Source: Pseudomonadota bacterium (GTDB lineage Bacteria > Pseudomonadota > Alphaproteobacteria > Sphingomonadales > Sphingomonadaceae). From it: 64,000 nt of DNA. A program made the translations under genes and the position numbers. Positions 1 to 64,000 of this stretch are shown here, piece by piece; positions within the stretch are counted from its first letter, which is position 1, and the number at the start of each line of letters is the position of its first letter. The DNA is taken from assembly GCA_021847605.1 (NCBI GenBank), contig JAJZQN010000019.1:485-64484 (forward strand), read 5' to 3'. The notes below the pieces were generated by a model, which was given only the letters and a program-made list of their open reading frames with translations, did not search any database and had not been told where the DNA came from.

Positions 1-632
1 CCATGAGGGCGCCACTGGATTGGTTCGCTGCGCTCGCAATGACGATTCAATATGAAGTCATCCCGCTTTAATGTCGTTCGTGGGCGGTTGAAGACCGTTT
101 GTCCGCCGGTGATGCCGCCTGGCGGATGGGATTGGCGGATCATCGAAGCTGCGGCGCGCCGTTTGGTCGCTGCGCTATGGTGAAGCCACAGGAGCGAAGG
201 CCCCGGCCCCGCGTTAAGGCACGGTTCACCGCCAATGGCGTCGTGTCATCCCTGACAGTTTAACCCGATCCGGAGTGCCCGACAGCGCCTGGATACGCCT
301 CCGGCCTTCCCTTGCGCCGGGGGCGTTCTTCATTTCAGCCCGATCCGGCGCGCGCTGTAGTTTCCGTTACGGAAAATGTCGTTTGCGGCGGGAGACATGT
401 CGTTGGTCGCGCCGTTCGTGCCCGCTGATCGGCGCTTCGTCGTTTGGCCGATCCGGGTCGTTGCCGGTCGAAGCAGGCAGGCGCGCGGCCGGCCCGTCCC
501 CTAAACAGAATAAGCGAACGGGACAGGGACCGACCCCCTGATGACCTCCGTTTCCCGCCCGTTCGCACCCCGGCGTTTCGCGCAGCCCCCTTTGCGCATG
601 CCGGTCACAACAGGTTTTGAGGAGATAGGCCC

Positions 633-983
633 ATGTTCACGTCGTCCAAATTCACCGCCGCCGTCATTTCCATCGCCCTGGCCGCCAGCGCCGGCGCTGC
701 GTCCGCCCAGGAATTCCAGTCCAATGGCCGCACATCGGAAGTCTATCATGGCGATCTGGACCTGACCAAGGCGGATCAGCAGAAGCAGTTGCGCAGCCGT
801 ATCGCCCGCGCCGCCAGCCGGGTGTGCGCGAACGGCAATCTGGAAGCGCAGATGAGCTGTCGCGCCCGGGCGATCGCCCATGTCGAAACGCCGGTCAATG
901 CCGCCATTGCGCGCGCCGAGACGAAGGAGCGCTATGCCGACGCCAGCATCAAGAAGGAACCGCGCCCGGTCGTGGGTAACTGA
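633..983 (+). CDS. UrcA-family secreted protein
   Basis: 116-aa ORF with a gaggag RBS upstream and an N-terminal signal peptide (AASAGAASAQE). The motif YHGDLDL...QLRSRIARAASRVC is typical of the UrcA family. A hairpin terminator follows. Confidence 0.7.
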   Translation: MFTSSKFTAAVISIALAASAGAASAQEFQSNGRTSEVYHGDLDLTKADQQKQLRSRIARAASRVCANGNLEAQMSCRARAIAHVETPVNAAIARAETKERYADASIKKEPRPVVGN

Positions 984-1013
984 TCCCCGTCATCATGGTG
1001 CAGATGCGATAAA

Positions 1014-1040
1014 GGCCCGGCGGATTGCCGGGCCTTTTTT
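1014..1040 (+). terminator. Rho-independent terminator
   Basis: Stem GGCCCGGC, loop ggatt, stem GCCGGGCC, followed by TTTTTT. It lies 31 nt after the stop at 983. Confidence 0.8.
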
Positions 1041-1073
1041 GCGTGGACGGCCTGTCTGCGGTAGGCTGGCGCG

Positions 1074-1529
1074 ATGAGGCTGGATCGACCCTTGCAGACG
1101 ACGCTGGAGGCGGTTGCTGCAATCATGCTGGATGCGCGGCATCGCTGGTGGGTCATCGGCAGCGCGGCCGTGGCCCTGCATGGCGCGGAGCCGCTGACCG
1201 TTGCGGATGTCGACATTCTGCTCAGCCCGCAGGATGCGCGCCTGCTTCTTCCGCGCATCGGGATCGTGCCGGGGGCTGGGGCGGATCATCCCGATTTTCG
1301 GTCCACCCTGTTCGCAACCTGGCGGGACGCCGCTTTGCCGGTCGAATTCATGGCCGGTTTTTCCTATCGCCGTTATGGCGAGTGGATGCCTGTCGCGCCG
1401 CGGACCCGCATGGCCATGATGGTGGGAAAGGCCATGGTGTTCGTGCCGGAGCGGGCCGAACTGCGCGAAATCATCCAAGGGTTCGGGCGTCCCAAAGACT
1501 GGGAGCGGGCCGGGTTGCTGGCGGGTTAG
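1074..1529 (+). CDS. hypothetical protein
   Basis: 151-aa ORF with normal composition. Its 3' end overlaps the convergent response-regulator gene by 4 nt. No family recognised with certainty. Confidence 0.45.
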   Translation: MRLDRPLQTTLEAVAAIMLDARHRWWVIGSAAVALHGAEPLTVADVDILLSPQDARLLLPRIGIVPGAGADHPDFRSTLFATWRDAALPVEFMAGFSYRRYGEWMPVAPRTRMAMMVGKAMVFVPERAELREIIQGFGRPKDWERAGLLAG

Positions 1530-2284
1530 CGCCCCGTCATCGCCCGCGCATTGGCGAGGAAGGTGCGGCCGATGCGGATTTCGCCGCCGTCGGCGAGCGC
1601 GGCGAACCAGACGCCGCTGCCGTCATGGCGCAGGCGGGCGATATGGTCGCGGCGCACGATGTGGCTGCGGTGCAGGCGCACGAACTGTTGCGGGTCGAGC
1701 CGCTCCTCCAGCGAACTGATCGTCTGATGCAGGAGATAGCTGTGGCCGCCGACATGCAGGCGCATATAGTCGCGCTCCGCCTCTATCCGGTCGATCTGGT
1801 CGGCGGCGATGCGGATCAGTTCGGAGCGGTGCGGCACCCAGAATTCTTCGGCCCATTCGGGCGTGGGTTCAGCCGAAATGGCGGGGGCGTCGCCACTGCT
1901 CTGGTTGCGCAGCGCCACTTCCACCCGGTCCACCGCGCGGGTCAGCCGGTCATGGGCGACGGGCTTCAACATATAGTCGACGGCGGCGAGATCGAACGCT
2001 TCGACCGCGAACCCTTCGAAAGCAGTGACGAAGATCACGGCGGGGCGGATGCCCATGCGGCCGACCGCGCGGGCGACGCCAATGCCGTCGAGCAGAGGCA
2101 TGGCGATGTCGAGCAGGACGAGATCGGGGCGAAGCCCCTCGATCAGGCGCAGCGCCGCTTCGCCGTCGGTGGCGGTGCCGACCAGCGCGATGCGCGGTTC
2201 GCGCGCGCACAGCATCTGGAGTCGCTCGACCGCGAGCGGTTCATCATCGACGATCATGGTGCGGATGGACATGCGGTTCAGCAA
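1526..2284 (-). CDS. LytTR-family two-component response regulator
   Basis: Receiver domain (MIVDDEPLAVERL...DLVLLDIAMPLLDG) plus a C-terminal LytTR DNA-binding domain (IRIAADQIDRIEAERDYMRLHVGG). It overlaps the upstream kinase gene by 7 nt. Confidence 0.9.
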   Translation of the reverse strand: MLNRMSIRTMIVDDEPLAVERLQMLCAREPRIALVGTATDGEAALRLIEGLRPDLVLLDIAMPLLDGIGVARAVGRMGIRPAVIFVTAFEGFAVEAFDLAAVDYMLKPVAHDRLTRAVDRVEVALRNQSSGDAPAISAEPTPEWAEEFWVPHRSELIRIAADQIDRIEAERDYMRLHVGGHSYLLHQTISSLEERLDPQQFVRLHRSHIVRRDHIARLRHDGSGVWFAALADGGEIRIGRTFLANARAMTGR

Positions 2285-3390
2285 CCCCGGCGAATGATGG
2301 GTAAAGTGAGAAGGACGGAAAAGCCCTTGCCCTCACGCGGACCATAGACGATCCGGCCGGCATCGCCAAAGCGCGCGGTCAGCCGGTCGCGGACATTGGC
2401 GAGGCCGATGCCGCTGCCCGCGTCAGCAGCATTGGGCGGATTGTCGCCGTCGTCGGTGATGGCGATGTGCATCTGATCGCCATCCTCGCGCGCGGTGATG
2501 CGGATGGTGACGGGGCTGGAGGTGCGCGACACTCCATATTTGATCGCATTTTCCACCAGCGGCTGAAGGATCAGGCCAGGCACGCAGGCGCTGAGCAGGC
2601 CGGCGGGAATGTCGATCACCGTGGCCAGCCGATCGGGGAAGCGCACCGCTTCGATATCCAGATAGAGTTTCTGGAGATGCACTTCCTCCTCCAGCGGCAC
2701 ATCGTCCAGCGGATCGCCGGTCAGGCTGGTGCGGTAGAAGTTGGAGAGCGACATGATCATCTTTTCCGCTTCATCCGGGCGGTTGCGCATGACCAGGGTG
2801 GACAGGGAATTGAGCGTGTTGAACAGGAAATGCGGGTTCACCTGATAGCGCAGCGATCGCAATTCGGCCTGCTGGGCGGCGCGCTCTAGCCGGGCGGCGC
2901 GCCGTTCGGTGCGGTGCGCTTCGCTGGCGTAGGACAGAGCGAGATAGAGACCGGCCCAGGCCGAGAGGAAGAAATAGCGGCTGAGCGCATCCTCCACGAT
3001 GGAGATGAGGACATAGCCTTCTTCCCTGGCCATCTTCATCTTCTCACCGTCCGAGATGAAATTGCCCGGATCATAGACGTTGAAGATATAGTAATTGGCG
3101 GCCGCCATCGCGAGCGCGAAGGGGGCGGCCAGCGAAAAGGCGGCGACGACGCGCACGACCAGAGGCTTATGGTCGAACCGACGCAGCACCAGATAGAAGA
3201 TCCAGGTGATGATGATGCCGATGGTGGCCACCACCATGCGGCGGGCCGCCATTTCGCCCTGCGATTCAAAGCCGATCACGACCGCGCGCAGGCTGACGAT
3301 GATGGTGTAGAAAAACCAGAAACCCAATATGGAATAGAGCGCGATCGCCGGCGCTACGCCGCGATCGCCTTCTTCGGCCGTGTCGATCAT
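2278..3390 (-). CDS. Sensor histidine kinase, LytS/YehU type
   Basis: Multi-TM N-terminus. His_kinase motif LRYQVNPHFLFNTLNSLSTLV and a C-terminal HATPase_c region (ENAIKYG...DDGDN...GIGLANVRDRL). Confidence 0.85.
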   Translation of the reverse strand: MIDTAEEGDRGVAPAIALYSILGFWFFYTIIVSLRAVVIGFESQGEMAARRMVVATIGIIITWIFYLVLRRFDHKPLVVRVVAAFSLAAPFALAMAAANYYIFNVYDPGNFISDGEKMKMAREEGYVLISIVEDALSRYFFLSAWAGLYLALSYASEAHRTERRAARLERAAQQAELRSLRYQVNPHFLFNTLNSLSTLVMRNRPDEAEKMIMSLSNFYRTSLTGDPLDDVPLEEEVHLQKLYLDIEAVRFPDRLATVIDIPAGLLSACVPGLILQPLVENAIKYGVSRTSSPVTIRITAREDGDQMHIAITDDGDNPPNAADAGSGIGLANVRDRLTARFGDAGRIVYGPREGKGFSVLLTLPIIRRGC

Positions 3391-3528
3391 GCCCCCTGTC
3401 TACGCCAGCCGCGCGGGAAAGTCTGTAGCGGCCATGGTTGCTGGTCGAACGCGCGGCGACGTTGGTCGAAGGGGCGCGTGGGAACCGCGCCGCCGGGCCA
3501 TCCGTTGATTGGGCACAGGAGAACGATC

Positions 3529-3741
3529 ATGACCGACAAGACGGACATGCGCCCCAGCAGCCGCGAGGAGGCGGGCGACAAACGGGAGAGCGACGCGCAG
3601 GATCATGCGCTGGACCGCGAGGAACAGCTGGACGAGGGGCTGAAGGATTCGATGGATGCGTCCGACCCGCCGGCCGCGACCCGGCCGGGCGACCATGGCG
3701 ATCCGGTGCCGTCTTCGGGATACAGGAAGGCGGATCGATAG
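3529..3741 (+). CDS. small acidic hypothetical protein
   Basis: ATG at 3529 preceded by aggaga. 70 aa, rich in D/E. The long upstream extension in the ORF track overlaps the kinase gene antisense and is unlikely to be translated. Confidence 0.45.
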   Translation: MTDKTDMRPSSREEAGDKRESDAQDHALDREEQLDEGLKDSMDASDPPAATRPGDHGDPVPSSGYRKADR

Positions 3742-3815
3742 CCGCGCCCGGGAACCTATGTTATGCTGGCTGCGGCAGAGCGAAACCGCCGCCGATCGAG
3801 AGGAGTATAGCCCCT

Positions 3816-4070
3816 ATGCCGACATCCGCCACCCCCGCCATCGAACGGATCGCCCGCGTCCTGGCCGGGCGTCACCTGAGCCTGAACGGCGAAGGCAGTG
3901 ACGCGCATGCGGCGGGCGCGGTGGATGCCGCCTGGCCCGACCATGTCGATGACGCCTATGCGATATTGAGCACATTGCGCGAACCCGATGCGCATATGGC
4001 GCAGGCGGGCGATGTGGCGGTGTGGCGCGCGATGATCGGCGCGGTGCTGGAGCGACGGCCGGGCGCGTAA
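3816..4070 (+). CDS. hypothetical protein
   Basis: ATG at 3816 preceded by gagaggag. 84 aa with normal composition. Confidence 0.45.
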   Translation: MPTSATPAIERIARVLAGRHLSLNGEGSDAHAAGAVDAAWPDHVDDAYAILSTLREPDAHMAQAGDVAVWRAMIGAVLERRPGA

Positions 4071-4119
4071 AAGGCAGGCATTGGCCCGCCGCTTCGCCTG
4101 TGGCATGAGGGGCGGGACG

Positions 4120-4464
4120 ATGCTGAAGATCAAGATCCAGATATATTGCGGCGACCAGATCGCCATGGGACCGGGCAAGGCCGACCTGCTCGACGCGATC
4201 GCAAGCGAGGGGTCGATTTCGGCGGCCGGGCGCAAGCTGGGGATGAGCTATCGCCGCTGCTGGTTGCTGGTCGACGTGATGAACCGATGCTGGGACGCGC
4301 CGCTGGTTGCGACCTCCACCGAAGGCGCGACGCTGACCGGGCGCGGCGTGGAAGTGTTGCGCGATTACCGGGCGGTGCAGAAATTGGTGGGGAGCGCTGG
4401 CGCGAAGGCCGGACAGGCGCTGGAGCAACATGTGCGCGCGGAGCCGCTGGCCGCGCAGGAATAA
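4120..4464 (+). CDS. ModE-N-terminal-like winged-HTH transcriptional regulator
   Basis: MLKIKIQ...GPGKADLLDAIASEGSISAAGRKLGMSYRRCWLLVDVMN matches the ModE/LysR-type HTH pattern. The ATG at 4120 sits inside an ORF annotated from a TTG at 4081. Confidence 0.7.
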   Translation: MLKIKIQIYCGDQIAMGPGKADLLDAIASEGSISAAGRKLGMSYRRCWLLVDVMNRCWDAPLVATSTEGATLTGRGVEVLRDYRAVQKLVGSAGAKAGQALEQHVRAEPLAAQE

Positions 4465-4501
4465 GCGGGCGACGCGGTGATGGGGGGAAATACGACATAA
4501 G

Positions 4502-4602
4502 CCCCTCCCCTTCAGGGGAGGGGACGAGGGGTGGGGGCTATCCGCCTGACACAGCGCTTTTAGGCACGCCCCCACCCCAACCCCTCCCCTGAAGGGGAGG
4601 GG
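4502..4602. repeat. Nested REP-like palindromic element
   Basis: Hairpin CCCCTCCCC-ttca-GGGGAGGGG at 4502-4523 and hairpin CCCCTCCCC-tgaa-GGGGAGGGG at 4581-4602. Between them, GGGGTGGGGG (4528-4537) is complementary to CCCCCACCCC (4569-4578). Confidence 0.7.
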
Positions 4603-4716
4603 CTAAGAGTGTCCGCTTCTGGCCCATCATCGCCATTGGCTCTCGCGGCGCTCCGTTCATCGCATCCCTAATCTTTCGGTAACACCCGGCGGGCATGGGG
4701 GTAATTGGAGGCTCGC

Positions 4717-5085
4717 ATGTATGACATCCAGTTTCGCCATGACATCAATCTGTTGGACATTGCCTGGCATGGGCTGTTCAGCGGGGAGGAAGTGGCGGCC
4801 TATGCGCGGGAGGTGAAGGCGCGGTTCGTGGCGGAGGGGTTTTCGCCCGGCTATCTGCTGCGCATGGACATGAGCCGCAGCGCGGTGCAGCCGCAGGAGG
4901 CGGTGGCCGCGTTCCGCGAGCATCTGGGCGAGGGGAATTTTCCGCGCGCGTTGCGCATCGCCATCGTCACGCCCAGCGCCATCGCCCGGTTGCAGGTGAA
5001 ACGCGAAATGACCCAATCCTATCTGCGCATCTTCGATTCCGCGCCGCCAGCGCTGGATTGGTTGCTGAAGGGCGACGGCGCTTAG
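4717..5085 (+). CDS. hypothetical protein
   Basis: ATG at 4717 lies 6 nt after ggag. 122 aa with normal composition. A terminator hairpin follows. Confidence 0.55.
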   Translation: MYDIQFRHDINLLDIAWHGLFSGEEVAAYAREVKARFVAEGFSPGYLLRMDMSRSAVQPQEAVAAFREHLGEGNFPRALRIAIVTPSAIARLQVKREMTQSYLRIFDSAPPALDWLLKGDGA

Positions 5086-5096
5086 AGTCTGTTTGG

Positions 5097-5120
5097 AAAA
5101 TGCGCGAAAGGGCGCATTTT
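5097..5120 (+). terminator. Rho-independent terminator (part of a larger repeat)
   Basis: AAAATGCGC-gaaagg-GCGCATTTT, 12 nt after the stop at 5085. Confidence 0.6.
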
Positions 5121-5300
5121 CGTGGCGGGCCGGTGCGGATGCGCCGGAGGCGCATTTCCAAACAGGCGCTTAGGCTTTTCGAAGACGATTCCTGCGTTTC
5201 GGGTGCGACATGCCGCCTTGCCGTGCCTATATTCGAATATATATAGCTAATCCTGTAAATCCCGGTTATCGATCCCGCAAAATCACAAAGGGGAAAGATC

Positions 5301-7658
5301 ATGACGGGGAAAAACTGGGTCGCGGCGTTGCTGATGGCGTCGGCCGCATGGGCGCCCGCCGTTCTGGCGGAGGAAGCGGAAGCCGGCGACGCGCCTGGCG
5401 GCGCGATCGTGGTGACGGCGCGCCTGCGCGAGGAAGATCCGCAAAAGGTGCCGGCGGCGATGAGCATCATCGACGGCGACGACCTGACCCGCACCTATAC
5501 CGTCAACCTCAACCAGTTGAGCCAGCTTGCCCCGGCGCTCAACTACAGCTCGGCCAATCCGCGCAACACATCCTTCACCATCCGCGGCCTGGGATCGAGC
5601 GTGGTCGCAGTCAGTCAGGCCAATGACGGGCTGGAGCCGGGCGTCGGCTTCTATGTCGACGGCGTCTATCATGCGCGCGCGGCGACGGCGGCGTTCGATT
5701 TCACCGACATCGACCGGGTGGAAGTGCTGCGCGGGCCGCAGGGTACGGTGTTCGGCAAGAATACGACCGCCGGCGCGATCAACATCACATCGAAAAAGCC
5801 CAGCTTCAATTGGGGCGGCGAGGCCGAGCTATCCTATGGCAGCCGCGATTTCCTGCAGGCGAAGGCGGCGATCACCGGGCCTATCGCGGGCGATGTGCTG
5901 GCGTTCCGCCTGTCGGGATCGGTGACGCGGCAGGACGGCTATCTGTGGAACGTCGCGCGCGACGAGCATCAAAATAATATCCATAATGACGCAATCCGGG
6001 GGCAATTGCTGTTCCAGCCATCGTCCGATTTCAGTTTCCGCGTGATTGGCGACTGGTCCAATTTCAAAAATAATTGCTGCGGACAGGTTTTCGTGCGCGT
6101 GGCCCCGACGCTGAAACCGGCGGCGCAGCAATATGCGGCGCTGGCGGCCAATGCGCCGGGCGGCGCTTATGCCCCGCCCAGCACCAATCCCTATGACCGG
6201 GTGACGGACAATGACGCGCCGCTGGGCGTCGACACCAATGAAGGCGGGGTGTCGGGCACGGCGGAATGGAAGCTGGGCGGGGTGACGCTGACGTCGATCA
6301 GCGCCTGGCGCTTCTGGAACTGGGACGCGGCCAATGACCGCGACTATACCGGGCTGCATATCCAGACGACCCAGCATATCCCGTCGCGGCAGGACCAGAT
6401 CAGCCAGGAATTCCGCATCGGTTCCAACACGCCCGGGCCGATCGAATATGTCGCCGGCCTCTATTATTTCCACCAGAAGATCGTCGGCCATCCGATCAGC
6501 ATCTATGGCCCGCTGGCGACTTATTGGTTGCTGCCGGCGAGCGCGACGCGCACATCGGCGCTGCTGGACGGATATCAGACCGACGGGCGCACCGATTTTC
6601 GTAGTGAAAGTTATGGCATATTCGGGGAAGTCACCTGGCGCCCGCTGCCGCGCGTGGCGCTGACCGGCGGCATTCGCTACACCTATGAAGAGAAGGACGG
6701 CGTCTATGACGTGCGCACCTTTGGCGGGGTCGCGCCGACGGCGGCGTTGCAGGCGGATCAGCAATCCATCCTGCGCGCGCAAAGCTATAGCGCGCATGTC
6801 GGCGATGGCAGCGCGTCGGGCCGGGTCAACGCATCCTGGGAACCGGTGGACGGCGTGATGGCCTATGCCAGCTTCGCCAAGGGGCAGAAATCGGGCGGCA
6901 TCAACATGTCGGGCCTGCCGACCAACAGCGCGGGACAGGCCGTGCTGGCGACGGCTGTGATCCGGCCGGAAACCAATACGACCTGGGAAGCGGGGTTGAA
7001 GACGCGGCTGTTCAATGATGCGCTGACCTTCAACATCGACGCCTATCACACCAACGTCACCGATTTTCAGGCGAACATCGTGGACAATAGCGCGACGGTG
7101 GCGTTGCGCAGCTATCTGGCCAACATTCCCAAGGTGACGGTGAAGGGCATCGAGTTCGACGCCGCCGCCCGGATCGGCGCGAATTTCACGCTGCGCGCGT
7201 CGGGTGCGTACAGCGATGGCGTCTATGCCCGCTATCCCAATGGTCCCTGTTCGATCGAGCAGACGGGCAGCGGCACGGCGCGGTGCGACCTGTCCGGCCA
7301 GGGCATGCCGGGCCTGCCCAAATGGGTGGGGTCCGCCGGGGGCGAATATCATCTGCCCGTCGCGGTGGCCGGCCGCGACGGCGAGTTCGTGCTGCGCGCC
7401 GACGCAGTGACGCGCACGAAGATATTCGGCGATGCGACCGGATTGGCCTATACGATCATCAAAGGCTATACGCTGGTCAATGGCAGCATCGGATATCGCA
7501 CGCCCAACTGGGAAGTGGCGGTGTTCGCCCGCAACCTGTTCGACAAGGATTATATGCAGAATCTGACCGTGCAGGCGGGCAATAGCGGGCTGATCGTCGG
7601 GACGCCCAGCGAACCGCGCACGATCGGCGTGACGCTTCGCACGGCATTTGGGGGATAG
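5301..7658 (+). CDS. TonB-dependent receptor
   Basis: 785 aa with a signal peptide. Plug-domain motifs (IVVTA...DLTR...RGLGSS...FYVDGVY...VEVLRGPQGTVFGKNTTAGAINI) and a C-terminal beta-barrel ending in an aromatic-rich stretch. Confidence 0.9.
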   Translation: MTGKNWVAALLMASAAWAPAVLAEEAEAGDAPGGAIVVTARLREEDPQKVPAAMSIIDGDDLTRTYTVNLNQLSQLAPALNYSSANPRNTSFTIRGLGSSVVAVSQANDGLEPGVGFYVDGVYHARAATAAFDFTDIDRVEVLRGPQGTVFGKNTTAGAINITSKKPSFNWGGEAELSYGSRDFLQAKAAITGPIAGDVLAFRLSGSVTRQDGYLWNVARDEHQNNIHNDAIRGQLLFQPSSDFSFRVIGDWSNFKNNCCGQVFVRVAPTLKPAAQQYAALAANAPGGAYAPPSTNPYDRVTDNDAPLGVDTNEGGVSGTAEWKLGGVTLTSISAWRFWNWDAANDRDYTGLHIQTTQHIPSRQDQISQEFRIGSNTPGPIEYVAGLYYFHQKIVGHPISIYGPLATYWLLPASATRTSALLDGYQTDGRTDFRSESYGIFGEVTWRPLPRVALTGGIRYTYEEKDGVYDVRTFGGVAPTAALQADQQSILRAQSYSAHVGDGSASGRVNASWEPVDGVMAYASFAKGQKSGGINMSGLPTNSAGQAVLATAVIRPETNTTWEAGLKTRLFNDALTFNIDAYHTNVTDFQANIVDNSATVALRSYLANIPKVTVKGIEFDAAARIGANFTLRASGAYSDGVYARYPNGPCSIEQTGSGTARCDLSGQGMPGLPKWVGSAGGEYHLPVAVAGRDGEFVLRADAVTRTKIFGDATGLAYTIIKGYTLVNGSIGYRTPNWEVAVFARNLFDKDYMQNLTVQAGNSGLIVGTPSEPRTIGVTLRTAFGG

Positions 7659-7825
7659 GCGCGCCGGCGCCATCCTCCGTTTGCCGCAGTCATGAAATTT
7701 TCATGTTGCGCCGCACAACGAAATCTGTTCCCTTGCCTGAACAGCGGTGGAACAGGCGCTTAAGCCTTCAGTAACCATGGAGGGCGCATGATCCACCCTG
7801 CGACTTAAAGTCGGAGGGCTTGAAC

Positions 7826-8374
7826 ATGGGCACGAGTGCAAAACCGGCGGATGGGGCTGTCACCCTGGCGGAACTGCGTGAATTCGCCAGCTTCCCGTCT
7901 GCCACGCAACGCTACATCAGACGTTCGCTCGACATAGGGCTGCATCGCCGCGACGCGATGAAGCTGTGGTCGCGCGACATGGTGGAGGAAGCCTCGATCC
8001 GCGCCCAGGCGCGCATCTATGGCCGGCTGGACGAGATCAAGACGCGCGTGCCCGACGACAGCGGCCTGGAGCAGGTGGAGCCGTTCATGGCGCCGCTCGT
8101 CACCATTTCCGCCTTCGACCTGGGGCAGGACCGGTTGGGCAGTTTTTCGGCCTATCGCTTCCTGTATGAGCGGCTGCTGGGGGCGGGGGCGCGGCCATGG
8201 TTGCCCGGCGCTTTCTGCGCGGCGGCGAGCCTGCCGCATCTGCACCCCGACAAGCGCCGCATTCTGCTCCAGTCGATCAGCGAGGCGGCGGCGACGGCGG
8301 TCGGCTGGTCCAACCGCGAACCGACCTTCTATCCCGAATGGGTGGAGAAGGTGGACATGTCCAAGGCGAACTGA
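7826..8374 (+). CDS. hypothetical protein
   Basis: ATG at 7826 lies 7 nt after ggaggg (the track starts at a TTG at 7820). 182 aa. No family recognised. Confidence 0.5.
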   Translation: MGTSAKPADGAVTLAELREFASFPSATQRYIRRSLDIGLHRRDAMKLWSRDMVEEASIRAQARIYGRLDEIKTRVPDDSGLEQVEPFMAPLVTISAFDLGQDRLGSFSAYRFLYERLLGAGARPWLPGAFCAAASLPHLHPDKRRILLQSISEAAATAVGWSNREPTFYPEWVEKVDMSKAN

Positions 8375-8387
8375 ACGCCTTTGCAAG

Positions 8388-8422
8388 GGCCGCGCGAAGT
8401 GGGGGCTTCGGCGCGGCCTTTT
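8388..8422. terminator. Bidirectional hairpin terminator
   Basis: GGCCGCGCGAAG-tggggg-CTTCG(g)GCGCGGCC followed by TTTT. It sits between convergent genes ending at 8374 and 8443. Confidence 0.7.
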
Positions 8423-8442
8423 CTATGTTCAGGCCCGGTTCT

Positions 8443-8769
8443 TCAGGCGCGATGCGGGGCGTAGAAGATGACCGCCGCGCCGATCAGGCAGAGCGCGACG
8501 CCCGCCATGTCCCAGCGGTCGGGCCGCACTCCTTCCGCGCCCCACAGCCACAGCAACGCCGACACTATGTAGATGCCGCCATAGGCCGCATAGGCGCGAC
8601 CGGCCTGATCGCTGTCGACCAAGGTCAGCAGCCAGGCGAACAGGGCGAGCGACGCGCAGCCCGGCAGCAGCCAGAGCGGCGAGCGATCCATGCGCAGCCA
8701 GGCCCAGAAGGCGAAGCAGCCGGCGATTTCGGCCAGCGCGGCGGCGATATAGATGAAGATGGCTGGCAT
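8443..8769 (-). CDS. ynfA: YnfA-family (UPF0060) inner-membrane protein
   Basis: 108 aa with 4 TM segments. AEIAGCF..W.WL and YAAYGGIY motifs match E. coli YnfA. Confidence 0.8.
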
Positions 8770-10085
8770 TATTTCCCTGTTGCGGCGTGGGCGGCGCTGG
8801 CCCGGTCAAGGAAGTTGCGCGACAGGCCATGATAGAGCCGATCCTGGCAGACGCGCTGTGCAGCCCAATCCGCCACCAGCGCCGCGCCGAGCAGCGGCAG
8901 CATGAAGCCGCGGCTGCCGGTGGTTTCAGAAATGATGATGACGGCGGTCAGCGGCGCGCGCACGACCCCGGTGAAATAGGCGACCATGCCCAGCAGCACG
9001 ACAGCGCTGGCCTGATCGTCGGGGAAGATCCAGCGCAGCAGATTGCCGAAGCCCGCGCCGGTGGCGAGCGAGGGGGCGAAGATGCCGCCGGGAATGCCCG
9101 ATATGCTGGTGGCGAGCGTGCTGACGAATTTGGCGGGCGCAAACCAGAGCGGATGATGGCCGCCGATAATGAGTTGACGCGCGGGTTCGTAGCTGGTGCC
9201 CCAGGTGAGGCCGGTGGCGACGCCGATGGCAGCGACGACCAGACCGCAGCCGCCGGCAAAGAGGACGGGATTGGCGCGCATCCAGTCCGTAAAGGCGTTG
9301 CGCGACCGGGCCGCCCCCAGCGCCAGCCGCGCGAACAGGCCGCCCGATGCGCCGCCCATGACCCCGGCGAGCAGGGCGATGGGAATGGCGGAGGCGAGCG
9401 GCAGATGTGCGGCGACCGCGCCGAAATAGACATAGTCGCCGGCCAGCCCCAGGCTGACCATGCCGGAAATGATGACGGCGGTGATGACGAGCAGGGTCAT
9501 GCGCTGTTCATAGGCGGAGGCGAGTTCCTCGATCGCGAAACAGATGCCGGCCAGCGGGGTGTTGAAGGCGGCGGCGACGCCCGCTGCGCCGCCCGCAACC
9601 ATGACCGACGCGCGTAGCGGCACGTTCAGAAGAGCGTGGACGCGGGCGAGGATGGCGGCGCTGATCTGCACGGTGGGGCCTTCGCGCCCGACCGACGCGC
9701 CCACCAGCAGCCCGGCGATGGTCAGCGCGACCTTCAGCAGGGCGGTGCGCAGGTCGATGAGGCAGCGGCCGACCTTTTCGGGCAATTGGGTGGCGGCGAT
9801 GACCTGAGGAATGCCCGATCCGCCGGCGAAGGGCGCTGCGCTGCGGGTGATCCAGGCGAGGGCGGCAAAGCCCAGCGGGGTCAGCAGCAGCGGCAGCCAG
9901 CGATTGGCGCGGGCGACATGTTGAAAAGCGTCGCTTGCTTCGTCCGCCGCCCAGGCGAAGGCGACGGCGGCAAGACCCACCAGCACCGCCCCGCCCATCA
10001 GCGCCAGCCTGCGCCGGAACAGCAGCGATGTGGGACCGCTGTGCCGGATGAGGGCGCGGACGCGGCGGGCGGTCCAGCGCTTCAT
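8769..10085 (-). CDS. ClC-family chloride channel/antiporter
   Basis: 438 aa, polytopic. Selectivity-filter motifs [14 protein letters not shown] and GIFAPS are present. Confidence 0.85.
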
Positions 10086-10238
10086 TGGGCGTCTGCGCCG
10101 GTCGGGCGGCGGGCGGGAAGCCGGGCGGGCATGGCGAGGCGATATTCCGTGCTTGGGTTGCGACCAACGCCCCGCCTCCTAGGCCGACGGGGCGCCGATT
10201 GCAAAGCGCTTGCGACGGAAAGCCGATCCTTCTGTCGA

Positions 10239-11753
10239 TTATCGCCCGGTGACGGCGATCATGACCGCGCCATGGGCCGGCACGCTGTAGCTGGCGGGCA
10301 AGACGGCGGCGGTCGATCCCGACCAGATATCCTCAACCCCCGCTATGCCTGCAAAGCCGGCGTCGGCGGCGGTCAGCGCCAGCGAGGCGGCTTGCGTCCC
10401 GCGATTGAACAGGGCCAGCGCAACGCGGCCGTCGGCCAAAGGCTTGGCCCAGATTTCCAGATCGCCCTGTTTGCGGATCGCCCTGCCCTGAACCCCGCGC
10501 GCGTCCTGATCGATCGCGATGACACGGCGGTTGGTCAGCATCGCCAGCGTTTCCGGGCTGGTTTCGCGCAGGTCATGGCCCATCATCAGCGGCGCGGCGG
10601 CCATCGCCCACAGGGTCATATGGGTGCGATATTCGTCCGCGCTCATGCCGCCATTGCCGATTTCCAGCATGTCGGGATCATTCCAGCCATGCGGGCCGGC
10701 ATGATCGGGATTGCCATTCTTGTCGAAGCCGATCTTCGCCATGGTCGGATAATCGTCGGTGATGTCGCCGGTGGTGCGCCAGAGCTGACCGCCGACGTCG
10801 CGGCCCCAACTGCCGACGTCGAAGCGGCCATATTCGCACAGGGAGAAGATGATCTGCCGTCCGGTCGCCTGCAACGCTGCGCCCATTTCATGATAGCTGC
10901 GCTTGACCGTGTCCGCATCGGCATAAAACCACTCGCCCGAACAGAGGTCATATTTCAGATAGTCGAAGCCCCAGTCGGCAAAGCTTTTCGCATCCTGCGC
11001 GACATGGCCATAGCTGCCCTCATAGCCGGCGCAGGTGCGGGGGCCTTGCGAGGAATAGATGCCGATCTTCAGCCCCTTGGCGTGGACATAGTCGGTCAGC
11101 GCCTTCATGTCCGGGAATTTGGCATTGGGGTGCAGCACGCCATTGGCGTCGCGCTGGCCCTGCCAGCCGTCGTCGATGTTGATATAGGTGTAGCCCGCGT
11201 CGCGTAGGCCGGACGACACCATCGCATCGGCCATGGCGCGGACCGTTTTATCATCAATATGTTCGGCGAACTTGTTCCAGCTGCTCCAGCCCATGGGCGG
11301 GGTGGCGGCGAGCTTGCTGGGAATGGGCTGGCCCAGCGGCGGCAGGGCGGCGAATTTGAAGGCGCGGGCCTTGGCGTCCTTCGCGCCGCCGCGATAGCCG
11401 GTGATCGCGACCTTACTCTCCCATATCTGCCCCTCCAGATGCGGCTTGCCGTCGGCGAGGGTGACGCTCCAGCTGCGGGTGGGATGATCGCGGTCGTTGA
11501 TATTGCGCGCTTCGAACAGCAATTTGCCGTCGGTGATGCGCGGGTTCAGCATCTCGACCGGGCCGTACCAGAGCGTCGTCACGCTGCCTTCGATTGTCGC
11601 GCCCTTGCTCTTCACCTGCATCATGGTGACGCCGGGGGTTGGCGGAGCATCATCGAACAGCCAGACGCCGTCAAAGGCGGTCCTGGCGCTGGCGGGGGCG
11701 GCGGCACATAGGGCGGTGGCGAGGGTCAGGCTCGTCAAAAGGGCGCGCGTCAT
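10239..11753 (-). CDS. GH27 alpha-galactosidase-like glycoside hydrolase (secreted)
   Basis: PPMGWSSWNKF...YINIDDGWQ and KLGIY...DYLKYDLC are GH27 signatures. Signal peptide present. The ATG at 11753 lies 6 nt after ggaggag (the track start at 11768 is less likely). Confidence 0.8.
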   Translation of the reverse strand: MTRALLTSLTLATALCAAAPASARTAFDGVWLFDDAPPTPGVTMMQVKSKGATIEGSVTTLWYGPVEMLNPRITDGKLLFEARNINDRDHPTRSWSVTLADGKPHLEGQIWESKVAITGYRGGAKDAKARAFKFAALPPLGQPIPSKLAATPPMGWSSWNKFAEHIDDKTVRAMADAMVSSGLRDAGYTYINIDDGWQGQRDANGVLHPNAKFPDMKALTDYVHAKGLKIGIYSSQGPRTCAGYEGSYGHVAQDAKSFADWGFDYLKYDLCSGEWFYADADTVKRSYHEMGAALQATGRQIIFSLCEYGRFDVGSWGRDVGGQLWRTTGDITDDYPTMAKIGFDKNGNPDHAGPHGWNDPDMLEIGNGGMSADEYRTHMTLWAMAAAPLMMGHDLRETSPETLAMLTNRRVIAIDQDARGVQGRAIRKQGDLEIWAKPLADGRVALALFNRGTQAASLALTAADAGFAGIAGVEDIWSGSTAAVLPASYSVPAHGAVMIAVTGR

Positions 11754-11809
11754 CGCGATCTCCTCCATGGGATCAAAAGGAAACGGGAAAGGGGTAGGAT
11801 GCGCCGCCG

Positions 11810-13225
11810 TCAGGCGGTGGCGGCATCCTGTCGGGCGTCGCTGCGGCTGCGGCTGTAGAGACAGTAGAAGAGCAGGCCGATGACGTTCCAGGCGCCGAAG
11901 CGAACCAGAGTCGTGTCCGGCAGGCTGAAGAGCAGATAGGCGCAGCCCAGGATCGTCAGCGTGCCCACGACATAAGGCTGGGGACAGCGGAACAGGCGGG
12001 GCAGTTCGGGCGATCGACGGCGCAGGATCATGAGGCAGGCGCCCACCGCCATGAAGGCGATCAGCGTACCGGCATTGGCCAGTTCGGCAATTTCATCGAG
12101 ACGGAAGATGCCGGCGACCAGCGCGATCGACAGGCCGGTCATCAGCGTGATGCGTGTCGGCGCGCCGGTGCGCGGGCTGATCTTGGCCAGGCTGCGTGGC
12201 AGCAGCCCGTCGCGCGCCATGACGAAGAAGACGCGGCTCTGGCCGTACATCATGACCAGGATGACCGAGGGCAAAGCGATGACGGCGGCCAGGGCGATCA
12301 GGTGCGCGGCGGTCGGCTGGCCCAGCTGACGCAGGACGAGGGCGAGCGGCTCGGGCGAATTGGCGAGCTGCTGGAAGGGCAGGGCGCCGATCGCGGCGAT
12401 GGCGACCGCCATGTAGATGAGCGTGCAGACCAGCATCGACCCGATGATGCCGATGGTGAGGTCACGGCCCGGATTCTTGGCTTCCTCCGCCGATGTGGCG
12501 ACGGCGTCGAAACCGTAGAAGGCGAAGAAGACGATGGCGGCGGCCGCCATTACGCCGCGCTTTTGCCCCTCAATTTCCGTGCTGGCAAAGCCATAGGGCA
12601 TGAAGGGTTCCAGATGGCCCGACTGGAAAGCGGGCAGCGCCATGGCGACGAAGATCGATAGCGCGACGAGCTTGATGATGACGAGGATGATGTTGAGCGT
12701 CGCGCTTTCGCGCGTGCCGGCGATCAGCATGCCCATCACGCCCAGCGCCACCAGCACGGCGGGCAGGTTGATGATGCCGCCGCCATGCGGCCCGACCAGC
12801 AGCATCGCGGGCAGATGGATGCCCGCCGATTGCAGCCAGCCCACCAGATAGCCCGACCAGCCGACCGCCACGGTCGAACAGGCGAGCGAATATTCCAGGA
12901 TCAGGCTCCATCCCACGATCCAGGCGATGGTTTCGCCCATTGCGGCATAGCTGAACGTATAGGCGCTGCCCGCCGCGGGGATCAAAGTCGCCATTTCGGC
13001 ATAGGCGAGCGCGGCGCAGGCGCAGACCGCGCCGGCAATGGCGAAGGCCAGGATCACGGCGGGACCGGCCCGTTCGGCGCCCACGCCGGTCAGCGTATAA
13101 ATGCCGGTGCCCACGATCGCGCCGACGCCCAGCGCGATCAGGTGCGGCCAGCTGAGGGTTTTGGCGAGGCTATGCCCGGACTCGCGCTGGGCGAGTTTTT
13201 CGATGGATTTGCGTGGTCCGAGCAT
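11810..13225 (-). CDS. APC-family amino-acid permease
   Basis: 471 aa with about 12 TM segments. The N-terminal GVGAIVGTGIY motif is typical of cationic/amino-acid permeases. Confidence 0.85.
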   Translation of the reverse strand: MLGPRKSIEKLAQRESGHSLAKTLSWPHLIALGVGAIVGTGIYTLTGVGAERAGPAVILAFAIAGAVCACAALAYAEMATLIPAAGSAYTFSYAAMGETIAWIVGWSLILEYSLACSTVAVGWSGYLVGWLQSAGIHLPAMLLVGPHGGGIINLPAVLVALGVMGMLIAGTRESATLNIILVIIKLVALSIFVAMALPAFQSGHLEPFMPYGFASTEIEGQKRGVMAAAAIVFFAFYGFDAVATSAEEAKNPGRDLTIGIIGSMLVCTLIYMAVAIAAIGALPFQQLANSPEPLALVLRQLGQPTAAHLIALAAVIALPSVILVMMYGQSRVFFVMARDGLLPRSLAKISPRTGAPTRITLMTGLSIALVAGIFRLDEIAELANAGTLIAFMAVGACLMILRRRSPELPRLFRCPQPYVVGTLTILGCAYLLFSLPDTTLVRFGAWNVIGLLFYCLYSRSRSDARQDAATA

Positions 13226-13246
13226 GAAGTCCCCTTTTTTAGCGGA

Positions 13247-13903
13247 TCACTGAGTATGGCTGGCGGCGAAATGCGCGCGCAGATCGTCTAGTGTGCTGGC
13301 GATATGCTGGGTCAGCAGCGCCTGGACATCGTCCGCCTTGCCGGCGAGCCAGGCGTCGAGCAGGGCCTGATGCTCCAGATGGGCGCGATCGCCGCGTCCC
13401 GCCGGCGCCAGATGGGCCAGCACATAGCGTTCGGCCAACACTTCGAGGCGCTCGACTAACTGGGTGGTGAGCAGCCGACCGCCCGGCCGCACCAGCGCAA
13501 CGTGGAATTCGCGGTTGCGCACGGCGACGGCGTTCAGATCATCATTAGCGGCGGCGTCGAGCAGTTTGAAAGCGTCGAGCGCGGCGACCTTGTCCGCGTC
13601 CGTGATATGCTGGCAGGCGAAGGCGACGGCCGCCGGTTCGATCGCGAGGCGCAGCAGATAGATTTCCTCGGCCTGATCGGCCGACATCGGGCGCACGAAC
13701 CAGCCGCGATTGGCCTGGCTGGTGAGCAGCCCTTCATGCTCCAGTCGGGCCAGCGCCTCGCGCAGCGGAATCTTGCTGACGCCCAGTTCGGCGGCCAGCG
13801 CATCTTGCCGCACCGGCTCACGCTCCGGCAGCTTGCCCTCGACGATCCGTTCCCGGATCACTTCGAAAATGCGTTCGGCGAGGGTGCGGACGACGATTGT
13901 CAC
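13247..13903 (-). CDS. GntR-family transcriptional regulator (FCD type)
   Basis: N-terminal wHTH (LAAELGVSKIPLREALARLEHEGLL) plus a C-terminal FCD-like helical domain. Confidence 0.85.
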   Translation of the reverse strand: MTIVVRTLAERIFEVIRERIVEGKLPEREPVRQDALAAELGVSKIPLREALARLEHEGLLTSQANRGWFVRPMSADQAEEIYLLRLAIEPAAVAFACQHITDADKVAALDAFKLLDAAANDDLNAVAVRNREFHVALVRPGGRLLTTQLVERLEVLAERYVLAHLAPAGRGDRAHLEHQALLDAWLAGKADDVQALLTQHIASTLDDLRAHFAASHTQ

Positions 13904-14129
13904 CTGATTGTCTCCATATAGGGCGCTGCGGCGCGGGAAAGATGCGCTGCATGACGAACGTATATGGTAGATAATTGCCTATTGCACTGCAAAACAGCGT
14001 TTGTTGTATGTGTGTCCAACTTTGTAATAACGCCCACGCGCTGCGACCGGCATGCCGGTCGCTTTGGCGGGAAAGGGCGAGATTGAACCATCGTCGGGCA
14101 AAGCCTTGTCTGCTGATTGCTCTGTTGAT

Positions 14130-14145
14130 ATAACGTATACGATAT
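14130..14145. promoter_or_regulatory. Operator-like palindrome ATAACGTATACGATAT (15/16 to consensus)
   Basis: Lies in the divergent region between the GntR gene (13903) and the FAD oxidoreductase gene (14172). One of five related sites in this locus. Confidence 0.65.
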
Positions 14146-14171
14146 TGAACGGGCGATGCAATGGAGTTTTT

Positions 14172-15392
14172 GTGGGGCGTATAGCGATCATCGGAGGCGG
14201 CGTGGTGGGCCTGTCCACGGGCATAGCCTTGCTGGACGCGGGACAGGCGGTCGTGCTGGTCGATGACGATGATGCGGGCCAAGCCGCATCCTGGGGCAAT
14301 GCCGGTCATATTGCAGTGGAGCAGGTTGCGCCGCTGGCGTCTCTTTCGCTGTTGCGCAGCGTGCCGCGCCGGCTGTTCGTGCGGGGCGGCGCGCTGGATT
14401 TTCCATTGTCTGCGATCGGTACGTGGCTACCCTTTGGCCTGCGGCTGATGGCGGCGGCGCGCCCGGCGCGCTTCCGGCAGGGCAGCGATGCGTTGCGCGG
14501 ACTATTGGCGCGGGCGATGCCGGCGTGGGAGGCGCTGGTCGACCGGATCGGCGCACCTGATTTGCTGCGGCAGGATGGCCATTATGTGCAATGGAGCGAT
14601 GCTGATGTAGCGGCGGCCGGGCGCGCCGCATGGGAAGCGGCCGATATCGGCACGGCGCAGGTGGGGGACGTAAGCGCAGCGGACCTGTCCCGGCTGTCGG
14701 GCCTGACCAGTGCGCCGGCGGCGGGCGCGATCCGCTTTGCCGGCAGTGGCCAGATAAGCGATCTTGGCGCGCTGCGTCATGCGTTGCGGGCGGCCTTTGT
14801 CGCGCGGGGCGGTGAGATTGTCGGGCGCTGCGCCACGGCCATCCGTGACGGTGCGCGCGTTGTGGCACCGGGCATCGATGCCGACCGGGTCATCATCTGC
14901 GCCGGTGTCCGGTCCCGTCCGCTGATGGAAGCGCTGGGCCACAGGGCGCCGATGATCGCCGAGCGGGGCTATCATATCCGGGCCGATGCGACGGGCTGGC
15001 CAGCCGACCTGCCGCCGGTCGTCTATGAGGATCGATCGATGATCGTCACCCGCTATGCCGATTGCGTGCAGGCGGCGAGCTTCGTGGAGCTGGGGCGGGT
15101 CGATGCGCCCGCCGATCCGCGCAAATGGGACCGGCTGGAACGGCATGTGGCGGAACTGGGCCTGCCGGTCCGGGGACCGTTCACCCGCTGGATGGGGTGC
15201 CGGCCGACCCTGCCAGACTATCTGCCGGCGATCGGCCGATCGGACCGGGCGGACAATCTGTTTTACGCTTTTGGCCACCAGCATCTGGGGCTTACATTGG
15301 CGCCGATCACGGCGCGACTGATGGCGGCAATCGTGACGGGGACGGAGCCGGCGCTGCCGGTCGCCCCCTTCGACATTGGGCGTTTCGCATAA
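14172..15392 (+). CDS. FAD-dependent oxidoreductase, D-amino-acid dehydrogenase family (candidate cis-4-hydroxy-D-proline dehydrogenase)
   Basis: IAIIGGGVVGLSTG dinucleotide-binding motif at the N-terminus. The GTG at 14172 lies 5 nt after tggag. The ATG at 14052 would add about 40 residues and would translate through the operator. Confidence 0.75.
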   Translation: MGRIAIIGGGVVGLSTGIALLDAGQAVVLVDDDDAGQAASWGNAGHIAVEQVAPLASLSLLRSVPRRLFVRGGALDFPLSAIGTWLPFGLRLMAAARPARFRQGSDALRGLLARAMPAWEALVDRIGAPDLLRQDGHYVQWSDADVAAAGRAAWEAADIGTAQVGDVSAADLSRLSGLTSAPAAGAIRFAGSGQISDLGALRHALRAAFVARGGEIVGRCATAIRDGARVVAPGIDADRVIICAGVRSRPLMEALGHRAPMIAERGYHIRADATGWPADLPPVVYEDRSMIVTRYADCVQAASFVELGRVDAPADPRKWDRLERHVAELGLPVRGPFTRWMGCRPTLPDYLPAIGRSDRADNLFYAFGHQHLGLTLAPITARLMAAIVTGTEPALPVAPFDIGRFA

Positions 15393-15402
15393 GGATGACG
15401 AT

Positions 15403-16593
15403 ATGATTGGTGGATCGAGCGCGCAGGCCGAACTGGAGCGGCTGCACCCATGGGCGGATCGCGCCGCGCCGATTGCGGCGGCGGAGCGGCTGGCCCGGAT
15501 CGCGCGGGCGCAGTTACTGGCCGACGGGATTGGCGCGCAGGCGCTGCTGGTCAATGCCGGGGCGTCGCTGCGCTATTTTTCGGCGGTGCCATGGGGACAG
15601 AGCGAGCGGCTGGTGGCGATGCTGCTGCTGCCGGGGCGTGACCCGATCATCATCTGCCCGCATTTCGAGATCGGCACGCTAGAGGCGGATCTGGCGATCG
15701 ATGCGGAAATCCGGTCCTGGCAGGAGGATGAAGATCCTGTGGCGCTGGTGATCGATGCGCTGGGGCAAGCGGGCGTGCGGACGGTGGCGGTGGACCCGGA
15801 GCTGCCGTTCCACTTTGCCGAACGGCTGCGGCAGGGGACGAGCGCCAAGCTGGTCGATGCGACGCCGGTCATCAGCGGATGCCGGATGGTGAAGTCCGCC
15901 GCCGAACTGGCGCTGATGCAGCAGGCCAAATCCATGACGTTGCAGGTGCATGCGGCCGCCGCGCGCATATTGCGCCCCGGCATAAGGGCGAGCGAAGTGA
16001 CGCGCTTCATCGATGAAGCGCATCGCCGGCTGGGCGCGAAAGGCTCCAGCTTCTGCATCGTCCAGTTTGGCGAGGCGACCGCCTATCCCCATGGCCTGCC
16101 GGGCGACCGCGCGCTGGAGGAGGGGCAATTGGTGCTGATCGACACGGGCTGCACGATCGGGGGATACCATTCGGATATCACCCGCACCTATGCCTTTGGC
16201 GCGGTGGATGATCAGGCGCGCGATATCTGGGCGCTGGAGAAGGAGGCGCAGCAGGCGGCGTTCGACGCGGTCATGCCCGGTGCGCCATGCGAGAGCGTGG
16301 ACGCGGCGGCGCGGGCGGTGCTGGAGAAAGCGGGGCTTGGTCCCGACTATCGCTTGCCCGGCCTGCCGCATCGCACTGGCCATGGCATCGGCCTTTCGAT
16401 CCATGAGCCGGCCTATCTGGTGCGGGGGGACAGGACGCCGCTGCAACCGGGCATGTGCTTTTCCAACGAGCCGATGATCGTCGTGCCGCAGCGTTTCGGC
16501 ATCCGGCTGGAGGATCATTTTTACGTGACCCCGAGCGGCGCGCAGTGGTTCACCCAGCCGCAGGGGACGATCGATCGGCCTTTTGCCGAATAG
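15403..16593 (+). CDS. M24-family Xaa-Pro dipeptidase/aminopeptidase
   Basis: Pita-bread fold motifs (LIDTGC..GGYHSDITRT, HRTGHGIGLSIHE, FSNEP, RLED). The ATG at 15403 lies after aaggatga. Confidence 0.85.
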   Translation: MIGGSSAQAELERLHPWADRAAPIAAAERLARIARAQLLADGIGAQALLVNAGASLRYFSAVPWGQSERLVAMLLLPGRDPIIICPHFEIGTLEADLAIDAEIRSWQEDEDPVALVIDALGQAGVRTVAVDPELPFHFAERLRQGTSAKLVDATPVISGCRMVKSAAELALMQQAKSMTLQVHAAAARILRPGIRASEVTRFIDEAHRRLGAKGSSFCIVQFGEATAYPHGLPGDRALEEGQLVLIDTGCTIGGYHSDITRTYAFGAVDDQARDIWALEKEAQQAAFDAVMPGAPCESVDAAARAVLEKAGLGPDYRLPGLPHRTGHGIGLSIHEPAYLVRGDRTPLQPGMCFSNEPMIVVPQRFGIRLEDHFYVTPSGAQWFTQPQGTIDRPFAE

Positions 16594-16596
16594 CTA

Positions 16597-18087
16597 TCAT
16601 ATTGCGGGGCGCAGCAGGCGTTGCGCCCCGACATTCAGCACCAGCACCAGTGCGCCGATCGCGGCGGCGACCAGGCCAATCCGCAGATAGGCGTCGAGGA
16701 TGATGGCGCGGTCGCCGCCGTCCGCGCCGCCGCCCATCGCTTCGATCACCGATGCGATGACGCCTGCGCTGAAATTGCCGGCGGCGGTGGCGAGAAACCA
16801 GGTGCCCATCAGGAAGCTGAGCATATGGCGCGGCGCGAAGCGCGACATGGCGGAGAGGCCGACGGGCGAGAGGCACATCTCCCCGATTGCATGGCAGAGG
16901 AAGAGCAGGAAGATGAAGGCGAGCGGCACCTTCTGATCCGCCGGCACCCACTGCGCCAGGGCCATCAGCACGAAGCCGCCGCCGACCATGATGATGCCGC
17001 AGGCGAAGCTGCTGATCGGCGTTGGCATGCGGTTCGCCCTGGAGAAGCGCAGCCAGAGCGCGGCGAAGGGCAGGGCGATCAGGCAGACGAAGAAGGGTGG
17101 CAGCGCCTGAAAGACCGAGGCGGGAACTTCATGGCCCGCGATCATGCGGTTGACATGATGGTCGATGAACAGGCTGAGCGAGGAGCCGCTTTGTTCGTAG
17201 AGGCCCCAGAAGACGGGCTGAATGACGATCAGCGCCAGTGCGTAGAGCAGTTTGCGGCGTTCTTCACCCTCCAGCCGGGCAAGGGCGATCCAGACGAGCA
17301 GCAGGCCGATCGCCACGCCGCCGACCGCGAGCAGGGCGCCGGTCAGTTTGGGTGAGATGAGCAGGAACCAGCTGAGCAGGGTCAGCGGGATGGTGCTGGC
17401 GTAGATCAGCCATTCGCGTTTCAGGCCGAAGACGGGCTGCGCCAGTGCGGCGGGATCGGGCGCTTCGCCGCCGCCCAGCAGATGGCGCTTGCCGCGCGCG
17501 AAGAGGATGACGCCCGCGATCATGCCGACCGCGGCTGCGCCAAAGCCATAGCCCCAGCCCAAGGTTTCGCCCAGCAGGCCGCAGACGACCGGGCCGATCG
17601 CCCCGCCCAGATTGATGCCCATGTAGAAAAGCGTGTAGCCGCTGTCCCGGCGCGGATCATGCGCGGCATAGAGTTTGCCGACGAGCGCCGAGATATTGGC
17701 CTTGAGGAAGCCGGTGCCGACCACGATCAGCGACAGGCCGATCCAGAAGACCGCCTGCGCCGATGAACCCAGCGCATCCTCCAGCCCCAGCGTGATATGG
17801 CCGCTGGCGATGACCAGCCCGCCGAACAGCACCGCCTTGCGCTGGCCCAGCCAGCGGTCGGCGAGATAACCGCCGATCATCGGCGAGAGGAAGACAAGGG
17901 CCAGATAAGAGCCGTAGAGCAGGCCTGATTGTTCGCCCGAATAGAGGAAATGGCGCGTGAGATAGAAGATCAGCAGCGCGCGCATGCCGTAGAAAGAGAA
18001 ACGCTCCCACAATTCGGTGAAGAAGAGGACGTAGAGGCCCTTGGGATGGCCCCAGAGGGTTTCGGCTTCCGGCTGGATCGTCGTCAT
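16597..18087 (-). CDS. POT/PTR2-family di/tripeptide:proton symporter
   Basis: GHPKGLYVLFFTELWERFSFYGMRALLIFYL is the POT signature. About 14 TM segments. Confidence 0.9.
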   Translation of the reverse strand: MTTIQPEAETLWGHPKGLYVLFFTELWERFSFYGMRALLIFYLTRHFLYSGEQSGLLYGSYLALVFLSPMIGGYLADRWLGQRKAVLFGGLVIASGHITLGLEDALGSSAQAVFWIGLSLIVVGTGFLKANISALVGKLYAAHDPRRDSGYTLFYMGINLGGAIGPVVCGLLGETLGWGYGFGAAAVGMIAGVILFARGKRHLLGGGEAPDPAALAQPVFGLKREWLIYASTIPLTLLSWFLLISPKLTGALLAVGGVAIGLLLVWIALARLEGEERRKLLYALALIVIQPVFWGLYEQSGSSLSLFIDHHVNRMIAGHEVPASVFQALPPFFVCLIALPFAALWLRFSRANRMPTPISSFACGIIMVGGGFVLMALAQWVPADQKVPLAFIFLLFLCHAIGEMCLSPVGLSAMSRFAPRHMLSFLMGTWFLATAAGNFSAGVIASVIEAMGGGADGGDRAIILDAYLRIGLVAAAIGALVLVLNVGAQRLLRPAI

Positions 18088-18091
18088 ATCG

Positions 18092-20044
18092 TCAGGGAAT
18101 CCAGCGATAGTCGGGCTTGGCGGTGACTTCGGGCGCCGGGGCGGTCAGCTCTGCGCCGCGCTTCGGGTCGGTCGCCGCGCCCTGATCGACGAAGCCGTAG
18201 GAGACGCCCTTGTCAAACTGGCCGCCGCGATGTTCGACATCGCCGATCGTTTGCGCCGTGCCGGACAGGATGATGCCTTTTTCATACTCGCCAATGCCCA
18301 GCATGGACGTTGCGGCGCGGGCGTGGCCGCGCAGGATGGTGTCGCCGCGCAGGACGGTGAGGCCGGCGATGACGGCGTCGTCACGCAACTGCGCCCGGTC
18401 CGAAACGACGGCATGGTCCTCCACCCGCGCCCGGTCGGCGACCGTGCCGGAAAGGACGCGGGCATAGGGGCCGACCCAGGCGGTTGCCGCGACCTGCGCC
18501 TGCGGGCCGACCCAGCCGCCGCCATTGGCATGGCGGTGGCCGCCGGGGATGGGGGCGGGCGCATCAGGGTGCGCGCCGTCCAGCTCCACCATCCAGGGAT
18601 AGCGATAGATGGAATAATAGGGCTGGTCCCAGCGGATTTGCTGCATCTGGGACGGGGTGGCCATGACGACGAGGTAGAGGCCCTTGTCGTCGGGGCGGAT
18701 GGCGATCGCCGTTTGCGCGCGCGCGCCGCGTTGGAGCGGGCTGTAGCGGCTCTGGCCGTCTGCGCCGACCGCGACCACGCCCCAGCGCCAGTCGGAGGCG
18801 GGCGGCGGGATAGTTTCGGGTTCGTCGGCAAGGCCGGGCAGTTTCGTGACGGCGGACGCCTGTTGCACGATGCCGCGGAAGGTGACGGTGACGCGGGTCT
18901 GGCCGGCGTCGGGGGTCAGCTTGACGATATTATAGCCCCAGCGCTGGGGTGCCCAGAGGTCTGGGACGGCATAGCGGCGTTTGTCCGTGTCGATCGGGTC
19001 GAGCACGGTCGCGGCCAATATGTCCGGGCCGGTTGATTGTGCGTAGCCGCCATAGTTTTTGCGATACGCCGCGCCATTGGCATAATCCCAATTGGCGTTG
19101 TGGAGCGCCCAGTCGCCGAAGGCATCGTTGAGCTGGTCTTGCGTCCAGCCCATGTTGGACCGCAGGACGGAGAAAGGATCGGCGGTCAGGCGGGCTGGAT
19201 CGGCCTTGCCCGGCGCGGTGCGCCACAGGGCGTTGACGGCATCATAGCCGTAGCGGTCTTTCAGATATTCGAACCATTGCCAGTTGCAGTAGCGCGACCG
19301 GGTAGAGCCATAATAAAGATGCGGATATTGTTTGAGCAGCACCGAACAATGGGTGTTGTCGCGAAACTCGGGCAACTGGGTGGTCATCCAGTTGGCGTGG
19401 CTTTCGAACATCCAGCCGGTATAGGGCGAGTCCATCAGCCGGCCGGTCGCGGCCTGCAAGGCGTGGGTCAGTTCATGGGCGAGGCCGAACCGATCCTTCA
19501 ATGCGCCGGGGCCAATCCACATGCCCATATGGCCAAGGGAATCGGTGCCGCCGGTCAGGCCATAATCGACGCCGATATAGGCGTTGACCTTATATTTGGC
19601 GGCGTCGGCGCAATGGGGCATGGGGAAGCCCAAAGTGTCGATGAAGTAAGACCAGACATATTCGAGATGCGCGGCTGCTGCTTTTGCGTCGGCGGGATCG
19701 ACGGTGCCGGGCTTCCAGTGGAAGGCGACATGGGCGCTTTCCATCTGGAGCGGCAGCGCGCCATTAACCTTGTCGCCCGGATCGGTTGCCGCCACGGTCC
19801 AGGGGGCTGCGGCGCAGACAGGCTGGCCTGAGCTTAACTTCGCATATTTCCCGCCAGTTTGGACATTTTGTTGCGCCGGGCTGATCCTATCGGAAAGCGT
19901 CGCCGCACAATCACCATGCGCGATGATAGCGGTAGGAACGGTAATAGGACAGCGATCTACGGCTGGTCGGGGCAGGGCGGCAAACGCCGCGCCCCCCATC
20001 GTCAGACCAAGGGCCGAAGCGAGGAGGATGCGGCGCATCGTCAT
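18092..20044 (-). CDS. Secreted HExxH protein with C-terminal hexapeptide-repeat (left-handed beta-helix) region; putative metallopeptidase
   Basis: Signal peptide present. HELTHAL motif followed by WMFESHANW. The C-terminal 150 aa are hexapeptide-like repeats (VGPYARVLSGTVADRARVEDHAVVSDRAQLRDDAVIAGLTVLRGDTILRGHARA). Family assignment is tentative. Confidence 0.6.
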   Translation of the reverse strand: MTMRRILLASALGLTMGGAAFAALPRPAVDRCPITVPTAIIAHGDCAATLSDRISPAQQNVQTGGKYAKLSSGQPVCAAAPWTVAATDPGDKVNGALPLQMESAHVAFHWKPGTVDPADAKAAAAHLEYVWSYFIDTLGFPMPHCADAAKYKVNAYIGVDYGLTGGTDSLGHMGMWIGPGALKDRFGLAHELTHALQAATGRLMDSPYTGWMFESHANWMTTQLPEFRDNTHCSVLLKQYPHLYYGSTRSRYCNWQWFEYLKDRYGYDAVNALWRTAPGKADPARLTADPFSVLRSNMGWTQDQLNDAFGDWALHNANWDYANGAAYRKNYGGYAQSTGPDILAATVLDPIDTDKRRYAVPDLWAPQRWGYNIVKLTPDAGQTRVTVTFRGIVQQASAVTKLPGLADEPETIPPPASDWRWGVVAVGADGQSRYSPLQRGARAQTAIAIRPDDKGLYLVVMATPSQMQQIRWDQPYYSIYRYPWMVELDGAHPDAPAPIPGGHRHANGGGWVGPQAQVAATAWVGPYARVLSGTVADRARVEDHAVVSDRAQLRDDAVIAGLTVLRGDTILRGHARAATSMLGIGEYEKGIILSGTAQTIGDVEHRGGQFDKGVSYGFVDQGAATDPKRGAELTAPAPEVTAKPDYRWIP

Positions 20045-22800
20045 CAGCGCGGCGTCAGCGTGATGCGGGTGGCGGCGCTGGTGAGCGGGATGGCATAGCC
20101 GCCCCGATCGGCCGTACCGCCGCCAAACGCATAGGGCTTGCCATCCTTGGTCGTGGTTTCGAACAGCAGGCGCGCCTTGGCTGTCGCCGTGTCGGCGGGG
20201 TCGAGCGTCAGCACGACCTGACCCGATGCGGCGTCATAATCGGCGCTGGCGATGCGGCCGGCCTCCAGCGTGATCCACAGGCCCGCAGGCGCAATGAACA
20301 GGCGACGGCGTGCGCCATCCTGCGGCACGATATGGATTTTGCCGGCCCCGTCCGTGACCTTGCCGCCGAAACCGAGCCAGCCCAGATCCTTGTCCTTGAC
20401 CGCATAGGTGGCGGACGCGATCGCATGGCCGTAAAAGCCCATGCCATAATCGCCGGTCAGCGCATCCCACTTCATCATGTCGGGCCAGCTGTGGAAGGCG
20501 GCGGACCCGAAGCCCTGCTGGTCGATATTGGTGATGCCGCCCATCATGCCGCCATAGGCGACGCGCAGCAGGTGGAGATCGTCCGGGTTCTGGCGATAGG
20601 CGTCGAACAGGGGCACGGCGTTGAGCGCCGAGCCATAATGGTGAATTTGTCGTTCGATCCGCGACACCTTGCCGCCATAGAGGAAGTCCCAATAGCGGCG
20701 GGCATTGCCGTTATAGCCCCAGCTTGGAATCGTGGGATCATAACCAAGAATAACCTCCTTGGTTACATCAGCCTGCGGCTGATAACCGAAATAGCGCATC
20801 CAGGCATAGACTTCGGGCTGGCCGGTGGAATCCCAGGCCATTTCGCTGCCGAAGGGATATTTGAGCGTGCGCCAATGATCGGCGCGGCCCTTCATCAGCT
20901 TTTCCATTTCGGCGGCCTCGGCGGTCAGGCCCTCGCGCTTCAGATCCTTCAGGATATCGAGGAAGATGTCGCCTTCCATCTGGCCGAACTGGGCATAATA
21001 GGGCGCGTCGCGCATCATGGCGACCGAGGTGCGATAGGCCCAGTCGAGATAGAAGCGCCAGTCATGCTGCTTCACCAGCCCCTGATTATCGCGGGCGAGG
21101 CGATAAAGCACCCAATGACCGATCGCGACATGGGGATAGTTGTAGGACCGGCCCAGATCGTCCGAATCCTTCTTCGACCAGGCTGTCCAGTTCTTCCAGT
21201 TGATCGCCGGGTCGTAATAGTCCGGGAATTCTTTCGGGTCGTAATAGAAGAGGCTTTTCTTGACCGCGCCGGCCTGTGGGCCGTCCGCCACCTGAAGATG
21301 GCCGATCACGGTTTCATTGACCATGCGTTCGAGCCTGGCGACTTCTTCCGCGTTCGGATTGTCGAGTTGCTTGATCGCGGCCGCGACCCAGCTGCCCGCG
21401 CCGCCCTCGTCGCTCATGCCGGCGACCCAGACGCGGCCATCCTGCGTCAGAATCTTGTTCGCCTCCCGGTCATAGGAGAGGATGGCGGGCGAGCGGTGGA
21501 AGGGGTCATCCTTGCCTTCGAACCACTGATCATGGGTGGTGAAATGGCCGATGTCGGCCATCACCTGCTCCAGTGGCTTGGTGATATAATAGCTGACGGT
21601 CTGGGCCTGCCCATCGGCATAGGTGATGGTCAGGCGGGCCTGACCCCAGCCCGACGCCTTTACGTCATAGCGCGCCGATCCCGCGCTGCTGTCGACCGGG
21701 GTGGCGGTGAGCGCGCCGGCGGGGAAGCTTTCGATCTTCGCGACCGGGCTGGCGGATTTGAGGTAGAGGCTGGCCGACTGGTCGGTCGGCAGGACATAGC
21801 CGGGGATGCCGACCGCAACGGGGCGCTTGTTGGCGACCAAAGTATCTTCGATCGCGCGGATGGAGGGGGATGTGACGAAGCGCAGGCCGATGGTGCGGCT
21901 CTGGCCCGGCGCGAGGGTGATGCTGGTCGCATCATTCCATTGCGGACCGGCCTTGGCCCATTCCTTGTCGACAAAGCCCTTGCTGGCGACGGTCCAGTCG
22001 TAAAAGCCTTCGGAGACCTGGCTGCGCGGGCTGCGGTCGGTGAAGATATCGTCCTTGGGCGCGGCGCGCGCCTCCAGCACGGGGCGGTAGGCTTCCAGCG
22101 GCGTGTTTTTTTCGGGCAGGACCAGCAGCGCCGGACCCTGACCGTTGAGGCGCGTCACCTGAAGATAGCCGGCGTCGCGGCCGATATAGGGATCGACGAA
22201 GCTGGCCTGCGCATGCGCCTGATCCAGATCGCGGTCGAGGATGATATTATCGAACACCATCGGCATGCCGAGCGCACTGATTTCTACCGGAGCGTTGCTG
22301 GTGTTGACCAAAGTGAAGCGCAGGGCGAGGACGCCATTGTCATTGACCCATTGCCGTTCGACGCGCAGCGGGATGCCCGCGCCCATCGACGCGGTGATGT
22401 CGGCGGCGGCCAGCACATCGCCGCGCGCGACCAGCTTTACGATCGGCTTGCGGGCATGGGCGGTGGAAAAGTCCTGCCACGCGCCATCGCCGCTCTTCAG
22501 GCGCAGGTGGAGGTCGCCGATATGGACATAGCCGTCGGCCGCCCGTTCCGCTTCGCGGGCGGCGGGGACATAGTCGAACGCCGCGTCGCCGCTGGGGGAC
22601 AGGTGCGCCAGCGTCTGCGTGTCTGTGCGCAGGGCCAGGTCGAAGGTCGGCGTTTTGAACGCGGTCTTCGCGATCGGCGGGAAGACCTTCTTGGCGGGCT
22701 GGGCCTGCGCAAAGGCGACGGTGGCCGGCATCAGCGCGGGCACGGACGCCAGCAGCAGCGCGATCAGGGGGAGCTTCTTGGTCATGATCTTCCTCGTCAT
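20044..22800 (-). CDS. Large secreted protein of unknown function (918 aa), candidate glycan-active enzyme
   Basis: The ATG at 22800 overlaps the upstream stop (ATGA). Signal peptide MTRKIMTKKLPLIALLLASVPALMPATVAFAQA. The track's longer start at 23130 runs antisense-free but is R/P-rich. Possibly DUF5695-like, from memory and unverified. Confidence 0.6.
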   Translation of the reverse strand: MTRKIMTKKLPLIALLLASVPALMPATVAFAQAQPAKKVFPPIAKTAFKTPTFDLALRTDTQTLAHLSPSGDAAFDYVPAAREAERAADGYVHIGDLHLRLKSGDGAWQDFSTAHARKPIVKLVARGDVLAAADITASMGAGIPLRVERQWVNDNGVLALRFTLVNTSNAPVEISALGMPMVFDNIILDRDLDQAHAQASFVDPYIGRDAGYLQVTRLNGQGPALLVLPEKNTPLEAYRPVLEARAAPKDDIFTDRSPRSQVSEGFYDWTVASKGFVDKEWAKAGPQWNDATSITLAPGQSRTIGLRFVTSPSIRAIEDTLVANKRPVAVGIPGYVLPTDQSASLYLKSASPVAKIESFPAGALTATPVDSSAGSARYDVKASGWGQARLTITYADGQAQTVSYYITKPLEQVMADIGHFTTHDQWFEGKDDPFHRSPAILSYDREANKILTQDGRVWVAGMSDEGGAGSWVAAAIKQLDNPNAEEVARLERMVNETVIGHLQVADGPQAGAVKKSLFYYDPKEFPDYYDPAINWKNWTAWSKKDSDDLGRSYNYPHVAIGHWVLYRLARDNQGLVKQHDWRFYLDWAYRTSVAMMRDAPYYAQFGQMEGDIFLDILKDLKREGLTAEAAEMEKLMKGRADHWRTLKYPFGSEMAWDSTGQPEVYAWMRYFGYQPQADVTKEVILGYDPTIPSWGYNGNARRYWDFLYGGKVSRIERQIHHYGSALNAVPLFDAYRQNPDDLHLLRVAYGGMMGGITNIDQQGFGSAAFHSWPDMMKWDALTGDYGMGFYGHAIASATYAVKDKDLGWLGFGGKVTDGAGKIHIVPQDGARRRLFIAPAGLWITLEAGRIASADYDAASGQVVLTLDPADTATAKARLLFETTTKDGKPYAFGGGTADRGGYAIPLTSAATRITLTPR

Positions 22801-25157
22801 TTCGCGGCGGGGCTGCGGGTAGCTTGCGGCGCGGTGAGCGCGGGCGGGGTTTCGCCCAGCAGGTTGAGCGTGAAATAGTCGCGCAGCTTCTTCCAGAAGA
22901 AGGGCTGATAGACGCGGTGGGTGGTGTTGGGCAGGACGACGAGATCGACATCGCGGCCGGCATCCATCAGCGCTTTGGCCAGGCGGAAGCTTTCCGTCAC
23001 CGGCACATTGTCGTCGATATCGCCATGGATCAGCAGCAGCTTGCCCATCAGATTGCCCGCGACCGACATGTTGCTGTTGCGTTCCCATGTCGCTTCGTCG
23101 GGGTTGCCCATGGAGACTTCGGGCCACCATGTCTTGTCGAGGCGCAGGTCGTGATTGCCCGAGGAGGACACGCCGACTTTGAAGAATTCCGGCCGGCGCA
23201 GCAGGAAGCGGGCCGTGTCATAGCCGCCGGCCGATCCGCCGAACACGCCGACGCGGGTGGCGTCCATATAGGGATATTTGGCGGCCATCTGACGGATGAG
23301 GCCGATATGGTCGTCCAGCCCGACTTCGCCCAGATTCTGATAGGCAGGCAGGCGGAAAGCCTGTCCCCGGCGGGAGGTGCCGGTGCCGTCGATCATCACC
23401 ACGATCGCGCCGATCTGGGTCACGGCATTGCCCGAGACGCGGTGGGCGTCGTTCCAGGTGGCGGGAACGTCGGTCGTGGTTGGGCCGGTATAGACATTGT
23501 CGATGATCGGATAGCTACGCTTCGCATCGAAATTGGCCGGGCGGAAGATCATGCCGTAGATCGGCGTATGGCCGTCCGCTGCGACGCCCTGAAACGGTTC
23601 GGGCGACGTATAGCCGGCGGCGCGCAGGCGGCTGTCATCGGCGGTGGCGAGGTCCAGGACGATCCTGCCGGTCTGCCCGTCGCGCAGCACGGCGTGGGTG
23701 GGGCTGGTCGGGCTGGACATCTGATCCACGATCCATTGGCCGTCGTCGGACAGGGTGGCGTCATGATCGAGCGGTTCAGGCGTCAGTTCGGTCGGGTCGC
23801 CGCCAGCCATCGACACGCGATAGAGGGCGCGCCAATAGGGATTGCGGGCCTTTTCCCGGCCGACGCCGGTGACGATGAGGGAGGATTTGTCGCCGGCGAC
23901 ATGGTCGACCGAGAGGACTTCCCATTCCCCGCGGGTCAGCGCTTTCCCGCCATCGGGGGCATCGGGCGTGACGAGATAGAGTTGCGCCCAGCCCGACCGT
24001 TCGGAGATGGCGAGTTCACCGCCCAGGTCAGGCGCGGGCATGATCATGCTGGAGGTGACGGTGACGAGCGGTTTGACCGCTTCATGCGCGACGATGCGCG
24101 CGGCGCCGGTGTCGGGATCGGCCTGATAGACGGCCTGCTGCTTATAGCCGCGTTCGGTCCACAGGATGCGCGGCTTGCCATTGATCCAGCCCATGTCGGG
24201 CGGCGAGGGGTAGAGGATGGATTCCGACGGAATCGCCAGCGGCACGATCTTCGCCTTGCCCGCCTTCATCGCCTGTTCGATGTCGATGACGAAGCGGGTC
24301 GCCTGTGGCAGCTTCTCCGCGCCGGCGAGCGGATAGACATAGGAGAAGCTGCGCGGGTAAAATTCGCCCGGCGGATTTTGCTGGGTGATGGAGAGTTTCT
24401 TGACGTCGCGCGTGTCGAGACGCCAGCTCAGCAGATAGCGGCCATCGGGCGACCATGCGCCCGAAACGGGCATGTCCGGTTCTTCCGCGCCGGCGCGCAA
24501 AATGTCGGCCAGTTGCGGGATGGAGCGGCCATAAGGCTGTTCGCGCGTGCCATCGGTGGTGAGGGCGACTTCCCGACCATTCTTAACATCGACCGCGATC
24601 AGATTGTAATTGCAGGCGATGATGCGGAAACGACCGTCGGGCGAGGGGAGGGAAAGGTCTTCCGACTTCTTGTCTTCGGCGATGCGCTCCGCCTTGTCGG
24701 CGGTCAGGGTCCAGCGGCCGTCGAGGGCGTCGAAGCGCAGGGCCTTGGTCGCGGGGTCATAATCGACATCGGCGATGCGGGCCGCGTCGACATCGACGCT
24801 TTTGCCGGTGGCGCCGCCGAGCGCGGCGAGCAGCCCTGCGGTGGTGGCGACCGGCGTCTTGGTCAGCGTGGCGAGATCGACATAGACATAGTTTTGCGCA
24901 TGACGATTGCCGGTGCGGTAGAGCAGGCCCTTGCCTTCTGCAACGAAGCGGGGGGCGACGTCGGCATTGTCGATCAGGTCGGACAGGCCCTGACCATTGA
25001 ACCGATCGGACAAGGCGTAGCGCGCGACGATATCGGGCTGTGCGCTGGCGATTGTTGAGGCGGATTTCGCCTGCGCCGCGAGCGGGCTGGCCGCGACGGC
25101 GCAGGCCAGGGCGAACAGGCTGATGGATCGGGATGCGGAAGAAGAAAATGCACGCAT
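22797..25157 (-). CDS. S9-family serine peptidase, dipeptidyl-peptidase-IV-like
   Basis: 786 aa with a signal peptide and an N-terminal beta-propeller-type region. C-terminal triad context: GVFGGSAGGY, HGDIDDNV, NTTHRV. Confidence 0.85.
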   Translation of the reverse strand: MRAFSSSASRSISLFALACAVAASPLAAQAKSASTIASAQPDIVARYALSDRFNGQGLSDLIDNADVAPRFVAEGKGLLYRTGNRHAQNYVYVDLATLTKTPVATTAGLLAALGGATGKSVDVDAARIADVDYDPATKALRFDALDGRWTLTADKAERIAEDKKSEDLSLPSPDGRFRIIACNYNLIAVDVKNGREVALTTDGTREQPYGRSIPQLADILRAGAEEPDMPVSGAWSPDGRYLLSWRLDTRDVKKLSITQQNPPGEFYPRSFSYVYPLAGAEKLPQATRFVIDIEQAMKAGKAKIVPLAIPSESILYPSPPDMGWINGKPRILWTERGYKQQAVYQADPDTGAARIVAHEAVKPLVTVTSSMIMPAPDLGGELAISERSGWAQLYLVTPDAPDGGKALTRGEWEVLSVDHVAGDKSSLIVTGVGREKARNPYWRALYRVSMAGGDPTELTPEPLDHDATLSDDGQWIVDQMSSPTSPTHAVLRDGQTGRIVLDLATADDSRLRAAGYTSPEPFQGVAADGHTPIYGMIFRPANFDAKRSYPIIDNVYTGPTTTDVPATWNDAHRVSGNAVTQIGAIVVMIDGTGTSRRGQAFRLPAYQNLGEVGLDDHIGLIRQMAAKYPYMDATRVGVFGGSAGGYDTARFLLRRPEFFKVGVSSSGNHDLRLDKTWWPEVSMGNPDEATWERNSNMSVAGNLMGKLLLIHGDIDDNVPVTESFRLAKALMDAGRDVDLVVLPNTTHRVYQPFFWKKLRDYFTLNLLGETPPALTAPQATRSPAAK

Positions 25158-25226
25158 GATTGCTGGTGGCCCGTCATGTCATGGAAAAGTTGGCGCAGTC
25201 ATGACCATGAACCATGGACCCGTCAA

Positions 25227-25242
25227 TAAAATTATACGATAT
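25227..25242. promoter_or_regulatory. Operator-like site TAAAATTATACGATAT (one perfect half-site)
   Basis: Lies in the divergent region between the S9 peptidase operon (25157) and the GntR/FadR gene (25305). The right half TACGATAT is identical to the consensus. Confidence 0.5.
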
Positions 25243-25304
25243 ATGATCCGGCTTTTTCAGAGAATGGACTGACGCGGCGTGATAAGGAAACGGAAAAGGA
25301 CGGG

Positions 25305-26054
25305 ATGACGGGCATGGATGAAGACAGGCAGGACAAGGATGGCGCAGCCTTTGCGCCGCTGGCGACCGGGCGGCTGCACCATGCCGTGGCGCAGCGGTTG
25401 GGCACGCAGATTGCCGGGGGCGTGCTGCCGGTGGGTCATGTGTTCGCCGCCGAAGTGGACCATGCCGAATCGCTGGGCGTATCACGATCGGTGTTGCGCG
25501 AAGCTTTTCGCATCCTGACCGCCAAGGGGTTGGTCAGTAGCCGGCCCAAGGCGGGGACGCGCGTCAACGAGCGGCGCAAATGGAGCATGCTGGACCCCGA
25601 TGTGCTGGCCTGGCAAATCCAGTCCGAACCGAGCGACGCCTTTTTGCGCGACCTGTTCGAACTGCGCATGATGGTGGAGCCGCAGGCGGCGGAAATGGCG
25701 GCGCAGCGGCGCAGCGACGAGCAGTTGGCGGACATGGCCAATGCGCTGGACGCCATGGAGCGCTATACGCTGGCGACCGAAAAGGGGCGGGCGGCGGACC
25801 AGAGGTTCCACGGATTGCTGATGGAGGCGGCGCAGAATGAACTGCTTTATGGCCTGTCCAGTTCGATCATGTCGGCGATCGCATGGACCACGGCAGCCAA
25901 GCAGCGGGTCCAGGAAGCGCCGCGCGATCCCATGCCCGAACATCGCGCGCTCTATCGGGAAATCGAGGCGCGCAATCCGCGTCAGGCGCAGAAAGCCATG
26001 CGCGTGCTGATCGAGCTGGCGCTGGCGGACATGGAGGTGGCGTTGCGGCGCTGA
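25305..26054 (+). CDS. GntR/FadR-family transcriptional regulator (FCD domain)
   Basis: wHTH LGVSRSVLREAFRILTAKGLV plus an FCD domain. Confidence 0.85.
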   Translation: MTGMDEDRQDKDGAAFAPLATGRLHHAVAQRLGTQIAGGVLPVGHVFAAEVDHAESLGVSRSVLREAFRILTAKGLVSSRPKAGTRVNERRKWSMLDPDVLAWQIQSEPSDAFLRDLFELRMMVEPQAAEMAAQRRSDEQLADMANALDAMERYTLATEKGRAADQRFHGLLMEAAQNELLYGLSSSIMSAIAWTTAAKQRVQEAPRDPMPEHRALYREIEARNPRQAQKAMRVLIELALADMEVALRR

Positions 26055-26106
26055 TCCCGGATCGAACAAGTCGGACAATAGGGATTGACAGCATGACCCT
26101 TCCCTC

Positions 26107-26126
26107 TATCGTATAGTATACGATAT
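26107..26126. promoter_or_regulatory. Operator-like palindrome TATCGTATA-G-TATACGATA(T)
   Basis: 9-1-9 perfect inverted repeat, 20 nt upstream of the GH127 start. It can also be read as two overlapping consensus-like 16-mers. Confidence 0.65.
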
Positions 26127-26145
26127 TCGGTAGGAGTGTTTAGGA

Positions 26146-28515
26146 ATGAAAGCCAATCGCCGCGAGTGGCTGGCAGGGGTGGCCGCCCTTGCTGTCTGCG
26201 CTGTTCCCTTTTCGGGCATGGCCGCGATCGCGCCCAAAATTCCATTGCGGGCAAAGCCGCTGCCGCTGACCGATGTGCGGTTGCGCCCGTCCGACTATGC
26301 GACCGCGGTAGAGGTGAATATCGCCTATCTCCTGTCGCTCAGCCCCGATCGTTTCCTGCATAATTTCCGCAAATATGCCGGGCTGGAACCCAAGGCGCCC
26401 ATCTATGGCGGCTGGGAATCCGACACGATCGCCGGCCATACGCTGGGCCATTATATCACCGCGCTGGTGCTGGGATGGCAGCAGACGGGCAATGCGGAAT
26501 GCCGCCGCCGGGCCGATTATATCGTCGATGAACTGGCGCTGTGTCAGGCGCAGCGCAAGGATGGCTATATCGGCGCGCTGGGTCGCAAGACCAAGGACGG
26601 CCAGATCGTCGATGGCGAGCAGATATTCCCCGAAGTCATGCAGGGGCAGATCAAGTCGGGCGGGTTCGACCTGAACGGCAGCTGGTCGCCGCTCTACACC
26701 GTCCACAAATATTTCGCCGGCCTGCTCGACGTCCATGGCGCCTGGGGCAATGCCAAGGCGCTGGAGGTCGTGATCGGCCTGGGCGGTTATTTCGAGAAGG
26801 TGTTCGCCGCGCTCAACGATGCGCAGATACAGGAACTGCTGAACTGCGAATATGGCGGCCTGAACGACAGCTATGCCGAGTTGTACGCGCGCACCGGCGA
26901 CGCGCGCTGGCTGGCGGTGGCGGAGCGCATCTATGACCGTCGGGTTCTTGATCCGCTAGTGGCGCAGGAGGACAAGCTGTCCAATTTCCACGCCAATACG
27001 CAGGTGCCCAAGCTGATCGGCCTGGCCCGCATCCATGAACTGACGGGCAAGGAAGAGCCGGGTCGGGCCGCGCGCTTCTTCTTCGACCGGGTAACGCAGC
27101 ATCACAGCTATGTCATTGGCGGCAATGCCGACCGCGAATATTTCTTCGAACCGGACACGGTGGCGCTGCATCTGACCGAGTCCACCTGTGAACATTGCAA
27201 CAGCTATAATATGCTGAAGCTGACCCGGCATCTATATGGCTGGCAGCCCGACGGCGCATTGTTCGACTATTATGAGCGGGCGCACCTGAACCATGTCATG
27301 TCGGCGCAGAACCCGGCCAATGCCGGCTTCACCTATATGACGCCGATGATGAGCGGCGCGCCGCGCGGCTATTCGCAGCCCGACGAAGACGCTTTCTGGT
27401 GCTGTGTCGGATCGGGCATGGAAAGCCACGCCAAACATGGCGATTCCATTTACTGGGAGGGCGACGACACCTTGTTCGTCAACCTGTTCATCCCGTCGGA
27501 AGCGCAGTGGAAGGCGAAGGGCGTCGGCCTGACGCTGGATACCGAATATCCGTTCAAGCCGGATATCAGGCTGACGATCGACGCGGTGAAGCAGGGCGCG
27601 TTTTCGCTGGCGCTGCGCATTCCCGGCTGGGCCAATGGGCGTTTTGGATTGACGGTGAATAATGCGCCGGTGTCGGCCAAGCCCGCCAATGGCTATGCGG
27701 TCGTCACCCGCCGCTGGAAGAAGGGCGATGTGGTGGCGCTGAGCCTGCCGCTGGACCTGCGGCTGGAAGCGGCGCCCGGATCGCCCGATGTGGTGGCGGT
27801 GGTGCGCGGGCCGATGGTGATGGCAGCGGACCTTGGTCCGTCGGAAATGGACTGGACCGGGGTGGAACCGGCGATGGTGGGCGAAGATCCGCTAGCGGCC
27901 TTTGCGCCGATCGTGTCGGATCGTCCGCGCTATCGCACGCAGAATATCATCCGTCCGGCGAACCTCGCCTTCGTGCCATTCTACAGCCAGTATGAGCGGC
28001 GCAGCGCGGTCTATTTCAAGCGCTTTTCGGAATCTGCGTGGAAGACCGAGGAGGCCGCTTTCCTGGCGGAGCAGGCGCGGCAGAAGGATATCGCGGCCCG
28101 ATCGATCGACATCATGCATCTGGGCGAAATGCAGCCCGAGCGCGACCATGCGCTGACGTCGGAGCTGAGCTATCCCGCCTCCTATCGCGGGCGCAACGGG
28201 CGCGATGCGCGGTCGGGCGGCTATTTCGAATTCACCATGAAGGTGAAGCCGGGGCCGTTGCTGTTGCAGGCGACCTATTGGGGCGGGGAGCGCAAGCGCA
28301 GCTTCGACATCATGGTCGACAATGTGAAACTGGCGACGCAGAGCCTGGACAATGACAAGCCGGGCAAGTTCCTGGACGTCGATTACCCGATCCCCGAGGC
28401 GCTGACCAAGGGCAAGACCAGCGTGAAGGTGCGTTTCGTGCCGCATGATCGCAGTTCGGCCGGGCCGGTGTTCGGCGTACGGCTGTTCACGGCAAAGCCG
28501 GCGACCTCTGCATGA
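26146..28515 (+). CDS. GH127-like beta-L-arabinofuranosidase (DUF1680 family)
   Basis: Twin-arginine-like leader (MKANRREWLAG). Motifs ESTCEHCNSYNMLKL and FWCCVGSGMESHAKHG correspond to the Glu/Cys3 zinc and nucleophile site known from HypBA1. Confidence 0.8.
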   Translation: MKANRREWLAGVAALAVCAVPFSGMAAIAPKIPLRAKPLPLTDVRLRPSDYATAVEVNIAYLLSLSPDRFLHNFRKYAGLEPKAPIYGGWESDTIAGHTLGHYITALVLGWQQTGNAECRRRADYIVDELALCQAQRKDGYIGALGRKTKDGQIVDGEQIFPEVMQGQIKSGGFDLNGSWSPLYTVHKYFAGLLDVHGAWGNAKALEVVIGLGGYFEKVFAALNDAQIQELLNCEYGGLNDSYAELYARTGDARWLAVAERIYDRRVLDPLVAQEDKLSNFHANTQVPKLIGLARIHELTGKEEPGRAARFFFDRVTQHHSYVIGGNADREYFFEPDTVALHLTESTCEHCNSYNMLKLTRHLYGWQPDGALFDYYERAHLNHVMSAQNPANAGFTYMTPMMSGAPRGYSQPDEDAFWCCVGSGMESHAKHGDSIYWEGDDTLFVNLFIPSEAQWKAKGVGLTLDTEYPFKPDIRLTIDAVKQGAFSLALRIPGWANGRFGLTVNNAPVSAKPANGYAVVTRRWKKGDVVALSLPLDLRLEAAPGSPDVVAVVRGPMVMAADLGPSEMDWTGVEPAMVGEDPLAAFAPIVSDRPRYRTQNIIRPANLAFVPFYSQYERRSAVYFKRFSESAWKTEEAAFLAEQARQKDIAARSIDIMHLGEMQPERDHALTSELSYPASYRGRNGRDARSGGYFEFTMKVKPGPLLLQATYWGGERKRSFDIMVDNVKLATQSLDNDKPGKFLDVDYPIPEALTKGKTSVKVRFVPHDRSSAGPVFGVRLFTAKPATSA

Positions 28516-29537
28516 GCGATAGCGTGGCGATGACCCTGGCGGAGGCCGATGCGCTGGCCCGCAAGGTGCTGGAAGGGCGGGGTCTGGCGCCCGATCATGC
28601 CGCCGCTGTCGCCCGGACGATGGTGGCGGGGGAGCGGGATGGTTGCGCCTCGCATGGCCTGTATCGTCTGCTGGTCGCCGCCAATTCGATCGAGCGCGGC
28701 GTGGTCGCGCCCGATGCGGTGCCGGTGGTGAGCGAACCCGCCGCCGCGCTGGTCCGGGTCGATGGCAAGGGCGGCTTTGCGCAATTGCCGTTCGAGCGGG
28801 GGCTGCCGTTGTTGGTCGACAAGGCGCGCAAGTTCGGCATCGCGGCGCTGGCGCTCAACAATGTCGTGCATTTTGCGGCGCTGTGGCCGGAAGTCGAGGC
28901 GCTGACCAATGCGGGGCTGGTGGGGCTGGCCTTTACGCCCAGCCATGCCTGGGTCGCGCCGGAGGGTGGGACCAAGCCGGTATTCGGCACCAACCCGATC
29001 GCCTTTGGCTGGCCGCGTCCCGGTGGGCATCCCTTTGTGTTCGACTTCGCCACCAGCGCGGTGGCGCGAGGCGAGATCGAACTGCATCGCCGCGCGGGCA
29101 AGACGATCCCGCCCGAATGGGGCTATGATAGCGAAGGCCATCCTTCGATCGATCCCAAGGCGGTGCTGGACGGGGCGATGCGCACGTTTGGCGGGCATAA
29201 GGGATCGGCGCTGGCGGCGATGGTGGAACTGATCGCCGGGCCGCTGATTGGCGACATGACCAGCGCGGAATCGATGGCGGCGGACGAAGGCCGCATGGGA
29301 TCGCCGATCGGCGGCGAACTGGTGATCGCGATCGATCCGGCCGGTTTTCTGGGCGCGAGTGTCGAGGATCATCTGGGCCGGGCCGAAGCGATGTTCGAAG
29401 CCATTACGGGGCAGGGCGCGCGTCTGCCCGGCGCGCGGCGTTATGTCGCGCGGGCGCAGTCCGATGCGCAAGGCGTGCGCATCCCGGCGCAGCTTCACCG
29501 GGACATATTGGCATTGTTGGAAGGGGAAATGGCGTGA
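28512..29537 (+). CDS. Ldh_2-family oxidoreductase (malate/L-lactate dehydrogenase 2; candidate pyrroline/piperideine-2-carboxylate reductase)
   Basis: ERDGCASHGLYRL, NPIAFG and GHKGSALA motifs. The start overlaps the GH127 stop (ATGA). Confidence 0.8.
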   Translation: MSDSVAMTLAEADALARKVLEGRGLAPDHAAAVARTMVAGERDGCASHGLYRLLVAANSIERGVVAPDAVPVVSEPAAALVRVDGKGGFAQLPFERGLPLLVDKARKFGIAALALNNVVHFAALWPEVEALTNAGLVGLAFTPSHAWVAPEGGTKPVFGTNPIAFGWPRPGGHPFVFDFATSAVARGEIELHRRAGKTIPPEWGYDSEGHPSIDPKAVLDGAMRTFGGHKGSALAAMVELIAGPLIGDMTSAESMAADEGRMGSPIGGELVIAIDPAGFLGASVEDHLGRAEAMFEAITGQGARLPGARRYVARAQSDAQGVRIPAQLHRDILALLEGEMA

Positions 29538-31306
29538 CGATCTTTGGCGGCCGAGGCTGGCTGTTCGCAGGCGCGGCCTTCATCAGTCTGGCGGCGCCCC
29601 AGGCGCAGGCTCAATCCGCAGCGCAAACCGCTGATCAAGCGTTCGAGACGATCTATTCCTCCGAATATGACTGGCGACAGAAGCAGTTCGGGCCGAGCGA
29701 GGATGGACCGAAGGATCAGGCGCTGGTGCTGCCCGATGTGAGCGCCAAGGCGCAGGCGGCGCGGCTGGCGCGGTGGGAGCAGGTGGAAAAGCAACTGGCG
29801 ACGATCAAGGTCGATCAATTGTCGCCCGCGCAGAAGATCAATTTCGCCGTCTACAAGGGCCAGATCGACGCGCTGGTCGCCGAGCAGCGCTATCATGAAT
29901 ATGAGAAGCCGCTGAACGCCGACACCAGTTTCTGGGGCGACCTGGCCGGGTGGGCGCGCGAGCCGCTGCGCGACGAGGCCGGCGCGCGGCGCTATATCGC
30001 GATGCTGCGGGACATTCCGCGTTACTATGGCGAGCAGATTGCGAACATGCGCAGCGGTCTGAAGCGCGGTTTCACGCCCGCGCAGATCACGCTGCAGGGG
30101 CGCGACATTGGCGTCGAGCAGGTGGTGCAGGCGAAGGTCGTGGAAGAAAATCCCTTCTATGCGCCGTTCAAGACGCTGCCCGCGATCATCCCCGCCAATG
30201 TGCAGGCGCAGTTGCGCAGCGATGCGCAGGCGGCGATCGCGCAGGCGGTGGTGCCGGCGCACAAGACGCTGCTGATCTTCCTGCGGCAGGAGTATCTGCC
30301 GGGCGCGCGGAAGGATCTGGCCGCCTATACATTGCCCGACGGCAAAGCCTATTATCAGTCCAAGATCCGCGAGTTCGTGACGCTGGACAAAAGCCCGGAG
30401 CAGATTCACCAGATCGGCCTGACCGAGATGGCGCGCATCCGCAGCCAGATGGCGGAGGTGATGCAGCAGGTGGATTTCAAAGGCGACCTGCCGGCTTTCC
30501 TGACTTTCCTGCGGACCGATCCGCAATTCTACCCCAAGACGCCGCAGGATCTGCTCAATCGCGCGGCCTGGATCGCCAAGACGTTCGACGGGAAGGCGTC
30601 GCAATATTTCGGGCGGATGCCGCGCATGCGCTTTGCGATCAAGCCGATGCCCGATGACATCGCGCCCTTCTACACCGGCGGGCGCGGCGGGCCGGGCATC
30701 TATCTGGTCAACACCTATAATCTGCCGTCGCGCCCCTATTATTCGCAAATCGCGCTGACGCTGCATGAAAGCGCGCCGGGCCATGCGATGCAGATGCCGC
30801 TGGCGGCGGAGAACAAGGATTTGCCGGCCTTCCGCCGGGACAGCTATCTGTCCGCCTATGGCGAGGGCTGGGCGCTTTATTGCGAAGCGCTGGGCGAGGA
30901 TATGGGCATGTATGAAACGCCCTATGATCGTTTCGGTATGCTGAGCTATCAGGCGTGGCGCGCGTCGCGGCTGGTGGTGGACACCGGCATCCATGCGATG
31001 GGATGGAGCCGGAAGCAGGCGCAGGATTATCTGCACGACAATACGGCGCTGTCGGACCATGAGATCGAGACGGAGGTGGACCGCTACATCGCCTGGCCGG
31101 GGCAGGCGCTGTCCTATTATATGGGCGAACTGGCTTTTGTGGATGCGCGCAAGAAAGCCGAGAAGGCGCTGGGACCGAAGTTCAATATTCGGGCCTTTCA
31201 TGATGCGGTGCTGGCGCTGGGCGCGGTGCCGCTGCCGCTGATCGACCAGCGCGTCGACCAGTTGATCGCCGAAGATGGCAAGGGGCCTTATCCCGATGAA
31301 GAATGA
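29534..31306 (+). CDS. DUF885-family protein (HExxGH metallopeptidase-like), secreted
   Basis: Signal peptide present. TLHESAPGHAMQ motif. The GTG start overlaps the upstream stop (GTGA). Confidence 0.7.
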   Translation: MTIFGGRGWLFAGAAFISLAAPQAQAQSAAQTADQAFETIYSSEYDWRQKQFGPSEDGPKDQALVLPDVSAKAQAARLARWEQVEKQLATIKVDQLSPAQKINFAVYKGQIDALVAEQRYHEYEKPLNADTSFWGDLAGWAREPLRDEAGARRYIAMLRDIPRYYGEQIANMRSGLKRGFTPAQITLQGRDIGVEQVVQAKVVEENPFYAPFKTLPAIIPANVQAQLRSDAQAAIAQAVVPAHKTLLIFLRQEYLPGARKDLAAYTLPDGKAYYQSKIREFVTLDKSPEQIHQIGLTEMARIRSQMAEVMQQVDFKGDLPAFLTFLRTDPQFYPKTPQDLLNRAAWIAKTFDGKASQYFGRMPRMRFAIKPMPDDIAPFYTGGRGGPGIYLVNTYNLPSRPYYSQIALTLHESAPGHAMQMPLAAENKDLPAFRRDSYLSAYGEGWALYCEALGEDMGMYETPYDRFGMLSYQAWRASRLVVDTGIHAMGWSRKQAQDYLHDNTALSDHEIETEVDRYIAWPGQALSYYMGELAFVDARKKAEKALGPKFNIRAFHDAVLALGAVPLPLIDQRVDQLIAEDGKGPYPDEE

Positions 31307-32855
31307 ACTGCTTGCCGGCATCGCCTTGGTTCTGGCCGTCGCGCCGGCTGTTGCGCAGGAGGCGCGCCAGATCAGCGTGCCGGGCAATCCGATTTTGGCC
31401 GATGGCGATTATTATTCGACCGATCCCGCGCCCTTCGTGGCGGACGGGGCGCTATGGATACTCGCCGGGCGTGATCAGGCGCCGCCCGACGTCAATGATT
31501 TCATCATGGGCGAATGGCAGCTGTTGAAGACGGACGATCCCAAAACAGGAAAATGGACGCACTATCCCGCCATCGCCAAGCCGGAAAATGTCTTCGCCTG
31601 GGCGGAGGAAGCACGGGCCTATGCCGGGCAGATCATCCAGGGACCGGACAAGCGCTATTATTTCTATGCGCCGGTGCTGGAGAAAGACAGCGATGCGCAG
31701 GATCGCTTCGCCATTGGCGTGGCGGTGGCGGATAGCCCGACCGGACCGTGGCGCGATGCGCATCCGGCAGGGCCGATCATTTCGCAGCGAGTTCCGGTGA
31801 AGAATGATATCCAGAATATCGACCCCACCATCCTGATCGACGATGACGGACGGGTCTATCTTTACTGGGGGACGTTCGGCCAGTTGCGCGGCATGGAGCT
31901 GGAGCGCGACATGGTGACGCCCAAGGGACCGGAGCGCAGCATCGAGGGGCTGACCGGATTTTTCGAGGCGCCCTGGATCATGAAGCGCAAGGGCGTCTAT
32001 TATATGCTCTATGCGGGGAACAGGGCCGGGCCGAAATCCGACTGTACCCCGGCGGTCTATCATGCCTGCATCGCCTATGGCACGGCCCGTTCGCCCATGG
32101 GACCATGGACCTATGCCGGGGTGGCGCTGAAGCCGGTGTCGTCGACCACGTCCCATTCGGGCGCGGTCGAGTTTAAGGGGCAATGGTATCTGGCCTATCA
32201 TACGGCGGACGCGCAGGGCGGCGGGCATTTCCGGCGCAGCGTGGCGATCGACAAGATGGAGTGGGATGACAGCGTGACGCCGGCGCGCATCCGGACCGTC
32301 GTGCCGACGCGGCAGCCGCAACCGCCGCTGGCCCCGACGCGCAACATAGCGCGGGCAGCGTCTGCTACGGCATCCAACGAGCCGCTGCCGGTGCAATATT
32401 GGATCAAGTCGCTGAACGACGGGATCATCAAGGCTGCTCCCTTGCCGCCCGACATGTGGGGCAGCTGGTCGCCGAACAATCCGGCGAGCCAGTGGATCGA
32501 ATATCGCTGGAACAAGCCAGTGACGATCGACGGATCGCGCATCTGGTTCTGGAATGATCAGCCGGCCGGATCAGCTGTGGGCGTTGCGCCGCCGGCGAGA
32601 TGGCGTCTGGAATATTGGAATCAGGGCTGGAAGCCGGTGCCGGGCGCGAGCGCCTATGGCACGGAGCCGGGCGCGTTTCAGGATGTGGCCTTCCCGCCGA
32701 TCCGCACCCGTTGCCTGCGCGCGGTGATGACGGCGTCGGGCGATGAAAAGGGGCATGCGGGCCTGGCCGTGCAGGAATGGGAAGTGCTGGCGCCAAAGGC
32801 GGCCGCGCCAATGCTGCGCGCTGCCGAAGCGAAGCCAGCGGCCGGATGCGGTTGA
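31296..32855 (+). CDS. GH43 glycoside hydrolase with C-terminal discoidin/F5-8-type-C-like carbohydrate-binding domain
   Basis: GH43 catalytic context (STDPAPF, NIDPT, FEAPW). The C-terminal about 150 aa resemble a CBM32/F5-8-C domain. Signal peptide starts from the ATG at 31296. Confidence 0.8.
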   Translation: MKNELLAGIALVLAVAPAVAQEARQISVPGNPILADGDYYSTDPAPFVADGALWILAGRDQAPPDVNDFIMGEWQLLKTDDPKTGKWTHYPAIAKPENVFAWAEEARAYAGQIIQGPDKRYYFYAPVLEKDSDAQDRFAIGVAVADSPTGPWRDAHPAGPIISQRVPVKNDIQNIDPTILIDDDGRVYLYWGTFGQLRGMELERDMVTPKGPERSIEGLTGFFEAPWIMKRKGVYYMLYAGNRAGPKSDCTPAVYHACIAYGTARSPMGPWTYAGVALKPVSSTTSHSGAVEFKGQWYLAYHTADAQGGGHFRRSVAIDKMEWDDSVTPARIRTVVPTRQPQPPLAPTRNIARAASATASNEPLPVQYWIKSLNDGIIKAAPLPPDMWGSWSPNNPASQWIEYRWNKPVTIDGSRIWFWNDQPAGSAVGVAPPARWRLEYWNQGWKPVPGASAYGTEPGAFQDVAFPPIRTRCLRAVMTASGDEKGHAGLAVQEWEVLAPKAAAPMLRAAEAKPAAGCG

Positions 32856-32887
32856 GACAACGACGTAGACACTATGCGCGAAGTCGA

Positions 32888-32918
32888 GGGGCGTGGCCGG
32901 TGGCCGCGCCCCTTTCTT
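32888..32918 (+). terminator. Rho-independent terminator
   Basis: GGGGCG-tggccggtggccg-CGCCCC followed by TTTCTT. It lies 33 nt after the GH43 stop. Confidence 0.65.
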
Positions 32919-33010
32919 ATTATATTTCATCGTCTTGTGACATTTTCGATCGCCTGTGACGGGTTTGTTGCGGGAAAATTGCAATCCGCTTGACTCCGAC
33001 AAAATAATGT

Positions 33011-33026
33011 AGTTGGTATACGATAT
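33011..33026. promoter_or_regulatory. Operator-like site AGTTGGTATACGATAT (13/16)
   Basis: Lies 37 nt upstream of the TonB-receptor start. A TTGACT -35-like hexamer sits about 17-19 nt upstream, so the site would overlap a -10 region. Confidence 0.6.
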
Positions 33027-33062
33027 AAATTAGGGGCGTTAAGCTGAACAAGGGGAAGTCGG

Positions 33063-35798
33063 ATGAAGTCACGTGCGGTTCTGAACATAACGGCGGCTTG
33101 GTCCGTCCTTGCTCTCGCCTCCCTGCCGGGCATTGCCCATGCGCAGGAAGCGGCCGAAACCCCGGCCGTGGCGGAGGGCGCAAAGCCCGATATCATCGTG
33201 ACCGGCGTGCGCGGCAGCGTGCAGGCGGCGGCTACCAAGAAAAAGAACAGCAAGCAGATCGTGGATTCGGTCGTGGCTGAAGACGCCGGCAAATTGCCGG
33301 ACAATAATGTTCCCGAAGCATTGTCCCGCGTGACCGGCGTGCAGATCAGCCGCGAACGCGGTCAGGGGCAGAGCATCAACATTCGCGGCCTTAGCCAGGT
33401 GCAGACCACGGTCAACGGCAACAACGTCAATCTGGGCACCGACCGGTCGATCAGCCTGGCCGACATTCCCGCCGAATTGCTGAAGTCGGTCGATGTCTAC
33501 AAGACGCGCACCGCCGATCAGGTGGAAGGCGGCATCGCCGGCACCGTCAACGTCGAACTGCGCCGTCCGCTGGACCTGAAAAAGGGCCTGACCGTCGCGG
33601 GCAGCGTGCGTGGCGCCTATGACGAGTTTGCGGAGAAGACCAGCCCCTATGCCAGCCTGTTGCTGGGCGAACGGTTCGACACCGGCATCGGCGAAATGGG
33701 CTTTCTGCTCAACGGCAGCTGGACCAAGACCTATTATCAGGAAAATTATGTCGAGAGCGAGTCGCCCGACACCGTCTGCTGCGAAGGCGACGCGAACAGC
33801 CCGCTCAACAATGTGCCGGCGCAATATCGCAATGTCGTGATCCCCTATCGCACCCAATATGGCACCGAAAGCGGCTATGTGACGCGCCCGTCGCTGAGCG
33901 GCGTGTTCCAGTGGAAACCCTCCGACAAATTGGAGTTCATTCTGGAAGGCAGCTATATCGGGTCGAAGGAGCGTCGCTCCATCGACAAGATGTGGACGCT
34001 CAACCGCGAATGGAACACCCAGTTCAGCGGCATCGAACTGATGCCCGACGGTCAGACGATCAAGAAGCTGACCATTTCCAACCCGAACGGCGTGCCGGCC
34101 TATATCGAGGGGACGTACAATACGCTGAAGCGGGACCTGTACACCACCAATTTCGAAACCAACTGGCGCCCGAGCGACCGCGCGCTGCTGCATTTCAGCA
34201 CGCAATATAGCTGGTCCAAGGACAGCTATTATTATGTGCAGCAAATCCTGCGGCCCTATAACCTCCAGTCGGCGACGATCGATTTCGTGTCGGACGCCTA
34301 TTCGCGCCCGATCCCGTCGATCAGCTTCAACGGCGTCGACCTGAATGACGTCACCCAATATGGCGTCAACCGTTTTCAGGATAATGCCGGCATTTCCAAG
34401 AATAAGGAATTTGCCAGCCAGTTGGACCTGACGCTGGAGTTGAGTGACAAGAGCCTGCTGCGGTCGTTCCAGACCGGCATTCGCTACAACCGCCGCGATG
34501 TCGATCGTTACTATGGCTATCGTGACGGCTTCCCCCGCGTGAATGGCGTGGATGCGCCGCTGACCGCCTTCCCCGGCGGTGATCAGGCGTCGCTGATCGG
34601 GCCGGATCTGGCGGGATCGCCGCAATGGTATCGCATCCCCGGCAAGGCGCTGCTGGACAGCATCGATGCGGTGCGCGCCTATATCCAGGCGACTGATCCG
34701 GGCAATGCCGTCCGCTTCTCCAGCGAATTGCCGCCCAGCGATCAGGGCCAGACCTTCACATCGGTTGAAAACACCTTCGCGGCCTATGCGCAGATCAACT
34801 ATGGTTTCGACGTCGGCTTCCCGGTCGACGGCGTGGTCGGCCTGCGCGCGGTCAACACCTGGGGCAGCTCGACCAGCTTCCAATATCGCATCGGTGCGGC
34901 GGCGGACGGCTATCCGCTGATCATCGAGGAAAGCTCGGGTCGTGGCAACTTCATGGATTATCTACCCAGCGTTACCGCAACGCTGCATTTCGATCCCAAG
35001 ACGCAGTTGCGCCTGTCCTACACCACCAACGTCTCGCGCCCCAGCTTCTATGACCTGCGGCCTTTCTTCTTCGTCGATCCCAATGCGGCCAATCCGCGCG
35101 TCGACGCCGGCAACCCGGACCTGAAGGCGCAGCGCGAATGGTCGATCGACGCGAGCCTGGAACATTATTTCGGTCGCGCCGGTTCGGCATCGGTCGCGGG
35201 CTATTATAAGAAGGCGACCAACTGGACCTATTATAGCAACGAGATCGTCGGCGATCTGGCGGAATATGGTCTGCCCGGCCGCAGCGGTTCGGTGGCGCAG
35301 CTGCGCAATGCGGGCGATGGCGAATTTTACGGCGTCGAAGCGCAGGTTCAGAGCTTCTTCGACTTCCTGCCGGGCTTCTGGAAGAATTTCGGCGCCAGCC
35401 TGAACGTGACCCGCATTTTGCAGGCGCGCGTCGAATATCCCTATCCCGAGGATTTCCCCGGTGCGTTCGATTCGGTCGATACGTCGAAATGGACCGCCAA
35501 CGCGGCGCTCTATTATGACACGCCCAAGTTCAGCACGCGCGTCGCCTTCAACTATCGTTCGCCCTATCGCCTGTTCGTGTGGACCGACAATCCCGCCTAT
35601 AGCTGGTATAACGACACCACCTATCGTCTGGACGCGGCGGTCAACTATACGCCGGTCAAGTTCATGACGCTGTCGATCGAAGGCACCAACCTGACCGGAA
35701 ACGACCCCTATCGTTACTTCGGCAAGGAAAATATCCTGCCGCTGGGCGTGCGCACCATGGCGCGCACTGTGCAGGGCAGCGTCCGCTTCCGCTTCTGA
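33063..35798 (+). CDS. TonB-dependent receptor
   Basis: 911 aa with a signal peptide. Plug motifs (IIVTGVRGS..., DAGKLPDNNVPEALSRVTGVQISR, IRGLSQ) and a C-terminal barrel ending in RF. Confidence 0.9.
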   Translation: MKSRAVLNITAAWSVLALASLPGIAHAQEAAETPAVAEGAKPDIIVTGVRGSVQAAATKKKNSKQIVDSVVAEDAGKLPDNNVPEALSRVTGVQISRERGQGQSINIRGLSQVQTTVNGNNVNLGTDRSISLADIPAELLKSVDVYKTRTADQVEGGIAGTVNVELRRPLDLKKGLTVAGSVRGAYDEFAEKTSPYASLLLGERFDTGIGEMGFLLNGSWTKTYYQENYVESESPDTVCCEGDANSPLNNVPAQYRNVVIPYRTQYGTESGYVTRPSLSGVFQWKPSDKLEFILEGSYIGSKERRSIDKMWTLNREWNTQFSGIELMPDGQTIKKLTISNPNGVPAYIEGTYNTLKRDLYTTNFETNWRPSDRALLHFSTQYSWSKDSYYYVQQILRPYNLQSATIDFVSDAYSRPIPSISFNGVDLNDVTQYGVNRFQDNAGISKNKEFASQLDLTLELSDKSLLRSFQTGIRYNRRDVDRYYGYRDGFPRVNGVDAPLTAFPGGDQASLIGPDLAGSPQWYRIPGKALLDSIDAVRAYIQATDPGNAVRFSSELPPSDQGQTFTSVENTFAAYAQINYGFDVGFPVDGVVGLRAVNTWGSSTSFQYRIGAAADGYPLIIEESSGRGNFMDYLPSVTATLHFDPKTQLRLSYTTNVSRPSFYDLRPFFFVDPNAANPRVDAGNPDLKAQREWSIDASLEHYFGRAGSASVAGYYKKATNWTYYSNEIVGDLAEYGLPGRSGSVAQLRNAGDGEFYGVEAQVQSFFDFLPGFWKNFGASLNVTRILQARVEYPYPEDFPGAFDSVDTSKWTANAALYYDTPKFSTRVAFNYRSPYRLFVWTDNPAYSWYNDTTYRLDAAVNYTPVKFMTLSIEGTNLTGNDPYRYFGKENILPLGVRTMARTVQGSVRFRF

Positions 35799-35823
35799 TC
35801 GGGGTGAGGGGGTAGCAGGCAAA

Positions 35824-35864
35824 GCGGTCGTGGCGAAATTCCGTCACGGCCGCTTTTCCTTTTT
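35824..35864 (+). terminator. Hairpin plus T-tract between the receptor and the lectin-like genes
   Basis: GCGGTCGTG...CACGGCCGC (one G-T pair) followed by TTTTCCTTTTT. The next start codon is 13 nt downstream. Confidence 0.55.
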
Positions 35865-35876
35865 GGGGGGCAGAGC

Positions 35877-36446
35877 ATGTATAAGGTCGCGACCATGATG
35901 AGTCTCGCCGCGCTGGCGGTGGGACAGGCGCAGGCGAAGGAGGTGACGGTCACTGTGCCGGCCACCGCCATGCCATGGAATCCCGGCGTCAATGGCAAAA
36001 AGAGTTTCGGCCGGCGTGATGGCGGCCGGCCGGTGATGATTGCCGGTCAGCATCTGTTCGAAGGCGCGAAGGTCCGTTTTGTCGCATCGGGAGAGACGAC
36101 GACCATCCCCGGAGGCATTGCGATTGGCCCGGACGGGCAGGCGGATTTCGTGGCGGACGACGCTATCGGCAATTCGGGTCTCGTCTTTCCGGCCCATTAT
36201 GTCGATCAGGCGACGCGGCCGGTGAAGCTGAATGCGTTGATCGGCGCGTTCATCGATGCGGACGGACGGGTCGTGGGCGCGCCCTTTCTGATCGGGCGCG
36301 GAGCGACCGTGCGCGTGCCGGCCGGCGCGATGGGCCTGTCGCTGGGCATCAATGACGACATTTACGCCGACAATGGGGGCAGCCTGTCCGTGAACGTCGA
36401 TATTCCCGAAGCCAGTGTGACCGTGGAAGAGAAGGAGGGGCAATGA
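35877..36446 (+). CDS. Secreted PA-IL/LecA-like lectin-domain protein (paralog 1)
   Basis: Signal peptide present. The C-terminal block NALIGAFIDADGRVVGAPFLIGRGATVRVPAGAMGLSLGINDDIYADNGGSLSVNV parallels LecA (GALVMKIGNSG..., [20 protein letters not shown]). Confidence 0.55.
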   Translation: MYKVATMMSLAALAVGQAQAKEVTVTVPATAMPWNPGVNGKKSFGRRDGGRPVMIAGQHLFEGAKVRFVASGETTTIPGGIAIGPDGQADFVADDAIGNSGLVFPAHYVDQATRPVKLNALIGAFIDADGRVVGAPFLIGRGATVRVPAGAMGLSLGINDDIYADNGGSLSVNVDIPEASVTVEEKEGQ

Positions 36447-36982
36447 TGCGGGGAATTATGTGCGCCGCAATTCTGCTGGCGTCGGCCGCGCCGGCGATGG
36501 CGCGCGATATCAGCGTCAGCATTGATGCGCGATCCGGCCCATGGCTGAACAAGGCCAACAAGAAAATGCGCTATGGCAAGGGGGACGAATTGCCGCCCGC
36601 CATGGTCAGCGGCTTTGTCAACGACACGGCCGAGAAGATAGCGATCCTGGTTGCGGACGGCGCGACGACGCAAGTCGACGGTCAGGATGTTGGACCGGAA
36701 GGGCTGGAGGGGCAGGCCGTCGATGACCAGCCGGGCGATGGCGGCAAATATTATCCCAGCCTCTATGCGCCCAAAATCCTCTACCCCAATCAACGCCATG
36801 CGCTGATCGCGGCCTTTGTCGATGCGAAGGGTATATTGATGGGGCGGCCCTTTGCGGTGGGGAAGGGCGCGCGCGTGACCATCCCAGATCAGGCGGCAGG
36901 GTTGGTGATGGGTTTCAATGACGTCAGCTTTGCGGGCAATGCCGGGGCGCTGAACGTCACCGTGACCGTGCCGGATGAATGA
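36443..36982 (+). CDS. Secreted PA-IL/LecA-like lectin-domain protein (paralog 2)
   Basis: Signal peptide present. HALIAAFVDAKGILMGRPFAVGKGARVTIPDQAAGLVMGFNDVSFAGNAGALNVTV aligns with paralog 1. The start overlaps the upstream stop (ATGA). Confidence 0.55.
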   Translation: MMRGIMCAAILLASAAPAMARDISVSIDARSGPWLNKANKKMRYGKGDELPPAMVSGFVNDTAEKIAILVADGATTQVDGQDVGPEGLEGQAVDDQPGDGGKYYPSLYAPKILYPNQRHALIAAFVDAKGILMGRPFAVGKGARVTIPDQAAGLVMGFNDVSFAGNAGALNVTVTVPDE

Positions 36983-37012
36983 GTGATTATCCCATTGCGC
37001 GTGGAGGATGTC

Positions 37013-37411
37013 ATGATGTGCCGGCGAACCCTGTCCGTCCTGATGATGAGTGTCGGCCTGTTGGCCGCGTCGGCCGCCGCCGCGCGAACACCGGCTGTCG
37101 AGCGGCGCTGCGTCGTGCAAAGCCGTGTCGCCGCGCCGGTGGTGCGGGACGATGGCCGACTCTATTTCCGGGGACTTACCGACGCGAAGCAATCCTATAT
37201 CGCCATATTTAAAGGCGGAAGCTGCCCCGGCCTGAACGCCTTTGCGACCGCGAGGGTGGAAACGACGGGGGCGGGCTATTGCGAAGGCGACAAGGTGCGC
37301 GCGCTGGCGGCGCCCGGCCAGATTCCCGGACTGTTATGCGTCATCGACCATCTGATGCCCTTTGCCGGCGACATCGACGATCCGGTCCCCGATGAGAGCG
37401 GTAACAAATGA
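37013..37411 (+). CDS. small secreted Cys-containing hypothetical protein
   Basis: ATG at 37013 lies after ggagga. Signal peptide (LLAASAAAART). 132 aa. Confidence 0.45.
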   Translation: MMCRRTLSVLMMSVGLLAASAAAARTPAVERRCVVQSRVAAPVVRDDGRLYFRGLTDAKQSYIAIFKGGSCPGLNAFATARVETTGAGYCEGDKVRALAAPGQIPGLLCVIDHLMPFAGDIDDPVPDESGNK

Positions 37412-37450
37412 TTGCCGCACTGCAAAATATCCGTTGCAGCCCCTAACCTA

Positions 37451-37466
37451 ATATCGTATACGATAT
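37451..37466. promoter_or_regulatory. Perfect 16-bp palindrome ATATCGTATACGATAT (operator consensus)
   Basis: Lies 33 nt upstream of the DHDPS-like gene, in an AT-rich stretch. Confidence 0.7.
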
Positions 37467-37498
37467 TTATATCAGCAGAAAAGGCAGGAAGAACGAAT

Positions 37499-38413
37499 AT
37501 GGCAATTGGTTGGAAGGGCGTGTTCCCGGCGGTGACGACGCAGCTGCGCGAGGATCTGTCGATCGACCTCGCCGATACGCAGCGCGTCGTTGACGATCTG
37601 GTCAAGGACGGTGTGACCGGCGTCATTGCCCTGGGTACGGTGGGTGAGAATAACTCGCTGGACTATGACGAGAAGGTGTCGGTCCTGTCGGCCATCGTGG
37701 AAGTGGTGGACGGCCGCGTGCCGGTGATTACCGGCGTGTCGGAATATGACACCCGCCGCGCGGTGCGCTATGCGCAGGCCGCCGAAAAGGCTGGCGCGGA
37801 CGGGCTGATGCTGTTGCCGCCGATGGTCTATGTCACCAAGCCGCATGAACTGGTCAATCATTTCAAGGGTGTGGCCGACCAGACCGGCCTGCCGATCATG
37901 CTGTACAACAACCCGCCGGCCTATCGCACGGTGATCGACCAGGAGGTTCTGACCGCCCTGATCGACGTCAAGAATATCGTCGCGGTCAAGGAATCGGCGC
38001 CCGACACCCGTCGCTTCACCGATTTCCGCAACGCCTTTGGCGATCGCTACACGCTGTTCGCGGGGCTGGACGATGTCGCGCTGGAAGGGCTGTATCTGGG
38101 CGCGCAGGGCTGGGTGTCGGGCCTGACCAACGCCTTCCCCAAGGAATCGGTGGAACTGGTCCGCGCATTTGAGCGGGGCGACCATGCCAAGGCGATGGAA
38201 ATTTATCGCTGGTTCATGCCGCTGCTGCATCTGGATGCCGAACATGATCTGGTCCAGTCGATCAAGCTGGCCGAGCAGGTCATGGGCCGTGGGTCCGAGC
38301 GGGTGCTGCCGCCGCGCTATGTGCTGCAGGGCGAGCGCCGCGCCGAAGTGATCGCGATGGTCGAAAAGGCCGCTGCGACCCGGCCGGACCTGTCGATCGC
38401 GGCTGCGGCCTGA
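37499..38413 (+). CDS. DapA/DHDPS-family lyase (candidate pyrroline-4-hydroxy-2-carboxylate deaminase)
   Basis: 304 aa. Motifs GVIALGTVGE and IVAVKES (Schiff-base Lys context). Sits next to the epimerase gene. Confidence 0.8.
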   Translation: MAIGWKGVFPAVTTQLREDLSIDLADTQRVVDDLVKDGVTGVIALGTVGENNSLDYDEKVSVLSAIVEVVDGRVPVITGVSEYDTRRAVRYAQAAEKAGADGLMLLPPMVYVTKPHELVNHFKGVADQTGLPIMLYNNPPAYRTVIDQEVLTALIDVKNIVAVKESAPDTRRFTDFRNAFGDRYTLFAGLDDVALEGLYLGAQGWVSGLTNAFPKESVELVRAFERGDHAKAMEIYRWFMPLLHLDAEHDLVQSIKLAEQVMGRGSERVLPPRYVLQGERRAEVIAMVEKAAATRPDLSIAAAA

Positions 38414-38425
38414 TACAGGGTGGCG

Positions 38426-39424
38426 ATGCGTCACACCTTCTTTTGCATCGATGGCCATACGGCCGGAAACCCCGTCCGCCTGGTCGCGGGCGGGGCGCCG
38501 CTGCTCAAGGGCGCGTCCATGTCGGAACGGCGTCAGGATTTCCTGAACCGTTTCGACTGGATCCGCACCGGCCTGTGCTTCGAACCGCGCGGGCATGACA
38601 TGATGTCGGGCGGCTTCCTCTATCCGCCCTGCGATCCGCAGAACGACATTGGCATCCTGTTCATCGAGACGAGCGGATGCCTGCCCATGTGCGGGCATGG
38701 CACGATCGGCATGGTGACGTTCGGGCTGGAGCATGGACTGATCCAGCCGGCGACGCCGGGGCGGTTGAAGGTCGAGGTGCCGGCCGGCGTGATCGACATC
38801 GCCTATGAGACGGAAGGGCAGAAGGTGACGGCGGTGCGCATCACCAATGTCCCGGCCTATGTCGCGGCGAAAGGGATCGCAGTCGATGTCGAAGGGATTG
38901 GGCCGCTGTCGATCGATGTGTCCTATGGCGGCAATTATTACGCCATCGTGGAGCCGCAGGGCGCCTATACCGGGCTGGACGATATGGGCGCGGCGCAGTT
39001 GATTGAACTCAGCGGTCGCATTCGCGAGGCGGTGCGGGCGCAATATGAGCCGGTCCATCCACTCGATCCGACGATCCGGGGGGTGAGCCATATCCTGTGG
39101 GCGGATAAGCCCAAGGGCGACGACGCTGACGGACGCAACGCCGTTTTCTATGGCGACAAGGCGATCGACCGCAGCCCGTGCGGCACCGGAACGTCGGCAC
39201 GGCTGGCGCATCTGGCGGCGACGGGACGGCTGAAGGTCGGCGAGCGCTTCGTGCATCAAAGCTATATTTGCAGCCGCTTCATCGGGCGGGTGGAAGAAGA
39301 GGTGATGCTGGGCGATCAGCCCGCGATCATCCCGTCGATCGAGGGATCGGCGGTGGCGACCGGCTTCAACACCATCTGGATCGATCGTGCCGATCCCTTT
39401 TGGGCGGGGTTCCAGGTGACGTAA
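38426..39424 (+). CDS. Proline-racemase-family enzyme with Cys/Cys catalytic pair (candidate 4-hydroxyproline 2-epimerase)
   Basis: IDGHTAGNPVRLV, LPMCGHGTIG and DRSPCGTGTSARLA. Both catalytic positions are Cys. The ATG at 38426 is preferred over the GTG at 38420. Confidence 0.8.
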   Translation: MRHTFFCIDGHTAGNPVRLVAGGAPLLKGASMSERRQDFLNRFDWIRTGLCFEPRGHDMMSGGFLYPPCDPQNDIGILFIETSGCLPMCGHGTIGMVTFGLEHGLIQPATPGRLKVEVPAGVIDIAYETEGQKVTAVRITNVPAYVAAKGIAVDVEGIGPLSIDVSYGGNYYAIVEPQGAYTGLDDMGAAQLIELSGRIREAVRAQYEPVHPLDPTIRGVSHILWADKPKGDDADGRNAVFYGDKAIDRSPCGTGTSARLAHLAATGRLKVGERFVHQSYICSRFIGRVEEEVMLGDQPAIIPSIEGSAVATGFNTIWIDRADPFWAGFQVT

Positions 39425-39432
39425 GCGACTGA

Positions 39433-39453
39433 ATGTCCGGGTCGCCCGGACAT
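39433..39453. terminator. Bidirectional hairpin between convergent genes
   Basis: ATGTCCGGG-tcg-CCCGGACAT. It overlaps the LysR stop codon. Confidence 0.6.
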
Positions 39454-40343
39454 CAGTTCTGTGTCAGCTGGGTCTGGCAAAATTCCATCGCCTTCTGAAC
39501 GCCGGGCACGAAGCGCCTGCCGCGCGGCATGATCATGCTCATCGGCTGAAGGTCGGCCATGCCGGTGACGGGACGAAAATACAGGCCGGCGGGCGGTTGC
39601 TCGTCACCCAGCACGGGCGTCAGGCCGACCCCGACCCCGGCGCGGACCAGTTCGAGCATGACGGAAATTTCCGTGCAGTCGGCGACCATGGTCGGCAGAA
39701 AGCCGGCGCGCTGGAACGCATCATTCACCTGTTCGAAAAAGCCGCTGCCCGAACTGCGTTTCAGCAGGATGAGGGGGATGCCGGACAAATGCGCCAGCGG
39801 CAGGGGCGCGCTTTTCGCCCATTGCGGGTCGTCGCTGCGGGCGATGAGCATCAGGCGCGGGACTGGCAGGGTCAGGATCTGCAAGGCGGGATTGACCACT
39901 GGCAATTGAGTCAGGGCGAAATCGAGCTGGCGCTGTTCAACCATCAATTCCAGCGCTTCGGGTTCCGCCTGGCGCAGGGAAAAGCTGGTGGCGTCCCCCT
40001 GCTTGCGCACCGCATCGACCATCTGGATGACCAGATTGCGATAAAGGGTGGTGTATCCCACCCGTATCCGCCCGGTCGATCCCCGGCCAATGGCCCGCAT
40101 CTCATCCTCGATCGCTTCGGCATTGCCCAGCAATTGCTGGGCGCGATCGAACAGCAGGCGACCCGTTTCGGTGAGGGTGAGGCCCCGGCCGATCCGGTCG
40201 AACAGGGCGACGCCCCATTCCGCCTCAAGCTGTTTGATGGCGACGCTGAGATTGGGCTGGGCGACATGGAGGATATCAGCGGCAGCCGCCAGCGACCCAT
40301 GAGCGACCACGGCGCGGAAATAGGCAAGCTGTCTCAACTTCAT
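39453..40343 (-). CDS. LysR-family transcriptional regulator
   Basis: N-terminal HTH (LRQLAYFRAVVAHGSLAAAADILHVAQPNLSVAIKQLE) plus a substrate-binding domain. Confidence 0.9.
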   Translation of the reverse strand: MKLRQLAYFRAVVAHGSLAAAADILHVAQPNLSVAIKQLEAEWGVALFDRIGRGLTLTETGRLLFDRAQQLLGNAEAIEDEMRAIGRGSTGRIRVGYTTLYRNLVIQMVDAVRKQGDATSFSLRQAEPEALELMVEQRQLDFALTQLPVVNPALQILTLPVPRLMLIARSDDPQWAKSAPLPLAHLSGIPLILLKRSSGSGFFEQVNDAFQRAGFLPTMVADCTEISVMLELVRAGVGVGLTPVLGDEQPPAGLYFRPVTGMADLQPMSMIMPRGRRFVPGVQKAMEFCQTQLTQN

Positions 40344-40710
40344 TGCGATGCTCCGTCCCGCGCCATTCTATAGCATGACAGCATGAAACCATAACGTGAT
40401 ATAGATTGAACGTACCATTTAGTTACGTTTCCCGTAAGAGTCGTTATGAAGTTCATATTGGATAGCCGGCCGGCGGATGCGCATATGCGCCCGCACGGCG
40501 ATTTTCGGCACCAAGGCGCGCGAAGATCGCTGATGCGCCGTGGCTTTTGCGCGGTTGCTGTCGTCGGATCGACCCGGACGGACACCGCCGGGCCGCAGCC
40601 TGCAAACAAGCGCCCTATCGTCGGAGAGAGATCCTGTTCGCGCCAGCGCGCCCATTTGTGGCGCATGGTGGTTGAATCCCTGGATAATCTGGATGTGAAG
40701 GAGGTCCGCC

Positions 40711-41609
40711 GTGACGGACGCAGGTGGCGCGCAAAGCGTGATGGCAAGGGGATGGCTCATCCTGCTTGGGGTGGTCATTTTCGTGGCGGGGCTGGCCTTT
40801 GCGGTCGGCGGCGCAAAGCTGCTGATGCTGGGGGGCAGCGTCTATTTTCTGATCGCCGGCGTCGCGCTGATCGCGGCGGGCGTGCAGATCGTGCGGCGGC
40901 GGCCTGCGGGCGCGCTGCTGTTCGGCGCGACCTTCGTGCTGACCATTGCATGGTCGCTGTGGGAAGTGGGCTTTGCCTTCTGGCCGCTGATTTCGCGGCT
41001 GTTGGCGATGGGCGTCGGCGCGACCGTGGTTGCCTTATCCTATCCGCTGCTGCGCCGGGCGCAGGGGCAGGCGCCGCGCTGGCGTCCGGCGCTGGTTGCA
41101 GCGGCGCTGGTGGGCCTTGCATCCGCCGGCGGTTTTGCGGCGATGTTTGTGCCGCACCCGACCGTCGATTTCGCCGGTGTCGAAGGCGCGCTGACGCCGG
41201 TCGATCCGGGCAAGGCGCAGAAGGACTGGACCGCCTATGGCAACAGCGGCGGGGGCGACCGCTTCGTCGCGCTGGACCAGATCAGCCGCGACAATGTGCG
41301 CAACCTGAAGGTCGCCTGGACATATCGCACCGGCGACGTCGCAATCAGCGACGGCAATGGCGCGGAAGATCAGGATACGCCGCTTCAGGTGGGCGACACG
41401 CTCTATGTCTGCACGCCGCACAATAATGTCATTGCGCTGGACGCGGACACGGGCCGCGAAAAGTGGAAGACGCTGATCAACGCCCATGCCAGTGTGTGGA
41501 TGCGATGCCGGGGGCTGGCCTATTTCGACGCCAAGGCGCCGTTGCAGCAGCCGACTGCGCCGGGTGCGACGCCTGTGCCGGCTGCGTTCGTGCCGGAAGG
41601 CGCCGCCTG
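40711..41609 (+). pseudogene. 5' fragment of a membrane-bound PQQ-dependent glucose/quinate-type dehydrogenase, truncated by Tn3-family insertion
   Basis: GTG start after gaaggagg. About 5 N-terminal TM helices, then the start of the PQQ propeller (NLKVAWTYRTGD..., DTPLQVGDTLYVCTPHNNVIALDADTGREKW). Only about 300 of the roughly 800 aa expected for this family are present. The reading frame runs into the transposon IR and stops at 41649. Confidence 0.8.
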
Positions 41610-41649
41610 TCAGGCCCCTGTGCATTGTAGGGACACAGATTCACGGTAG
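41610..41649 (+). repeat. Tn3-family terminal inverted repeat (left)
   Basis: TCAGGCCCCTGTGCATTGTAGGGACACAGATTCACGGTAG. The reverse complement of 46705-46744 matches at 36/40 positions. Confidence 0.85.
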
Positions 41650-44592
41650 TGGTTGGATGAGCAGCGGCATGAGGCCATTGGCGTCGAGATCGAGGCGATC
41701 GGACCAGACGTAATCGCCGGTGAGATTGATGCGATCCCATCCCAACGGTGAGAGCCGGGACAGCATAGCCGGATCGATCTGGCTTCCTCGCTGGCGCATT
41801 TCGTCAATGGCGCGCCCGAGATAGCGGCAGTTGAACAGGATGATCGCAGCGGTGACGAGGTTGAGAGCGGCTGCTCGGGTCTGCTGGTTCTCCAGGCCAC
41901 GGTCGCGAAAACGGCCGAGCCGATGGAAGGCGACTGCCCGGGCAAGGCTGTTGCGGGCCTCGCCCTTGTTCAACTCGGCAGTGACAGTACGGCGCAGAGC
42001 CGGATCCTCGAACCAGCGCAACGTGAACAGCGTGCGCTCGATCCGCCCGATCTCGCGCAGCGCCGCGGCGAGGCTGTTCTGCTGGCGATAGGCAGACAGC
42101 TTCTTGAGGATCAGCGAGGGCTTAACGGTGCCGTCGCGCATGGCACAAATGACACGTTCAATATCCGGCCAGTGGCTAACGATCAGGTCCCGGTCGAGCC
42201 TGTGACCGAATAGTGGCGCAAGCCTGCCGTAATGCTTCGAGGGTTCGAACGCGTAGAGGCGGCGGTCGGACAGGCGGGGAATGCGCGGCTCGAAATCGAG
42301 CCCGAGGAGATGCATGGTCGCGAACACGATGTCGGAAACACCGCCTCCATCGACGTGCAGCGCGGTCAGATTGGCGTTGCTGTCATGGCCGAGGATGCCG
42401 TCGAGCGCATGGATGGCTTCTCCTGCCGTGCCGGCGATCACGGTCTGGTGCAGTGGCGCGTAGCGGTCGGTGATGGTGGTGTAGATCTTGACCACCGGGT
42501 CGCGACCATAGTGGGCATTGACCGCTCCTCCGGCTTCGCCCGGCCCGCCCAGGTAGAAGGCCTGACCATCTGCAGAAGCCCGGTGTCCTTGCCCAAACCA
42601 GGCGGCGATCGGCTCGGCGTGGATGGCGTCGGTCAGACAGGCGAGCGCCGCTCGAAAGGTTTCCTCGCGCATGTGCCATGTCTGCATGCGCAGCAGCGCG
42701 CGGCGTGATCCTGCGCCGCATACCTCGGCCATGCGCGACAACCCGAGATTGGTCGCTTCGGCAATCAGAGTGGCGAGGAAGGTCCGCTCGTCGCCGGGCG
42801 GCAACCCGGTCGAGACGTGCCCGAAGTGCCGGGTGAAGCCGGTCCAGCGTTCGACCTGCGAAAGTACGTCGGTGATACGCGTCGCAGGCAGCATGCCGTA
42901 GCAGGCAAGCGTCAGGTGCCGTCCTTCGTCGTGCCCGGCATCATCGTCCTTCAGTTCCTTGGGAAAGCGCAATCGCCCGCCAGCGAACAGGGCAGCATTA
43001 CGTCCGGCTAGATTTTGGGCGACGTCGCGTAAGGTGTTGTCGAGTTGCGTGGCGCGCTGATCGAGCCATGCGTGTGGATCACCGAGCGAGAACGCCGTTT
43101 GCAACGCTGCGCCGCTTGATGGCTCGAGCAGCACGTCCAGCGACCTGTGCAGCCGTGACCTTGGCACCCAGATATCACCGGATGCCAATGCATTGGCGAG
43201 CGCCCCGTAGGTGGCCATCTCCCAATGCGTCCGGTCGATCTTGCCGGCGACCACGACATGGCGGTGCCAGCGCCGCTCGACATGACCGAGCGGAACGTCG
43301 GCAGGGAGCGGCTTGCGCCAGTTGCCATCAAGATCCGACAGGACCGTCATCGCGTTGCGCAATGCCGCGGTGCCGGCTCGACCGTGGAAATCGAGCGTTT
43401 GCAGGAATAGAGGTCCTGTTCGCTTGAAGGTCCGGTACTCGGCTGCGATCTCGCTTAGCACATCGTCCCTGTGAGGTGCCGCGGTACGACGGATGATCGC
43501 GGCATCGGCATCGAGCATGTCGAGAGGCACGATATCCCTGAGGGCCGCGCCGATATCTTCACCGGCACGTGCTGCCCGGCTAACTGTTTCCAGCACAGTG
43601 GCGATGCGCATCAGCCGGTCGCGGCCTTCGCGTCCCGAGATCGCGATCCCCTGTTCCAGGCGTTTGCGGGCACGAAGATGAGCGCGTCCCATCAAGGTGC
43701 CGAACATGGCGATCGCCGCGTCGGTAAGCGTGGCCTCCAGCTCGCGCAGCGTAGCAAGCAGGATGACCCGCCTGCGGGAAGCGCGCATCTGTTGGAAAGC
43801 CTGGGCGGTATAGCGCACGCCTTCGCGGGCGAACTGCGTCAGGCGTGGCTCGTGCAGGGGATCGACCGGAACACAGGCAATACCGGTCCTGTGAATCAGC
43901 GCGACCTTTTCGAGGATTTCAGCGAGCGAGGCTGACGCTACGCGGGGCTCCGGTTCGCGCAACCACGACAAGCGGCTCTGTCGGTGATGCACCTTCTCGT
44001 CGACCAGCGTATCGAGACGCTGACGCATATCCGCATCGAGTTTATCGTCGACTGCGGCGACCAGATCGGTTTCCGCCCGCAGCATCGCCTCGGCCGCCAT
44101 CCGCTCGACTACGCTGATGCCGGGGATGACGATGCGCCGCGTGCGCAGCTCGTCGAGCAGTCGATCGAGCAGAATACGCCCGTCCACGATGGCCATGGCT
44201 TCGGTTTCTAGCCAGGTCATCATGATGCCGCGCGCTGGCCGGCTGAGATCGGTGAAGCCGAAGCGCGCCTTGATGGCGGCAAGCTGATCGTAGCGGGTCG
44301 GCGCTCGCCGCGCGAAGTCGGCGATGGCGCCTGCATCCACCCCGACCTGCTCGGCGATATGCTCGAGCATGATCGCAGGCAACAGCTCGCCTGCGCGCAA
44401 ATGCCGCCCCGGATAGCGCAGGCAGCAGAGTTGCAGGGCGTAGCTCAACCGGGTCGCCGGAGTGCGTGCGGTGCCGATCGCAGCAAGGTCCTCGGCATCG
44501 AGGCCATGGTGTCGCACCACCGCCGCCTCGCTGTCGGGCAAAGCAAGCAACGCGGCGCGCTGCCGCTCGGTCATCGGAATACGTGCGGGCAT
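41641..44592 (-). CDS. tnpA: Tn3-family transposase
   Basis: 983 aa. The N-terminus (MTERQRAALLALPDSE...RLSYALQLCCLRYPGR) and the C-terminal DDE region are typical of Tn3-family TnpA. Confidence 0.9.
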   Translation of the reverse strand: MPARIPMTERQRAALLALPDSEAAVVRHHGLDAEDLAAIGTARTPATRLSYALQLCCLRYPGRHLRAGELLPAIMLEHIAEQVGVDAGAIADFARRAPTRYDQLAAIKARFGFTDLSRPARGIMMTWLETEAMAIVDGRILLDRLLDELRTRRIVIPGISVVERMAAEAMLRAETDLVAAVDDKLDADMRQRLDTLVDEKVHHRQSRLSWLREPEPRVASASLAEILEKVALIHRTGIACVPVDPLHEPRLTQFAREGVRYTAQAFQQMRASRRRVILLATLRELEATLTDAAIAMFGTLMGRAHLRARKRLEQGIAISGREGRDRLMRIATVLETVSRAARAGEDIGAALRDIVPLDMLDADAAIIRRTAAPHRDDVLSEIAAEYRTFKRTGPLFLQTLDFHGRAGTAALRNAMTVLSDLDGNWRKPLPADVPLGHVERRWHRHVVVAGKIDRTHWEMATYGALANALASGDIWVPRSRLHRSLDVLLEPSSGAALQTAFSLGDPHAWLDQRATQLDNTLRDVAQNLAGRNAALFAGGRLRFPKELKDDDAGHDEGRHLTLACYGMLPATRITDVLSQVERWTGFTRHFGHVSTGLPPGDERTFLATLIAEATNLGLSRMAEVCGAGSRRALLRMQTWHMREETFRAALACLTDAIHAEPIAAWFGQGHRASADGQAFYLGGPGEAGGAVNAHYGRDPVVKIYTTITDRYAPLHQTVIAGTAGEAIHALDGILGHDSNANLTALHVDGGGVSDIVFATMHLLGLDFEPRIPRLSDRRLYAFEPSKHYGRLAPLFGHRLDRDLIVSHWPDIERVICAMRDGTVKPSLILKKLSAYRQQNSLAAALREIGRIERTLFTLRWFEDPALRRTVTAELNKGEARNSLARAVAFHRLGRFRDRGLENQQTRAAALNLVTAAIILFNCRYLGRAIDEMRQRGSQIDPAMLSRLSPLGWDRINLTGDYVWSDRLDLDANGLMPLLIQPLP

Positions 44593-44720
44593 GTTTCATC
44601 CTCCAAAAACCTCTTGCCTTTTGCCCGCTTAATGAAAGAGGATTGTGAAAGGTGGAAGGCCGCAGAAATCCGCGCATGCTGTTTCCGCCTCCGGATACGG
44701 TCGTTTGTGAAAGATACTGG
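44593..44720. promoter_or_regulatory. res/divergent promoter region
   Basis: 128-bp tnpA-tnpR intergenic region. It holds repeated TGAAAG motifs (44633, 44646, 44708), including two TTGTGAAAG copies at 44643-44651 and 44705-44713. Confidence 0.55.
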
Positions 44721-45326
44721 ATGACGCGCGAACCCTATCTGATCGGCTATGCCCGCGTGTCGAAAGGCGACGAGCAGTCGAACGCCGCGCAGCGGCGCGC
44801 GCTTGATGCGGCGGGCTGCAAGCGCGTGTTCGAGGAGACCGCCAGCGGGGGGCGATGGGACCGACCCAAGCTCCTGGAGATGATCGGCCAGTTGCGCGAG
44901 GGAGATGTCGTCGTCGTCTGGAAGCTCGACCGGCTGTCGCGCAGCCTGAAGGACATGCTGCACATCATGGAGCGAATTGAGTTGGCGGGAGCGGGCTTCC
45001 GCTCGCTGACCGAGGCGATCGACACCACCACCGCGGCAGGGCGGATGATGATGCAAATGGTGGGAAGCTTCGCCGAGTTCGAGCGGGCCATGATCCGCGA
45101 ACGCACCAGTGCCGGCCTTGCTCAGGCCCGCGCAGAAGGACGGATCGGCGGGCGCCGGCGCAAGCTCGGCGACAAGCAGCGCCGTGAAATCGCCGAGTCC
45201 GTCACGTCCGGCCGCAAGTCCGGTGCCGAGATGGCGCGGCTCTACGGCGTCAGCGAGCCCACCGTCTCGCGCATCGTCGCCGCGCACCGCCAGCAATTCA
45301 GCCAGCAGCAGAGGGAACAGGCATGA
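44721..45326 (+). CDS. tnpR: Serine-recombinase resolvase
   Basis: LIGYARVSKGDEQ (catalytic Ser context), VVVWKLDRLSRS, and a C-terminal HTH (MARLYGVSEPTVSRIV). Confidence 0.9.
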   Translation: MTREPYLIGYARVSKGDEQSNAAQRRALDAAGCKRVFEETASGGRWDRPKLLEMIGQLREGDVVVVWKLDRLSRSLKDMLHIMERIELAGAGFRSLTEAIDTTTAAGRMMMQMVGSFAEFERAMIRERTSAGLAQARAEGRIGGRRRKLGDKQRREIAESVTSGRKSGAEMARLYGVSEPTVSRIVAAHRQQFSQQQREQA

Positions 45327-46687
45327 AGCGTGGTCACGATCTGTCCGGCGTCATGAAGTTCGCCACCTCGCCGGCCTGGGCCGATCATCTTCGCGATGCG
45401 CTCGGCGATCATCTCGGGCTGGCGATGGAGGAGTTCGACTTCGAAGCGGACGAGCTGGCGGACATCGTCGGCGATCATTGGGCCGGCGTGTTGTGGGGAT
45501 GCGCGTTCGAGGATCTGCTCACGCGCACCATCGAACCCGAGGACCGGAACATCGTTGATGACTATATTCGGCGCCGGGGCTGGAACGAGAGCGGCTCGAC
45601 CAAAATCTACCTGCGTGCCCTTCGATCGTCGGTGATGAGCCTCCACGAGGTGAGCGAGGTCGAGCCCGGGAGCGGCTTCCTTGTGCGTGACCTGATCCAG
45701 GGCGGCGAGCCGCTTCGAGTATCCGAGCGCAGCGCCTCGCAGACGCTGAAGCAATGGGACAGGATCGGTGCCCGCGTCGTGCAGGTCGGAGGCAAGCACC
45801 TCCTGTCGGGCGGCGTGCTGTCGTTCACGATGGAGGCGGCCGAGGCGCTCGTCGCCGATCTGCGGCGCTCGAAAGGCAAGCGCAGCCCGCGCACCGCGTT
45901 AAACCTAGACGCCGACGATCTGGCCGCACTTCCGGCCCTCATCAGCACGACATGGCTGTTCGATGTCGTTCCCAAGACCATAGGACCGGCGTCCATCCCC
46001 ACGCTGCACAACAGTGATGGCGAGGAGGTGGTGTTCCACCGCGTGCGCTTTCCCTTCGCACGCGGCGTGACCCAGGCGCTCGTCGGCGAGCGGCTCGATA
46101 CTGTCTCTGCGTTTCAGCGGGAAACCACGCACTTTTGGAACTGGCTGGGCGAGAAACCGGGCGGAAAAGCGAGAAGCACTGGGCGCATGGCGTGGGGTGT
46201 GACAATGGCGGACGGCACCCCGGTGCTCGGCAATGTCGAATTGAAAGGCCGCGCCCTGATTCTCGCCGTCACCTCGGCCGAGCGGGCGAAACGCGGCACC
46301 GCGCTCATGACCGATGCGCTCGCCGGGTTGGTCGGCTCGCCGCTGACCACGATCGAGACGGTCGAACAGGCCATGGCGGCGCGGGTCGAGGGACTGACAA
46401 CGTCCGAACCGGCACCCGCCATTGCGCCAGAGGTGGCAACCCCGCTCATCCATGCCATGCTCGACCGTCAGTACCTCGCGACGCTCGATGAACCCGTCGG
46501 CATGCTTGGCGACATCACCCCGCGCGCGGCCGTTCGAACCGCTGCGGGCCGTGGCCGAGTGGCGGGATGGCTCAAGTATCTTGAAAACCGCAGCAGCAGC
46601 AGTCAGCTCGACCGGAACGACCCGATGGTCACCTACGACTTCACTTGGATGTGGAGCGAACTTGGCATCGAGAACCTGCGCAAATAG
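45323..46687 (+). CDS. Transposon passenger protein of unknown function; C-terminus resembles DUF2384 (Xre/MbcA/ParS antitoxin-type) domain
   Basis: 454 aa. The start overlaps the tnpR stop (ATGA). The C-terminal LDEPVGMLGDITPRAAVRTAAGRGRVAGWLKYLE resembles the DUF2384 pattern. No partner gene fits before IR-R. Confidence 0.6.
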   Translation: MKRGHDLSGVMKFATSPAWADHLRDALGDHLGLAMEEFDFEADELADIVGDHWAGVLWGCAFEDLLTRTIEPEDRNIVDDYIRRRGWNESGSTKIYLRALRSSVMSLHEVSEVEPGSGFLVRDLIQGGEPLRVSERSASQTLKQWDRIGARVVQVGGKHLLSGGVLSFTMEAAEALVADLRRSKGKRSPRTALNLDADDLAALPALISTTWLFDVVPKTIGPASIPTLHNSDGEEVVFHRVRFPFARGVTQALVGERLDTVSAFQRETTHFWNWLGEKPGGKARSTGRMAWGVTMADGTPVLGNVELKGRALILAVTSAERAKRGTALMTDALAGLVGSPLTTIETVEQAMAARVEGLTTSEPAPAIAPEVATPLIHAMLDRQYLATLDEPVGMLGDITPRAAVRTAAGRGRVAGWLKYLENRSSSSQLDRNDPMVTYDFTWMWSELGIENLRK

Positions 46688-46704
46688 CTCGCTACCGCCG
46701 ACGC

Positions 46705-46744
46705 CTACCGTGAATCCGTGTCCTGATAATGCACAGGGGCCTGA
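46705..46744 (-). repeat. Tn3-family terminal inverted repeat (right)
   Basis: Reverse complement is TCAGGCCCCTGTGCATTATCAGGACACGGATTCACGGTAG. Confidence 0.85.
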
Positions 46745-47355
46745 TCGGGGTCAGTGCGGTCGATATAGCCGAGCGGGTTGTAACGGGCGGTCCGCCCTTC
46801 CGGATCGGTCGGGTTGAACAGGTAAACGGCCTGGCCGTATTTCTTGCGGAAGCCCGCCGTCGCGTCCCAATTCTCGCGCTTCACATCGAGGACGACGACC
46901 GACTCCTGCCATGACAGGAGGTTCGGGATGACGATGCCGACGCCCTTGCCCGAGCGGGTAGGGGCCTCGACGATGCAATGTTCGCTGCCCCCGAAGGTCA
47001 GGAACCTGGCGCCCTTCTTTCCCAGGACGATGCCGTCATTTGCGCGGAATCCGGCGCGACGGATCTCGCTTTCTTTGGCGAAGCGGGCAGCCCCGTGGAG
47101 AGGGGGCTTTCGCTTTGCGACCCACCACAACATGAGGCCGGCGATGATGATGCCGACCAATGCACCTCCGGCGAGCGCTTTCAGCACCACGGGATCGTGC
47201 CGATAATACCAGAAGAACCCCGGCATCTTGAAAATGTCGAACTTGGCGCTGGGGAGGCCCAGGTAGATCCACGCGACGACCGAGGCGATAAGGAAAGCCA
47301 CGACGATCCCGACCGGAATGCCGAGGGCGAGAATGGTGCCCCTTCTAGGCTGCAT
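46745..47355 (-). pseudogene. virD4: 5' fragment of VirD4/TraG-type coupling protein, truncated by the Tn3-family element
   Basis: Two N-terminal TM helices and the Walker A context (VEAPTRSGKGVGIVIPN). Only about 203 native residues are present. The frame continues into IR-R and ends in ...PVHYQDTDSR, the same IR-encoded tail as the dehydrogenase fragment. Confidence 0.8.
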
Positions 47356-48355
47356 GACGCCCTGCCGGATCGTAGTAGATTTCGGTCATCCGGAACTTCC
47401 CATCGACCTTCTTCATCTGCACCACGACGTCGACGAGGATCTTGAGCAGCGAGCGTATGTCCTCACGCGCCAGGTCTGCGCCGCCTTCGCTTTCCTTCAC
47501 CAACAACGTCAGTTGCTCGAAGGCCAGTTCGGCTGAATCCGCGTGGATTGTCGTGATCGAACCGGGATGACCGCTATTGACGTTGCGCAGGTAGAAGAAC
47601 GCGGTTCCATCGCGCAGCTCTTGAAGCAAAATGCGGTCGGGCCTCATGCGCAGGGCGCTTTCCAGCAGCTCCTTCGCCGTGACCTTGGCGGTGCCGGTGC
47701 CGTCCTTGCTGTAGATCATGTGAACGACGTTCTGGTGAGGCACCACCAGCTCGCGCGTATCCTCGATCGTCAGCAGTCTTTCATTCTCCGGGATTAGCTT
47801 GATGAGCCCCTTGGAGAACGTCGTCTTGCCCGAGCCTGTGGCACCGGAGATCAGGATGTTGAGCCGGCTTTGCACCGCCAACTCGAAAAATTCGATGTGC
47901 CGTCCCGCATGAAGCAGGCCGAGCAATTTTTCCTCGACGGGGCTGACCCGCTTTGTGGCGACCTTCGTTTCCGAGAACAGGCCGCTGGCCTCGAAATCGG
48001 CCATCGTCATTGTCTTGGTCGACGGCTTGCGCACGGTGATCGACACGGTGCCATCGGGCACGACGGGTGGAAGGACGAGCTGGACCCGCTCGCCGGTTGG
48101 AAAGATCGTCGAGCAGATAGGATTTTCGCGCGTCACATCCTGTGAAGTGAAAGCCGCAGCTGCCCGGGCTAGTTCGTTGAGGGCGTCGAGGGTCAATCCC
48201 GCCTCCCGCTCCCAGGTCCAGCCACCATGCCGCTCGACACCGACGATAGTCGGCTCATTGATGACGACTTCGGTCACGCCATCGTCATCGAGATATTGCC
48301 GCAGCGGCCGAACAGCATGATCGAGGATCGCCGTATTGCGGAACGGCGCGTTCAT
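47345..48355 (-). CDS. virB11: VirB11-type T4SS ATPase
   Basis: 336 aa. Walker A ISGATGSGKTT and the RPDRILLQELRD and GHPGSITTIHA motifs. Confidence 0.9.
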   Translation of the reverse strand: MNAPFRNTAILDHAVRPLRQYLDDDGVTEVVINEPTIVGVERHGGWTWEREAGLTLDALNELARAAAAFTSQDVTRENPICSTIFPTGERVQLVLPPVVPDGTVSITVRKPSTKTMTMADFEASGLFSETKVATKRVSPVEEKLLGLLHAGRHIEFFELAVQSRLNILISGATGSGKTTFSKGLIKLIPENERLLTIEDTRELVVPHQNVVHMIYSKDGTGTAKVTAKELLESALRMRPDRILLQELRDGTAFFYLRNVNSGHPGSITTIHADSAELAFEQLTLLVKESEGGADLAREDIRSLLKILVDVVVQMKKVDGKFRMTEIYYDPAGRHAA

Positions 48356-49548
48356 TTGAGCCCCAGTCCATAAACTTGCGAGAAATCGAAATCCTTGGCG
48401 ACGGTGATTGCCAGCTCGGTCCCTTGGTTGACGCGCACGATCGGGCGGATGTTCTGCGTGTCCTGAAGGATTTGCGACGTTGAATCACCGGGAGTGCGGA
48501 AAACCGTCGAGCCCTGTGGGCTGACGGCCTGGCCTGCGATCTGGCCGCCCGCGTCGAGGACGCTGAACAGCATCGCGGCACCAAACCGCTGCCAGAAGAA
48601 CCGATCAATCTTGCCAGTGACGCCGGCACGGCCCAGCGGGTCAGAGGCCGGCGAGCCTATGTCGATCGCTACGCCGCGTGGCGTGACGGCGCGCGTCCAC
48701 ATCGCGAACAGGCGATTTTGGCCGCGCTGAAGGCCGCCCTGATACTCGCCGAAAACGCGGGTGCCCTTCTCAAGCAGCACGACGCGGCCATTATCGGAGT
48801 AGACATCGCGAGGGATGATGCAGGTCGCATAGCCCGGTACGGTGCTGTCCATAGCCGTTTGCAGCAAGCAAGGGAGGATGGCTCCCGCAGTGACCAGATA
48901 GTTGCGGTCGCCGATCATGCGCGCTGTAGCGGTGCCGATAGCCGAGGTTTGCTTGAGATTGTCCAGGTTGGTCCGCGAAGGAGCGGTCCCAGCGTCACCT
49001 TGCGCGTTCCCGGCACCAGCGCTGGCGACGTCGCCGATCGCGCGTCTGATCCCCTGGTCCCCGTTGTACGCGATCAGCGTCGATCGCCGGGCATTGTCGC
49101 GCAGCTCACGCGCTTCGTTCGCACGCCGCTCCGCCTCGCTGACACCACGGCCCTGCTGCCCTCCCGCCGATCCGTAGGGTGTGATTGGCTGACCATCAGG
49201 CCCGATCGCCGGCACCTGCTCGCCTGTGAGCTGGACGGGCGCATTCGGATCGCGAGGCGCAGTGGCGAGTGTCGGCGCAATGACAGAATTTGGGTCGTAG
49301 GGCGCCTCCGCTGCCGGGGGAGGGGCCTTCCTCGCTTCAAGCGCCTTGTTGTCGCTGCCAGACCCGGAAACGAGCGACAGCACGCCAAACACGATCGCGC
49401 CGGCTAGGGCCGCGCCGACGACCATCTTCTTGTTGTCCCACTGGACGGTGTTGAGCGAAGGGATGCGGTTCGGGCGATCGGCGGCAGGGGTGCGGTCAAT
49501 CTCGTTCACGTCAGGCGTCGCATCGACGTCGAATCTCTTATCGGACAC
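48352..49548 (-). CDS. virB10: VirB10
   Basis: The GTG at 49548 lies after ggaga, directly after the virB9 stop. TM segment, Pro-rich region and conserved C-terminal barrel (LPCLLQTAMDS...GTRVFGEY...). Confidence 0.85.
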   Translation of the reverse strand: MSDKRFDVDATPDVNEIDRTPAADRPNRIPSLNTVQWDNKKMVVGAALAGAIVFGVLSLVSGSGSDNKALEARKAPPPAAEAPYDPNSVIAPTLATAPRDPNAPVQLTGEQVPAIGPDGQPITPYGSAGGQQGRGVSEAERRANEARELRDNARRSTLIAYNGDQGIRRAIGDVASAGAGNAQGDAGTAPSRTNLDNLKQTSAIGTATARMIGDRNYLVTAGAILPCLLQTAMDSTVPGYATCIIPRDVYSDNGRVVLLEKGTRVFGEYQGGLQRGQNRLFAMWTRAVTPRGVAIDIGSPASDPLGRAGVTGKIDRFFWQRFGAAMLFSVLDAGGQIAGQAVSPQGSTVFRTPGDSTSQILQDTQNIRPIVRVNQGTELAITVAKDFDFSQVYGLGLK

Positions 49549-49549
49549 G

Positions 49550-50389
49550 TCAGTTCTCCGTCGTGCGCTCGACAGCTTCCGACGCCGTATCCGTCTTGGG
49601 ATCGCGACCGTAGAAGCTCGGGCTTTCGTTGTAGATGCACAGCACCACCTTCCCCCGGCGCAGGCGCAGCTCCTTGTAGACGCCATGAATGACGACGAAC
49701 TCGTCGCGCACGTCGAAGGAGGCTGTGGCTTCACTGCCGTCGGGATTGACGGTGAAGATGGCAGGAATTTCGCGCTGGTTGGGGAAGCGCATCACGGTGA
49801 ATTGCCCGTTGTCGCTGACTTCCGATGGTTGCAGCGCTGATGCGCCCTGCACCTTGTAATTGAGGTTCCGTGTCCCTTCGAGAACACCCATATCGAGCGC
49901 GATCCTCGTGGCCTTATTCTGCGCATCCAAGACCGTCGCGAGTTGCGCGCGCTGTTGTGCCAAACGGGCCTGCGCCGCCTCATATTCAGGGTAACGGAGC
50001 CGCACCTTGAAGAATGTGCCTGGAGAGCGCGCCGCAGCGACGGTCGACAGCTCAAAGGTGTAGTTGCGCTTGGTGCCTTGGAAGTCCGTCACAACGATGA
50101 GGTTGGTGGCACCAGCGCGCTCGCGAGGCTTCACGAACAGCGAATTGTCAGCCGGGGCGACCTCCCACGACACGGTGTCACCCATCGCCACGAACTTGAT
50201 GACCTCGCCGGGTGCGAACTCAATCTGTGTCGCTGTGCGGAACGCGCTCCGGATCTGGATCACGTTTCCATCGGTGTAATTGACCTCGCGGATACGAGCA
50301 TCAGGACCGCGCTGCGTAGGCGTCTGCGCCATCGCCGGCGCTGCCGACATGGCGCCGATCGCCGCGGCCAGAAGCAGGATGGTCTTCAT
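49550..50389 (-). CDS. virB9: VirB9
   Basis: 279 aa with a signal peptide. Its position and sequence pattern (REVNYTDGNVIQIR...) fit VirB9. Confidence 0.85.
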   Translation of the reverse strand: MKTILLLAAAIGAMSAAPAMAQTPTQRGPDARIREVNYTDGNVIQIRSAFRTATQIEFAPGEVIKFVAMGDTVSWEVAPADNSLFVKPRERAGATNLIVVTDFQGTKRNYTFELSTVAAARSPGTFFKVRLRYPEYEAAQARLAQQRAQLATVLDAQNKATRIALDMGVLEGTRNLNYKVQGASALQPSEVSDNGQFTVMRFPNQREIPAIFTVNPDGSEATASFDVRDEFVVIHGVYKELRLRRGKVVLCIYNESPSFYGRDPKTDTASEAVERTTEN

Positions 50390-51078
50390 CGTGTCGGAAC
50401 CTCCACGTCGGCCCGGTATGTCTTGACCTGAAACCCGAGCGGATTGGCGTATCGACCGGATTCTGTTTCCGGCTTCGACAGCACGTCAAAAGTGATGGTT
50501 GCGATGGCAGGCGTCTCAATCACCTGCTGGTCGCGCTGGAGGCGCTTGATGAAGCGGACTTGCGCGACGTTGGGCGAGATGAACGCAACCGAGCGGATCG
50601 CCACGAAAACCGCGTCACTGGCGGTAAACTGGTTTTGCGGGGAGTCCGGATTGTCTTTCTTGTAGAAGGCGGTCCAGCGGGTTTGTTCCTCCCGTGTCGA
50701 CAGCGCCAGCACCTTGCGGAAGAACTCTTCCCTGGCCTGCGGAATCCACCCTTCGCGAGCGCGAACATAATCGGCGAGGAAATACTTCCGGATCGCCTCG
50801 TCATAAGTGATCGTCTTGTCGCCGCGCAGCTCCTGCGTGACTTCGGTTGCACCCGTCGAGCGATCGACGGTGACAACATAGGGCACCACCGTTTTGAGCG
50901 GCGAGAGCGCCAGCACGGCAGCCGCGCAGATCGCGGCGAACACGATGGCGACGATGGCGACGATCCACGCGACACGGCGCGAGCGAACCGCTGCCACGAA
51001 CCTGTCGCGGTCCCAGCTTTCCGCTTCCGCGAAATATGCCTTCAGATCCTCGTCTTTGTCTTTGACGCCAATAGCCAT
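50386..51078 (-). CDS. virB8: VirB8
   Basis: ATG at 51078. Single TM (VAWIVAIVAIVFAAICAAAVLAL) plus an NTF2-like periplasmic domain. The longer start in the track is R-rich and overlaps the upstream gene. Confidence 0.85.
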   Translation of the reverse strand: MAIGVKDKDEDLKAYFAEAESWDRDRFVAAVRSRRVAWIVAIVAIVFAAICAAAVLALSPLKTVVPYVVTVDRSTGATEVTQELRGDKTITYDEAIRKYFLADYVRAREGWIPQAREEFFRKVLALSTREEQTRWTAFYKKDNPDSPQNQFTASDAVFVAIRSVAFISPNVAQVRFIKRLQRDQQVIETPAIATITFDVLSKPETESGRYANPLGFQVKTYRADVEVPTR

Positions 51079-51079
51079 G

Positions 51080-51451
51080 TCAGCAGCTCGCATATGAGAT
51101 TGAGAGCGCGGCGGTCGGACTACCATTTGGTGTGAGAGCGCCGATTGCCGGCACCTTGCCTGTTCGCGAAGCGTCCGCTCCCTCTGGAGCGGACGCCGCG
51201 CCGTCGGCCGGGAAGAGGTTGGTAGCCGGAGCCGATTGCGATGGGGGTGTGCCACGTGGCACACCATCAGCGGGAGCAGCCGAGGTAGCGTTTCGCGGCG
51301 GAATCGACGGAAGAACGGTCCCATAGAGGTTGGCGGGTCGCTTTTGCCGACCGTTGCACCGAGGCAGCTTCTCGTCTTTCGCAGCGCTCGCCGGAGCCGA
51401 GGGAGTGAGAGCCGCGAGGGCAAGGATGGCTAGTGCTGCACCGAGCTTCAT
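51080..51451 (-). CDS. small secreted Pro/Ala-rich protein in the VirB7 position
   Basis: ATG at 51451 lies 7 nt after ggagat. Signal peptide MKLGAALAILALAALTPSAPASA. The stop lies 1 nt before the virB8 ATG. No canonical lipobox. It contains the 20-bp palindrome at 51246-51265. Confidence 0.5.
   Translation of the reverse strand: MKLGAALAILALAALTPSAPASAAKDEKLPRCNGRQKRPANLYGTVLPSIPPRNATSAAPADGVPRGTPPSQSAPATNLFPADGAASAPEGADASRTGKVPAIGALTPNGSPTAALSISYASC
51246..51265. repeat. 20-bp perfect palindrome GGTGTGCCACGTGGCACACC (parS-like), copy 1
   Basis: Exact copy, inside the VirB7-position ORF. Confidence 0.9.
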
Positions 51452-51464
51452 GTCGGATCTCCGA

Positions 51465-52469
51465 TTAGCTGTTGTTGTAGAGGGTGCCGCCTGCGGCTCG
51501 CGCGTCAGCGCGACGGGCACGATTGGCTTGCCAGCGGTTCACCGCTCGCTGCGGAGCGTTGGACCAGGCGCGGCCGATCATCGGCGCTATTCCCCCGGTT
51601 GCGGCGTTGGCAAACTGTGAGGCGAGTGATGCGCCGCCGCCGCCCAAACCTGCAGCCATTCCTGGTATTTGGAGGAAGAAGAAGAAGCCCAGCGCGTAGA
51701 ACCCAAGGGCTTTAACCGCCGCGAGGATCAGCGAGTCATCCTGCGTGATAGCGTCGATAAACGCGTCTGCTGCGTTCGCTATGAATACCGTTACGAGCAG
51801 CGCGAACGCTACGAGAATGACATAATTCACAATGCTCCCGAGCCACTGGAAGAAGAATGGTCGGGTCGAATCGAAAAGAAGGGCAGCTACAAAAAGAGGA
51901 CCAACGGCAGCAAGCAAGGATAGCGCGAAGAGCGCAAAGGCGCAGATGGCAAACCCAAGTGCAGACGCCAGCAAAGCTGCCAACATAATGACGACATTGA
52001 TAATTTCACTAACGATGATCTCATCCCAATTATTTGGGATGCCTACGAGGTTCTCGCCTTCCTCGGCTGTATGTGCTGCAACGATCTCTTTGATGTTGGC
52101 AATAGCGCGGACTGCGCCCTTCAAAATGCCATCAAAAAAGCCGCCTAGACCGTTTACGTCTTGGGCACCGACAGCATTCGCGACTTCTCTTGGTAGCCCG
52201 TTCATTGCGAGCAAGCCAACCGAAGCGCCATAAAGCGTCGTTACGGCAAAAACGAGCGCAGCTAGTTTCATTCCGCGATAGACGAACTCGCGGAAGGGGT
52301 ATTCCACAGCGCCCCGTAGGATAGCGAAGCCAAGAAGGATGATGTAGATCGTAACTCCCACCCGTAACGGGCCGGAGATCCAACCTATAACGCCGGCATA
52401 GGTGGCAATGACGCCTGCCAGAGCAGCGCTGAGCTGATCGAACATCTCGGTATAGATATTGAAGCCCAT
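51465..52469 (-). CDS. virB6: VirB6/TrbL-type polytopic T4SS protein
   Basis: 334 aa counted from the ATG at 52469. Multiple TM helices. Position is between the eex-like gene and the virB7/8 genes. Confidence 0.8.
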   Translation of the reverse strand: MGFNIYTEMFDQLSAALAGVIATYAGVIGWISGPLRVGVTIYIILLGFAILRGAVEYPFREFVYRGMKLAALVFAVTTLYGASVGLLAMNGLPREVANAVGAQDVNGLGGFFDGILKGAVRAIANIKEIVAAHTAEEGENLVGIPNNWDEIIVSEIINVVIMLAALLASALGFAICAFALFALSLLAAVGPLFVAALLFDSTRPFFFQWLGSIVNYVILVAFALLVTVFIANAADAFIDAITQDDSLILAAVKALGFYALGFFFFLQIPGMAAGLGGGGASLASQFANAATGGIAPMIGRAWSNAPQRAVNRWQANRARRADARAAGGTLYNNS

Positions 52470-52497
52470 TACACGACCCCGGAAATTGTTACGTCGA

Positions 52498-52803
52498 TTA
52501 GATGCCAGCCTCTCGACGAAGCTTGTCAGTCTCGTTCTTGTTGAGAAGTAGTGTCTTGGCAGTATCGACGTTGTTGCAGTTGTTAACGACAACGGCGGGC
52601 CATGACAGCGGTGGACGTTGTGATGCCTTCCACGCAGTGCATATGGTATCTACTTCGGTTAGCTCGCTTTTGTTCTGCATGAAGTACTTGGCACTGCGCA
52701 GCGGCATGTCGGACCGAAGGTTGCTTTCATCCGACTTGGATTCCTTCGTTCCACATGCCGCAAGCGTCAGCAGCAGCCCGGCCAGGCAGAGGCCCTTGGT
52801 CAC
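52498..52803 (-). CDS. Entry-exclusion (EexN-like) lipoprotein
   Basis: Lipobox LTLAAC|G. 101 aa. It sits between virB5 and virB6, as eex does in pKM101-type systems. Confidence 0.65.
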   Translation of the reverse strand: MTKGLCLAGLLLTLAACGTKESKSDESNLRSDMPLRSAKYFMQNKSELTEVDTICTAWKASQRPPLSWPAVVVNNCNNVDTAKTLLLNKNETDKLRREAGI

Positions 52804-53516
52804 GGATTGACCCCAGCCTCAGTCCGAAGCTTGTCAATCTCCGCTCTGTTTGATGCGAGGCTGCGCTGGTAATTTGCCTCTGCTTTTGCCCGGCGCTGCA
52901 ACTCGATCGCCTGAAGGCCCATCTGATCGTTCATCATCTGCGCCTGCTCCAATTGGAGCCGCGCCGACATGTCGGCGCGTTCGGCCGCCGAGGTTGAGCT
53001 GTTGAGCCGACCCCGCAGCTCTTCGAGGCCCTGACGCCGGCTTGTCACGGCATCGCCGACATTACCCGCAAGGCCAGTTGTCACCGCAGCTTCCCGCGAG
53101 CCTTGTTCATAGGCGGCGCGCTGCTCGGGCGTCATCGTCTGCGATCCGCGCCCGAGAAGATCCTGATAAACGTCGTTCGCCTTGCCCCGCAGGCCGCCGA
53201 CGACGTTCAGATCGCCACTGGTGTAGCCATCAAGGCTGCTGGATGACACGTTACTGGTGCGCAGCACGTCGTTCTTGAGCTGGTTCGCGACGTTGCCGAT
53301 GTCCGTCATTTTATTGAGGTCGCGGTACAGCGCCCGTGCTTCATCGAGCTGTTGCGCGCTTTGCTGGACGACTTTCCGGGCCTCGTTCAACTCCTGAAGC
53401 TGCCTGGCGAAGGCCGTTGGGTCATGAACAATGCCACCGAATTGCGCATGTGCCGCACCAGCAGACAGGAGCGCTGATCCCGACAGTGCGAGGGTGACGA
53501 ACTTCAATCTACGCAT
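52800..53516 (-). CDS. virB5: VirB5-type minor pilin/adhesin
   Basis: Signal peptide followed by a helical protein (QLQELNEARKVVQQSAQQLDEARALYRDLN). Position is after virB4. Confidence 0.7.
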   Translation of the reverse strand: MRRLKFVTLALSGSALLSAGAAHAQFGGIVHDPTAFARQLQELNEARKVVQQSAQQLDEARALYRDLNKMTDIGNVANQLKNDVLRTSNVSSSSLDGYTSGDLNVVGGLRGKANDVYQDLLGRGSQTMTPEQRAAYEQGSREAAVTTGLAGNVGDAVTSRRQGLEELRGRLNSSTSAAERADMSARLQLEQAQMMNDQMGLQAIELQRRAKAEANYQRSLASNRAEIDKLRTEAGVNP

Positions 53517-53528
53517 GTCCCTTCTCCT

Positions 53529-55928
53529 TCAGCTTGGACGACGACGTTGGTGGAATACGGGGAGCCAATTGGCGGGATCGGGGCCAAATTCGGCTGCGGC
53601 CTGCACGGCGATCGGTGTTGTTTCGGCGCGTCCCGACAGCACCGACAGCTCGTCATCGAGGCCCGTCAGATCCAGCTCGACCACAACGCTGTCATGACCC
53701 TGCTTCACGAGGAATTTGCGCGATTCCGGCGACAACTCCTCGCGGATGAGCTGATATTCCGCGTCGGTGAGGGAGAACCCGTCAACATAGTCGCGACGCG
53801 CACCCTTTGGATTGGGAAGCATCACCTGGGTCGCGACCTGTTCGAGGATCGAGTGGGCAATATCGCTCTTGAGCGCGTCCGCCGGCGACTGCGTGGCAAA
53901 CACCATCATCGCGTTGCGCTTCCGGTATGTCTTCAAGCCATCCTGCGCGAAGCTCCGGAACGCATCGTCGCCAAGTGCCTTCCAGAACTCGTCGACGGCG
54001 ATGATCGTGCGCTCGCCGGTCAGCAGCTTGTCGATGCGGTGGAACAGGTAGAGCATCAGCGGCGTGCGGACGTCGGCGTTGTCGAGGAAGTCCGTCATGT
54101 CGAACCCGATGAATCGGGCATCGAGCGTCATTTCGTCCGCCGCGTTATCGAACACCCACCCCATCGACCCGCGCGAGGTCCACTTCTCGAGCCGAGCGCC
54201 AATACCGCCTGCGTCCGCCATGCCGAGCATCGTGCGCAGCGCATCGAGCGAACGATCCTCTCGCGGAAGCCGCATCACTGCGGCGATCCCTTCATCGATC
54301 ATCCGCTCTTCCTGAACGGTGATCGGGCGACTTTCGGCGCGAACGAGCTGGCGCACCCACAGCGACAGCCAGGCGCGATCCTCCGGCTTGTTCTCGAGCG
54401 CCTTGAGCGGCGCGAAGCCGGTGGGCTTGCCGTTCTCGAGCGTCAGATAGGTGCCACCCGAAGCCAGCACGAAAATCTGCGCACCGCGGTCCTTGTCGAC
54501 GAAAATCTGACGCGCGCCCGTTTTCTCGGCCTGCGCCATCAGGAAATTGACGATGACCGTCTTGCCGCCCCCGGTCGGGCCAACGATCAGCGTGTGGCCA
54601 ATGTCGCGCTTGTGAAAGCTGAAGAAGTAGGGGCTGCGTGCGCTCGTCTTCATCAGCGCGATCGCGTCCCCCCAATGGTTCCCCGTGGCGAGGCCAGCGG
54701 GATAGGTATGGAAGGGCGAGAACGCCGCGAAGTTCAGCGACGTGATCGGCGCCGGCCTCGCGCGCCATGCGAAATTTCCGACGAGCTGGCTCCAGTAAGC
54801 GGCTTCCAGCGCCGCCCCTTCCCGTGCCGCGACCATGCCGGTATCGGCCAGCGCTGCACGGGCGATCGACATGTTGTCGCGCAGGCCCTTGAGGCTGTCG
54901 GAATAGACCGCGAGCGTGAAGTGGTGATCGCCCAGGACAAAGCGGTTGGACATGAGATCGTCCGCCGCGTCGACAAGATCGAGCATCTGGCTGACGGCCC
55001 GATCATCGGCGTTCTCCATCTGCTTTTGCCGCAGCCGAAAACGCTCTGATGCCGCTGCACGGCCGAGGAATGTGAAGGATTGCGTCAGCACGAACGCGAA
55101 ATCGACCGCCAGCAGAGATTGAAATTGCGTGGGGGTGGTGGACGCCGGGTATTCCCTAATGCCGAAGATGCCGCCAAAAGCGCTTCGATCGGCATCGCGC
55201 ACCTCCACCGTCTCGCCGCCGAAGACGACGCGTTGACGATAGAGCGCGCTGCCGAGGTGCCCCCGGATGATCGGAACCCGGCGATGCCGTCCCGTCATCA
55301 CCATTTCCGCGACTTCCATCGTCTCAGAAAACTTGAGGCCATTATGTCCGTAGATCGAGAGCCGGCGCGGCGAGCAGCGATCCATCAGCTTCTCGAAATC
55401 GCGCGCCTTGTCCTCCAGCGCCTCCAGTAGGTCGGCGTCGATCGCATCGGCTTCGGCTTCGGCCCTCGCCTTGTTCTTGAAGAGCTGCACCAGCTTGTCA
55501 GCACCGTGGACCGATGGGCGCAACGCCAACGTTACGAAGAAGCGGTTGATGAACAACCGCTCCTTGTTCATCCGCGCGAAGTAAGCGGCATCGAGATCCC
55601 GCGCGAAGCGGGACCGGAAATTGCCGCCGGGATATTGCTCAACCCGAGCGCGGACGAGGTGCGTCCAGATCGACAAGCGATCGTCATGCAGGTTGCGCAG
55701 CATCCCATTGAGCTTCGCGTGCCAGTCATTCAGATCGCGCACGTCAGCCGTCTCGAACGCTCGGCCCTGGAGCTCGAACGTTAGCATGATCGCCCCGGAA
55801 TCGAGCACCACCACCTCATCGGTGACGTGCCGCGCATAGGGCAGGAACTTGGTCGGCATCACTTCCTTGAGCGCGACCTTCATCGGCACCTGTTCCGACA
55901 GACGATTGGCCCTAGCCATTGCGGCCAA
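53529..55928 (-). CDS. virB4: VirB4 T4SS ATPase
   Basis: 799 aa. Walker A GPTGGGKTV, Walker B IIAVDEFW. The exact start is uncertain (the 55928 start overlaps virB3 by 17 nt). Confidence 0.9.
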   Translation of the reverse strand: MAAMARANRLSEQVPMKVALKEVMPTKFLPYARHVTDEVVVLDSGAIMLTFELQGRAFETADVRDLNDWHAKLNGMLRNLHDDRLSIWTHLVRARVEQYPGGNFRSRFARDLDAAYFARMNKERLFINRFFVTLALRPSVHGADKLVQLFKNKARAEAEADAIDADLLEALEDKARDFEKLMDRCSPRRLSIYGHNGLKFSETMEVAEMVMTGRHRRVPIIRGHLGSALYRQRVVFGGETVEVRDADRSAFGGIFGIREYPASTTPTQFQSLLAVDFAFVLTQSFTFLGRAAASERFRLRQKQMENADDRAVSQMLDLVDAADDLMSNRFVLGDHHFTLAVYSDSLKGLRDNMSIARAALADTGMVAAREGAALEAAYWSQLVGNFAWRARPAPITSLNFAAFSPFHTYPAGLATGNHWGDAIALMKTSARSPYFFSFHKRDIGHTLIVGPTGGGKTVIVNFLMAQAEKTGARQIFVDKDRGAQIFVLASGGTYLTLENGKPTGFAPLKALENKPEDRAWLSLWVRQLVRAESRPITVQEERMIDEGIAAVMRLPREDRSLDALRTMLGMADAGGIGARLEKWTSRGSMGWVFDNAADEMTLDARFIGFDMTDFLDNADVRTPLMLYLFHRIDKLLTGERTIIAVDEFWKALGDDAFRSFAQDGLKTYRKRNAMMVFATQSPADALKSDIAHSILEQVATQVMLPNPKGARRDYVDGFSLTDAEYQLIREELSPESRKFLVKQGHDSVVVELDLTGLDDELSVLSGRAETTPIAVQAAAEFGPDPANWLPVFHQRRRPS

Positions 55929-56235
55929 ACCCCTTTCGCTTGATGCCTTTCAGGGGAAGCGGCGTGTAACTCGACCCGCCCCAGAAGACGCGGTTACGAT
56001 TGGCCGCTTTGGTGCGGCCCCAGAGAAAGATGAGGCGGAAGGCGTTGACGTCGTGGCGCACCACGAGGCGCGAAATGCCGAACATCACCGCTGCGACGAC
56101 AAGGCCGTAAACGGGGTTTGTCGTCCCGATCAGCGTAATGACCGAGGTCAGCAGGATCACCACGGCCGCCTCGATCGGGATGCCCGCAAACAACGCAGGG
56201 CGCGTCACCGCCAGGAACAGCGTGTTGCGCGCCAT
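55912..56235 (-). CDS. virB3: VirB3
   Basis: ATG at 56235. LFLAVTRPALFAGIP motif and two TM helices. Confidence 0.8.
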   Translation of the reverse strand: MARNTLFLAVTRPALFAGIPIEAAVVILLTSVITLIGTTNPVYGLVVAAVMFGISRLVVRHDVNAFRLIFLWGRTKAANRNRVFWGGSSYTPLPLKGIKRKGFGRNG

Positions 56236-56319
56236 TACTTCCCGTTCTTCCTCCACGCTACGCACTCCACACGAAACGGGTGTGGACGAGGCGCTATTCG
56301 CACCCCGCCCACATACGGA

Positions 56320-56685
56320 TCAGCCCTGAAGCTGATCGACGATCCACGGCGCCGAGAAGATGATCGCGATACCGATGATGACCGTGACGAGCGCGCCTGT
56401 GTTGACGCGACCTGTCAGCCACCCGAAGCCCGCCGCAATCAGCGCAAGGATCGCAACGATGCGCAGGAGCCCGTTGCTCAGCAGACCGAGGACCGCATTG
56501 CCGAAGCTCTCCAAATTGGTCTGTGCGAACGCTGGTTCGGCTGTGACGAGCGATGTCAGCGCCACCAGGCTTGCCATTGAGAGCGCCCGCGACGCTTTTC
56601 GCTGGCGCGGGGTCATCGCCTCAACCCGCTTGGTGACGTGGGTTCGAAGGGCAAGCGCCGGCCCACCGAAAGATGCGAGATTCAT
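56320..56685 (-). CDS. virB2: VirB2/TrbC-type pilin
   Basis: 121 aa with a long leader and two hydrophobic helices. The start overlaps the virB1 stop (ATGA). Confidence 0.8.
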   Translation of the reverse strand: MNLASFGGPALALRTHVTKRVEAMTPRQRKASRALSMASLVALTSLVTAEPAFAQTNLESFGNAVLGLLSNGLLRIVAILALIAAGFGWLTGRVNTGALVTVIIGIAIIFSAPWIVDQLQG

Positions 56686-57368
56686 CGGTTTTCTCCTTCT
56701 TCGGCGAGCCGTGCTCGCTCATATTCCGCCCTCGCGAACACGTCCCACGATGGCGGCGGTGGTGCGGGCATTGCCTGTGGCGGCCCTGCTGGGGACGTGT
56801 TTTCCTCGACCAGCGCGGCGAGCTGCGCAGCCGCGCTCGACCCTCCGCTAGTATCGGTGGCGGGCATCGGTTCACCGATGCGAACGGCGGCGGGCTGGAT
56901 GCCGTCCGAGACGCCGGCATTGCCGACTACCCGCCCGACATAGCCGTTCGAAAAGCCACGCGACTGCGATCCCGTATTGTACATCGATAAAGCGATGCGG
57001 AGCGCGCGCTGCGGGTGAAGTCCGGCGCGCACGCTGTGATAGTTGCCCGAGAGAACCGCTCCGGCAGCGGCGATGTTCGTGCAAGGATCGAACACATTGT
57101 CCCAGGTCAGACCCAGGGCCTTCATGTTGCGGGAGTTGATCTGGCCAAGGCCGAGATCAACCGAGTGACCCTTGCCGATATAGTGACGAGCGAGCGCCAC
57201 CGCCTGCTCACGGCTTGTCGGGACGATCTTGCGACCGAGACCGTTGACGTTGATCGCCCATTCGAAGCCTTGGCTTTCCGTTTGAACGATCGCCGCGATC
57301 GTTGCTGGAGCCACACTCGGCGCGCATTGCGCTGCCAGACCCATGATGACCGCGGCGGGGAGCGTCAT
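56682..57368 (-). CDS. virB1: VirB1-type lytic transglycosylase
   Basis: ATG at 57368 gives the signal peptide MTLPAAVIMGLAAQCAP. SLT motifs IVQTESQG and GLGQINS. Confidence 0.85.
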   Translation of the reverse strand: MTLPAAVIMGLAAQCAPSVAPATIAAIVQTESQGFEWAINVNGLGRKIVPTSREQAVALARHYIGKGHSVDLGLGQINSRNMKALGLTWDNVFDPCTNIAAAGAVLSGNYHSVRAGLHPQRALRIALSMYNTGSQSRGFSNGYVGRVVGNAGVSDGIQPAAVRIGEPMPATDTSGGSSAAAQLAALVEENTSPAGPPQAMPAPPPPSWDVFARAEYERARLAEEGENR

Positions 57369-57729
57369 TACCGCTCCAATGTCTTTGACCCAAGGGGACT
57401 GCCCGGCTGCGCCGTACTTTCCAAATGGGATTTGGGTGCCGCTCCCCGCCCCCCATAGGCGGCATGAAGAGCGAAGTTGAGCCGACCCGATTGGCTGCCG
57501 CGCGGGAGGTTCCTGCAGTTCGGCGTGCTGGTGACGCGAACCGGACCGGAGGCGAACGAAGCCGTCATGAGGCGGCAGCCGCGAGCGATGTAAACAAGCG
57601 ATAAGCCATGTTTTCACTCCACTGGTGAACAAGGCTAAATCGCTATTGGAGCGAGGGCTAGTCCGAAAATGCCCCGGTTGCTCGCTTCATCCCTCTTTGA
57701 GAACGGTTCGCAGATTGGTCCGATTTGGC

Positions 57730-58017
57730 TCAGAATGTAGTTGCGTCCTGTAATCCCGTGAACGGGTGGACGTGAATCACGCCTTCATAGCCATACCCCA
57801 ACACTATATGTCGGATGGCCGAAGAAGCCTTTTTATACAATCGGATACGTTTCTTATCATAGAGGCCGACGTGATAGAGTGCGGTGCCGCGCCAGCTCAC
57901 GCGGACATTGATATGCCACTTGCCAGACTCGTGCTGACAGACGTGAACGTCAGTCATCGTCCCGCCTGGAGGGCGTTGCGTCGTCAGCTCGCGTTCCAGT
58001 ATGAGTTCTAATTCCAT
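57730..58017 (-). CDS. small hypothetical protein (low-GC)
   Basis: 95 aa counted from the ATG at 58017. Divergent from the primase-like gene. No family recognised. Confidence 0.4.
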   Translation of the reverse strand: MELELILERELTTQRPPGGTMTDVHVCQHESGKWHINVRVSWRGTALYHVGLYDKKRIRLYKKASSAIRHIVLGYGYEGVIHVHPFTGLQDATTF

Positions 58018-58111
58018 TGCCACCCTGCTAAAGCGATTTGACTGGTTTTCGCTGGCGCGCATTGCCCCCGCGCTCTACCAACTATGCGTCCTGTAACGGA
58101 GGTGTCCATAG

Positions 58112-58996
58112 ATGGCGCGACGTGAGTCAGCTTCGATCGAGGAGCAGGCGGACCGCATCGTCCGTCAACTTGGCGGAAAGTGGCAAGGTGATTTCGCCAT
58201 GTGCCGGTGTCCGGCGCACGCAGACGGGAAGGCCAGCCTGTCGATACGTGTTGGCGAGCGTGCCGTTCTCTTCCATTGTTTTGCCGGTTGCACGGCCGAC
58301 GCGATCATGTCGGCGTTACGGACAGGCAAGATCCTCGCGCCCGCCAATCACGACCCAGGGCAGCGTCAGGACAGCAAGACGGACCTCAACAAGCTCGCGC
58401 TCGCGGTCTGGCGTCACGCCGAACCCTTCGCTGGCACACTGGCCGATCGCTACCTGCGCGAGGGGCGGTCGATCTTTCCTGATGGGATCAACGCTCGTTT
58501 CGACCCTCGCTGCCAATGCGGTGCTGGTGCCGCTAAGGCTTTTGCGCCTGCCCTTATTGTCCCTATCGAGGAGGACGCCGGCGTCGTCGCGATCCATCGC
58601 ACCTTCCTGCGCCCTGATGGCCGCTGGAAAGCCGATATGGACGAACCCAAGCGAATGCTTGGTAATCCCGGCGTCGGCGCGGTGCGTTGGGGTGGCGTAC
58701 CGCTCGACGGCATCTTGCGGCTCGCCGAAGGCGTCGAGGACGCCGCCAGCGTGATGAACATGCTGGAGCCAGGCCGCTTTGTATGGCCCGTTCTCGGGAT
58801 CGAACGGTATCAGGCTGTCGCGATCCCGGAGAGCGTGCACACCGTCGTCATCTATAGCCAGCATGGGGCCGAGGCAGCGCGCGCGATCGAGCGCGCCACT
58901 CCGCATCTGGCGGCCAACGGCCGCCAGCTCGCCGTGAAGCCACCGCCCCATGCTGGCGACTGGAACGATCTGCTGCGCGAGATCCGTTCGCTATGA
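58112..58996 (+). CDS. Zinc-finger plus Toprim primase-like protein
   Basis: N-terminal CRCPAHADGKASLSI...FHCFAGC zinc motif. C-terminal Toprim context (LRLAEGVEDAASV, HAGDWNDLL). Confidence 0.75.
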   Translation: MARRESASIEEQADRIVRQLGGKWQGDFAMCRCPAHADGKASLSIRVGERAVLFHCFAGCTADAIMSALRTGKILAPANHDPGQRQDSKTDLNKLALAVWRHAEPFAGTLADRYLREGRSIFPDGINARFDPRCQCGAGAAKAFAPALIVPIEEDAGVVAIHRTFLRPDGRWKADMDEPKRMLGNPGVGAVRWGGVPLDGILRLAEGVEDAASVMNMLEPGRFVWPVLGIERYQAVAIPESVHTVVIYSQHGAEAARAIERATPHLAANGRQLAVKPPPHAGDWNDLLREIRSL

Positions 58997-59592
58997 AATT
59001 GTTTCCTGGAGCGACGCGGTTCCAACGATGGACGATGGGGGCGACGTTCATGATCGTGGCAACCTATGCAATCTCGCAGAACAAGCAGTCGCTCGTCGAA
59101 GTCTCGAAAACAAGATTGTCTTCGCCAAGTCCTAGGATCATCGATGGGGATACGATTGATTTTCCCAATGGACGGGTTCGCGTCGTCGGCATCGATGCGC
59201 CCGATGATGATCTGCCACAGCTAAAGGCCATCTCCAGCGAGGCGTTGCGCGGGCTGGCGCTCCGGGACGGCGGAATGGACTGCTCGGTGTCTATGTTTGA
59301 CTATGCGCTGCGGCGGGAGAAGCAGTGCCGCACCGATCCGAAAAGCTACGGGCGGTTGAATCTGGCGTGTCGTTTTCCCGCCAATAAGGCGAGCGTGGGG
59401 GCAACGATGGTCGCCCAAGGCTATGCCGTCGACTACCGCATTTTCTCCGGTGGAGCCTATGTCGAGCTGATGCAGAAGGCGGCAGCGCAGCGGGCAGGAT
59501 TATGGGGCGTGGACTATGAGGGAATGCGTCAGCTTGCTGTTCGCAGGGCGCAGGTGCCGCAGGGATGTAGCACAGGGACGATCAAGAAATAG
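58993..59592 (+). CDS. Thermonuclease (SNase)-family nuclease
   Basis: IIDGDTIDFPNGRVRVVGIDAPD matches the SNase motif. N-terminal TM/signal segment. The start overlaps the upstream stop (ATGA). Confidence 0.75.
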   Translation: MKLFPGATRFQRWTMGATFMIVATYAISQNKQSLVEVSKTRLSSPSPRIIDGDTIDFPNGRVRVVGIDAPDDDLPQLKAISSEALRGLALRDGGMDCSVSMFDYALRREKQCRTDPKSYGRLNLACRFPANKASVGATMVAQGYAVDYRIFSGGAYVELMQKAAAQRAGLWGVDYEGMRQLAVRRAQVPQGCSTGTIKK

Positions 59593-59600
59593 GCTGCACA

Positions 59601-59930
59601 ATGCTTGAACGCGGATCGCCAAGAGCGGCATTGATCGGCCGCTGGGGGATGGCCCTCACACTTGTTACCGGCGCGGTCCTGATCGGCCGCCTGATCCGTA
59701 ATTTCCCCTATCTCCTGCCCAATCGGCTTCCTGGCCTTGTCCTATACGAGCTGGGTCCGGCGCTGATCTTGGTTGCTGCGGTCGGCAGCGCCGTGGTCTT
59801 CACCAAGGAAGACGGACCGCGCCTTGGCATCCCTGCGCGGCTCGTGCTGTTTGCACTCGTCGCGACGATCGCCGGGACCGCTACCCTTGCTGCCGAATAT
59901 GCTGCCGCTCTCGACGGGCAATGGCTATGA
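59601..59930 (+). CDS. small membrane protein
   Basis: 109 aa with three predicted hydrophobic helices. Confidence 0.45.
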   Translation: MLERGSPRAALIGRWGMALTLVTGAVLIGRLIRNFPYLLPNRLPGLVLYELGPALILVAAVGSAVVFTKEDGPRLGIPARLVLFALVATIAGTATLAAEYAAALDGQWL

Positions 59931-59936
59931 ACACGA

Positions 59937-59956
59937 GGTGTGCCACGTGGCACACC
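59937..59956. repeat. 20-bp perfect palindrome GGTGTGCCACGTGGCACACC (parS-like), copy 2
   Basis: Exact copy, intergenic, upstream of the ORF at 60005. Confidence 0.9.
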
Positions 59957-60004
59957 CCTATCGCGAGACCTACATGGCGTCGCGATGACTTTTGCGAGGG
60001 TGTG

Positions 60005-60262
60005 ATGCCGATAGAGCCTTTCGTTCTTATTGTTGCCGATCACGACAGGCGCGTCTTTTCGGTCGAGGGGCCGATGGTGGACGACAACCCGTGGTCAAAG
60101 CCGGTCGTCGATGCTCAAGATGGCGGCAAGCGCCACATCAACTGCTTCGTTCCCGGTGGCCCCTCGCGCACCGACGTAGAGACCGCCGCGCGCGAATATC
60201 AGCGTGAATATGGGTATGCGCGTGTTGAGGCGGGATCGATCGTCAGCCGCAAACCCTGCTAA
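60005..60262 (+). CDS. small hypothetical protein
   Basis: 85 aa counted from the ATG at 60005. The parS-like palindrome lies 49 nt upstream. Confidence 0.45.
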   Translation: MPIEPFVLIVADHDRRVFSVEGPMVDDNPWSKPVVDAQDGGKRHINCFVPGGPSRTDVETAAREYQREYGYARVEAGSIVSRKPC

Positions 60263-60283
60263 GGTCACAGGAACCGGCATCAA

Positions 60284-61156
60284 TCAACCTGGTTCGTTCA
60301 TGCTATCTATCTGGCGCATTTGACCCGCCAAGCCGCTCAGACGGCCCTTCAGGCGTTGATCGCCGCTGCCGGGCTGCTGGAGGGCCAACCTCGTCTGACG
60401 GTGCTTCAGGCGCTGGCGATTGGGCACGACGACCTTCCCGTCGCGAACGACGACACCCGTGATCTCCGCTGGCCGATCCACATAGTGCTTGAGCTTGTGA
60501 TAGCGCAGCCCTGTCCGGTGGATCATGCGCCGCACATGCCAAACATCTGCTACGGGCACTTTCGCGCCGGAAATTGTCACGTCATCGACATAGACCGTCA
60601 GCGTGTAGCCCTTGGCCGTGCAGAACGCCGCGATCTCGGCCCACATATCGTGATAGCTATAATATGCCAGGATCGGGCTGAGGGGACTGCCCGTCGGCAA
60701 ATGACCCTCGAACGTGCAAAGATCACCAAGAAGGCCGGCAACGTCGGCGCGGCATCCCATGATGCTTTGGAAGAACGCGATCACCCGCACACGGGGCGTG
60801 TTGGGGAAGAACTTCTTGATGTCGAGGCAGTGAACGACGCGGTTGCCGCGATGGCGCGCGGCATTGCTGACGTAGCATCGTCCCTTCACCGGGCAGAACA
60901 GAAAAGATGGCGGCTCGATCCGCGCCAGCATCTTGGCGATACGGCCCTGTACACGCTTGAGCGGCGCGACCGGATCTTCAACCGGACGTTTTCCGCCACT
61001 CTTCTTCTCAATCTCAAACTGCCGATACCGATCCGGCCCGGTCGCCATTGCCCGCAGCTCAGCTTCTGCAAGGCCGAGCACGTCAGCGAGGCGGCGCGGA
61101 CTCGTGAGCTTATAGAGCTGCGACTGATTGAGCGGGATGACCGTCTTATTCGGCAT
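60284..61156 (-). CDS. Retron-type reverse transcriptase
   Basis: 290 aa. Motifs NAARH (NAxxH), LDIKKFFPN (RT motif A), LPTGSPLSP (motif B), YVDD (motif C) and EITGVVV (VTG-like). The N-terminal ...YRQFEIEKKSGGKRPV..PVAPLKRVQ pattern matches retron RTs. Confidence 0.8.
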   Translation of the reverse strand: MPNKTVIPLNQSQLYKLTSPRRLADVLGLAEAELRAMATGPDRYRQFEIEKKSGGKRPVEDPVAPLKRVQGRIAKMLARIEPPSFLFCPVKGRCYVSNAARHRGNRVVHCLDIKKFFPNTPRVRVIAFFQSIMGCRADVAGLLGDLCTFEGHLPTGSPLSPILAYYSYHDMWAEIAAFCTAKGYTLTVYVDDVTISGAKVPVADVWHVRRMIHRTGLRYHKLKHYVDRPAEITGVVVRDGKVVVPNRQRLKHRQTRLALQQPGSGDQRLKGRLSGLAGQMRQIDSMNEPG

Positions 61157-61451
61157 GGGTCCGACCGGACCGAGCCTCGAGGAATTGAAGCAGGCTCACC
61201 ACCTTGCCAGCGACAAAGGTCCGTGCCTGGTCGAGCGTGCTCTTCTGATCGAGGTTCTCCGAAAAGAACATGATCGACGAGACAGGCATGTCGAAGACAG
61301 TGGCATAGCGCTGGATGATGTCCAGCGTGGGCGTCTTCAGGCCGCGTTCGATTTCCGACAGATACGACGTCGAAACCTCCAACCGCTCAGCCGCCTGCTT
61401 CTGCTTGAGGTCGTGATAGACTCGGATCAAGCGAAGAGCTTCACCCAACAT
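61146..61451 (-). CDS. XRE-family HTH protein
   Basis: ATG at 61451 lies after aaggag. HTH_3 pattern (LKQKQAAERLEVSTSYLSEIERGLKTPTLD). The stop overlaps the RT start by 11 nt. Confidence 0.8.
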   Translation of the reverse strand: MLGEALRLIRVYHDLKQKQAAERLEVSTSYLSEIERGLKTPTLDIIQRYATVFDMPVSSIMFFSENLDQKSTLDQARTFVAGKVVSLLQFLEARSGRTHAE

Positions 61452-61486
61452 TGCATCTCCTTTCAGGAGGCTATTCAGGGTGCGAA

Positions 61487-61660
61487 TTACTGGCGGAAAA
61501 CCTTGATGATGGAGAGGGCGATGTGGAGCAGTTGCACCACCACTCGCCCCAAGGCCACCACCGTCTTCAAAGTGGACGGACGGATCAGGCGCTTTGCCCA
61601 ATGCTGCCGTCGCACCGTCTTCGTTCGCGCACGCTTCTCGTTCAGACCAAGCTTTCGCAT
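61487..61660 (-). CDS. 57-aa basic protein with hydrophobic C-terminal helix
   Basis: ATG at 61660 lies 5 nt after gaggagg. GC-rich third positions. N-terminal half is K/R-rich. C-terminal TVVALGRVVVQLLHIALSIIKVF is TM-like. Confidence 0.55.
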   Translation of the reverse strand: MRKLGLNEKRARTKTVRRQHWAKRLIRPSTLKTVVALGRVVVQLLHIALSIIKVFRQ

Positions 61661-61901
61661 GGCGTCCTCCTCTGCCAACCCCCACACCATGCAGAGGCGC
61701 CGCCGAGGCTTTGGAGGGTGGGGTAGAAGCACGTTAACCCTGAACACCAAGGCGGACACCGGGCCGTCCGGTGGCCGCCCGCGGCGCCGCTCGCTCGCAC
61801 GCACGGAGCCACAAAGCAGAGAAGGTTTCTTCTCCAGGAGGGGGTTCCCCCTCGGTTGATGGCGACACATCCCCTTTCAAACTGAACGAGAGTGTGATGC
61901 C

Positions 61902-61918
61902 CTAGCGCACTTCGCTAG
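61902..61918. promoter_or_regulatory. Palindrome CTAGCG-N5-CGCTAG next to a TTGACT hexamer (candidate operator)
   Basis: On the minus strand, TTGACT is immediately followed by AGCGAAGTGCGCTAG. This is the only AT-rich patch of the RT-module leader. Confidence 0.35.
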
Positions 61919-61924
61919 TCAACG

Positions 61925-61952
61925 AATAAAATCCGCTCACAGCGAATTTATT
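61925..61952. repeat. AT-rich imperfect inverted repeat AATAAA..CGCT-cac-AGCG..TTTATT
   Basis: Seen directly in the sequence. It adjoins the 61902-61918 palindrome. Confidence 0.5.
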
Positions 61953-62229
61953 GCTCTGCTTAAGCGGCGGCCGACGACGTTCCGCCCTTCCCTGCCATGC
62001 GACTGGACGACTCGATGCCAATCTACCGGCGAGCAGGTCATTATGTCTGAAGCTTGCGGGCTGCGTGCCAGTGCCGCAGATAAGCCAAGGGCCGCCCTTT
62101 TGAGGCGGCCCCGACCATTTAGTTCCCTCGCGGGAAACGGACACTCCCCAGGGGGAGGCCGCGCGTGCTCCCCATGTAGAAACCCATCCCTTACGATTCA
62201 ACTAAAATCTGAAAGGACATCAACCGGCC

Positions 62230-62679
62230 TTACGCGCCGGAACCGGTGGGCGTAGGCGGCACCCCCTGAGGCGGCGACGGGGGCGTCGAGGGCACGGGCA
62301 GCCAGGCCAACACAAGGCGCAGCATGTCGTCGAACTCCCCGACCGGCATTCGCATGATGCCGCCTTTGTCAGGGATTAGCCGGCTCACTGCCACGGTCGT
62401 CAGCTTGTCGCAGATCGCGAACGCCGCCCGACCGTCAATCGTGGTCTGCAGCGGAAAGGCCCACTTGTTTCCTGGCTGCGCTGCCGTCGAGCAGGGCACC
62501 ACCGTGACCGCGCCATGCAGCGTGTTCTTGAACGACACGATGATGACGGGGCGCCGCTTCCAGAACTCCGGGAGCTGGGCGTCTTGCGGAAAGTCACACC
62601 AGTAGAGCTGACGGATGCTTGGCGCGGCCGTAACCCTCGGTTCCACTTTCGGGGGTGGATCTTGGATATGCGCGTTCAC
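62230..62679 (-). CDS. PemK/MazF-fold toxin-like protein with Pro-rich C-terminal tail
   Basis: LYWCDFP...E..KRRPVIIVS...VTVVPCST pattern. The GTG start overlaps the upstream stop (GTGA). Confidence 0.7.
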   Translation of the reverse strand: MNAHIQDPPPKVEPRVTAAPSIRQLYWCDFPQDAQLPEFWKRRPVIIVSFKNTLHGAVTVVPCSTAAQPGNKWAFPLQTTIDGRAAFAICDKLTTVAVSRLIPDKGGIMRMPVGEFDDMLRLVLAWLPVPSTPPSPPQGVPPTPTGSGA

Positions 62680-63161
62680 TCGTCGTCATCCTGTACCAGA
62701 CGCAGCTTAGGCGCCCCGGCCCGGTTCTGACGGCGCTTCGCCAGCTCGGCCTTGTCCTTGATCTCAGCCAGCTTCTCGACCGCGAACGGCGCTACTGCCT
62801 TAATCAGCCCATCGAGATGGTAGATGTTGGTGCGGCTGCCGGTTTCGGTCCGCCGCTCCTCGCGACGGATATACCCTGCCCCCTCCAGCGCAGCGATGTG
62901 CTTCTGGATCGTGCGCGGATGAACGTCCATCGCCTTCGCCATCGTGGTCTTGGACGGAAAGGGCTTGCCCTCCGCCGTCCACCATTTGCTCGCCAGATAC
63001 ACGATGATGTTGAGATCGAGCGGCGACAGCATGAGCTGGCGCTGATTTTCGATGATGACGCTCGGCAATGCAGTCCAGCCCGCATCCATCAGCGGCTTGG
63101 TCCACTTCTTCTCATTCGTTCGCAGATCGGCGCTGCTGTCCTTTTGCTTTTTCGCAGCCAT
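62676..63161 (-). CDS. winged-HTH protein (candidate antitoxin/regulator)
   Basis: ATG at 63161 lies after aaagga. MAKAMDVHPRTIQKHIAALEGAGYIRRE is a wHTH pattern. Translationally coupled to the PemK-like gene. Confidence 0.6.
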   Translation of the reverse strand: MAAKKQKDSSADLRTNEKKWTKPLMDAGWTALPSVIIENQRQLMLSPLDLNIIVYLASKWWTAEGKPFPSKTTMAKAMDVHPRTIQKHIAALEGAGYIRREERRTETGSRTNIYHLDGLIKAVAPFAVEKLAEIKDKAELAKRRQNRAGAPKLRLVQDDDE

Positions 63162-63216
63162 GTGATTATCCTTTCTGGCTGCAAATATGCCCCTCGCGCG
63201 AAGGGGATTCAAGTTT

Positions 63217-63265
63217 GAGGGGGCGGCACTAGGGGCGCCCCACAGGGCGCGCAGGCCGCCCCCTC
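63217..63265. repeat. Strong GC-rich nested hairpin
   Basis: 11-bp arms GAGGGGGCGGC and GCCGCCCCCTC enclose an inner GGCGCCC-caca-GGGCGC hairpin. Confidence 0.7.
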
Positions 63266-63441
63266 CCCGGCCCTTTGGACCGCCCACCCGGGAGCCACAC
63301 GGGGCCTACAAAGCATAGGACATCCCCATATAGGAACCGCTCAGGGTACACTCCTGGCGTATCAACCGAGGATAAACCCAGCGGGAGCCCCCACGGCCTC
63401 CCCCTCTCCCCGTGTTTTCCTATTCGCGCTGCCGCAAGGCA

Positions 63442-63461
63442 GGTGTGCCACGTGGCACACC
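63442..63461. repeat. 20-bp perfect palindrome GGTGTGCCACGTGGCACACC (parS-like), copy 3
   Basis: Exact copy, in the 600-bp region between the wHTH gene and ardC. Confidence 0.9.
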
Positions 63462-63761
63462 CCCCATGACACGCCTGGAGCGTGGCACAGCTTGTTGGGC
63501 ACGCTGCCCTCCCCCGGAGGCCAGACCGGTGCCGGGGAACACCAAGGGCGGCTGCCCTTTCGTTCCCGAACGACAATCAGGCCCCCCGTGTAATCCGCCA
63601 AACGCGGCACCCGACGCCCTGCGGAGCGTCGGCCGCGCTAGGCGGCTCGCCCGCGCCAGAGGCCAGATTCTCGCCCTCCCTCCCCATCCCGTTCCTCGCC
63701 GGAAAGGCAGAGCCGGTTGCTGTTGCGACCGGCTTTCAGCCTCAAAGGAAAGGAAGACATC

Positions 63762-64000
63762 ATGGGACGGATCACCGACAATCGAGCCGACATCTATCAG
63801 GAAATCACCGATCAGATGATCGCGATGATCGAGGCAGGCACCCGGCCTTGGTCGAAATCGTGGAACGGCAGCACCGCACCGAATATCCCGCTCCGCTCGA
63901 CCGGCGTTCCCTATCGGGGCATCAACGTCCTGACCCTTTGGGTTGCCGCCATGACCAAGGGCTATGGCTCTCCGCATTGGCTGACCTTCAAGCAGGCGCT
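63762..64000 (+). CDS. ardC: ArdC-like antirestriction protein, N-terminal ssDNA-binding domain (partial, runs off the window)
   Basis: ATG at 63762 lies after aaaggaaaggaag. Translation by hand: MGRITDNRADIYQEITDQMIAMIEAGTRPWSKSWN...GVPYRGINVLTLW...SPHWLTFKQA, which matches the ArdC/DUF1738 N-terminus. Absent from the ORF track because no stop occurs in the window. Confidence 0.75.
   Translation, partial: MGRITDNRADIYQEITDQMIAMIEAGTRPWSKSWNGSTAPNIPLRSTGVPYRGINVLTLWVAAMTKGYGSPHWLTFKQA

What the first reader, a model, noticed from the sequence alone, without database searches (positions are those of the whole stretch)
10239..39424. About 29-kb TonB-receptor-linked locus that looks dedicated to plant hydroxyproline-rich glycoproteins (extensin-type)
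**Gene content.**
- Glycosidases: GH127 (HypBA1-type beta-L-arabinofuranosidase, with the Glu/Cys3 motif visible), GH43 with a discoidin-type CBM, and GH27 alpha-galactosidase.
- Peptidases: an S9 DPP-IV-like X-Pro peptidase, an M24 Xaa-Pro dipeptidase and a DUF885 HExxGH protein.
- Transporters: a POT peptide transporter, an APC permease and a TonB receptor.
- Hydroxyproline catabolism: a Cys/Cys epimerase, an FAD D-amino-acid-type dehydrogenase, a DHDPS-like deaminase and an Ldh_2 reductase.

**Why this points to extensins.** From established knowledge, extensins carry Hyp-O-(beta-L-Araf)1-4 chains capped by alpha-Araf, and Ser-O-alpha-Gal. In bifidobacteria and Xanthomonas these chains are removed by GH43, GH121 and GH127. 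Every predicted activity here maps onto one bond of that substrate or onto the released Hyp-rich peptides.

A single proteobacterial locus that couples deglycosylation, proteolysis, uptake and Hyp catabolism under one operator is not something I know to be described. An alpha-ketoglutarate-semialdehyde dehydrogenase is not seen in the window.
Basis: inference. Interest (0 to 1): 0.7.

Follow-up and report, generated by a model that had tools for sequence, protein, structure and literature searches.

The report
Extensin-glycoprotein and hydroxyproline utilisation regulon, Sphingobium
A soil/plant bacterium (Sphingobium) carries about 20 genes behind one shared DNA switch that look built to cut up plant cell-wall extensin-type glycoproteins, strip their sugars, import the peptides and burn the hydroxyproline; the individual parts are known elsewhere, but this complete package appears not to have been described.

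Summary
**Observation:** confirmed.

**Corrections:**
- The "GH127" enzyme is GH146, the family of Xanthomonas XeHypBA1.
- The DUF885 motif is HESAPGH.
- The host is Sphingobium, an alphaproteobacterium.

- An Svx/AvrXca-family metalloprotease. Its Pectobacterium relative was shown in 2026 to cleave extensin specifically.
- A 913-aa DUF5695 protein.
- Two GntR/FCD regulators.

**New evidence:**
- One palindromic operator (ATATCGTATACGATAT) sits at all five promoter regions. Its core gives 7 matches against 0.16 expected.
- Its 9-mer occurs 183 times in 81 related loci against about 1 expected, almost always upstream of the same genes.
- GH146, Ldh_2, DUF885, DUF5695 and DHDPS/HypE stay together across Sphingobium, Novosphingobium, Sphingomonas and Caulobacter despite rearrangements.

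**Best reading:** a HypR-type hydroxyproline regulon extended upstream to plant hydroxyproline-rich glycoproteins. It scavenges the peptide and Hyp rather than the sugar.

**Unknowns:**
- No GH121 is present. DUF5695, whose fold resembles PL27, may fill that step.
- The roles of DUF885 and Ldh_2 are unclear.
- No substrate has been tested.

**Novelty:** a new variant of known kinds.

The parts
10239..11768 (-). GH27 alpha-galactosidase, exported. Candidate for removing Gal-alpha-Ser.
   Evidence: Pfam Melibiase_2, E 1e-68. Best PDB hits are plant alpha-galactosidases 6f4c and 1uas, E 1e-100 and 1e-94. Signal peptide present. Sits inside Hyp gene clusters in Sphingomonas Leaf412 and next to GH43 in Caulobacter.
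11810..13225 (-). APC-family amino-acid permease. Candidate Hyp/Pro importer.
   Evidence: Pfam AA_permease_2, E 2e-57. Found next to the GntR1/DHDPS homologues in 25 of 81 loci.
13247..13903 (-). GntR/FCD regulator 1. The more likely binder of the shared operator (HypR-like).
   Evidence: Pfam GntR + FCD. It is the only one of the two regulators seen within +/-10 kb of the GH146 gene in the Sphingomonas loci that still carry the operator.
14130..14145 (.). Operator O1, ATAACGTATACGATAT, in the divergent GntR1-APC-GH27 / DAO-M24 promoter region.
   Evidence: One mismatch to the perfect palindrome.
14172..15392 (+). FAD-dependent D-amino-acid-type dehydrogenase. Candidate cis-4-D-Hyp dehydrogenase.
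   Evidence: Pfam DAO, E 4e-46. The GTG start at 14172, preceded by GGAG, lies downstream of O1.
15376..16593 (+). M24 Xaa-Pro dipeptidase-type peptidase, cytoplasmic.
   Evidence: Pfam Creatinase_N + Peptidase_M24. NCBIfam PepQ-type hits fall below the equivalog cutoffs.
16597..18087 (-). POT/PTR2 di/tripeptide:H+ symporter.
   Evidence: Pfam PTR2, E 2e-63. TIGR00924, 355 bits against a cutoff of 130.
18092..20044 (-). Svx/AvrXca-family gluzincin metalloprotease (DUF6055), exported via a twin-arginine N-terminus. Candidate extensin endopeptidase.
   Evidence: NF040510, 771 bits against a cutoff of 625, aligned over positions 17-601 of the 601-position model. HELTH motif at residue 190. Literature.
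20044..22785 (-). DUF5695 protein (913 aa), exported. Beta-sandwich + (alpha/alpha)6-like + beta-sandwich architecture; unknown glycan-cleaving enzyme.
   Evidence: Pfam DUF5695, 1267 bits. Gene call of 913 aa. No PDB or NCBIfam sequence match. Model pLDDT 68; best fold match is PL27 BACCELL_00875, E 4e-18, TM 0.65. Co-located with GH146 in 63 of 81 loci.
22797..25157 (-). S9 DPP-IV-type serine peptidase, exported.
   Evidence: Pfam DPPIV_N + Peptidase_S9. GGSAG at residue 640. Signal peptide present.
25232..25242 (.). Operator O2 (TTATACGATAT: one good half-site, degenerate partner) in the divergent S9 / GntR2 promoter region.
   Evidence: Overlaps a -10-like TATAAT on the minus strand. Conserved about 70-137 nt upstream of the GntR2 gene in 22 loci.
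25305..26054 (+). GntR/FCD regulator 2. Role unknown.
   Evidence: Pfam GntR + FCD. Only about 30% identical to regulator 1, over a 99-residue stretch that starts in the DNA-binding domain.
26107..26126 (.). Operator O3, TATCGTATAgTATACGATAT, overlapping the -10 of a TTGACA-16-TATCGT promoter.
   Evidence: Found 26-40 nt upstream of GH146 in most of the 52 loci that have it.
26146..28515 (+). GH146 beta-L-arabinofuranosidase with a C-terminal DUF6805 jelly-roll and a Tat-type signal. Candidate Araf-beta-Hyp hydrolase.
   Evidence: Pfam PF07944 + PF20736 + PF20620. BT0349 (GH146) E 3e-142 against HypBA1 (GH127) E 6e-14. E349/C351/C419/C420 conserved.
28512..29537 (+). Ldh_2 oxidoreductase, cytoplasmic. 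Candidate Delta1-pyrroline-2-carboxylate reductase (LhpD/HypS type).
   Evidence: Pfam Ldh_2, E 9e-95. DNA is 75.6% identical to P. aeruginosa lhpD. Literature. Co-located with GH146 in 72 of 81 loci.
29534..31306 (+). DUF885 protein, exported, HESAPGH motif. Candidate zinc peptidase.
   Evidence: Pfam DUF885, E 3e-151. PDB homologues have unknown function. Weak fold hits to M32, M2 and M3 peptidases. Co-located with GH146 in 75 of 81 loci.
31275..32855 (+). GH43 alpha-L-arabinofuranosidase-type enzyme with a discoidin-like C-terminal domain, exported. Candidate remover of the alpha-1,3-Araf cap.
   Evidence: Pfam. Best PDB hit is CjAbf43A, 3qed, E 1e-50. The C-terminal domain matches the HypBA2 model, E 1e-8. 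526 aa against 528 aa for XeHypAA.
32886..32914 (+). Intrinsic-terminator-like hairpin ending the GH146-Ldh_2-DUF885-GH43 operon.
   Evidence: 13-pair stem followed by a T-rich tail.
33011..33026 (.). Operator O4, AGTTGGTATACGATAT, upstream of the TonB receptor.
   Evidence: Conserved upstream of the receptor in 23 loci.
33063..35798 (+). TonB-dependent outer-membrane receptor of the Xanthomonas/Caulobacter subfamily.
   Evidence: Pfam Plug + beta-barrel. TIGR01782, 529 bits against a cutoff of 310. Terminator at 35821-35856.
37451..37466 (.). Operator O5, the perfect palindrome ATATCGTATACGATAT (extends to 37450-37467), upstream of DHDPS-HypE.
   Evidence: Conserved at the DHDPS promoter in 37 loci.
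37499..38413 (+). DHDPS-family enzyme. Candidate Delta1-pyrroline-4-hydroxy-2-carboxylate deaminase.
   Evidence: Pfam DHDPS, E 3e-58. ATG at 37499 with an AGGAAG ribosome-binding site. Found in 55 of 81 loci.
38420..39424 (+). 4-hydroxyproline 2-epimerase.
   Evidence: NF010578, 544 bits against a cutoff of 376. C91 and C254.

Best explanation
[quoted passage not shown] The nutrient it targets is the Hyp-rich peptide, not the sugar.

**Proposed sequence of steps** (all steps are inferred from families, context and published enzymology of relatives; none was assayed here)
1. The exported Svx-type metalloprotease cuts glycosylated extensin.
2. GH43 removes the alpha-1,3-Araf cap.
3. An unidentified enzyme, DUF5695 being the best candidate, removes the beta-1,2-linked Araf residues.
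4. GH146 removes the Hyp-proximal beta-Araf.
5. GH27 removes Gal-alpha-Ser.
6. The TonB receptor takes (glyco)peptides into the periplasm, where the S9 DPP-IV-type peptidase and perhaps DUF885 shorten them.
7. POT imports di/tripeptides and the APC permease imports free Hyp.
8. The M24 prolidase releases Hyp.
9. HypE, the DAO-type dehydrogenase and the DHDPS-type deaminase convert Hyp to alpha-ketoglutarate semialdehyde. A dehydrogenase encoded elsewhere oxidises that.
10. Ldh_2 reduces pyrroline-2-carboxylate to proline.

**Regulation.** A GntR/FCD repressor, probably regulator 1 and HypR-like, binds ATATCGTATACGATAT over or next to the -10 element of five promoters. Presumably Hyp or a derivative releases it.
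For: **Gene content**
- Family assignments.
- The arabinofuranosidase is GH146, not GH127, with an intact Zn site. The Xanthomonas enzyme that prefers Araf-beta-Hyp is GH146.
- The Xanthomonas GH146/GH43/GH121 trio degrades Ara4-Hyp and lies next to a prolyl-oligopeptidase pseudogene.
- The Svx family score is above the equivalog cutoff. Pectobacterium Svx cleaves extensin specifically and needs its C-terminal domain for this.

**Operator**
- The 11-mer core at <=1 mismatch gives 7 matches against 0.16 expected, with 0 of 100 shuffles reaching that.
- The 16-mer at <=3 mismatches gives 4 matches against 0.02 expected.
- The sites overlap promoter-like hexamers.
- In 81 related loci (1.70 Mb) the exact 9-mer occurs 183 times against 1.07 expected. 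It lies upstream of GH146 in 52 loci, DHDPS in 37, the TonB receptor in 23 and GntR2/S9 in 22.

**Synteny within +/-10 kb of GH146**
- DUF885 75, Ldh_2 72, DUF5695 63, DHDPS 55, S9 43 and GH43 40 of 81 loci, in differing gene orders, in Sphingobium, Novosphingobium, Stakelama, Croceibacterium, Sphingomonas and Caulobacter.

**Localisation and precedent**
- All hydrolases carry export signals. The catabolic enzymes do not.
- There is no sugar transporter and no arabinose or galactose catabolic gene in the locus.
- A HypR regulon extended upstream to collagenases, prolyl peptidases, a POT permease and a TonB receptor is known in Shewanella.
- Ldh_2 relatives next to Hyp genes reduce proline ketimine, and the DNA matches P. 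aeruginosa lhpD.
Against: - No activity, induction or growth data exist for this locus.
- Orthology of the GH146 and GH43 proteins to XeHypBA1 and XeHypAA could not be tested, because no Xanthomonas sequence could be obtained.
- The closest solved relatives act on pectic arabinan/RG-I: BT0349 and CjAbf43A.
- No GH121 beta-L-arabinobiosidase is present, so one step rests on an unknown protein.
- The best fold match of DUF5695 is an arabinogalactan-protein lyase (PL27), not an arabinofuranosidase.
- On plasmid pR1a the five-gene core sits next to an RG-I cluster with no Hyp genes within 15 kb.
- No alpha-ketoglutarate-semialdehyde dehydrogenase is in the locus.
- Which of the two regulators binds the operator is not established.
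- Only the 80 closest of 448 genomes that carry a relative were examined.
Confidence: 0.72

Rival explanations
1. The glycosidases serve pectic arabinan / rhamnogalacturonan-I or arabinogalactan-protein side chains. They are only neighbours of, or loosely co-regulated with, a generic hydroxyproline/proline-peptide catabolic cluster.
For: - The best solved relative of the GH146 protein is BT0349 from the Bacteroides RG-I locus.
- The best solved relative of the GH43 protein is the arabinan-specific CjAbf43A.
- The best fold match of DUF5695 is the AGP-capping Rha-GlcA lyase PL27.
- On plasmid pR1a the core is adjacent to an RG lyase / acetylesterase / GH28 / GH88 cluster.
- Some Sphingomonas loci place a GH2 beta-galactosidase-like gene under the same operator.
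Against: - The same operator precedes the glycosidase operon and the Hyp-catabolic operons, here and in dozens of genomes.
- On pR1a the operator is found only at the DPP-IV/GH146 promoter, not at the RG-I genes.
- The locus has no endo-arabinanase, no galactanase, no uronate-processing enzyme, no sugar transporter and no sugar catabolism.
- An extensin-specific type of protease is embedded in the same operon as DUF5695.
- The characterised Ara-Hyp enzyme of Xanthomonas is also GH146.
Confidence: 0.13
2. The locus targets animal or microbial Hyp/Pro-rich peptides (collagen, gelatin) as in the Shewanella HypR regulon. The glycosidases are accessory or irrelevant.
For: - The HypR regulon precedent includes peptidases, a POT permease and a TonB receptor.
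- The S9, M24, POT and APC proteins and the Hyp pathway would work on any Hyp peptide.
- Ldh_2 fits the trans-3-Hyp branch, and that residue is typical of collagen.
Against: - No collagenase is present.
- Three or four plant-glycan-type hydrolases and an Svx-type protease are core, operator-controlled members.
- Two of the plasmid-borne homologous loci come from plant-associated isolates (tomato rhizosphere, Chinese cabbage) and one from tap water.
Confidence: 0.07
3. The system is mainly a plant-interaction or virulence device that breaches or remodels the extensin barrier, as proposed for Svx/AvrXca and the Xanthomonas enzymes. It is not a nutritional pathway.
For: - Svx and AvrXca are virulence/avirulence factors.
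- The Xanthomonas hypBA2-AA operon is HrpX-regulated and induced in planta.
Against: - Here the genes share a catabolic-type GntR operator with uptake and Hyp-degradation genes.
- Sphingobium is not known as a pathogen (own knowledge).
- Xanthomonas triple mutants remained fully pathogenic.
Confidence: 0.05

Closest known systems
Xanthomonas euvesicatoria XeHypBA1 (XCV2724, GH146) / XeHypAA (XCV2728, GH43) / XeHypBA2 (XCV2729, GH121) cluster (Nakamura 2018, PMC6085000)
   Same: - Exported GH146 and GH43 enzymes of nearly identical length: 789 against 791 aa, and 526 against 528 aa.
- A prolyl-peptidase gene lies nearby.
- The substrate class is Hyp-linked arabinofuranosides of extensin and lectins.
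   Different: - This locus has no GH121.
- It adds an Svx-type protease, DUF5695, DUF885, GH27, a TonB receptor, peptide and amino-acid importers and the Hyp catabolic enzymes, all under one GntR operator.
- The Xanthomonas operon is HrpX/PIP-box controlled, and its authors could not say what the enzymes are for.
HypR (GntR-family) hydroxyproline regulon of Proteobacteria, including the collagen-oriented Shewanella version (Leyn 2016, PMC5343134; White 2012)
   Same: - A GntR repressor with a palindromic operator.
- Core genes hypE, hypO, hypD and hypS (Ldh_2).
- In some taxa the regulon extends upstream to secreted proteases, prolyl peptidases, a POT permease and a TonB receptor.
   Different: - The upstream extension here is plant-specific: GH146, GH43, GH27, an Svx-type extensinase and DUF5695. 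There are no collagenases.
- No hypH (aKGSA dehydrogenase) is in the locus.
- Orthology of either regulator to S. meliloti HypR was not tested.
Svx / AvrXca proteases of Pectobacterium, Dickeya and Xanthomonas (PMC9266454, PMC10815107, PMC13164431)
   Same: - Same family above the equivalog cutoff.
- HExxH gluzincin motif.
- C-terminal acyltransferase-like beta-helix domain.
- Export signal.
   Different: - In the pathogens it is treated as a stand-alone virulence factor.
- Here it is the third gene of a catabolic operon (S9-DUF5695-Svx-POT) in a non-pathogen.
- That placement is independent genomic-context support for the extensin substrate and points to a nutritional origin.
Bifidobacterium longum hypBA1-hypBA2-hypAA cluster with its ABC transporter (PMC7263609)
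   Same: Stepwise removal of Hyp-linked arabinofuranosides from dietary HRGPs.
   Different: - Bifidobacterium imports beta-Ara2 and consumes the sugar.
- This locus has no sugar importer or sugar catabolism. It imports peptides and Hyp instead.
- The enzyme families differ: GH127 + GH121 there, GH146 + DUF5695 here.
TonB-dependent-transporter 'CUT' loci of Xanthomonas/Caulobacter and Bacteroidetes PULs
   Same: A TonB receptor of the Xanth-Caul subfamily (TIGR01782) clustered with exported hydrolases, an inner-membrane transporter and a regulator.
   Different: The cargo is a glycoprotein. Catabolism is directed at the amino-acid moiety.

Membership tests
GH146 beta-L-arabinofuranosidase | Sequence closer to characterised GH146 members than to GH127 | tested here: met
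   BT0349 (5opj) E 3e-142 and Bll3HypBA1 (8k7x) E 9e-55, against GH127 HypBA1 (3wkw) E 6e-14.
GH146 beta-L-arabinofuranosidase | Zn site Glu-Cys3 with catalytic Cys | tested here: met
   E349, C351, C419 and C420 align with the BT0349 motifs and are invariant in 11 homologues.
GH146 beta-L-arabinofuranosidase | Hydrolysis of Araf-beta-Hyp (XeHypBA1-like specificity) | not testable with these tools
   No Xanthomonas sequence could be obtained. The specificity is inferred from context only.
   GH127 structures score 54-96 bits against 479 bits for GH146 BT0349.
GH121 beta-L-arabinobiosidase | A homologue of HypBA2 in the locus | tested here: not met
   - No PDB hit for DUF5695, by sequence or by profile.
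- No NCBIfam HypBA2 hit apart from the CBM-like domain of the GH43 protein.
- No GH121/HypBA2 structure appears among the 50 fold matches listed.
Svx/AvrXca metalloprotease family | Score above the curated equivalog cutoff over the full length, including the C-terminal acyltransferase-like domain | tested here: met
   NF040510, 771 bits (cutoff 625). Residues 71-644 align to model positions 17-601 of 601. A weak LpxD-like hit covers residues 512-582.
Svx/AvrXca metalloprotease family | HExxH zinc motif with a downstream Glu | tested here: met
   HELTH at residue 190, with the Glu of 'FESHANW' 26 residues downstream.
Svx/AvrXca metalloprotease family | Specific cleavage of extensin | not testable with these tools
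   Shown only for P. atrosepticum Svx.
HypR-type hydroxyproline regulon | GntR-family regulator plus a palindromic GT..AC operator upstream of the hyp catabolic genes | tested here: met
   Two GntR/FCD genes. T-C-G-T-A-T-A-C-G-A palindromes lie upstream of DAO-M24 and DHDPS-HypE.
HypR-type hydroxyproline regulon | Regulator orthologous to S. meliloti HypR and released by Hyp | not tested
   No HypR reference sequence or model was available. The NCBIfam hits are generic.
trans-4-hydroxy-L-proline catabolic pathway | 4-Hyp 2-epimerase with a Cys/Cys pair | tested here: met
   NF010578, 544 bits (cutoff 376). C91 and C254.
trans-4-hydroxy-L-proline catabolic pathway | D-Hyp dehydrogenase and Pyr4H2C deaminase | tested here: inconclusive
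   The DAO and DHDPS superfamilies are present and operator-linked. No equivalog-level model matched.
trans-4-hydroxy-L-proline catabolic pathway | alpha-Ketoglutarate-semialdehyde dehydrogenase in the cluster | tested here: not met
   No Aldedh domain among the ORFs scanned in the window. No recurrent extra gene cluster of that size within +/-10 kb in the 81 loci, but only the largest clusters were inspected by eye.
PL27 L-Rha-alpha-1,4-GlcA lyase (for DUF5695) | N-terminal beta-sandwich + (alpha/alpha)6 barrel fold and conserved catalytic residues | tested here: inconclusive
   The fold match is E 4e-18, TM 0.65, 15% identity, on a model of pLDDT 68. No significant sequence match. Catalytic residues were not compared.
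Zincin peptidase (clan MA; for DUF885) | HExxH-type zinc site on an M32/M3/M2-like fold | tested here: inconclusive
   The motif is HESAPGH, one residue longer than HExxxH. Fold hits to M32 carboxypeptidases are weak (E 0.014-0.2). The solved family members have no assigned function.
GH27 alpha-galactosidase | Closer to true alpha-galactosidases than to GH27 beta-L-arabinopyranosidases | tested here: met
   Plant alpha-galactosidases score E 1e-100 and 1e-94. SaArap27A (3a21) scores 2e-70 and Abp (4nx0) 2e-24.

The most novel reading that the evidence does not exclude
DUF5695 and DUF885 are two uncharacterised enzyme families whose native job is HRGP breakdown.

- **DUF5695** would be an (alpha/alpha)6 enzyme that removes the beta-1,2-linked arabinofuranosides from Hyp-Ara3/Ara2, so it would be a non-homologous replacement of GH121.
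- **DUF885** would be a periplasmic zinc peptidase for Hyp-rich peptides. In Novosphingobium it is physically fused through a membrane-spanning segment to the cytoplasmic Ldh_2 reductase.

Together with the Svx-type protease they would form a widespread 'extensin utilisation regulon' of Sphingomonadales and Caulobacterales. That would explain why Xanthomonas keeps Hyp-arabinoside enzymes that are dispensable for virulence, and it would give leaf and root commensals a private carbon/nitrogen source.
Probability: 0.3. Interest if true: 0.78.

Novelty: new variant of a known kind. Interest (0 to 1): 0.6.

Why it matters
- **An open question becomes testable.** Extensins and related HRGPs are major structural and defence proteins of plant walls, but how bacteria consume them is poorly mapped. 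The Xanthomonas study ended by asking why the bacterium has these enzymes at all, since it cannot use arabinose and the mutants stay virulent. This locus suggests an answer that can be tested: the sugars are removed to reach the Hyp-rich peptide.
- **Support for the Svx substrate.** The locus gives independent genomic-context support for the extensin specificity of Svx/AvrXca proteases and places that 'virulence factor' in a nutritional pathway of non-pathogens.
- **Leads for unknown families.** Two large families of unknown function, DUF5695 and DUF885, get concrete candidate substrates.
- **A tool for further work.** The operator is compact and easy to search for. It can be used to chart the regulon in plant-associated Sphingomonadales and Caulobacterales.

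Tried and rejected
1. **Getting the Xanthomonas sequences.**
   - The single genome-collection scan returned only the 80 closest loci, all Sphingomonadales/Caulobacter-type.
   - The 50%-cluster representative search followed by a cluster-name look-up gave only unnamed metagenome proteins or Bacteroidota names.
   - Orthology to XeHypBA1/XeHypAA therefore remains untested.
2. **DUF5695 as a diverged GH121.** There is no sequence or profile hit to any PDB chain, and no GH121/HypBA2 structure appears among the 50 fold matches listed.
3. **DUF885 as a proven peptidase.** Not supported beyond weak fold hints. A literature search found nothing functional.
4. **Pfam at E<=1 for the small secreted ORFs (35877-37411), orf326 and the 454-aa ORF at 45323.** Nothing usable came back.
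5. **A recurrent aldehyde dehydrogenase or GH121 gene in the 81 related loci.** None was seen among the largest recurrent gene clusters. The only recurrent extras were a second TonB receptor and a GH2 enzyme.
6. **Prior description of the integrated locus.** Four literature searches found none in the held library. This does not exclude papers outside it.
7. **The RG-I cluster on pR1a as part of the regulon.** Rejected, because no operator lies there.

Full report
**1. What is there**

The window is GC-rich (about 60-69% G+C).
- GH27
- an APC permease
- a DAO-type FAD oxidoreductase
- an M24 peptidase with a Creatinase_N domain
- a POT/PTR2 permease
- an S9 DPP-IV-type peptidase
- a PF07944 beta-L-arabinofuranosidase
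- Ldh_2
- DUF885
- GH43 with a weak discoidin-like domain
- a TonB-dependent receptor
- a DHDPS-family protein
- a proline-racemase-family protein

- two GntR/FCD regulators (13247-13903 and 25305-26054)
- a 650-aa DUF6055 protein (18092-20044)
- a DUF5695 protein (20044-22785; 913 aa in the gene call of an identical metagenome contig)

Boundaries:
- To the left lie a CLC channel and a separate TonB receptor.
- To the right lie a LysR gene, then a Tn3 transposase/resolvase and a conjugative type IV secretion cluster.

**2. Organism**

The arabinofuranosidase is 98% identical to those of Sphingobium sp. AP50 and S. rhizovicinum. 448 species genomes encode a relative. The best 80 are Sphingobium, Novosphingobium, Sphingomonas, Caulobacter and a few others. 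The window is therefore from a Sphingobium (Alphaproteobacteria), not a xanthomonad.

**3. Corrections to the family calls**

[quoted passage not shown] It matches GH146 Bll3HypBA1 at 9e-55, but GH127 HypBA1 only at 6e-14. The Glu-Cys3 zinc site is intact (E349, C351, C419, C420). This matters because XeHypBA1 of Xanthomonas euvesicatoria, the enzyme that acts predominantly on Araf-beta-Hyp, is now classed in GH146 (PMC10850190).
- *Epimerase.* It scores 544 bits on the NCBIfam 4-hydroxyproline epimerase equivalog (cutoff 376) and has the Cys91/Cys254 pair.
- *GH27.* It is closest to true alpha-galactosidases.
- *DUF885.* It carries HESAPGH, not HExxGH.
- *TonB receptor.* It belongs to the Xanthomonas/Caulobacter subfamily TIGR01782.

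**4.

- The DUF6055 protein is a full-length member of the Svx/AvrXca family (NF040510, 771 bits, cutoff 625).
- It has a HELTH zinc motif and the C-terminal beta-helix domain.
- For P. atrosepticum Svx, extensin was first proposed as substrate from docking only (PMC9266454).
- In 2026 the enzyme was shown to degrade a carrot extensin preparation, but not mucin or concanavalin A, and to need the C-terminal domain for this (PMC13164431).
- Those papers do not discuss gene neighbourhood ('neighbo', 'operon' and 'gene cluster' have no occurrence).
- Here the gene is the third of an S9-DUF5695-Svx-POT operon.

**5. One operator**

- A palindrome, ATATCGTATACGATAT, is perfect at 37451-37466 and has one mismatch at 14130-14145.
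- It is present as TATCGTATAgTATACGATAT at 26107-26126.
- It is present with one good half-site at 33011-33026 and at 25232-25242.
- The 11-mer core at <=1 mismatch gives 7 matches against 0.16 expected, with 0 of 100 shuffles reaching that. The 16-mer at <=3 mismatches gives 4 against 0.02.
- Two of the sites lie inside the long ORFs first taken for DAO and DHDPS. That moves their starts to GTG 14172 and ATG 37499, both with ribosome-binding sites.
- The sites overlap or abut promoter-like hexamers. Strong terminator-like hairpins follow GH43 and the TonB receptor.

The five sites cover these units:
- GntR1-APC-GH27 and, divergently, DAO-M24
- S9-DUF5695-Svx-POT and, divergently, GntR2
- GH146-Ldh_2-DUF885-GH43
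- the TonB receptor
- DHDPS-HypE

The sequence fits the GntR T.GT..AC.A type.

**6. Conservation**

- In the 81 related loci (1.70 Mb) the exact 9-mer TATACGATA occurs 183 times against 1.07 expected under a first-order model.
- Nearly all occurrences are in promoter regions of the same genes: GH146 in 52 loci, DHDPS in 37, the TonB receptor in 23, GntR2/S9 in 22 and DUF5695 in 8.
- tblastn of the window proteins finds the following within +/-10 kb of the GH146 gene: DUF885 in 75 of 81 loci, Ldh_2 in 72, DUF5695 in 63, DHDPS in 55, S9 in 43, GH43 in 40 and HypE in 37. The last figure is limited by the flank.
- Gene orders differ between genera. In S. paucimobilis the compact form is DUF5695 <> GH146-Ldh_2-DUF885-DHDPS-GntR1-APC. 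In Caulobacter GH27 follows GH43.
- Only GntR1 was seen within +/-10 kb in the Sphingomonas loci that still have the operator. The two regulators are only about 30% alike over a 99-residue stretch that starts in the DNA-binding domain. GntR1 is therefore the likelier binder. This is an inference.

**7. How it most likely works**

- All hydrolases have export signals. Ldh_2, DAO, DHDPS, HypE and M24 do not.
- There is no sugar transporter and no sugar catabolism.
- The published Xanthomonas scheme runs as follows: GH43 removes the alpha-1,3 cap of Ara4-Hyp, GH121 releases beta-Ara2 from Ara3-Hyp, and GH146 removes the last Araf. It maps onto GH43 and GH146 here. The two proteins have almost the same lengths as XeHypAA and XeHypBA1.
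- I infer an outside-in pathway: Svx-type endoproteolysis, deglycosylation (GH43, an unknown step, GH146, GH27), TonB-dependent uptake, periplasmic trimming (S9, perhaps DUF885), POT/APC import, cytoplasmic prolidase, then Hyp to alpha-ketoglutarate semialdehyde.
- The final dehydrogenase is not in the locus. From established knowledge (Watanabe and colleagues, Azospirillum), aKGSA is also the end of the oxidative L-arabinose pathway, so a shared enzyme encoded elsewhere is plausible. This was not tested.
- The design parallels the HypR regulon of Shewanella, which adds collagenases, prolyl peptidases, a POT permease and a TonB receptor to the hyp core (PMC5343134). Here the substrate would be the plant Hyp polymer instead of the animal one.

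**8. The unknowns**

*DUF5695*
- It has more than 2000 homologues.
- It has no NCBIfam model and no sequence or profile match in the PDB.
- Its AlphaFold model (pLDDT 68, pTM 0.67) shows N-terminal beta-sandwiches, an alpha-helical barrel-like domain and a C-terminal beta-sandwich.
- The only strong fold match is the PL27 L-Rha-alpha-1,4-GlcA lyase BACCELL_00875, which acts on arabinogalactan-protein caps (E 4e-18, TM 0.65, 15% identity). No GH121/HypBA2 structure appears among the 50 matches listed.
- It is therefore a glycan-cleaving-type protein of unknown chemistry.
- No GH121 is present and XeHypBA1-type enzymes prefer Ara-Hyp, so DUF5695 is the best candidate for removing the beta-1,2-linked residues. 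This is a guess.

*DUF885*
- It is the gene most tightly linked to GH146.
- Its solved relatives are structural-genomics entries without function.
- Its model gives only weak hits to M32, M2 and M3 zinc peptidases.

*Ldh_2*
- It matches P. aeruginosa lhpD at the DNA level.
- It belongs to the superfamily shown to reduce proline ketimine next to Hyp genes.
- Why it sits between two exported hydrolases is unexplained.
- It is also unexplained why it is fused in frame to DUF885, through the signal-peptide-like hydrophobic segment, in many Novosphingobium.

**9. Rivals**

- *Pectic arabinan / RG-I or AGP.* This reading draws on the nearest solved relatives (BT0349, CjAbf43A, PL27), on plasmid pR1a where the five-gene core abuts an RG-I cluster, and on a GH2 gene under the same operator in some Sphingomonas. 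Against it: the operator is absent from the RG-I genes, backbone-cleaving enzymes and sugar uptake are missing, and the Svx-type protease and the hyp genes share the switch.
- *Broader substrate class.* The GH2 finding does suggest that the regulon's target is 'Hyp-O-glycosylated proteins' with lineage-specific glycosidase sets, rather than extensin alone.
- *Collagen-type peptides* and *a purely virulence-related role* are less likely, for the reasons given under the rival explanations.

**10. Novelty and verdict**

- Each module is known: the Xanthomonas and Bifidobacterium Hyp-arabinoside enzymes, the Svx proteases, the HypR regulon, and TonB-receptor loci.
- In the held literature I found no description of them joined in one regulon, or of this operator. 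Absence from that library is not proof.
- I rate it a new variant of a known kind, with two conserved families of unknown function as the most novel content.
- Confidence that this is a single HRGP/Hyp-glycopeptide utilisation regulon is about 0.7. Confidence in the individual step assignments is lower.

Noticed in passing
window 41641-58996: There is a Tn3-family transposase (41641-44592), a resolvase (44652-45326) and a conjugative type IV secretion set: a VirD4 fragment, VirB11, VirB10/TrbI, VirB9, VirB8, VirB6/TrbL, VirB4, an SLT lytic transglycosylase and a Toprim/DUF7146 protein. The locus therefore borders a mobile or plasmid-like segment. Homologous loci lie on large plasmids or chromids in Novosphingobium sp. 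RL4, Sphingomonas sp. R1, S. hankookensis and S. parapaucimobilis.
   Followed up: partly
proteins P0306, P0310, P0311, P0314, P0316, P0317, P0322, P0323, P0343 (Novosphingobium); window 28512-31306: Ldh_2 and DUF885 overlap here by ATGA. In many Novosphingobium they are one in-frame protein of 936-947 aa. In it the DUF885 signal-peptide-like hydrophobic stretch becomes an internal, probably membrane-spanning, linker.
   Followed up: partly
window 35877-37411: Three small exported ORFs lie between the TonB receptor terminator and operator O5. orfX1 (189 aa) and orfX2 (179 aa) are paralogues (35% identity, E 2e-31) with no Pfam match. orfX3 (about 132 aa, Cys-rich) gives only a faint DUF6491 hit. 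They are found only in the Sphingobium and one Novosphingobium loci, and no operator lies directly upstream.
   Followed up: partly
L037, L039, L047, L052 (Sphingomonas), about 1600-7200: The same operator half-site (ATATCGTATA) precedes a different TonB receptor (about 1030 aa). That receptor is followed by a GH2 beta-galactosidase-like gene (about 1036 aa), so the glycosidase content of the regulon varies by lineage.
   Followed up: partly
L082 (Sphingomonas sp. R1 plasmid pR1a, tomato rhizosphere) 1-14645: The DUF5695-DPPIV <> GH146-Ldh-DUF885 core lies directly next to a rhamnogalacturonan-I cluster: a TonB receptor, RG lyase, RG acetylesterase, a GH28-related gene, rhaM, a beta-galactosidase and GH88. 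No hyp genes lie within 15 kb, and the operator occurs only in the core's divergent promoter.
   Followed up: yes
window 31275-32855, residues 393-512 of the GH43 protein: The C-terminal discoidin-like domain matches positions 1508-1640 of the NCBIfam model for B. longum HypBA2 (E 1e-8). This may be a binding module shared among enzymes that act on Hyp-arabinosides.
   Followed up: no
window 2278-3390 and 5301-7658: A LytS-type histidine kinase (His_kinase + HATPase_c) and a second TonB-dependent receptor lie upstream of the locus. Neither has the operator, so they are not part of the regulon.
   Followed up: partly
window 13904-14171 and 40344-40445: The 10-mer GACAGCATGA (CATGCTGTCA on the other strand) occurs both in the GH146 promoter region (26086-26096, overlapping its -35 TTGACA) and in the LysR/orf326 divergent region (40376-40386). 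With only two copies this may be chance.
   Followed up: no

Follow-up and report, generated by a model that had tools for sequence, protein, structure and literature searches.

Repeated parS-like palindromes on a sphingomonad conjugative plasmid backbone are candidate loading sites of a plasmid ParB

Gene content of the window and copies of the palindrome

The window, i.e., the whole stretch of 64,000 nucleotides that was analyzed, carries sphingomonad carbohydrate-utilization genes in its left 41 kb, and positions 46754 to 64000 form a plasmid backbone 98 to 99.3% identical to the complete Sphingobium xenophagum plasmid p4 (NZ_CP022750.1). The type IV secretion operon was recognized from Pfam matches to SLT, CagE/VirB4, T4SS VirB5, TrbL/VirB6, VirB8, CagX/VirB9, TrbI/VirB10, and T2SSE/VirB11. 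The backbone breaks off in the coupling-protein gene virD4, in which only profile positions 2 to 122 of 468 were matched and 211 of 600 residues aligned. Judging from its position, the Tn3-family transposase gene probably marks the insertion that truncated the backbone. The features are listed below, with the strand where one applies.

41641 to 44592, minus strand: Tn3-family transposase gene (DDE_Tnp_Tn3, 4.6e-128), about 2 kb beyond the truncated backbone end
46705 to 47355, minus strand: coupling-protein gene virD4, cut off after about 200 codons; homology with p4 stops at 46754
47345 to 57632, minus strand: virB1-virB11 type IV secretion operon (Pfam matches)
51080 to 51451, minus strand: ORF for a virB7-like small secreted protein or lipoprotein (read from the sequence)
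51246 to 51265: palindrome copy 1, within the virB7-like ORF in the virB6-virB8 interval (exact match)
58112 to 59930, plus strand: operon of toprim (DUF7146), thermonuclease, and small ORF, ending at copy 2
59937 to 59956: palindrome copy 2, 7 bp past the stop codon of the small ORF that closes the toprim operon, with the ATG of a further small ORF (60005) 49 bp away
60284 to 61685, minus strand: type VI retron, RT and HTH (RT_VI 1.5e-88, HTH_VI 2e-34)
62230 to 63287, minus strand: toxin-antitoxin pair, HTH antitoxin and PemK/MazF-type toxin (ORFs, and annotation of the corresponding p4 region, 99% identical)
63442 to 63461: palindrome copy 3, flanked by the divergently oriented toxin-antitoxin operon (minus strand) and ardC leader (plus strand)
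63500 to 63761, plus strand: conserved structured noncoding leader of about 260 nt, directly upstream of ardC
63762 to 64000, plus strand: 5' part of the antirestriction gene ardC, running off the window (ArdcN, 2.7e-24; 98.7% identity to p4 ArdC)

The 20-bp palindrome GGTGTGCCACGTGGCACACC was found in exactly three copies on both strands of the 64-kb window, and no further match with up to 3 mismatches was detected on either strand. None of 100 dinucleotide-preserving shuffles contained any match, the chance expectation being none. Copies 2 and 3 bracket a 3.5-kb cargo of the type VI retron and the toxin-antitoxin pair, and copy 3 precedes the ardC start (63762) by 301 bp and the leader by about 40 nt. 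The first-pass annotation had described three identical copies, all on the conjugative backbone, with none seen in the other two-thirds, which it took as chromosomal, and no ParB-like gene in the window. The exact-match search, the match to p4, the left 41 kb without any copy, and a tblastn search for ParB homologs in the 64 kb, which returned none, agree with it on each point. Its contexts for the three copies were also correct, that of copy 1 being refined to the inside of the virB7-like ORF, with virB6 and virB8 flanking.

Direct comparison of the 16-bp core TGTGCCACGTGGCACA reproduced the similarity to parS that had been calculated before: 13 of 16 positions agree with the B. subtilis site TGTTCCACGTGAAACA and 12 of 16 with the fully palindromic form TGTTTCACGTGAAACA, the four differences being symmetric. 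Each half-site, TGTGCCAC, is a single specified base away from the chromosomal consensus TGTTNCAC.

Distribution of the sites in p4 and related plasmids

Scanning of the full p4 replicon, as had been suggested, revealed seven palindrome sites, all on the backbone within a 43.6-kb arc, and none in the other 36 kb, the replication and accessory arc. The motif is thus confined to the backbone and does not behave as a genome-wide REP-type repeat. Plasmid p4 and its relatives encode ParB-family proteins; in p4, one of these is the product of a parA-parB operon, and a site lies 100 bp downstream of parB. Sites in the p4 clade occupy the gap between parB and nikA, the relaxase gene at its 3' end, the position following the LPD7 gene, the virB7-like ORF, the position following the toprim operon, and the regions upstream of two leaders, that of ardC and that of a ParB2-like operon. 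These dispersed positions are kept at orthologous places in relatives, so the KorB-like distribution noted earlier is real, and in many sphingomonad contigs a site orthologous to copy 2 comes after the hyp47053 homolog.

Copy 1 forms a conserved island. It is placed in a variable Pro/Ala-rich linker of the virB7-like protein, where it encodes ..ADGVPRGTPP.., and in seven relatives its first 18 bp are invariant within variable, indel-rich coding sequence. No palindrome is present in the equivalent linker of the FARSPH homolog. This pattern of conservation indicates selection on the DNA motif as such. The identical 16-mer is also clustered around canonical chromosomal parB genes of Phycisphaerae and Tepidisphaeraceae, whose ParBs share with the plasmid ParB described below a Tyr at the T179-equivalent position of the recognition helix.

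The leader of about 260 nt occurs in three copies in p4, before ardC and two other leading-region operons, with 84% identity between the ardC leader and that of the operon comprising a small ORF and the gene for a 617-amino-acid ParB-like protein (ParB617). Its predicted structure contains 60 pairs, 14 of them with compensatory changes, and no Rfam family matched it. In most ardC and ParB617 modules of the clade, the palindrome is found about 40 to 49 nt upstream of the leader, and leader copies upstream of DUF3768 never have it.

Candidate reader and function of the palindrome

A plasmid ParB of about 335 amino acids, here named ParB337 (p4 copy WP_244917370.1), is encoded in a small-ORF-parA-parB operon adjoining the relaxase genes on the complete plasmid, outside the window. 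It contains ParB_N, a GERRWRA motif of the CTP-binding type, and a helix-turn-helix, and scores 117.6 bits against TIGR00180 (cutoff, 58). Among PDB structures, it matched Caulobacter ParB best (1.7e-17) and also the KorB structure 8qa8 (2e-15). The Pfam KorB-domain scores were borderline (17.8 to 22.8 bits against a cutoff of 22.3, above it for the p4 protein only), no KorB_C domain was identified in ParB337, and any membership of the KorB family is weak. The p4 copy has an aberrant, apparently frameshifted C-terminus, and the gene may be defective.

The recognition helix of ParB337 and the palindrome at the orthologous parB-to-nikA position covary across 15 plasmid lineages with three arm types (TGTGCC, TGTGGC, and CATGGC), which speaks against the plasmid ParB reading a different site. 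The helix GRNRTLLTRY, found in eight lineages of 67 to 100% identity, pairs with TGTGCCACGTGGCACA, and GRDRA(T/R)L(N/S)R(Y/L), found in six, with TGTGGC-N4-GCCACA. In the remaining lineage, AAP5, GRDQARLSRF pairs with CATGGCCCGGGCCATG; here, Gln replaces Arg at the position equivalent to Caulobacter R173, together with a G-to-A change at the base read by R173/Q173 of ParB/Noc, which fits the published ParB-to-Noc rule, R173 being invariant in parS-specific variants (PMC7383237). The sister-clade plasmids FARSPH p03 and pTomTYG46b, of similar size, each have one site of their own type downstream of parB and no p4-type site, despite an intact ParB617 in pTomTYG46b.

The palindrome is probably the cognate parS-type loading site of ParB337, multiplied along the transfer and establishment backbone and serving partition together with KorB-like dampening. 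The covariation, the conservation of copy 1, and the parA-parB operon of p4 support the ParB-site reading already proposed in the first-pass annotation. A ParB337 dimer would read the two TGTGCC arms through its helix-turn-helix, with GRNRTLLTRY as the recognition helix, and then, by analogy with ParB and KorB, close as a CTP-dependent clamp and slide onto flanking DNA. In the p4 clade, the centromere-like site, single in the sister plasmids, would have been multiplied to six or seven copies, which would assemble the partition complex and exert the dampening once ParB accumulates in a new host. Silencing of transfer and establishment operons in the manner of KorB is plausible by analogy. We infer binding, CTP clamping, and silencing from sequence conservation, positions, co-occurrence, and protein-site covariation. 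The sites of the window may be orphaned and their cognate ParB absent from its replicon, because the backbone is truncated at virD4 and no ParB is encoded in the window.

The strongest competitor, possible though clearly less probable, is that the sites are multiple centromeres only, loading ParB337 for a sturdier partition complex in the way of clustered chromosomal parS, with no selected effect on transcription. In its favor, ParB337 has a ParA encoded beside it, and the classical place downstream of parB is occupied by one of the sites. Three of the seven p4 sites are within ORFs (virB7-like, relaxase 3' end, and hyp21203), a fourth parts two genes of one operon, and none of these four is at an obvious promoter; no promoter was predicted in a scan beside the sites, and no KorA-like or TrbA-like partner was identified. 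However, sister plasmids of similar size manage on a single site, whereas the extra copies recur in the parB-nikA gap, inside transfer operons, and ahead of the establishment modules, at the leaders of ardC and of ParB617, and avoid the replication and accessory arc. KorB, the known system with this layout, silences.

It is rather unlikely that ParB617 reads the palindrome, or at least its leading-region copies, and autoregulates its own operon and ardC instead of or together with ParB337. ParB617 resembles ParB2 of ssb-parB2-psiB clusters. Its ParB_N and chromosomal-type HTH_ParB domains are compatible with such a role, as is the near-perfect site that p4 and many relatives have about 300 bp ahead of the small-ORF/ParB617 operon. 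The palindrome upstream of this operon is also kept in ParB617 plasmids without a ParB337 match in a search at E ≤ 1e-20, which is evidence against ParB337 as the reader; in total, S. macrogoltabida has one site (core intact, adjacent spacer diverged), WTD-1 two (central CATG), and S. paucimobilis four in the 100 kb read. The ParB617 recognition helix is identical in all site-keeping plasmids and differs in the site-less pTomTYG46b and pJE1, and since its helix-turn-helix also changes between clades, co-occurrence alone does not decide against ParB617. Nevertheless, the S. aerolata plasmid, with ParA and ParB337 (67% identity) and without ParB617 or ArdC, keeps six perfect-core sites at orthologous places, and the parB337-proximal site covaries with ParB337, not with ParB617. 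Moreover, ParB617 lacks the parS-contact residues, having Q/A/V/K at the equivalents of Caulobacter K171/S172/R173/N178 and Glu or Asp at the R173 equivalent in the sister clade, and the palindrome is missing from the same leader upstream of DUF3768.

We give very little credence to the palindromes being recombination joints or hot spots that assemble leading-region cargo cassettes, i.e., module boundaries rather than operators. Where the window, p4, and pHT have two sites that exactly enclose the 3.5-kb cargo, relatives L036 and L059 have one, separating the toprim operon from the ardC leader, and in S. paucimobilis the sites are interleaved with other defense cargo (DUF3800 and caspase/TIR genes). 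Bracketing is equally compatible with each module bearing its own operator or with side-effect recombination at identical operators. A perfect palindrome offers no directionality for site-specific recombination, no dedicated recombinase co-occurs, and the helix covariation, the invariant site in the virB7-like gene, and the clusters around chromosomal parB genes of other phyla would be left unexplained. Reading by the host chromosomal ParB (the plasmid hitch-hiking on chromosomal ParABS) or by an unrelated transcription factor, or a role as RNA or DNA hairpins of the terminator or REP type, is just as improbable: the one-base distance of the half-site from the chromosomal consensus, the sites in ParB337-less plasmids, and the capacity to form a 10-bp hairpin are in its favor, but lineage-specific covariation with the plasmid's own ParB is not expected from it, the sequence is conserved rather than the pairing, with no compensatory changes, which argues against a purely structural role, and T-tracts and copies in the 41 kb of nonbackbone DNA are absent.

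Comparison with known systems

With chromosomal ParB/Spo0J-parS (TGTTNCACGTGAAACA), the system shares a 16-bp palindrome with outer TGT/ACA and central CACGTG, and the recognition helix of ParB337 still begins with G-[KR]-x-R. It differs in that each half-site carries two base changes, both symmetric and one of them at an N position, in that ParB337 lacks the N-terminal LG(R/K)GL motif of the aligned chromosomal ParBs, and in having sites on a plasmid backbone instead of clusters near a chromosomal origin. In Noc/NBS, too, a recognition helix of the ParB family and its palindrome were reprogrammed jointly in nature, with Arg to Gln and G to A at position 1 as in AAP5 (PMC7383237), whereas Noc is a membrane-associated nucleoid-occlusion factor without ParA and the variants here are plasmid partition-type ParBs. 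No published code is known for the other altered bases (positions 3 and 4) in these ParB variants.

Several separated sites on a mobile element and effects on distant gene expression are also features of other ParB-family proteins, SopB/sopC of the phage-plasmid N15, VirB of Shigella, and BisD of ICEclc. BisD is a CTP clamp activating transfer-competence genes (PMC12409273). All three belong to other protein subfamilies and have different sites. Neither BisD nor VirB is a partition protein working with a ParA, and BisD is an activator, not a repressor.

The leader resembles the CUP (conserved upstream) repeats found in the leading region of IncN pKM101, and also Frpo/ssi, as a noncoding module of about 260 to 300 bp repeated on the same strand before several leading-region operons for antirestriction and establishment, with repressor-operator logic paired with a structured element. 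Frpo represents the single-strand promoter concept (PMC11541004). The leader has no sequence similarity to known elements, including those in Rfam, and its operator would belong to ParB, not to ArdK.

A close parallel is KorB of IncP-1 RK2, whose partners are IncC/ParA and, as clamp-locking proteins, KorA and TrbA. Its operator OB is TTTAGCSGCTAAA, unlike the parS-like TGTGCCACGTGGCACA, and RK2 is of another replicon type than these plasmids with an RPA initiator in sphingomonad hosts; ParB337 has no KorB_C domain or identified KorA/TrbA analogue, and repression is proposed by analogy. After loading at OB, KorB slides as a CTP clamp, with silencing over a distance (PMC11790492; PMC13584720). 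Common to both are a plasmid ParB-family protein encoded with ParA, a GxRRxR motif of the CTP-binding type, and identical short palindromes scattered across the transfer and maintenance backbone, partly at promoters and partly remote from them or within genes.

Palindromes and their setting in the window

The 20-bp palindrome GGTGTGCCACGTGGCACACC was present in three exact copies, at 51246 (copy 1), 59937 (copy 2) and 63442 (copy 3), as the first-pass annotation had reported, and no other was detected in the 64 kb on either strand with up to 3 mismatches. None of 100 dinucleotide-preserving shuffles of the window gave a match. The 16-bp core, TGTGCCACGTGGCACA, is an inverted repeat related to parS, TGTTNCACGTGAAACA, and represents a variant, not the canonical sequence; direct comparison returned the likeness originally proposed, 13/16 positions to B. 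subtilis parS and 12/16 to the palindromic consensus, with the four differences symmetric. The exact 16-mer was found in none of approximately 8 million full texts searched. Gene features of the window were taken from Pfam scans.

Gene features around the palindromes
41641-44592, minus strand, Tn3-family transposase
46705-47355, minus strand, virD4, approximately 200 codons retained
47345-57632, minus strand, virB1-virB11 type IV secretion (T4SS) operon
58112-59930, plus strand, toprim-thermonuclease operon
60284-61685, minus strand, type VI retron (RT 60284-61156, RT_VI 1.5e-88; HTH 61146-61685, HTH_VI 2e-34)
62230-63287, minus strand, toxin-antitoxin pair, PemK/MazF-type
from 63762, plus strand, 5' end of ardC

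Copy 1 was located inside the T4SS operon, as first described, and is not intergenic: it falls in the Pro/Ala-rich linker of a 123-aa virB7-like secreted protein (51080-51451, minus strand). The placement of the other two copies was borne out, copy 2 in a 74-bp gap preceding a small ORF and copy 3 301 bp upstream of ardC. A promoter and terminator scan of 57500-64000 gave nothing adjoining the palindromes and therefore does not inform the operator-promoter geometry. A 3.5-kb cargo (59957-63441), made up of the type VI retron and the toxin-antitoxin pair, is flanked precisely by copies 2 and 3; two relatives without the cargo (stretches L036 and L059) have a single site at that place, and in S. 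paucimobilis (L127) defence genes of other kinds, DUF3800 and caspase/TIR, alternate with the sites.

The backbone carrying the palindromes is nearly identical to plasmid p4 (79,937 bp, NZ_CP022750.1) of Sphingobium xenophagum C1, with 99.3% identity over 57000-64000. Homology to p4 covers 46754-51491 and 52864-64000 and ends inside virD4; the backbone part with relaxase, parAB and rep is missing from the window. Because of this truncation at virD4, the backbone is probably not self-transmissible. Some 2 kb past the end of p4 homology at 46754 is the gene for the Tn3-family transposase. The virB6 region (51492-52863) is the only backbone part without a megablast match to p4, and VirB6 is 65% identical to its p4 counterpart compared to 98-100% for the flanking genes, making virB6 here a mosaic replacement.

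A conserved noncoding leader of about 260 nt (63500-63761, plus strand) precedes ardC. The same leader occurs in p4 before the small-ORF/ParB617 and DUF3768-Fic operons, all on the same strand (24817-25058 and 20366-20549, minus strand, of p4 stretch L001). Its fold is conserved, with 60 pairs, 14 of them showing compensatory changes (RNAalifold). An Rfam search of 50000-64000 (E<=1) gave only a subthreshold P26 match to one leader hairpin. Neither the leader nor the palindromes are accounted for by a known RNA family. The leader may be a structured 5' UTR or a single-strand promoter resembling Frpo (PMC11541004).

Distribution and conservation of the site

The search for further copies was extended to the full replicon of p4, where seven sites were identified, of which five are exact, one differs by a C-to-T change at the centre and one is altered in the outer flank only. 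They are confined to a 43.6-kb backbone arc, and the other 36 kb, comprising the replication and accessory parts, contains none. A scan with the 16-bp core, using one genome per species, gave at least 119 loci. Among the matches listed, sphingomonad plasmid-like contigs share the same eight backbone positions for the site, while the neighbouring proteins there are only 65-95% identical; the three palindromes on the partial backbone of the window are likewise at positions conserved among relatives. Multiplied sites are specific to the p4 clade, and sister plasmids have one. New copies occur within the virB operon, between parB and nikA, where operons end and ahead of the leaders of ardC and ParB617; the vicinity of the replication genes has none.

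In seven relatives, copy 1 is an invariant 18-bp island within a variable, indel-rich linker-coding region, and the alignment indicates that it is the DNA motif, and not the encoded protein, that is under selection. No compensatory changes were observed in the palindrome, so the sequence, rather than a hairpin, is selected. The possibility of a REP-type repeat, raised at the outset, was rejected: the sequence is conserved without compensatory changes, one copy is intragenic, and no palindrome was found in window positions 1-46753, the non-backbone DNA first noted as lacking it, or in the p4 accessory arc. Terminator, restriction-site and generic transcription-factor operator readings were considered and rejected as well. 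Apart from this motif, the repeated perfect palindromes sought de novo in p4 and the window amounted to short two-copy 12-mers only, and the FARSPH backbone gave nothing comparable, leaving no rival centromere candidate.

Outside the sphingomonads, the identical 16-mer forms clusters flanking the canonical parB genes of the chromosome in Phycisphaerae and Tepidisphaeraceae (e.g., Fontivita pretiosa) and looks like the native chromosomal parS variant of Phycisphaerae. Kiritimatiellae, Hyphomicrobium and other MAG contigs also showed 16-mer clusters, in whose neighbourhood no parB gene was detected. The clusters recorded, of either kind, include those in L035 (1245 and 2346), L098 (7 copies in 1.6 kb), L007 (6674 and 6784) and L032 (6271-6691). 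A central CpG-to-TpG change, turning CACGTG into CATGTG or CACATG, recurs in separate lineages in the copies upstream of the ParB617 operon (L001 25101, L141 7426 and 11972, L083, and L142 7444) and is almost never seen in copies elsewhere. It could reflect relaxed central constraint or deamination of methylated cytosine.

Candidate proteins reading the palindrome

No ParB homolog is encoded in the 64 kb, consistent with the initial reading, and the ParB-family gene sought on the complete relative turned out to be two: p4 encodes ParB337, an approximately 335-aa plasmid ParB, and ParB617, a 617-aa ParB-like protein of the leading region. ParB337 (L002 25377-26390, minus strand) belongs to a small-ORF-parA-parB operon adjoining nikA-relaxase, with a small divergent YlcI/YnfO-type gene next to it. 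In the protein, ParB_N and a GERRWRA motif are accompanied by a KorB-domain match of borderline score. A palindrome follows the parB337 stop codon at a distance of 100 bp. Cognate-type ParB proteins (ParB_N, GxRRxR motif and HTH) were found on the same replicon as the site in p4 and 14 relatives. The last ~50 residues of p4 ParB337 are unalignable to any relative, all of which end ...IEIEGKRAMVVEALLHF..PRIVSWR, a pattern suggestive of either a frameshift or an error in sequencing at the C-terminal region (dimerisation?). About 40 bp from the parB-proximal site, the sequence CCTATCCTGCC is conserved in all lineages (L002 25225-25300). CCTATCCTGCC resembles the MOBP nick motif, ATCCTG/C, so the ParB site may adjoin oriT.

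The first-pass annotation had noted that a co-evolved ParB with altered specificity would call for symmetric changes. This idea gained support from the orthologous position between parB337 and nikA, where every lineage has exactly one palindrome that changes with the recognition helix, so that across 15 lineages three arm types track three helix types.

ParB337 recognition helices and the palindrome between parB337 and nikA
GRNRTLLTRY; 8 lineages, 67-100% identity; TGTGCCACGTGGCACA (TGTGCC arms)
GRDRA(T/R)L(N/S)R(Y/L); 6 lineages; TGTGGC-N4-GCCACA, central tetranucleotide free
GRDQARLSRF; 1 lineage (AAP5); CATGGCCCGGGCCATG (CATGGC arms)

The loci of this series include L133-L138, L129 33641 and L132 (record 73337), and GRDRARLSRL is an example of a helix paired with TGTGGC arms. 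In AAP5, an Arg-to-Gln change at the position equivalent to Caulobacter R173 accompanies a G-to-A change at one palindrome base, the same base that is read by R173/Q173 in ParB/Noc (PMC7383237), so that the pairing parallels the rule for the switch from ParB to Noc. An independent hint for ParB337 as the reader comes from Phycisphaerae, whose ParB helix GEDRTSIAHYLRLL shares with ParB337 a Tyr at the Caulobacter T179-equivalent; where the neighbouring parS is canonical, the ParB carries Thr, Ala, Leu or Met at this position.

The plasmid of S. aerolata (last 2.2 kb unread) encodes ParA and ParB337, without ParB617 or ArdC, and has six perfect cores at orthologous places. pTomTYG46b, with an intact ParB617, and FARSPH p03, with a disrupted one, both lack the p4-type site, and each has its own single site adjoining parB337. 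In p03 of Sphingomonas sp. FARSPH, a 5-kb insertion containing a tyrosine recombinase and three hypothetical genes interrupts the gene for ParB617 (L129 5851-13267). In pJE1, the palindrome is absent before the ParB617 and ardC modules. ParB617 is without the conserved parS-contacting residues, having Val at the invariant Arg position and Glu/Asp there in its sister clade. The two proteins are discriminated by the parB337-proximal site series, the S. aerolata plasmid and the missing contact residues of ParB617; HTH differences alone were discarded as a discriminator, since both helices differ between the two clades. NIC1 was also discarded as a case of broken ParB617: its assembly is frameshifted in many genes, with a 1-bp deletion inside the parB-proximal palindrome, and its pseudogenes are therefore untrustworthy. 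From these sequence comparisons, ParB337 is probably the binder of the palindrome.

ParB617 (L001 22709-24562, minus strand) combines ParB_N and HTH_ParB without a ParA partner, and a 63-aa ORF lies ahead of it. By tblastn (E<=1e-20), at least 5000 plasmids gave a homolog, those of Escherichia, Klebsiella and Salmonella dominating. The protein is probably equivalent to ParB2 of ssb-parB2-psiB clusters, whose function is unknown (PMC8406263). That ParB617 also uses the palindrome is improbable given its missing contact residues and the persistence of the S. aerolata sites in its absence, yet three ParB617 plasmids without a ParB337 match (E<=1e-20) keep the palindrome upstream of the ParB617 operon.

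ParB617 plasmids keeping the palindrome
S. macrogoltabida; 1 site; 146 kb read out of 151 kb; tblastn (E<=1e-3) also negative for ParA and ParB337
WTD-1; 2 sites, both with central CATG; 18 kb read
S. paucimobilis; 4 sites; 100 kb read

These sites may be relics carried with a mobile module, or the host ParB or another element in the same cell may act on them in trans.

Predicted function and comparison with known systems

With ParB337 as the binder, its dimers would nucleate on the palindromes and, on the model of ParB and KorB, turn into sliding CTP clamps. Loading would lead to assembly of the partition complex and probably dampen the adjacent transfer and establishment operons. The placement of the sites together with the KorB precedent (PMC11790492) favours a regulatory role; that the sites were selected for one is an evenly balanced proposition.

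More doubtful is a 'zygotic' switch in which multiplied ParB sites would control the whole transfer and establishment backbone, with ParB617 possibly co-acting. On entry into a recipient, where ParB337 is lacking, ardC and the ParB2-like modules would fire from the structured leaders, perhaps acting as Frpo-like single-strand promoters. As ParB337 accumulates, it would load between parB and nikA, within the virB operon and just upstream of the leaders, slide as a CTP clamp and shut the backbone down; these sites may also be targets of the ParB2-like protein that is widespread in leading regions. If this were true, the ParB2-like family would gain its first DNA target.

Control through ParB sites is a mechanism class already known. 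If confirmed here, it would provide a second plasmid family, sequence-unrelated to IncP-1, with a partition ParB recruited to many sites across conjugation and establishment genes, which would suggest that KorB-style control of a whole backbone evolved more than once. It would also link ParB sites to a previously undescribed structured leader, recurring ahead of antirestriction and ParB2-like genes, and bear on the switching of leading-region genes during establishment. A set of closely related ParBs that differ little in the helix but are paired with three palindromes would offer a system for the ParB-DNA recognition code and a source of orthogonal ParB/parS labelling pairs, and the natural three-step series (TGTGCC, TGTGGC and CATGGC) could take ParB-parS decoding beyond ParB/Noc.

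The resemblance to dispersed KorB operators of IncP plasmids, pointed out in the first-pass annotation, was confirmed in that identical sites are spread over the transfer, establishment and maintenance backbone, with seven in p4, six in the S. aerolata plasmid and three in the window. The palindrome system would work like KorB and its operator OB, from which the repression predicted here is drawn by analogy; in the IncP-1 regulon, KorA and TrbA serve as clamp-locking co-repressors. A literature search on KorB of sphingomonad plasmids found nothing relevant. The KorB domain PF08535 scored 22.8 bits in p4 ParB337 against a cutoff of 22.3, and four relatives gave 20.2, 20.6, 17.8 and no match, respectively; the KorB C-terminal domain PF06613 was not found in the ParB337 proteins searched, and NCBIfam returned only the generic parB_part model. 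The OB palindrome, TTTAGCSGCTAAA, differs from the site described here, TGTGCCACGTGGCACA. Because of the borderline domain score, the absent C-terminal domain and the different operator, ParB337 is not demonstrably a member of the KorB family. As judged from the sequence comparisons, ParB337 and the palindrome are a pair of the ParB/parS family whose specificity has been altered, and the way the change is encoded is comparable to that in Noc and NBS.

Follow-up and report, generated by a model that had tools for sequence, protein, structure and literature searches.

The window (the whole stretch of 64,000 nucleotides that was analysed) carries three ORFs on the minus strand, which encode, in reading order, a small protein (SP) of 57 aa, an XRE helix-turn-helix (HTH) protein of 101 aa, and a reverse transcriptase (RT) of 290 aa. 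Together with their upstream sequence, these genes form a cassette of about 1.67 kb (window 60284-61949) with sharp edges, as the similarity of close relatives starts at a palindrome and stops at the RT stop codon. The genes and the elements at the 5' edge are as follows.

60284-61156, minus strand: RT of Type VI retron kind, 290 aa (PADLOC RT_VI, Pfam RVT_1, and PDB matches)
61146-61451, minus strand: HTH protein of the Cro/C1 (XRE) family, 101 aa (PADLOC HTH_VI, Pfam HTH_3)
61487-61660, minus strand: SP, 57 aa, probable toxic effector (ORF with SD GAGGAGG; homologues at the same position)
61894-61922, minus strand: putative promoter, with -35 TTGACT at 61917-61922 and a weak -10 CATCAC at 61894-61899 (alignment)
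61929-61949, minus strand: palindrome AAATTCGCTGTGAGCGGATTT, 5' edge of the cassette (alignment; also flagged by the terminator scan)

As the initial annotation had stated, the start of the RT gene overlaps the HTH gene by 11 nt, and 35 nt separate the end of the small ORF, which is preceded by GAGGAGG, from the HTH start. The HTH-RT pair is present in nearly all related loci with sufficient flank and an SP-like ORF in 50, which bears out the three-gene synteny put forward earlier as a check; judged from these sequences, the arrangement is far beyond chance. Two small plus-strand ORFs that follow the RT gene, at 59601-59930 and 59921-60262, were weighed as further members of the module and rejected, because the similarity of close relatives has ended at the RT stop codon. 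The surroundings agree with the earlier description of a conjugative backbone with establishment-type genes and a toxin-like pair: according to the RefSeq annotation of a 99.7% identical plasmid, one flank holds a toprim-domain gene and a thermonuclease-family gene, the other holds a PemK/MazF pair, and a VirB T4SS is located nearby. The carrier is a Sphingobium-type MOBP/VirB plasmid. RT homologues number 725 at E <= 1e-20, some of them on plasmids of Microvirga, Agrobacterium, and Azospirillum.

Products of the three genes and the promoter region

The assignment of the RT to Type VI retrons was made from profile scores. PADLOC RT_VI matched RT residues 12-287 over profile positions 1-275 of 279 (1.5e-88, 294.8 bits), the runner-up family was RT_III-A at 140 bits, and the 25 best PADLOC matches were all retron RT families. 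In this profile check, which had been proposed together with the claim of novelty, the RT fell to characterised Type VI, whose partners are these same genes. The motifs reported before, NAARH (98-102) right before LDIKKFFPN, LPTGSPLSP, YVDD (189-192), and EITGVVV (231-237), were all read in the translation, with ITG at residues 232-234 as the VTG-like motif; N98, A99, H102, Y189, D191, D192, T233, and G234 are invariant among 20 RT homologues. The nearest solved structures are all retron RTs, the best being Retron Ec86 (7v9u, 7v9x, 8qbk; E = 1e-16, residues 37-253), while a Type VI retron structure is absent from PDB. The identification of a retron-type RT module was thus upheld by PADLOC, by the NAARH and ITG motifs, and by the PDB matches.

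The HTH protein matches PADLOC HTH_VI at 3.7e-35 over positions 1-91 of the 92-position profile and Pfam HTH_3 at 2.3e-11, so that both it and the RT match the Type VI retron profiles over their full length. Type VI was defined by a Cro/C1 HTH of 91-110 aa whose gene precedes or overlaps that of the RT (Mestre 2020, PMC7736814), and the 101-aa protein with its 11-nt overlap falls within this definition in both size and position. Residue R7 is kept in 47 of 49 loci, and the R7D change was toxic in Retron-Vpa2 (Zhang 2025, 10.1101/2025.10.22.683967). According to the published relatives, the HTH protein probably restrains both the SP and reverse transcription, and it might also be an autoregulator.

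The SP has no family match in Pfam, NCBIfam, or PADLOC. Its homologues are ORFs of 50-61 aa with their own SD, located 29-61 nt upstream of the HTH gene in 50 loci (49 distinct sequences), and were found down to 40% RT identity; the 49 distinct homologues share the pattern D.ERRR.K...R..WA..L..P.TLK.L...G....F. The GC1/2/3 of the SP gene is 0.60/0.40/0.76, a pattern common to the HTH and RT genes, and the last value agrees with the GC-rich third positions noted earlier. The previously described Lys/Arg-rich N-terminus also stands (net charge of +9 in the first 25 residues), while the single hydrophobic, TM-like helix, judged by hydropathy and family alignment, holds only in part: the best 19-aa hydropathy window of the SP reaches 2.15 (VVALGRVVVQLLHIALSII). 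Among the homologues, the threshold of 1.6 is reached by 30 of the 49, and their hydrophobic segment contains regularly spaced R/K/E residues, with a conserved G near the middle. The SP gene is placed between the ncRNA and the HTH gene, as the Type VI definition requires, and by analogy with published relatives its product is the probable toxic effector.

In 38 of 44 loci, a 7+3+7 palindrome with the consensus nTTCGCTnnnAGCGAAn (at least 6/7 arm matches) stands at the 5' edge, at -330 to -230 relative to the SP start. It keeps its sequence and does not covary, and is probably an operator bound by the HTH protein; alternatively, it may serve as an insulating terminator. A TTGAC-like hexamer is conserved 3' of the palindrome in the alignment, from which the putative promoter was called, and the scan with the E. 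coli sigma-70 consensus returned no promoter. We infer that transcription starts near 61887, since a start at or upstream of this position is required by a covarying 5' helix strand at 61882-61887.

Hybrid RNA around the SP gene

The region upstream of and including the SP gene is predicted to form a hybrid RNA (hyRNA), whose elements are listed below from 5' to 3'.

61452-61887, minus strand: hyRNA, a structured leader of about 225 nt, the SP CDS, and a 3' inverted-repeat arm (covariation; ends predicted)
61882-61887, minus strand: 5'-terminal strand GTTCAG, pairs with CTGAAC at 61640-61645 in the SP CDS (covariation)
61861-61865, minus strand: element X, TCGCC, complementary to DR1 and DR2 (covariation)
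61838-61853, minus strand: hairpin P2, GAGGGG/CCCCTC (RNAalifold; 91.4% paired)
61818-61835, minus strand: hairpin P3, GGAGAAG/CTTCTCT, adjoining P2 (RNAalifold; 94.3% paired)
61751-61779, minus strand: hairpin P5, long and G+C-rich, with DR1 in its apical loop (covariation)
61764-61768, minus strand: DR1, GACGG, in the P5 loop (repeat comparison)
61737-61743, minus strand: IR1, TCAGGGT, pairs with IR2, which follows closely on the SP stop codon (covariation)
61725-61732, minus strand: GTGCTTCT, pairs with AGAAGCGT at 61631-61638 in the SP CDS, about codons 8-10 (covariation)
61713-61716, minus strand: anti-SD, CTCC, pairs with the SP SD GGAG at 61667-61670 (RNAalifold and covariation)
61700-61704, minus strand: DR2, GGCGG, in the riboregulator arm between anti-SD and SD (repeat comparison)
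61475-61481, minus strand: IR2, ACCCTGA, partner of IR1 in the SP-HTH spacer (covariation)

In an alignment of 43 loci (A3), the 55 proposed pairs were paired in 89.1% of cells versus 42-50% in slid controls, and double-sided changes numbered 454 versus 53-122, values reached by 0 of 500 shuffles; the contrast is inflated, as the helices were partly chosen by scanning the same alignment that was used for counting. P2, P3, IR1-IR2, and the anti-SD had been spotted beforehand on other alignments, either visually or with RNAalifold. RNAalifold predicted both P2 and P3 with many compensatory changes, and 21 of its 31 pairs carried such changes.

The strongest covarying helix of the scan is that between 61725-61732 and 61631-61638 (8 bp, 20 further pair types, 92.2% paired), and the 6-bp helix that joins the 5' end to the SP CDS is paired in 88.8% of cells with double-sided changes at 5 of 6 pairs. 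IR1-IR2 is paired in 93%, with compensatory changes in many loci, such as ATGCGAGGT/ACCTCGCAT (L039) and AATACCGGGTTA/TAACCCGGTATT (L052). The pairing of anti-SD and SD reaches 84.2%, with double-sided changes at all 4 pairs and compensatory versions such as CCTTCTT/AAGAAGG. Helix P1 (GGGG at 61871-61874 with CCCC at 61720-61723) is weak at 74.8%. P1 and the 5'-end helix cross both IR1-IR2 and the 61725-61732 helix; these helices cannot all be nested, which implies a pseudoknot or alternative conformers. Three extra RNAalifold helices of alignment A2 (columns 23-26/158-161, 95-97/145-147, and 188-190/208-210) were not kept, because the better-supported X:DR1, P5, and IR1-IR2 pairings use the same or neighbouring bases.

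P5 is paired in 87.5%, with double-sided changes at all of its 8 counted base pairs, and is a candidate for the msd stem-loop, the template of reverse transcription, given that the Vpa2 msDNA maps to a long stem-loop with one repeat in the loop. Repeats of 7 nt have been described in Type VI hyRNAs, and DR1 and DR2 fit this description: in 26 of 43 loci, both contain one identical word of 6 nt or more, which varies by lineage. In the window, the two are imperfect (GACGGC versus GGCGGC, 5/6), which weakens a Vpa2-type riboregulator reading for this copy. Element X is paired with DR1 in 87.8% of cells, with double-sided changes at 5 of 5 pairs, and with DR2 in 82.0% versus 25-65% in slid controls.

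The initial annotation had identified no canonical msr-msd, and long terminal a1/a2 repeats are indeed absent: the repeats measure 6-7 bp, with one arm placed either within the SP CDS or past its end, a departure from the canonical layout that is known for Type VI. The absence of any msr-msd-like RNA is superseded by the conserved, covarying RNA upstream of and around the SP gene. The single-sequence fold of 61440-62060 is unexceptional (z = -1.94), and an Rfam scan of 59000-64000 at E <= 10 gave chance-level matches only and no retron RNA family, for which Rfam possibly lacks a Type VI model.

Identity of the locus and alternative explanations

The canonical Type VI operon is ncRNA-SP-HTH-RT (Mestre 2020, PMC7736814), and the characterised examples are Retron-Vpa2 (Zhang 2025, 10.1101/2025.10.22.683967) and Retron-Sen3 (Garcia-Rodriguez 2026, 10.64898/2026.04.27.721009), in both of which the SP is a toxin restrained by the HTH protein. 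Retron-Vpa2 of Vibrio parahaemolyticus, from the 'Large' lineage, shares the operon order with the present locus. Its SP is 55 aa long with a hydrophobic C-terminal half, as in the 57-aa SP found here, and its hyRNA measures about 470 nt versus about 435 nt predicted here. Both RNAs hold the RBS in a stem, anneal the 3' end back to the first arm via inverted repeats, and carry direct repeats in the msd-type loop and the riboregulator loop, and R7 of the HTH is conserved in both. Judged from the published description, the present locus differs from Vpa2 in its alphaproteobacterial host, plasmid location, and imperfect repeats, and it has two covarying helices between the leader and SP codons 5-10 as well as element X, complementary to both repeats, which may be additional to the published model.

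Retron-Sen3 of Salmonella enterica (cl2075 lineage) agrees with the locus in its SP-HTH-RT architecture, in a structured ncRNA located no more than about 280 nt upstream of the SP, and in an IR1-IR2 long-range stem flanking the SP CDS, with the SP RBS in the basal stem. The Sen3 SP differs from the one here in its length of 79 aa, which includes an extended N-terminus and a C-terminal amphipathic helix. The long SL3 of Sen3 measures about 166 nt, whereas P5, the largest counted hairpin here, measures 29 nt (61751-61779). Compared by published description, the hyRNA thus appears to be of the same architecture as the Vpa2 and Sen3 transcripts. With Type VI as defined in 2020 and in the PADLOC profiles, the locus has in common a clade 3 RT, a cluster 2_1 Cro/C1 HTH, and a small auxiliary protein without a recognisable domain; the auxiliary clusters of that study were of 75-79 aa, unlike the SP here, and the ncRNA of the type was unrecognised at the time. 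The named Type VI SP clusters are cl2075, cl2760, cl3272, and cl3897, besides which stands the 'Large' lineage. The sister groups in RT clade 3, Retron-Eco6 and Retron-Sen1, have related RTs (RT_IV 91.9 and RT_V 90.5 bits, far below RT_VI) but other partners (2TM proteins; cold-shock-domain proteins), and their abundant msDNA acts as an antitoxin. Retron Ec86 (Retron-Eco1) shares the retron RT fold and motifs, but is of type II-A: its effector is nucleoside deoxyribosyltransferase-like, its msr-msd is canonical with a1/a2 repeats at the ends, and its msDNA holds the toxin inactive instead of activating it.

We therefore consider the locus at 60284-61949 on the minus strand to be a Type VI retron acting as an abortive-infection anti-phage cassette, with a probability of about 0.88, where the defence function is drawn from published relatives: phage defence has been documented for Vpa2, Eco12, and Sen3, and every tested Type VI retron defends. 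The family membership of RT and HTH, the conservation of the SP, the RNA helices and repeats, and the edges of the cassette come from the present sequences; cDNA synthesis, SP toxicity, the part played by the HTH, and the trigger are, like defence, carried over from those relatives. As proposed before, the small protein would be the effector, regulated or restrained by the XRE protein; this is most likely in view of the experiments on the homologous operons of Retron-Vpa2 and Retron-Sen3.

The earlier suggestion of an undescribed retron subtype, or an RT-based defence or anti-defence unit without a known effector, would fit the SP that matches nothing in Pfam, NCBIfam, and PADLOC and the RefSeq names, which read only RT family protein, HTH regulator, and hypothetical protein. 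It is contradicted by the full-length RT and HTH matches to Type VI profiles and by an operon order (published in 2020), sizes, and RNA architecture as published for Type VI, whose SPs are known to lack recognisable domains and to diverge highly between lineages; we regard it as very improbable. Type VI is an already known anti-phage retron type, and the locus is not a new kind of system. Even less credible is a non-retron RT (Abi-type, DRT/UG, or a group II intron remnant) standing by chance beside an XRE regulator. Pfam gives only the generic RVT_1, and a group II intron RT model matches weakly (28.3 bits versus a cut-off of 300), but retron families account for all top PADLOC matches, the best NCBIfam matches, and every PDB match, the NAARH and ITG motifs are present, and the HTH-RT pairing is kept in dozens of loci. 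A plasmid addiction (post-segregational killing) or establishment module, with SP and HTH as a toxin-antitoxin pair and phage defence secondary or absent, deserves more weight and is still unlikely. The Sen3 HTH-SP pair acts as a toxin-antitoxin module independently of RT and ncRNA, and the pair here may behave likewise; the cassette also adjoins another toxin-antitoxin pair on a MOBP/VirB plasmid, and relatives occur on plasmids of other Alphaproteobacteria. Against this, near-identical cassettes are found elsewhere, as in L006, where a tRNA-Thr gene lies about 280 nt away, and also on very long, probably chromosomal contigs; the RT and the RNA structure are co-conserved with SP and HTH, although a simple toxin-antitoxin pair could do without them; and all tested Type VI retrons defend against phage. 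By curated type II toxin-antitoxin criteria, the HTH scores 25.9 bits on the HipB-like TIGR03070 (cut-off 71.65), and the SP gives no match to a family in Pfam, NCBIfam, or PADLOC. The anti-defence or plasmid-establishment role raised by the initial annotation found no support in any of this evidence.

Proposed control of the SP and its implications

According to the published relatives, a single promoter, preceded by the palindrome, would drive the hyRNA, followed by the XRE HTH and RT genes with their overlapping ORFs. In the resting cell, the SP ribosome-binding site would be held by the anti-SD pairing, approximately codons 5-10 of the SP would be clamped by the two long-range helices, and the SP gene would be bracketed by the IR1/IR2 inverted repeat. 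RT, HTH, and RNA would form a complex, in which the HTH would restrain the system by repressing reverse transcription, by neutralising the SP, or both. Phage infection, probably sensed via phage recombination functions or RecBCD inhibition, would then unleash the toxicity of the SP, and the infected cell would stop growing. In the Vpa2-type mode, cDNA of the long hairpin would carry the complement of DR1, pair with DR2 in the riboregulator arm, and free the RBS.

We lean slightly towards this Vpa2-type control. The Sen3-type mode is a serious, somewhat less probable competitor, in which ssDNA and SP would be made constitutively, as they are in Sen3, the HTH would neutralise the SP post-translationally, inhibition of RecBCD-type surveillance would release the toxin, and the RNA would serve as a scaffold and not as a switch. 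The operon of Sen3 is the same, with a stem-sequestered RBS and IR1-IR2 around the SP gene, and yet its SP is constitutive; the imperfect DR1/DR2 of the window point in the same direction, and the conservation of HTH R7 is compatible with either mode. On the other hand, the SP here, at 57 aa, resembles that of Vpa2 (55 aa) and not that of Sen3 (79 aa), and is therefore too short for an N-terminal extension of about 25 residues plus a long amphipathic C-terminal helix, the proposed HTH interface in cl2075 SPs. Moreover, co-evolution is seen across the family both for the anti-SD:SD pairing and for the repeats, suggesting that they are in use.

It is a tentative and rather doubtful idea that the hyRNA of this alphaproteobacterial lineage holds control elements beyond the published Type VI model. 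The candidates include the two mutually crossing long-range helices on SP codons 5-10, whose partners are the 5' end of the transcript and the stretch that follows IR1. Element X, which matches the cDNA copy of DR1 in sense, could for that reason be a built-in RNA mimic or competitor of msDNA at the riboregulator, and the retron HTH protein could use the promoter palindrome TTCGCT-N3-AGCGAA as its DNA operator.

Both of the Type VI systems characterised so far are gammaproteobacterial, and the present locus adds a large sphingomonad/alphaproteobacterial branch. Three generically labelled RefSeq genes and an RNA can now be named as one Type VI retron with the boundaries 60284-61949. The comparison of 43 loci provides independent covariation support for the hybrid-RNA architecture, including the inverted repeat that flanks the toxin gene, the anti-SD, and the co-evolving direct repeats. 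If the additional elements are real and absent from published covariance models, they would refine the coupling between reverse transcription and toxin translation.

Family and plasmid setting of the module

All three ORFs of the module were found on the minus strand, exactly where the initial annotation had placed them:

60284-61156, minus strand: reverse transcriptase (RT) gene, 290 aa
61146-61451, minus strand: XRE-type HTH gene, 101 aa, sharing 11 nt with the start of the RT gene
61487-61660, minus strand: small protein (SP) ORF, 57 aa, preceded by GAGGAGG and separated by 35 nt from the HTH start downstream

The RT carries NAARH (98-102), LDIKKFFPN, LPTGSPLSP, YVDD (189-192), and EITGVVV (231-237), and the GC3 of the SP ORF (0.76) is similar to that of neighbouring genes. 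In PADLOC, the RT and the HTH protein each gave a full-length match to the corresponding Type VI retron profile (RT 1.5e-88 and 294.8 bits, with the next family at 140 bits; HTH 3.7e-35). Pfam matches comprised RVT_1 and HTH_3 only, NCBIfam matches were to retron families below threshold, and all solved-structure matches of the RT were retron RTs (Ec86, Ec67, Kva2, Ec78). The SP had no match in the three libraries searched (PADLOC, Pfam, and NCBIfam).

Type VI retrons have been defined by a clade 3 RT, a Cro/C1 HTH protein of 91-110 aa, and a small domain-less auxiliary protein (Mestre et al. 2020, PMC7736814). Their characteristic operon consists of ncRNA, SP, HTH, and RT (Zhang et al. 2025, bioRxiv 10.1101/2025.10.22.683967), and SP-HTH-RT has been termed the canonical arrangement (Garcia-Rodriguez et al. 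2026, bioRxiv 10.64898/2026.04.27.721009). At the level of sequence, the profile searches settle the family of the module as a Type VI retron, and every defining feature that can be tested in silico is present at the locus. The published layout is also the layout here: the SP and the HTH protein are the known partners of Type VI retrons, and the earlier proposal of a subtype not yet described and lacking a known effector is not supported. The accompanying functional guess, with the SP as effector and the XRE protein as regulator, agrees with published experiments. The size of the SP points to the heterogeneous 'Large' lineage, which also holds Retron-Vpa2 of Vibrio parahaemolyticus (Vpa2).

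With a 2.7-kb query (59600-62300), plasmid p4 of Sphingobium xenophagum C1 (79.9 kb, MOBP, with VirB genes) was a 99.7% match to the window. Its RefSeq record annotates all three ORFs, only under generic names; genes for a toprim-domain protein, a thermonuclease-family protein, and two hypothetical proteins occupy one flank and a PemK/MazF pair the other. In the window, a PemK/MazF-family toxin gene (62230-62679, minus strand) lies directly upstream of the retron cassette and is overlapped by an HTH-domain gene from 62676 (to about 63161 according to RefSeq for the near-identical plasmid); the two genes are a second toxin-antitoxin-like pair adjoining the retron. At 63683-63735, Rfam gave a weak match to Pseudomonas sRNA P26 (27.3 bits, below the gathering score of 36; E = 0.012); the matched segment is little more than a G+C-rich hairpin, probably a chance match or a terminator. 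The words GTGCCACGTGGCACAC and TGCCACGTGGCACAC are repeated close to ORF ends (59921-59960, 63330-63440), and a similar palindrome, CTGTGCCACGTGGCACAC, lies 3' of the RT stop in two related loci (L018 and L019); these may represent a repeated palindromic element.

Related loci and limits of the cassette

The RT protein search returned 725 homologues at E <= 1e-20; among the 120 homologues listed, identity was graded from 100% to about 55%, and many were named as sphingomonad proteins. Related RTs are also found on plasmids of Microvirga, Agrobacterium, Azospirillum, and others. Across the loci compared (14 genome and 80 metagenome), nearly all of those that extend far enough upstream have the HTH gene directly before the RT, and 50 loci (49 distinct sequences) possess an ORF of 50-61 aa with its own SD, 29-61 nt before the HTH gene; such ORFs persist down to 40% RT identity. 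HTH residue R7, whose R7D change is toxic in Vpa2 (Zhang et al. 2025, bioRxiv 10.1101/2025.10.22.683967), is kept in 47 of 49 loci.

Among close relatives, similarity sets in sharply at a palindrome (61929-61949) and ends at the RT stop codon. Between these limits, which span about 1.67 kb (60284-61949), the retron behaves as a self-contained unit found in differing contexts: in the related locus L006 it lies downstream of a tRNA-Thr(GGT) gene (L006 1914-1988), at a distance of about 280 nt, and in the window it is carried by a MOBP/VirB plasmid. In a metagenome locus (L051, 1374-2176), about 630 nt separate the end of the SP-like ORF from the HTH gene downstream, compared with the usual distance of about 40 nt; no convincing ORF was found between the two, and the hybrid RNA may have received an insertion there.

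Structured hybrid RNA and upstream palindrome

The SP is preceded by 225 nt of conserved, structured sequence. RNAalifold (23 loci) gave 31 pairs, 21 with compensatory changes, including two hairpins and an anti-SD:SD helix, and a scan for covarying diagonals on a 43-locus alignment identified the following helices, listed with the palindrome, whose sequence is conserved across most related loci:

61929-61949, minus strand: palindrome, AAATTCGCTGTGAGCGGATTT
61838-61853, minus strand: hairpin P2, GAGGGG / CCCCTC
61818-61835, minus strand: hairpin P3, GGAGAAG / CTTCTCT
61751-61779, minus strand: long G+C-rich hairpin P5
61737-61743 with 61475-61481, minus strand: inverted repeats IR1 and IR2, TCAGGGT with ACCCTGA, IR2 just past the SP stop
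61725-61732 with 61631-61638, minus strand: leader with SP coding sequence, GTGCTTCT with AGAAGCGT
61882-61887 with 61640-61645, minus strand: putative 5' end with SP coding sequence, GTTCAG with CTGAAC
61861-61865 with 61764-61768, minus strand: 5' element X with the P5 loop (DR1), TCGCC with GACGG

In the tool's own alignment, on which some helices were both picked and counted, 89.1% of 2224 cells in the helices were paired, compared with 42-50% when partners were slid by 1-3 columns; double-sided changes numbered 454 against 53-122 in slid controls, the covariation score was 0.535 against 0.11-0.16, and none of 500 shuffles reached the observed values. The initial annotation could identify no canonical msr-msd, whereas a conserved structured RNA with covarying helices is present here.

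X also pairs with GGCGG (61700-61704; 82% paired versus 25-65% slid), which is as plausible as its pairing with the P5 loop; it is complementary to both sites and covaries with both. The two sites are direct repeats of each other: in 26 of 43 loci they have an identical word of 6 nt or more in common. The word differs between lineages, and in the lineage of the window the repeats are imperfect (GACGGC versus GGCGGC). This layout is exactly that of Type VI hybrid RNAs, in which 7-nt repeats occupy an msd loop and the riboregulator loop (Zhang et al. 2025, bioRxiv 10.1101/2025.10.22.683967). X agrees in sense with cDNA copied from the repeat in the hairpin loop and could therefore act at the riboregulator as a competitor or mimic of msDNA. 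Two distinct parts of the leader pair with SP codons 5-10 (CTGAACGAGAAGCGT, 61631-61645), each with strong covariation, so that the basic ERRR-like SP start is under constraint from protein as well as RNA. The helix joining the putative 5' end to the coding sequence, together with a weak P1 helix, crosses IR1-IR2 and the other leader-coding helix, forming either a pseudoknot or alternative states.

In 38 of 44 loci, the palindrome (consensus nTTCGCTnnnAGCGAAn) recurs at an equal distance from the SP with at least 6 of 7 arm matches. Its arms keep their sequence and do not covary, which fits a putative binding site of a dimeric protein, the HTH protein being the simplest candidate. An insulating terminator is a fair alternative to this operator, since the terminator scan flags a stem followed by a T-rich tail. 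In the alignment, a TTGAC-like putative -35 follows the palindrome and the -10 is weak; a consensus promoter scan found no promoter. The two SP-clamping helices, X, and the operator-like palindrome are possibly new details, though published covariance models may already include them.

Small protein and proposed mode of action

The SP homologues share an acidic/basic N-terminus with ERRR-like and K/R runs, followed by W-A..L..P.TLK, a conserved G, a hydrophobic stretch, and F-[RK]-x. Of the alternative frames across the SP, +1 is closed in every locus and +2 is open in 9 of 49, a comparison that is partly circular because loci were chosen for having the ORF. The SP was earlier called TM-like, and its best 19-aa hydropathy window (2.15) is indeed membrane-helix-like. 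However, its hydrophobic segment contains R39, Q43, and H46, the homologues have periodic R/K/E and a conserved G there, which probably splits the segment in two, and only 30 of 49 reach a hydropathy of 1.6. According to published models, the SP has a two-helix core with a hydrophobic C-terminal helix, and its killing mechanism is unknown; a TM-like SP is therefore possible, not established.

By analogy with Vpa2 and Retron-Sen3 of Salmonella enterica (Sen3), both characterised Type VI retrons, the hybrid RNA, RT, and HTH protein would assemble into a complex, the SP would act as toxin, and the HTH protein would hold the system quiet until phage recombination functions or RecBCD inhibition lead to arrest of the infected cell. 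In Vpa2, cDNA builds up only on triggering and de-represses SP translation (Zhang et al. 2025, bioRxiv 10.1101/2025.10.22.683967). Sen3 makes both cDNA and SP constitutively and relies on the HTH protein for post-translational neutralisation of the SP (Garcia-Rodriguez et al. 2026, bioRxiv 10.64898/2026.04.27.721009). At 57 aa, the SP here is close in length to that of Vpa2 (55 aa) and shorter than that of Sen3 (79 aa). The short SP, together with the co-evolving anti-SD and repeats, leans towards the Vpa2 mode, which we would favour over that of Sen3 at roughly 55:45. The locus is a further Type VI retron, from an alphaproteobacterial plasmid, for which cDNA synthesis and defence are expected from the characterised systems.
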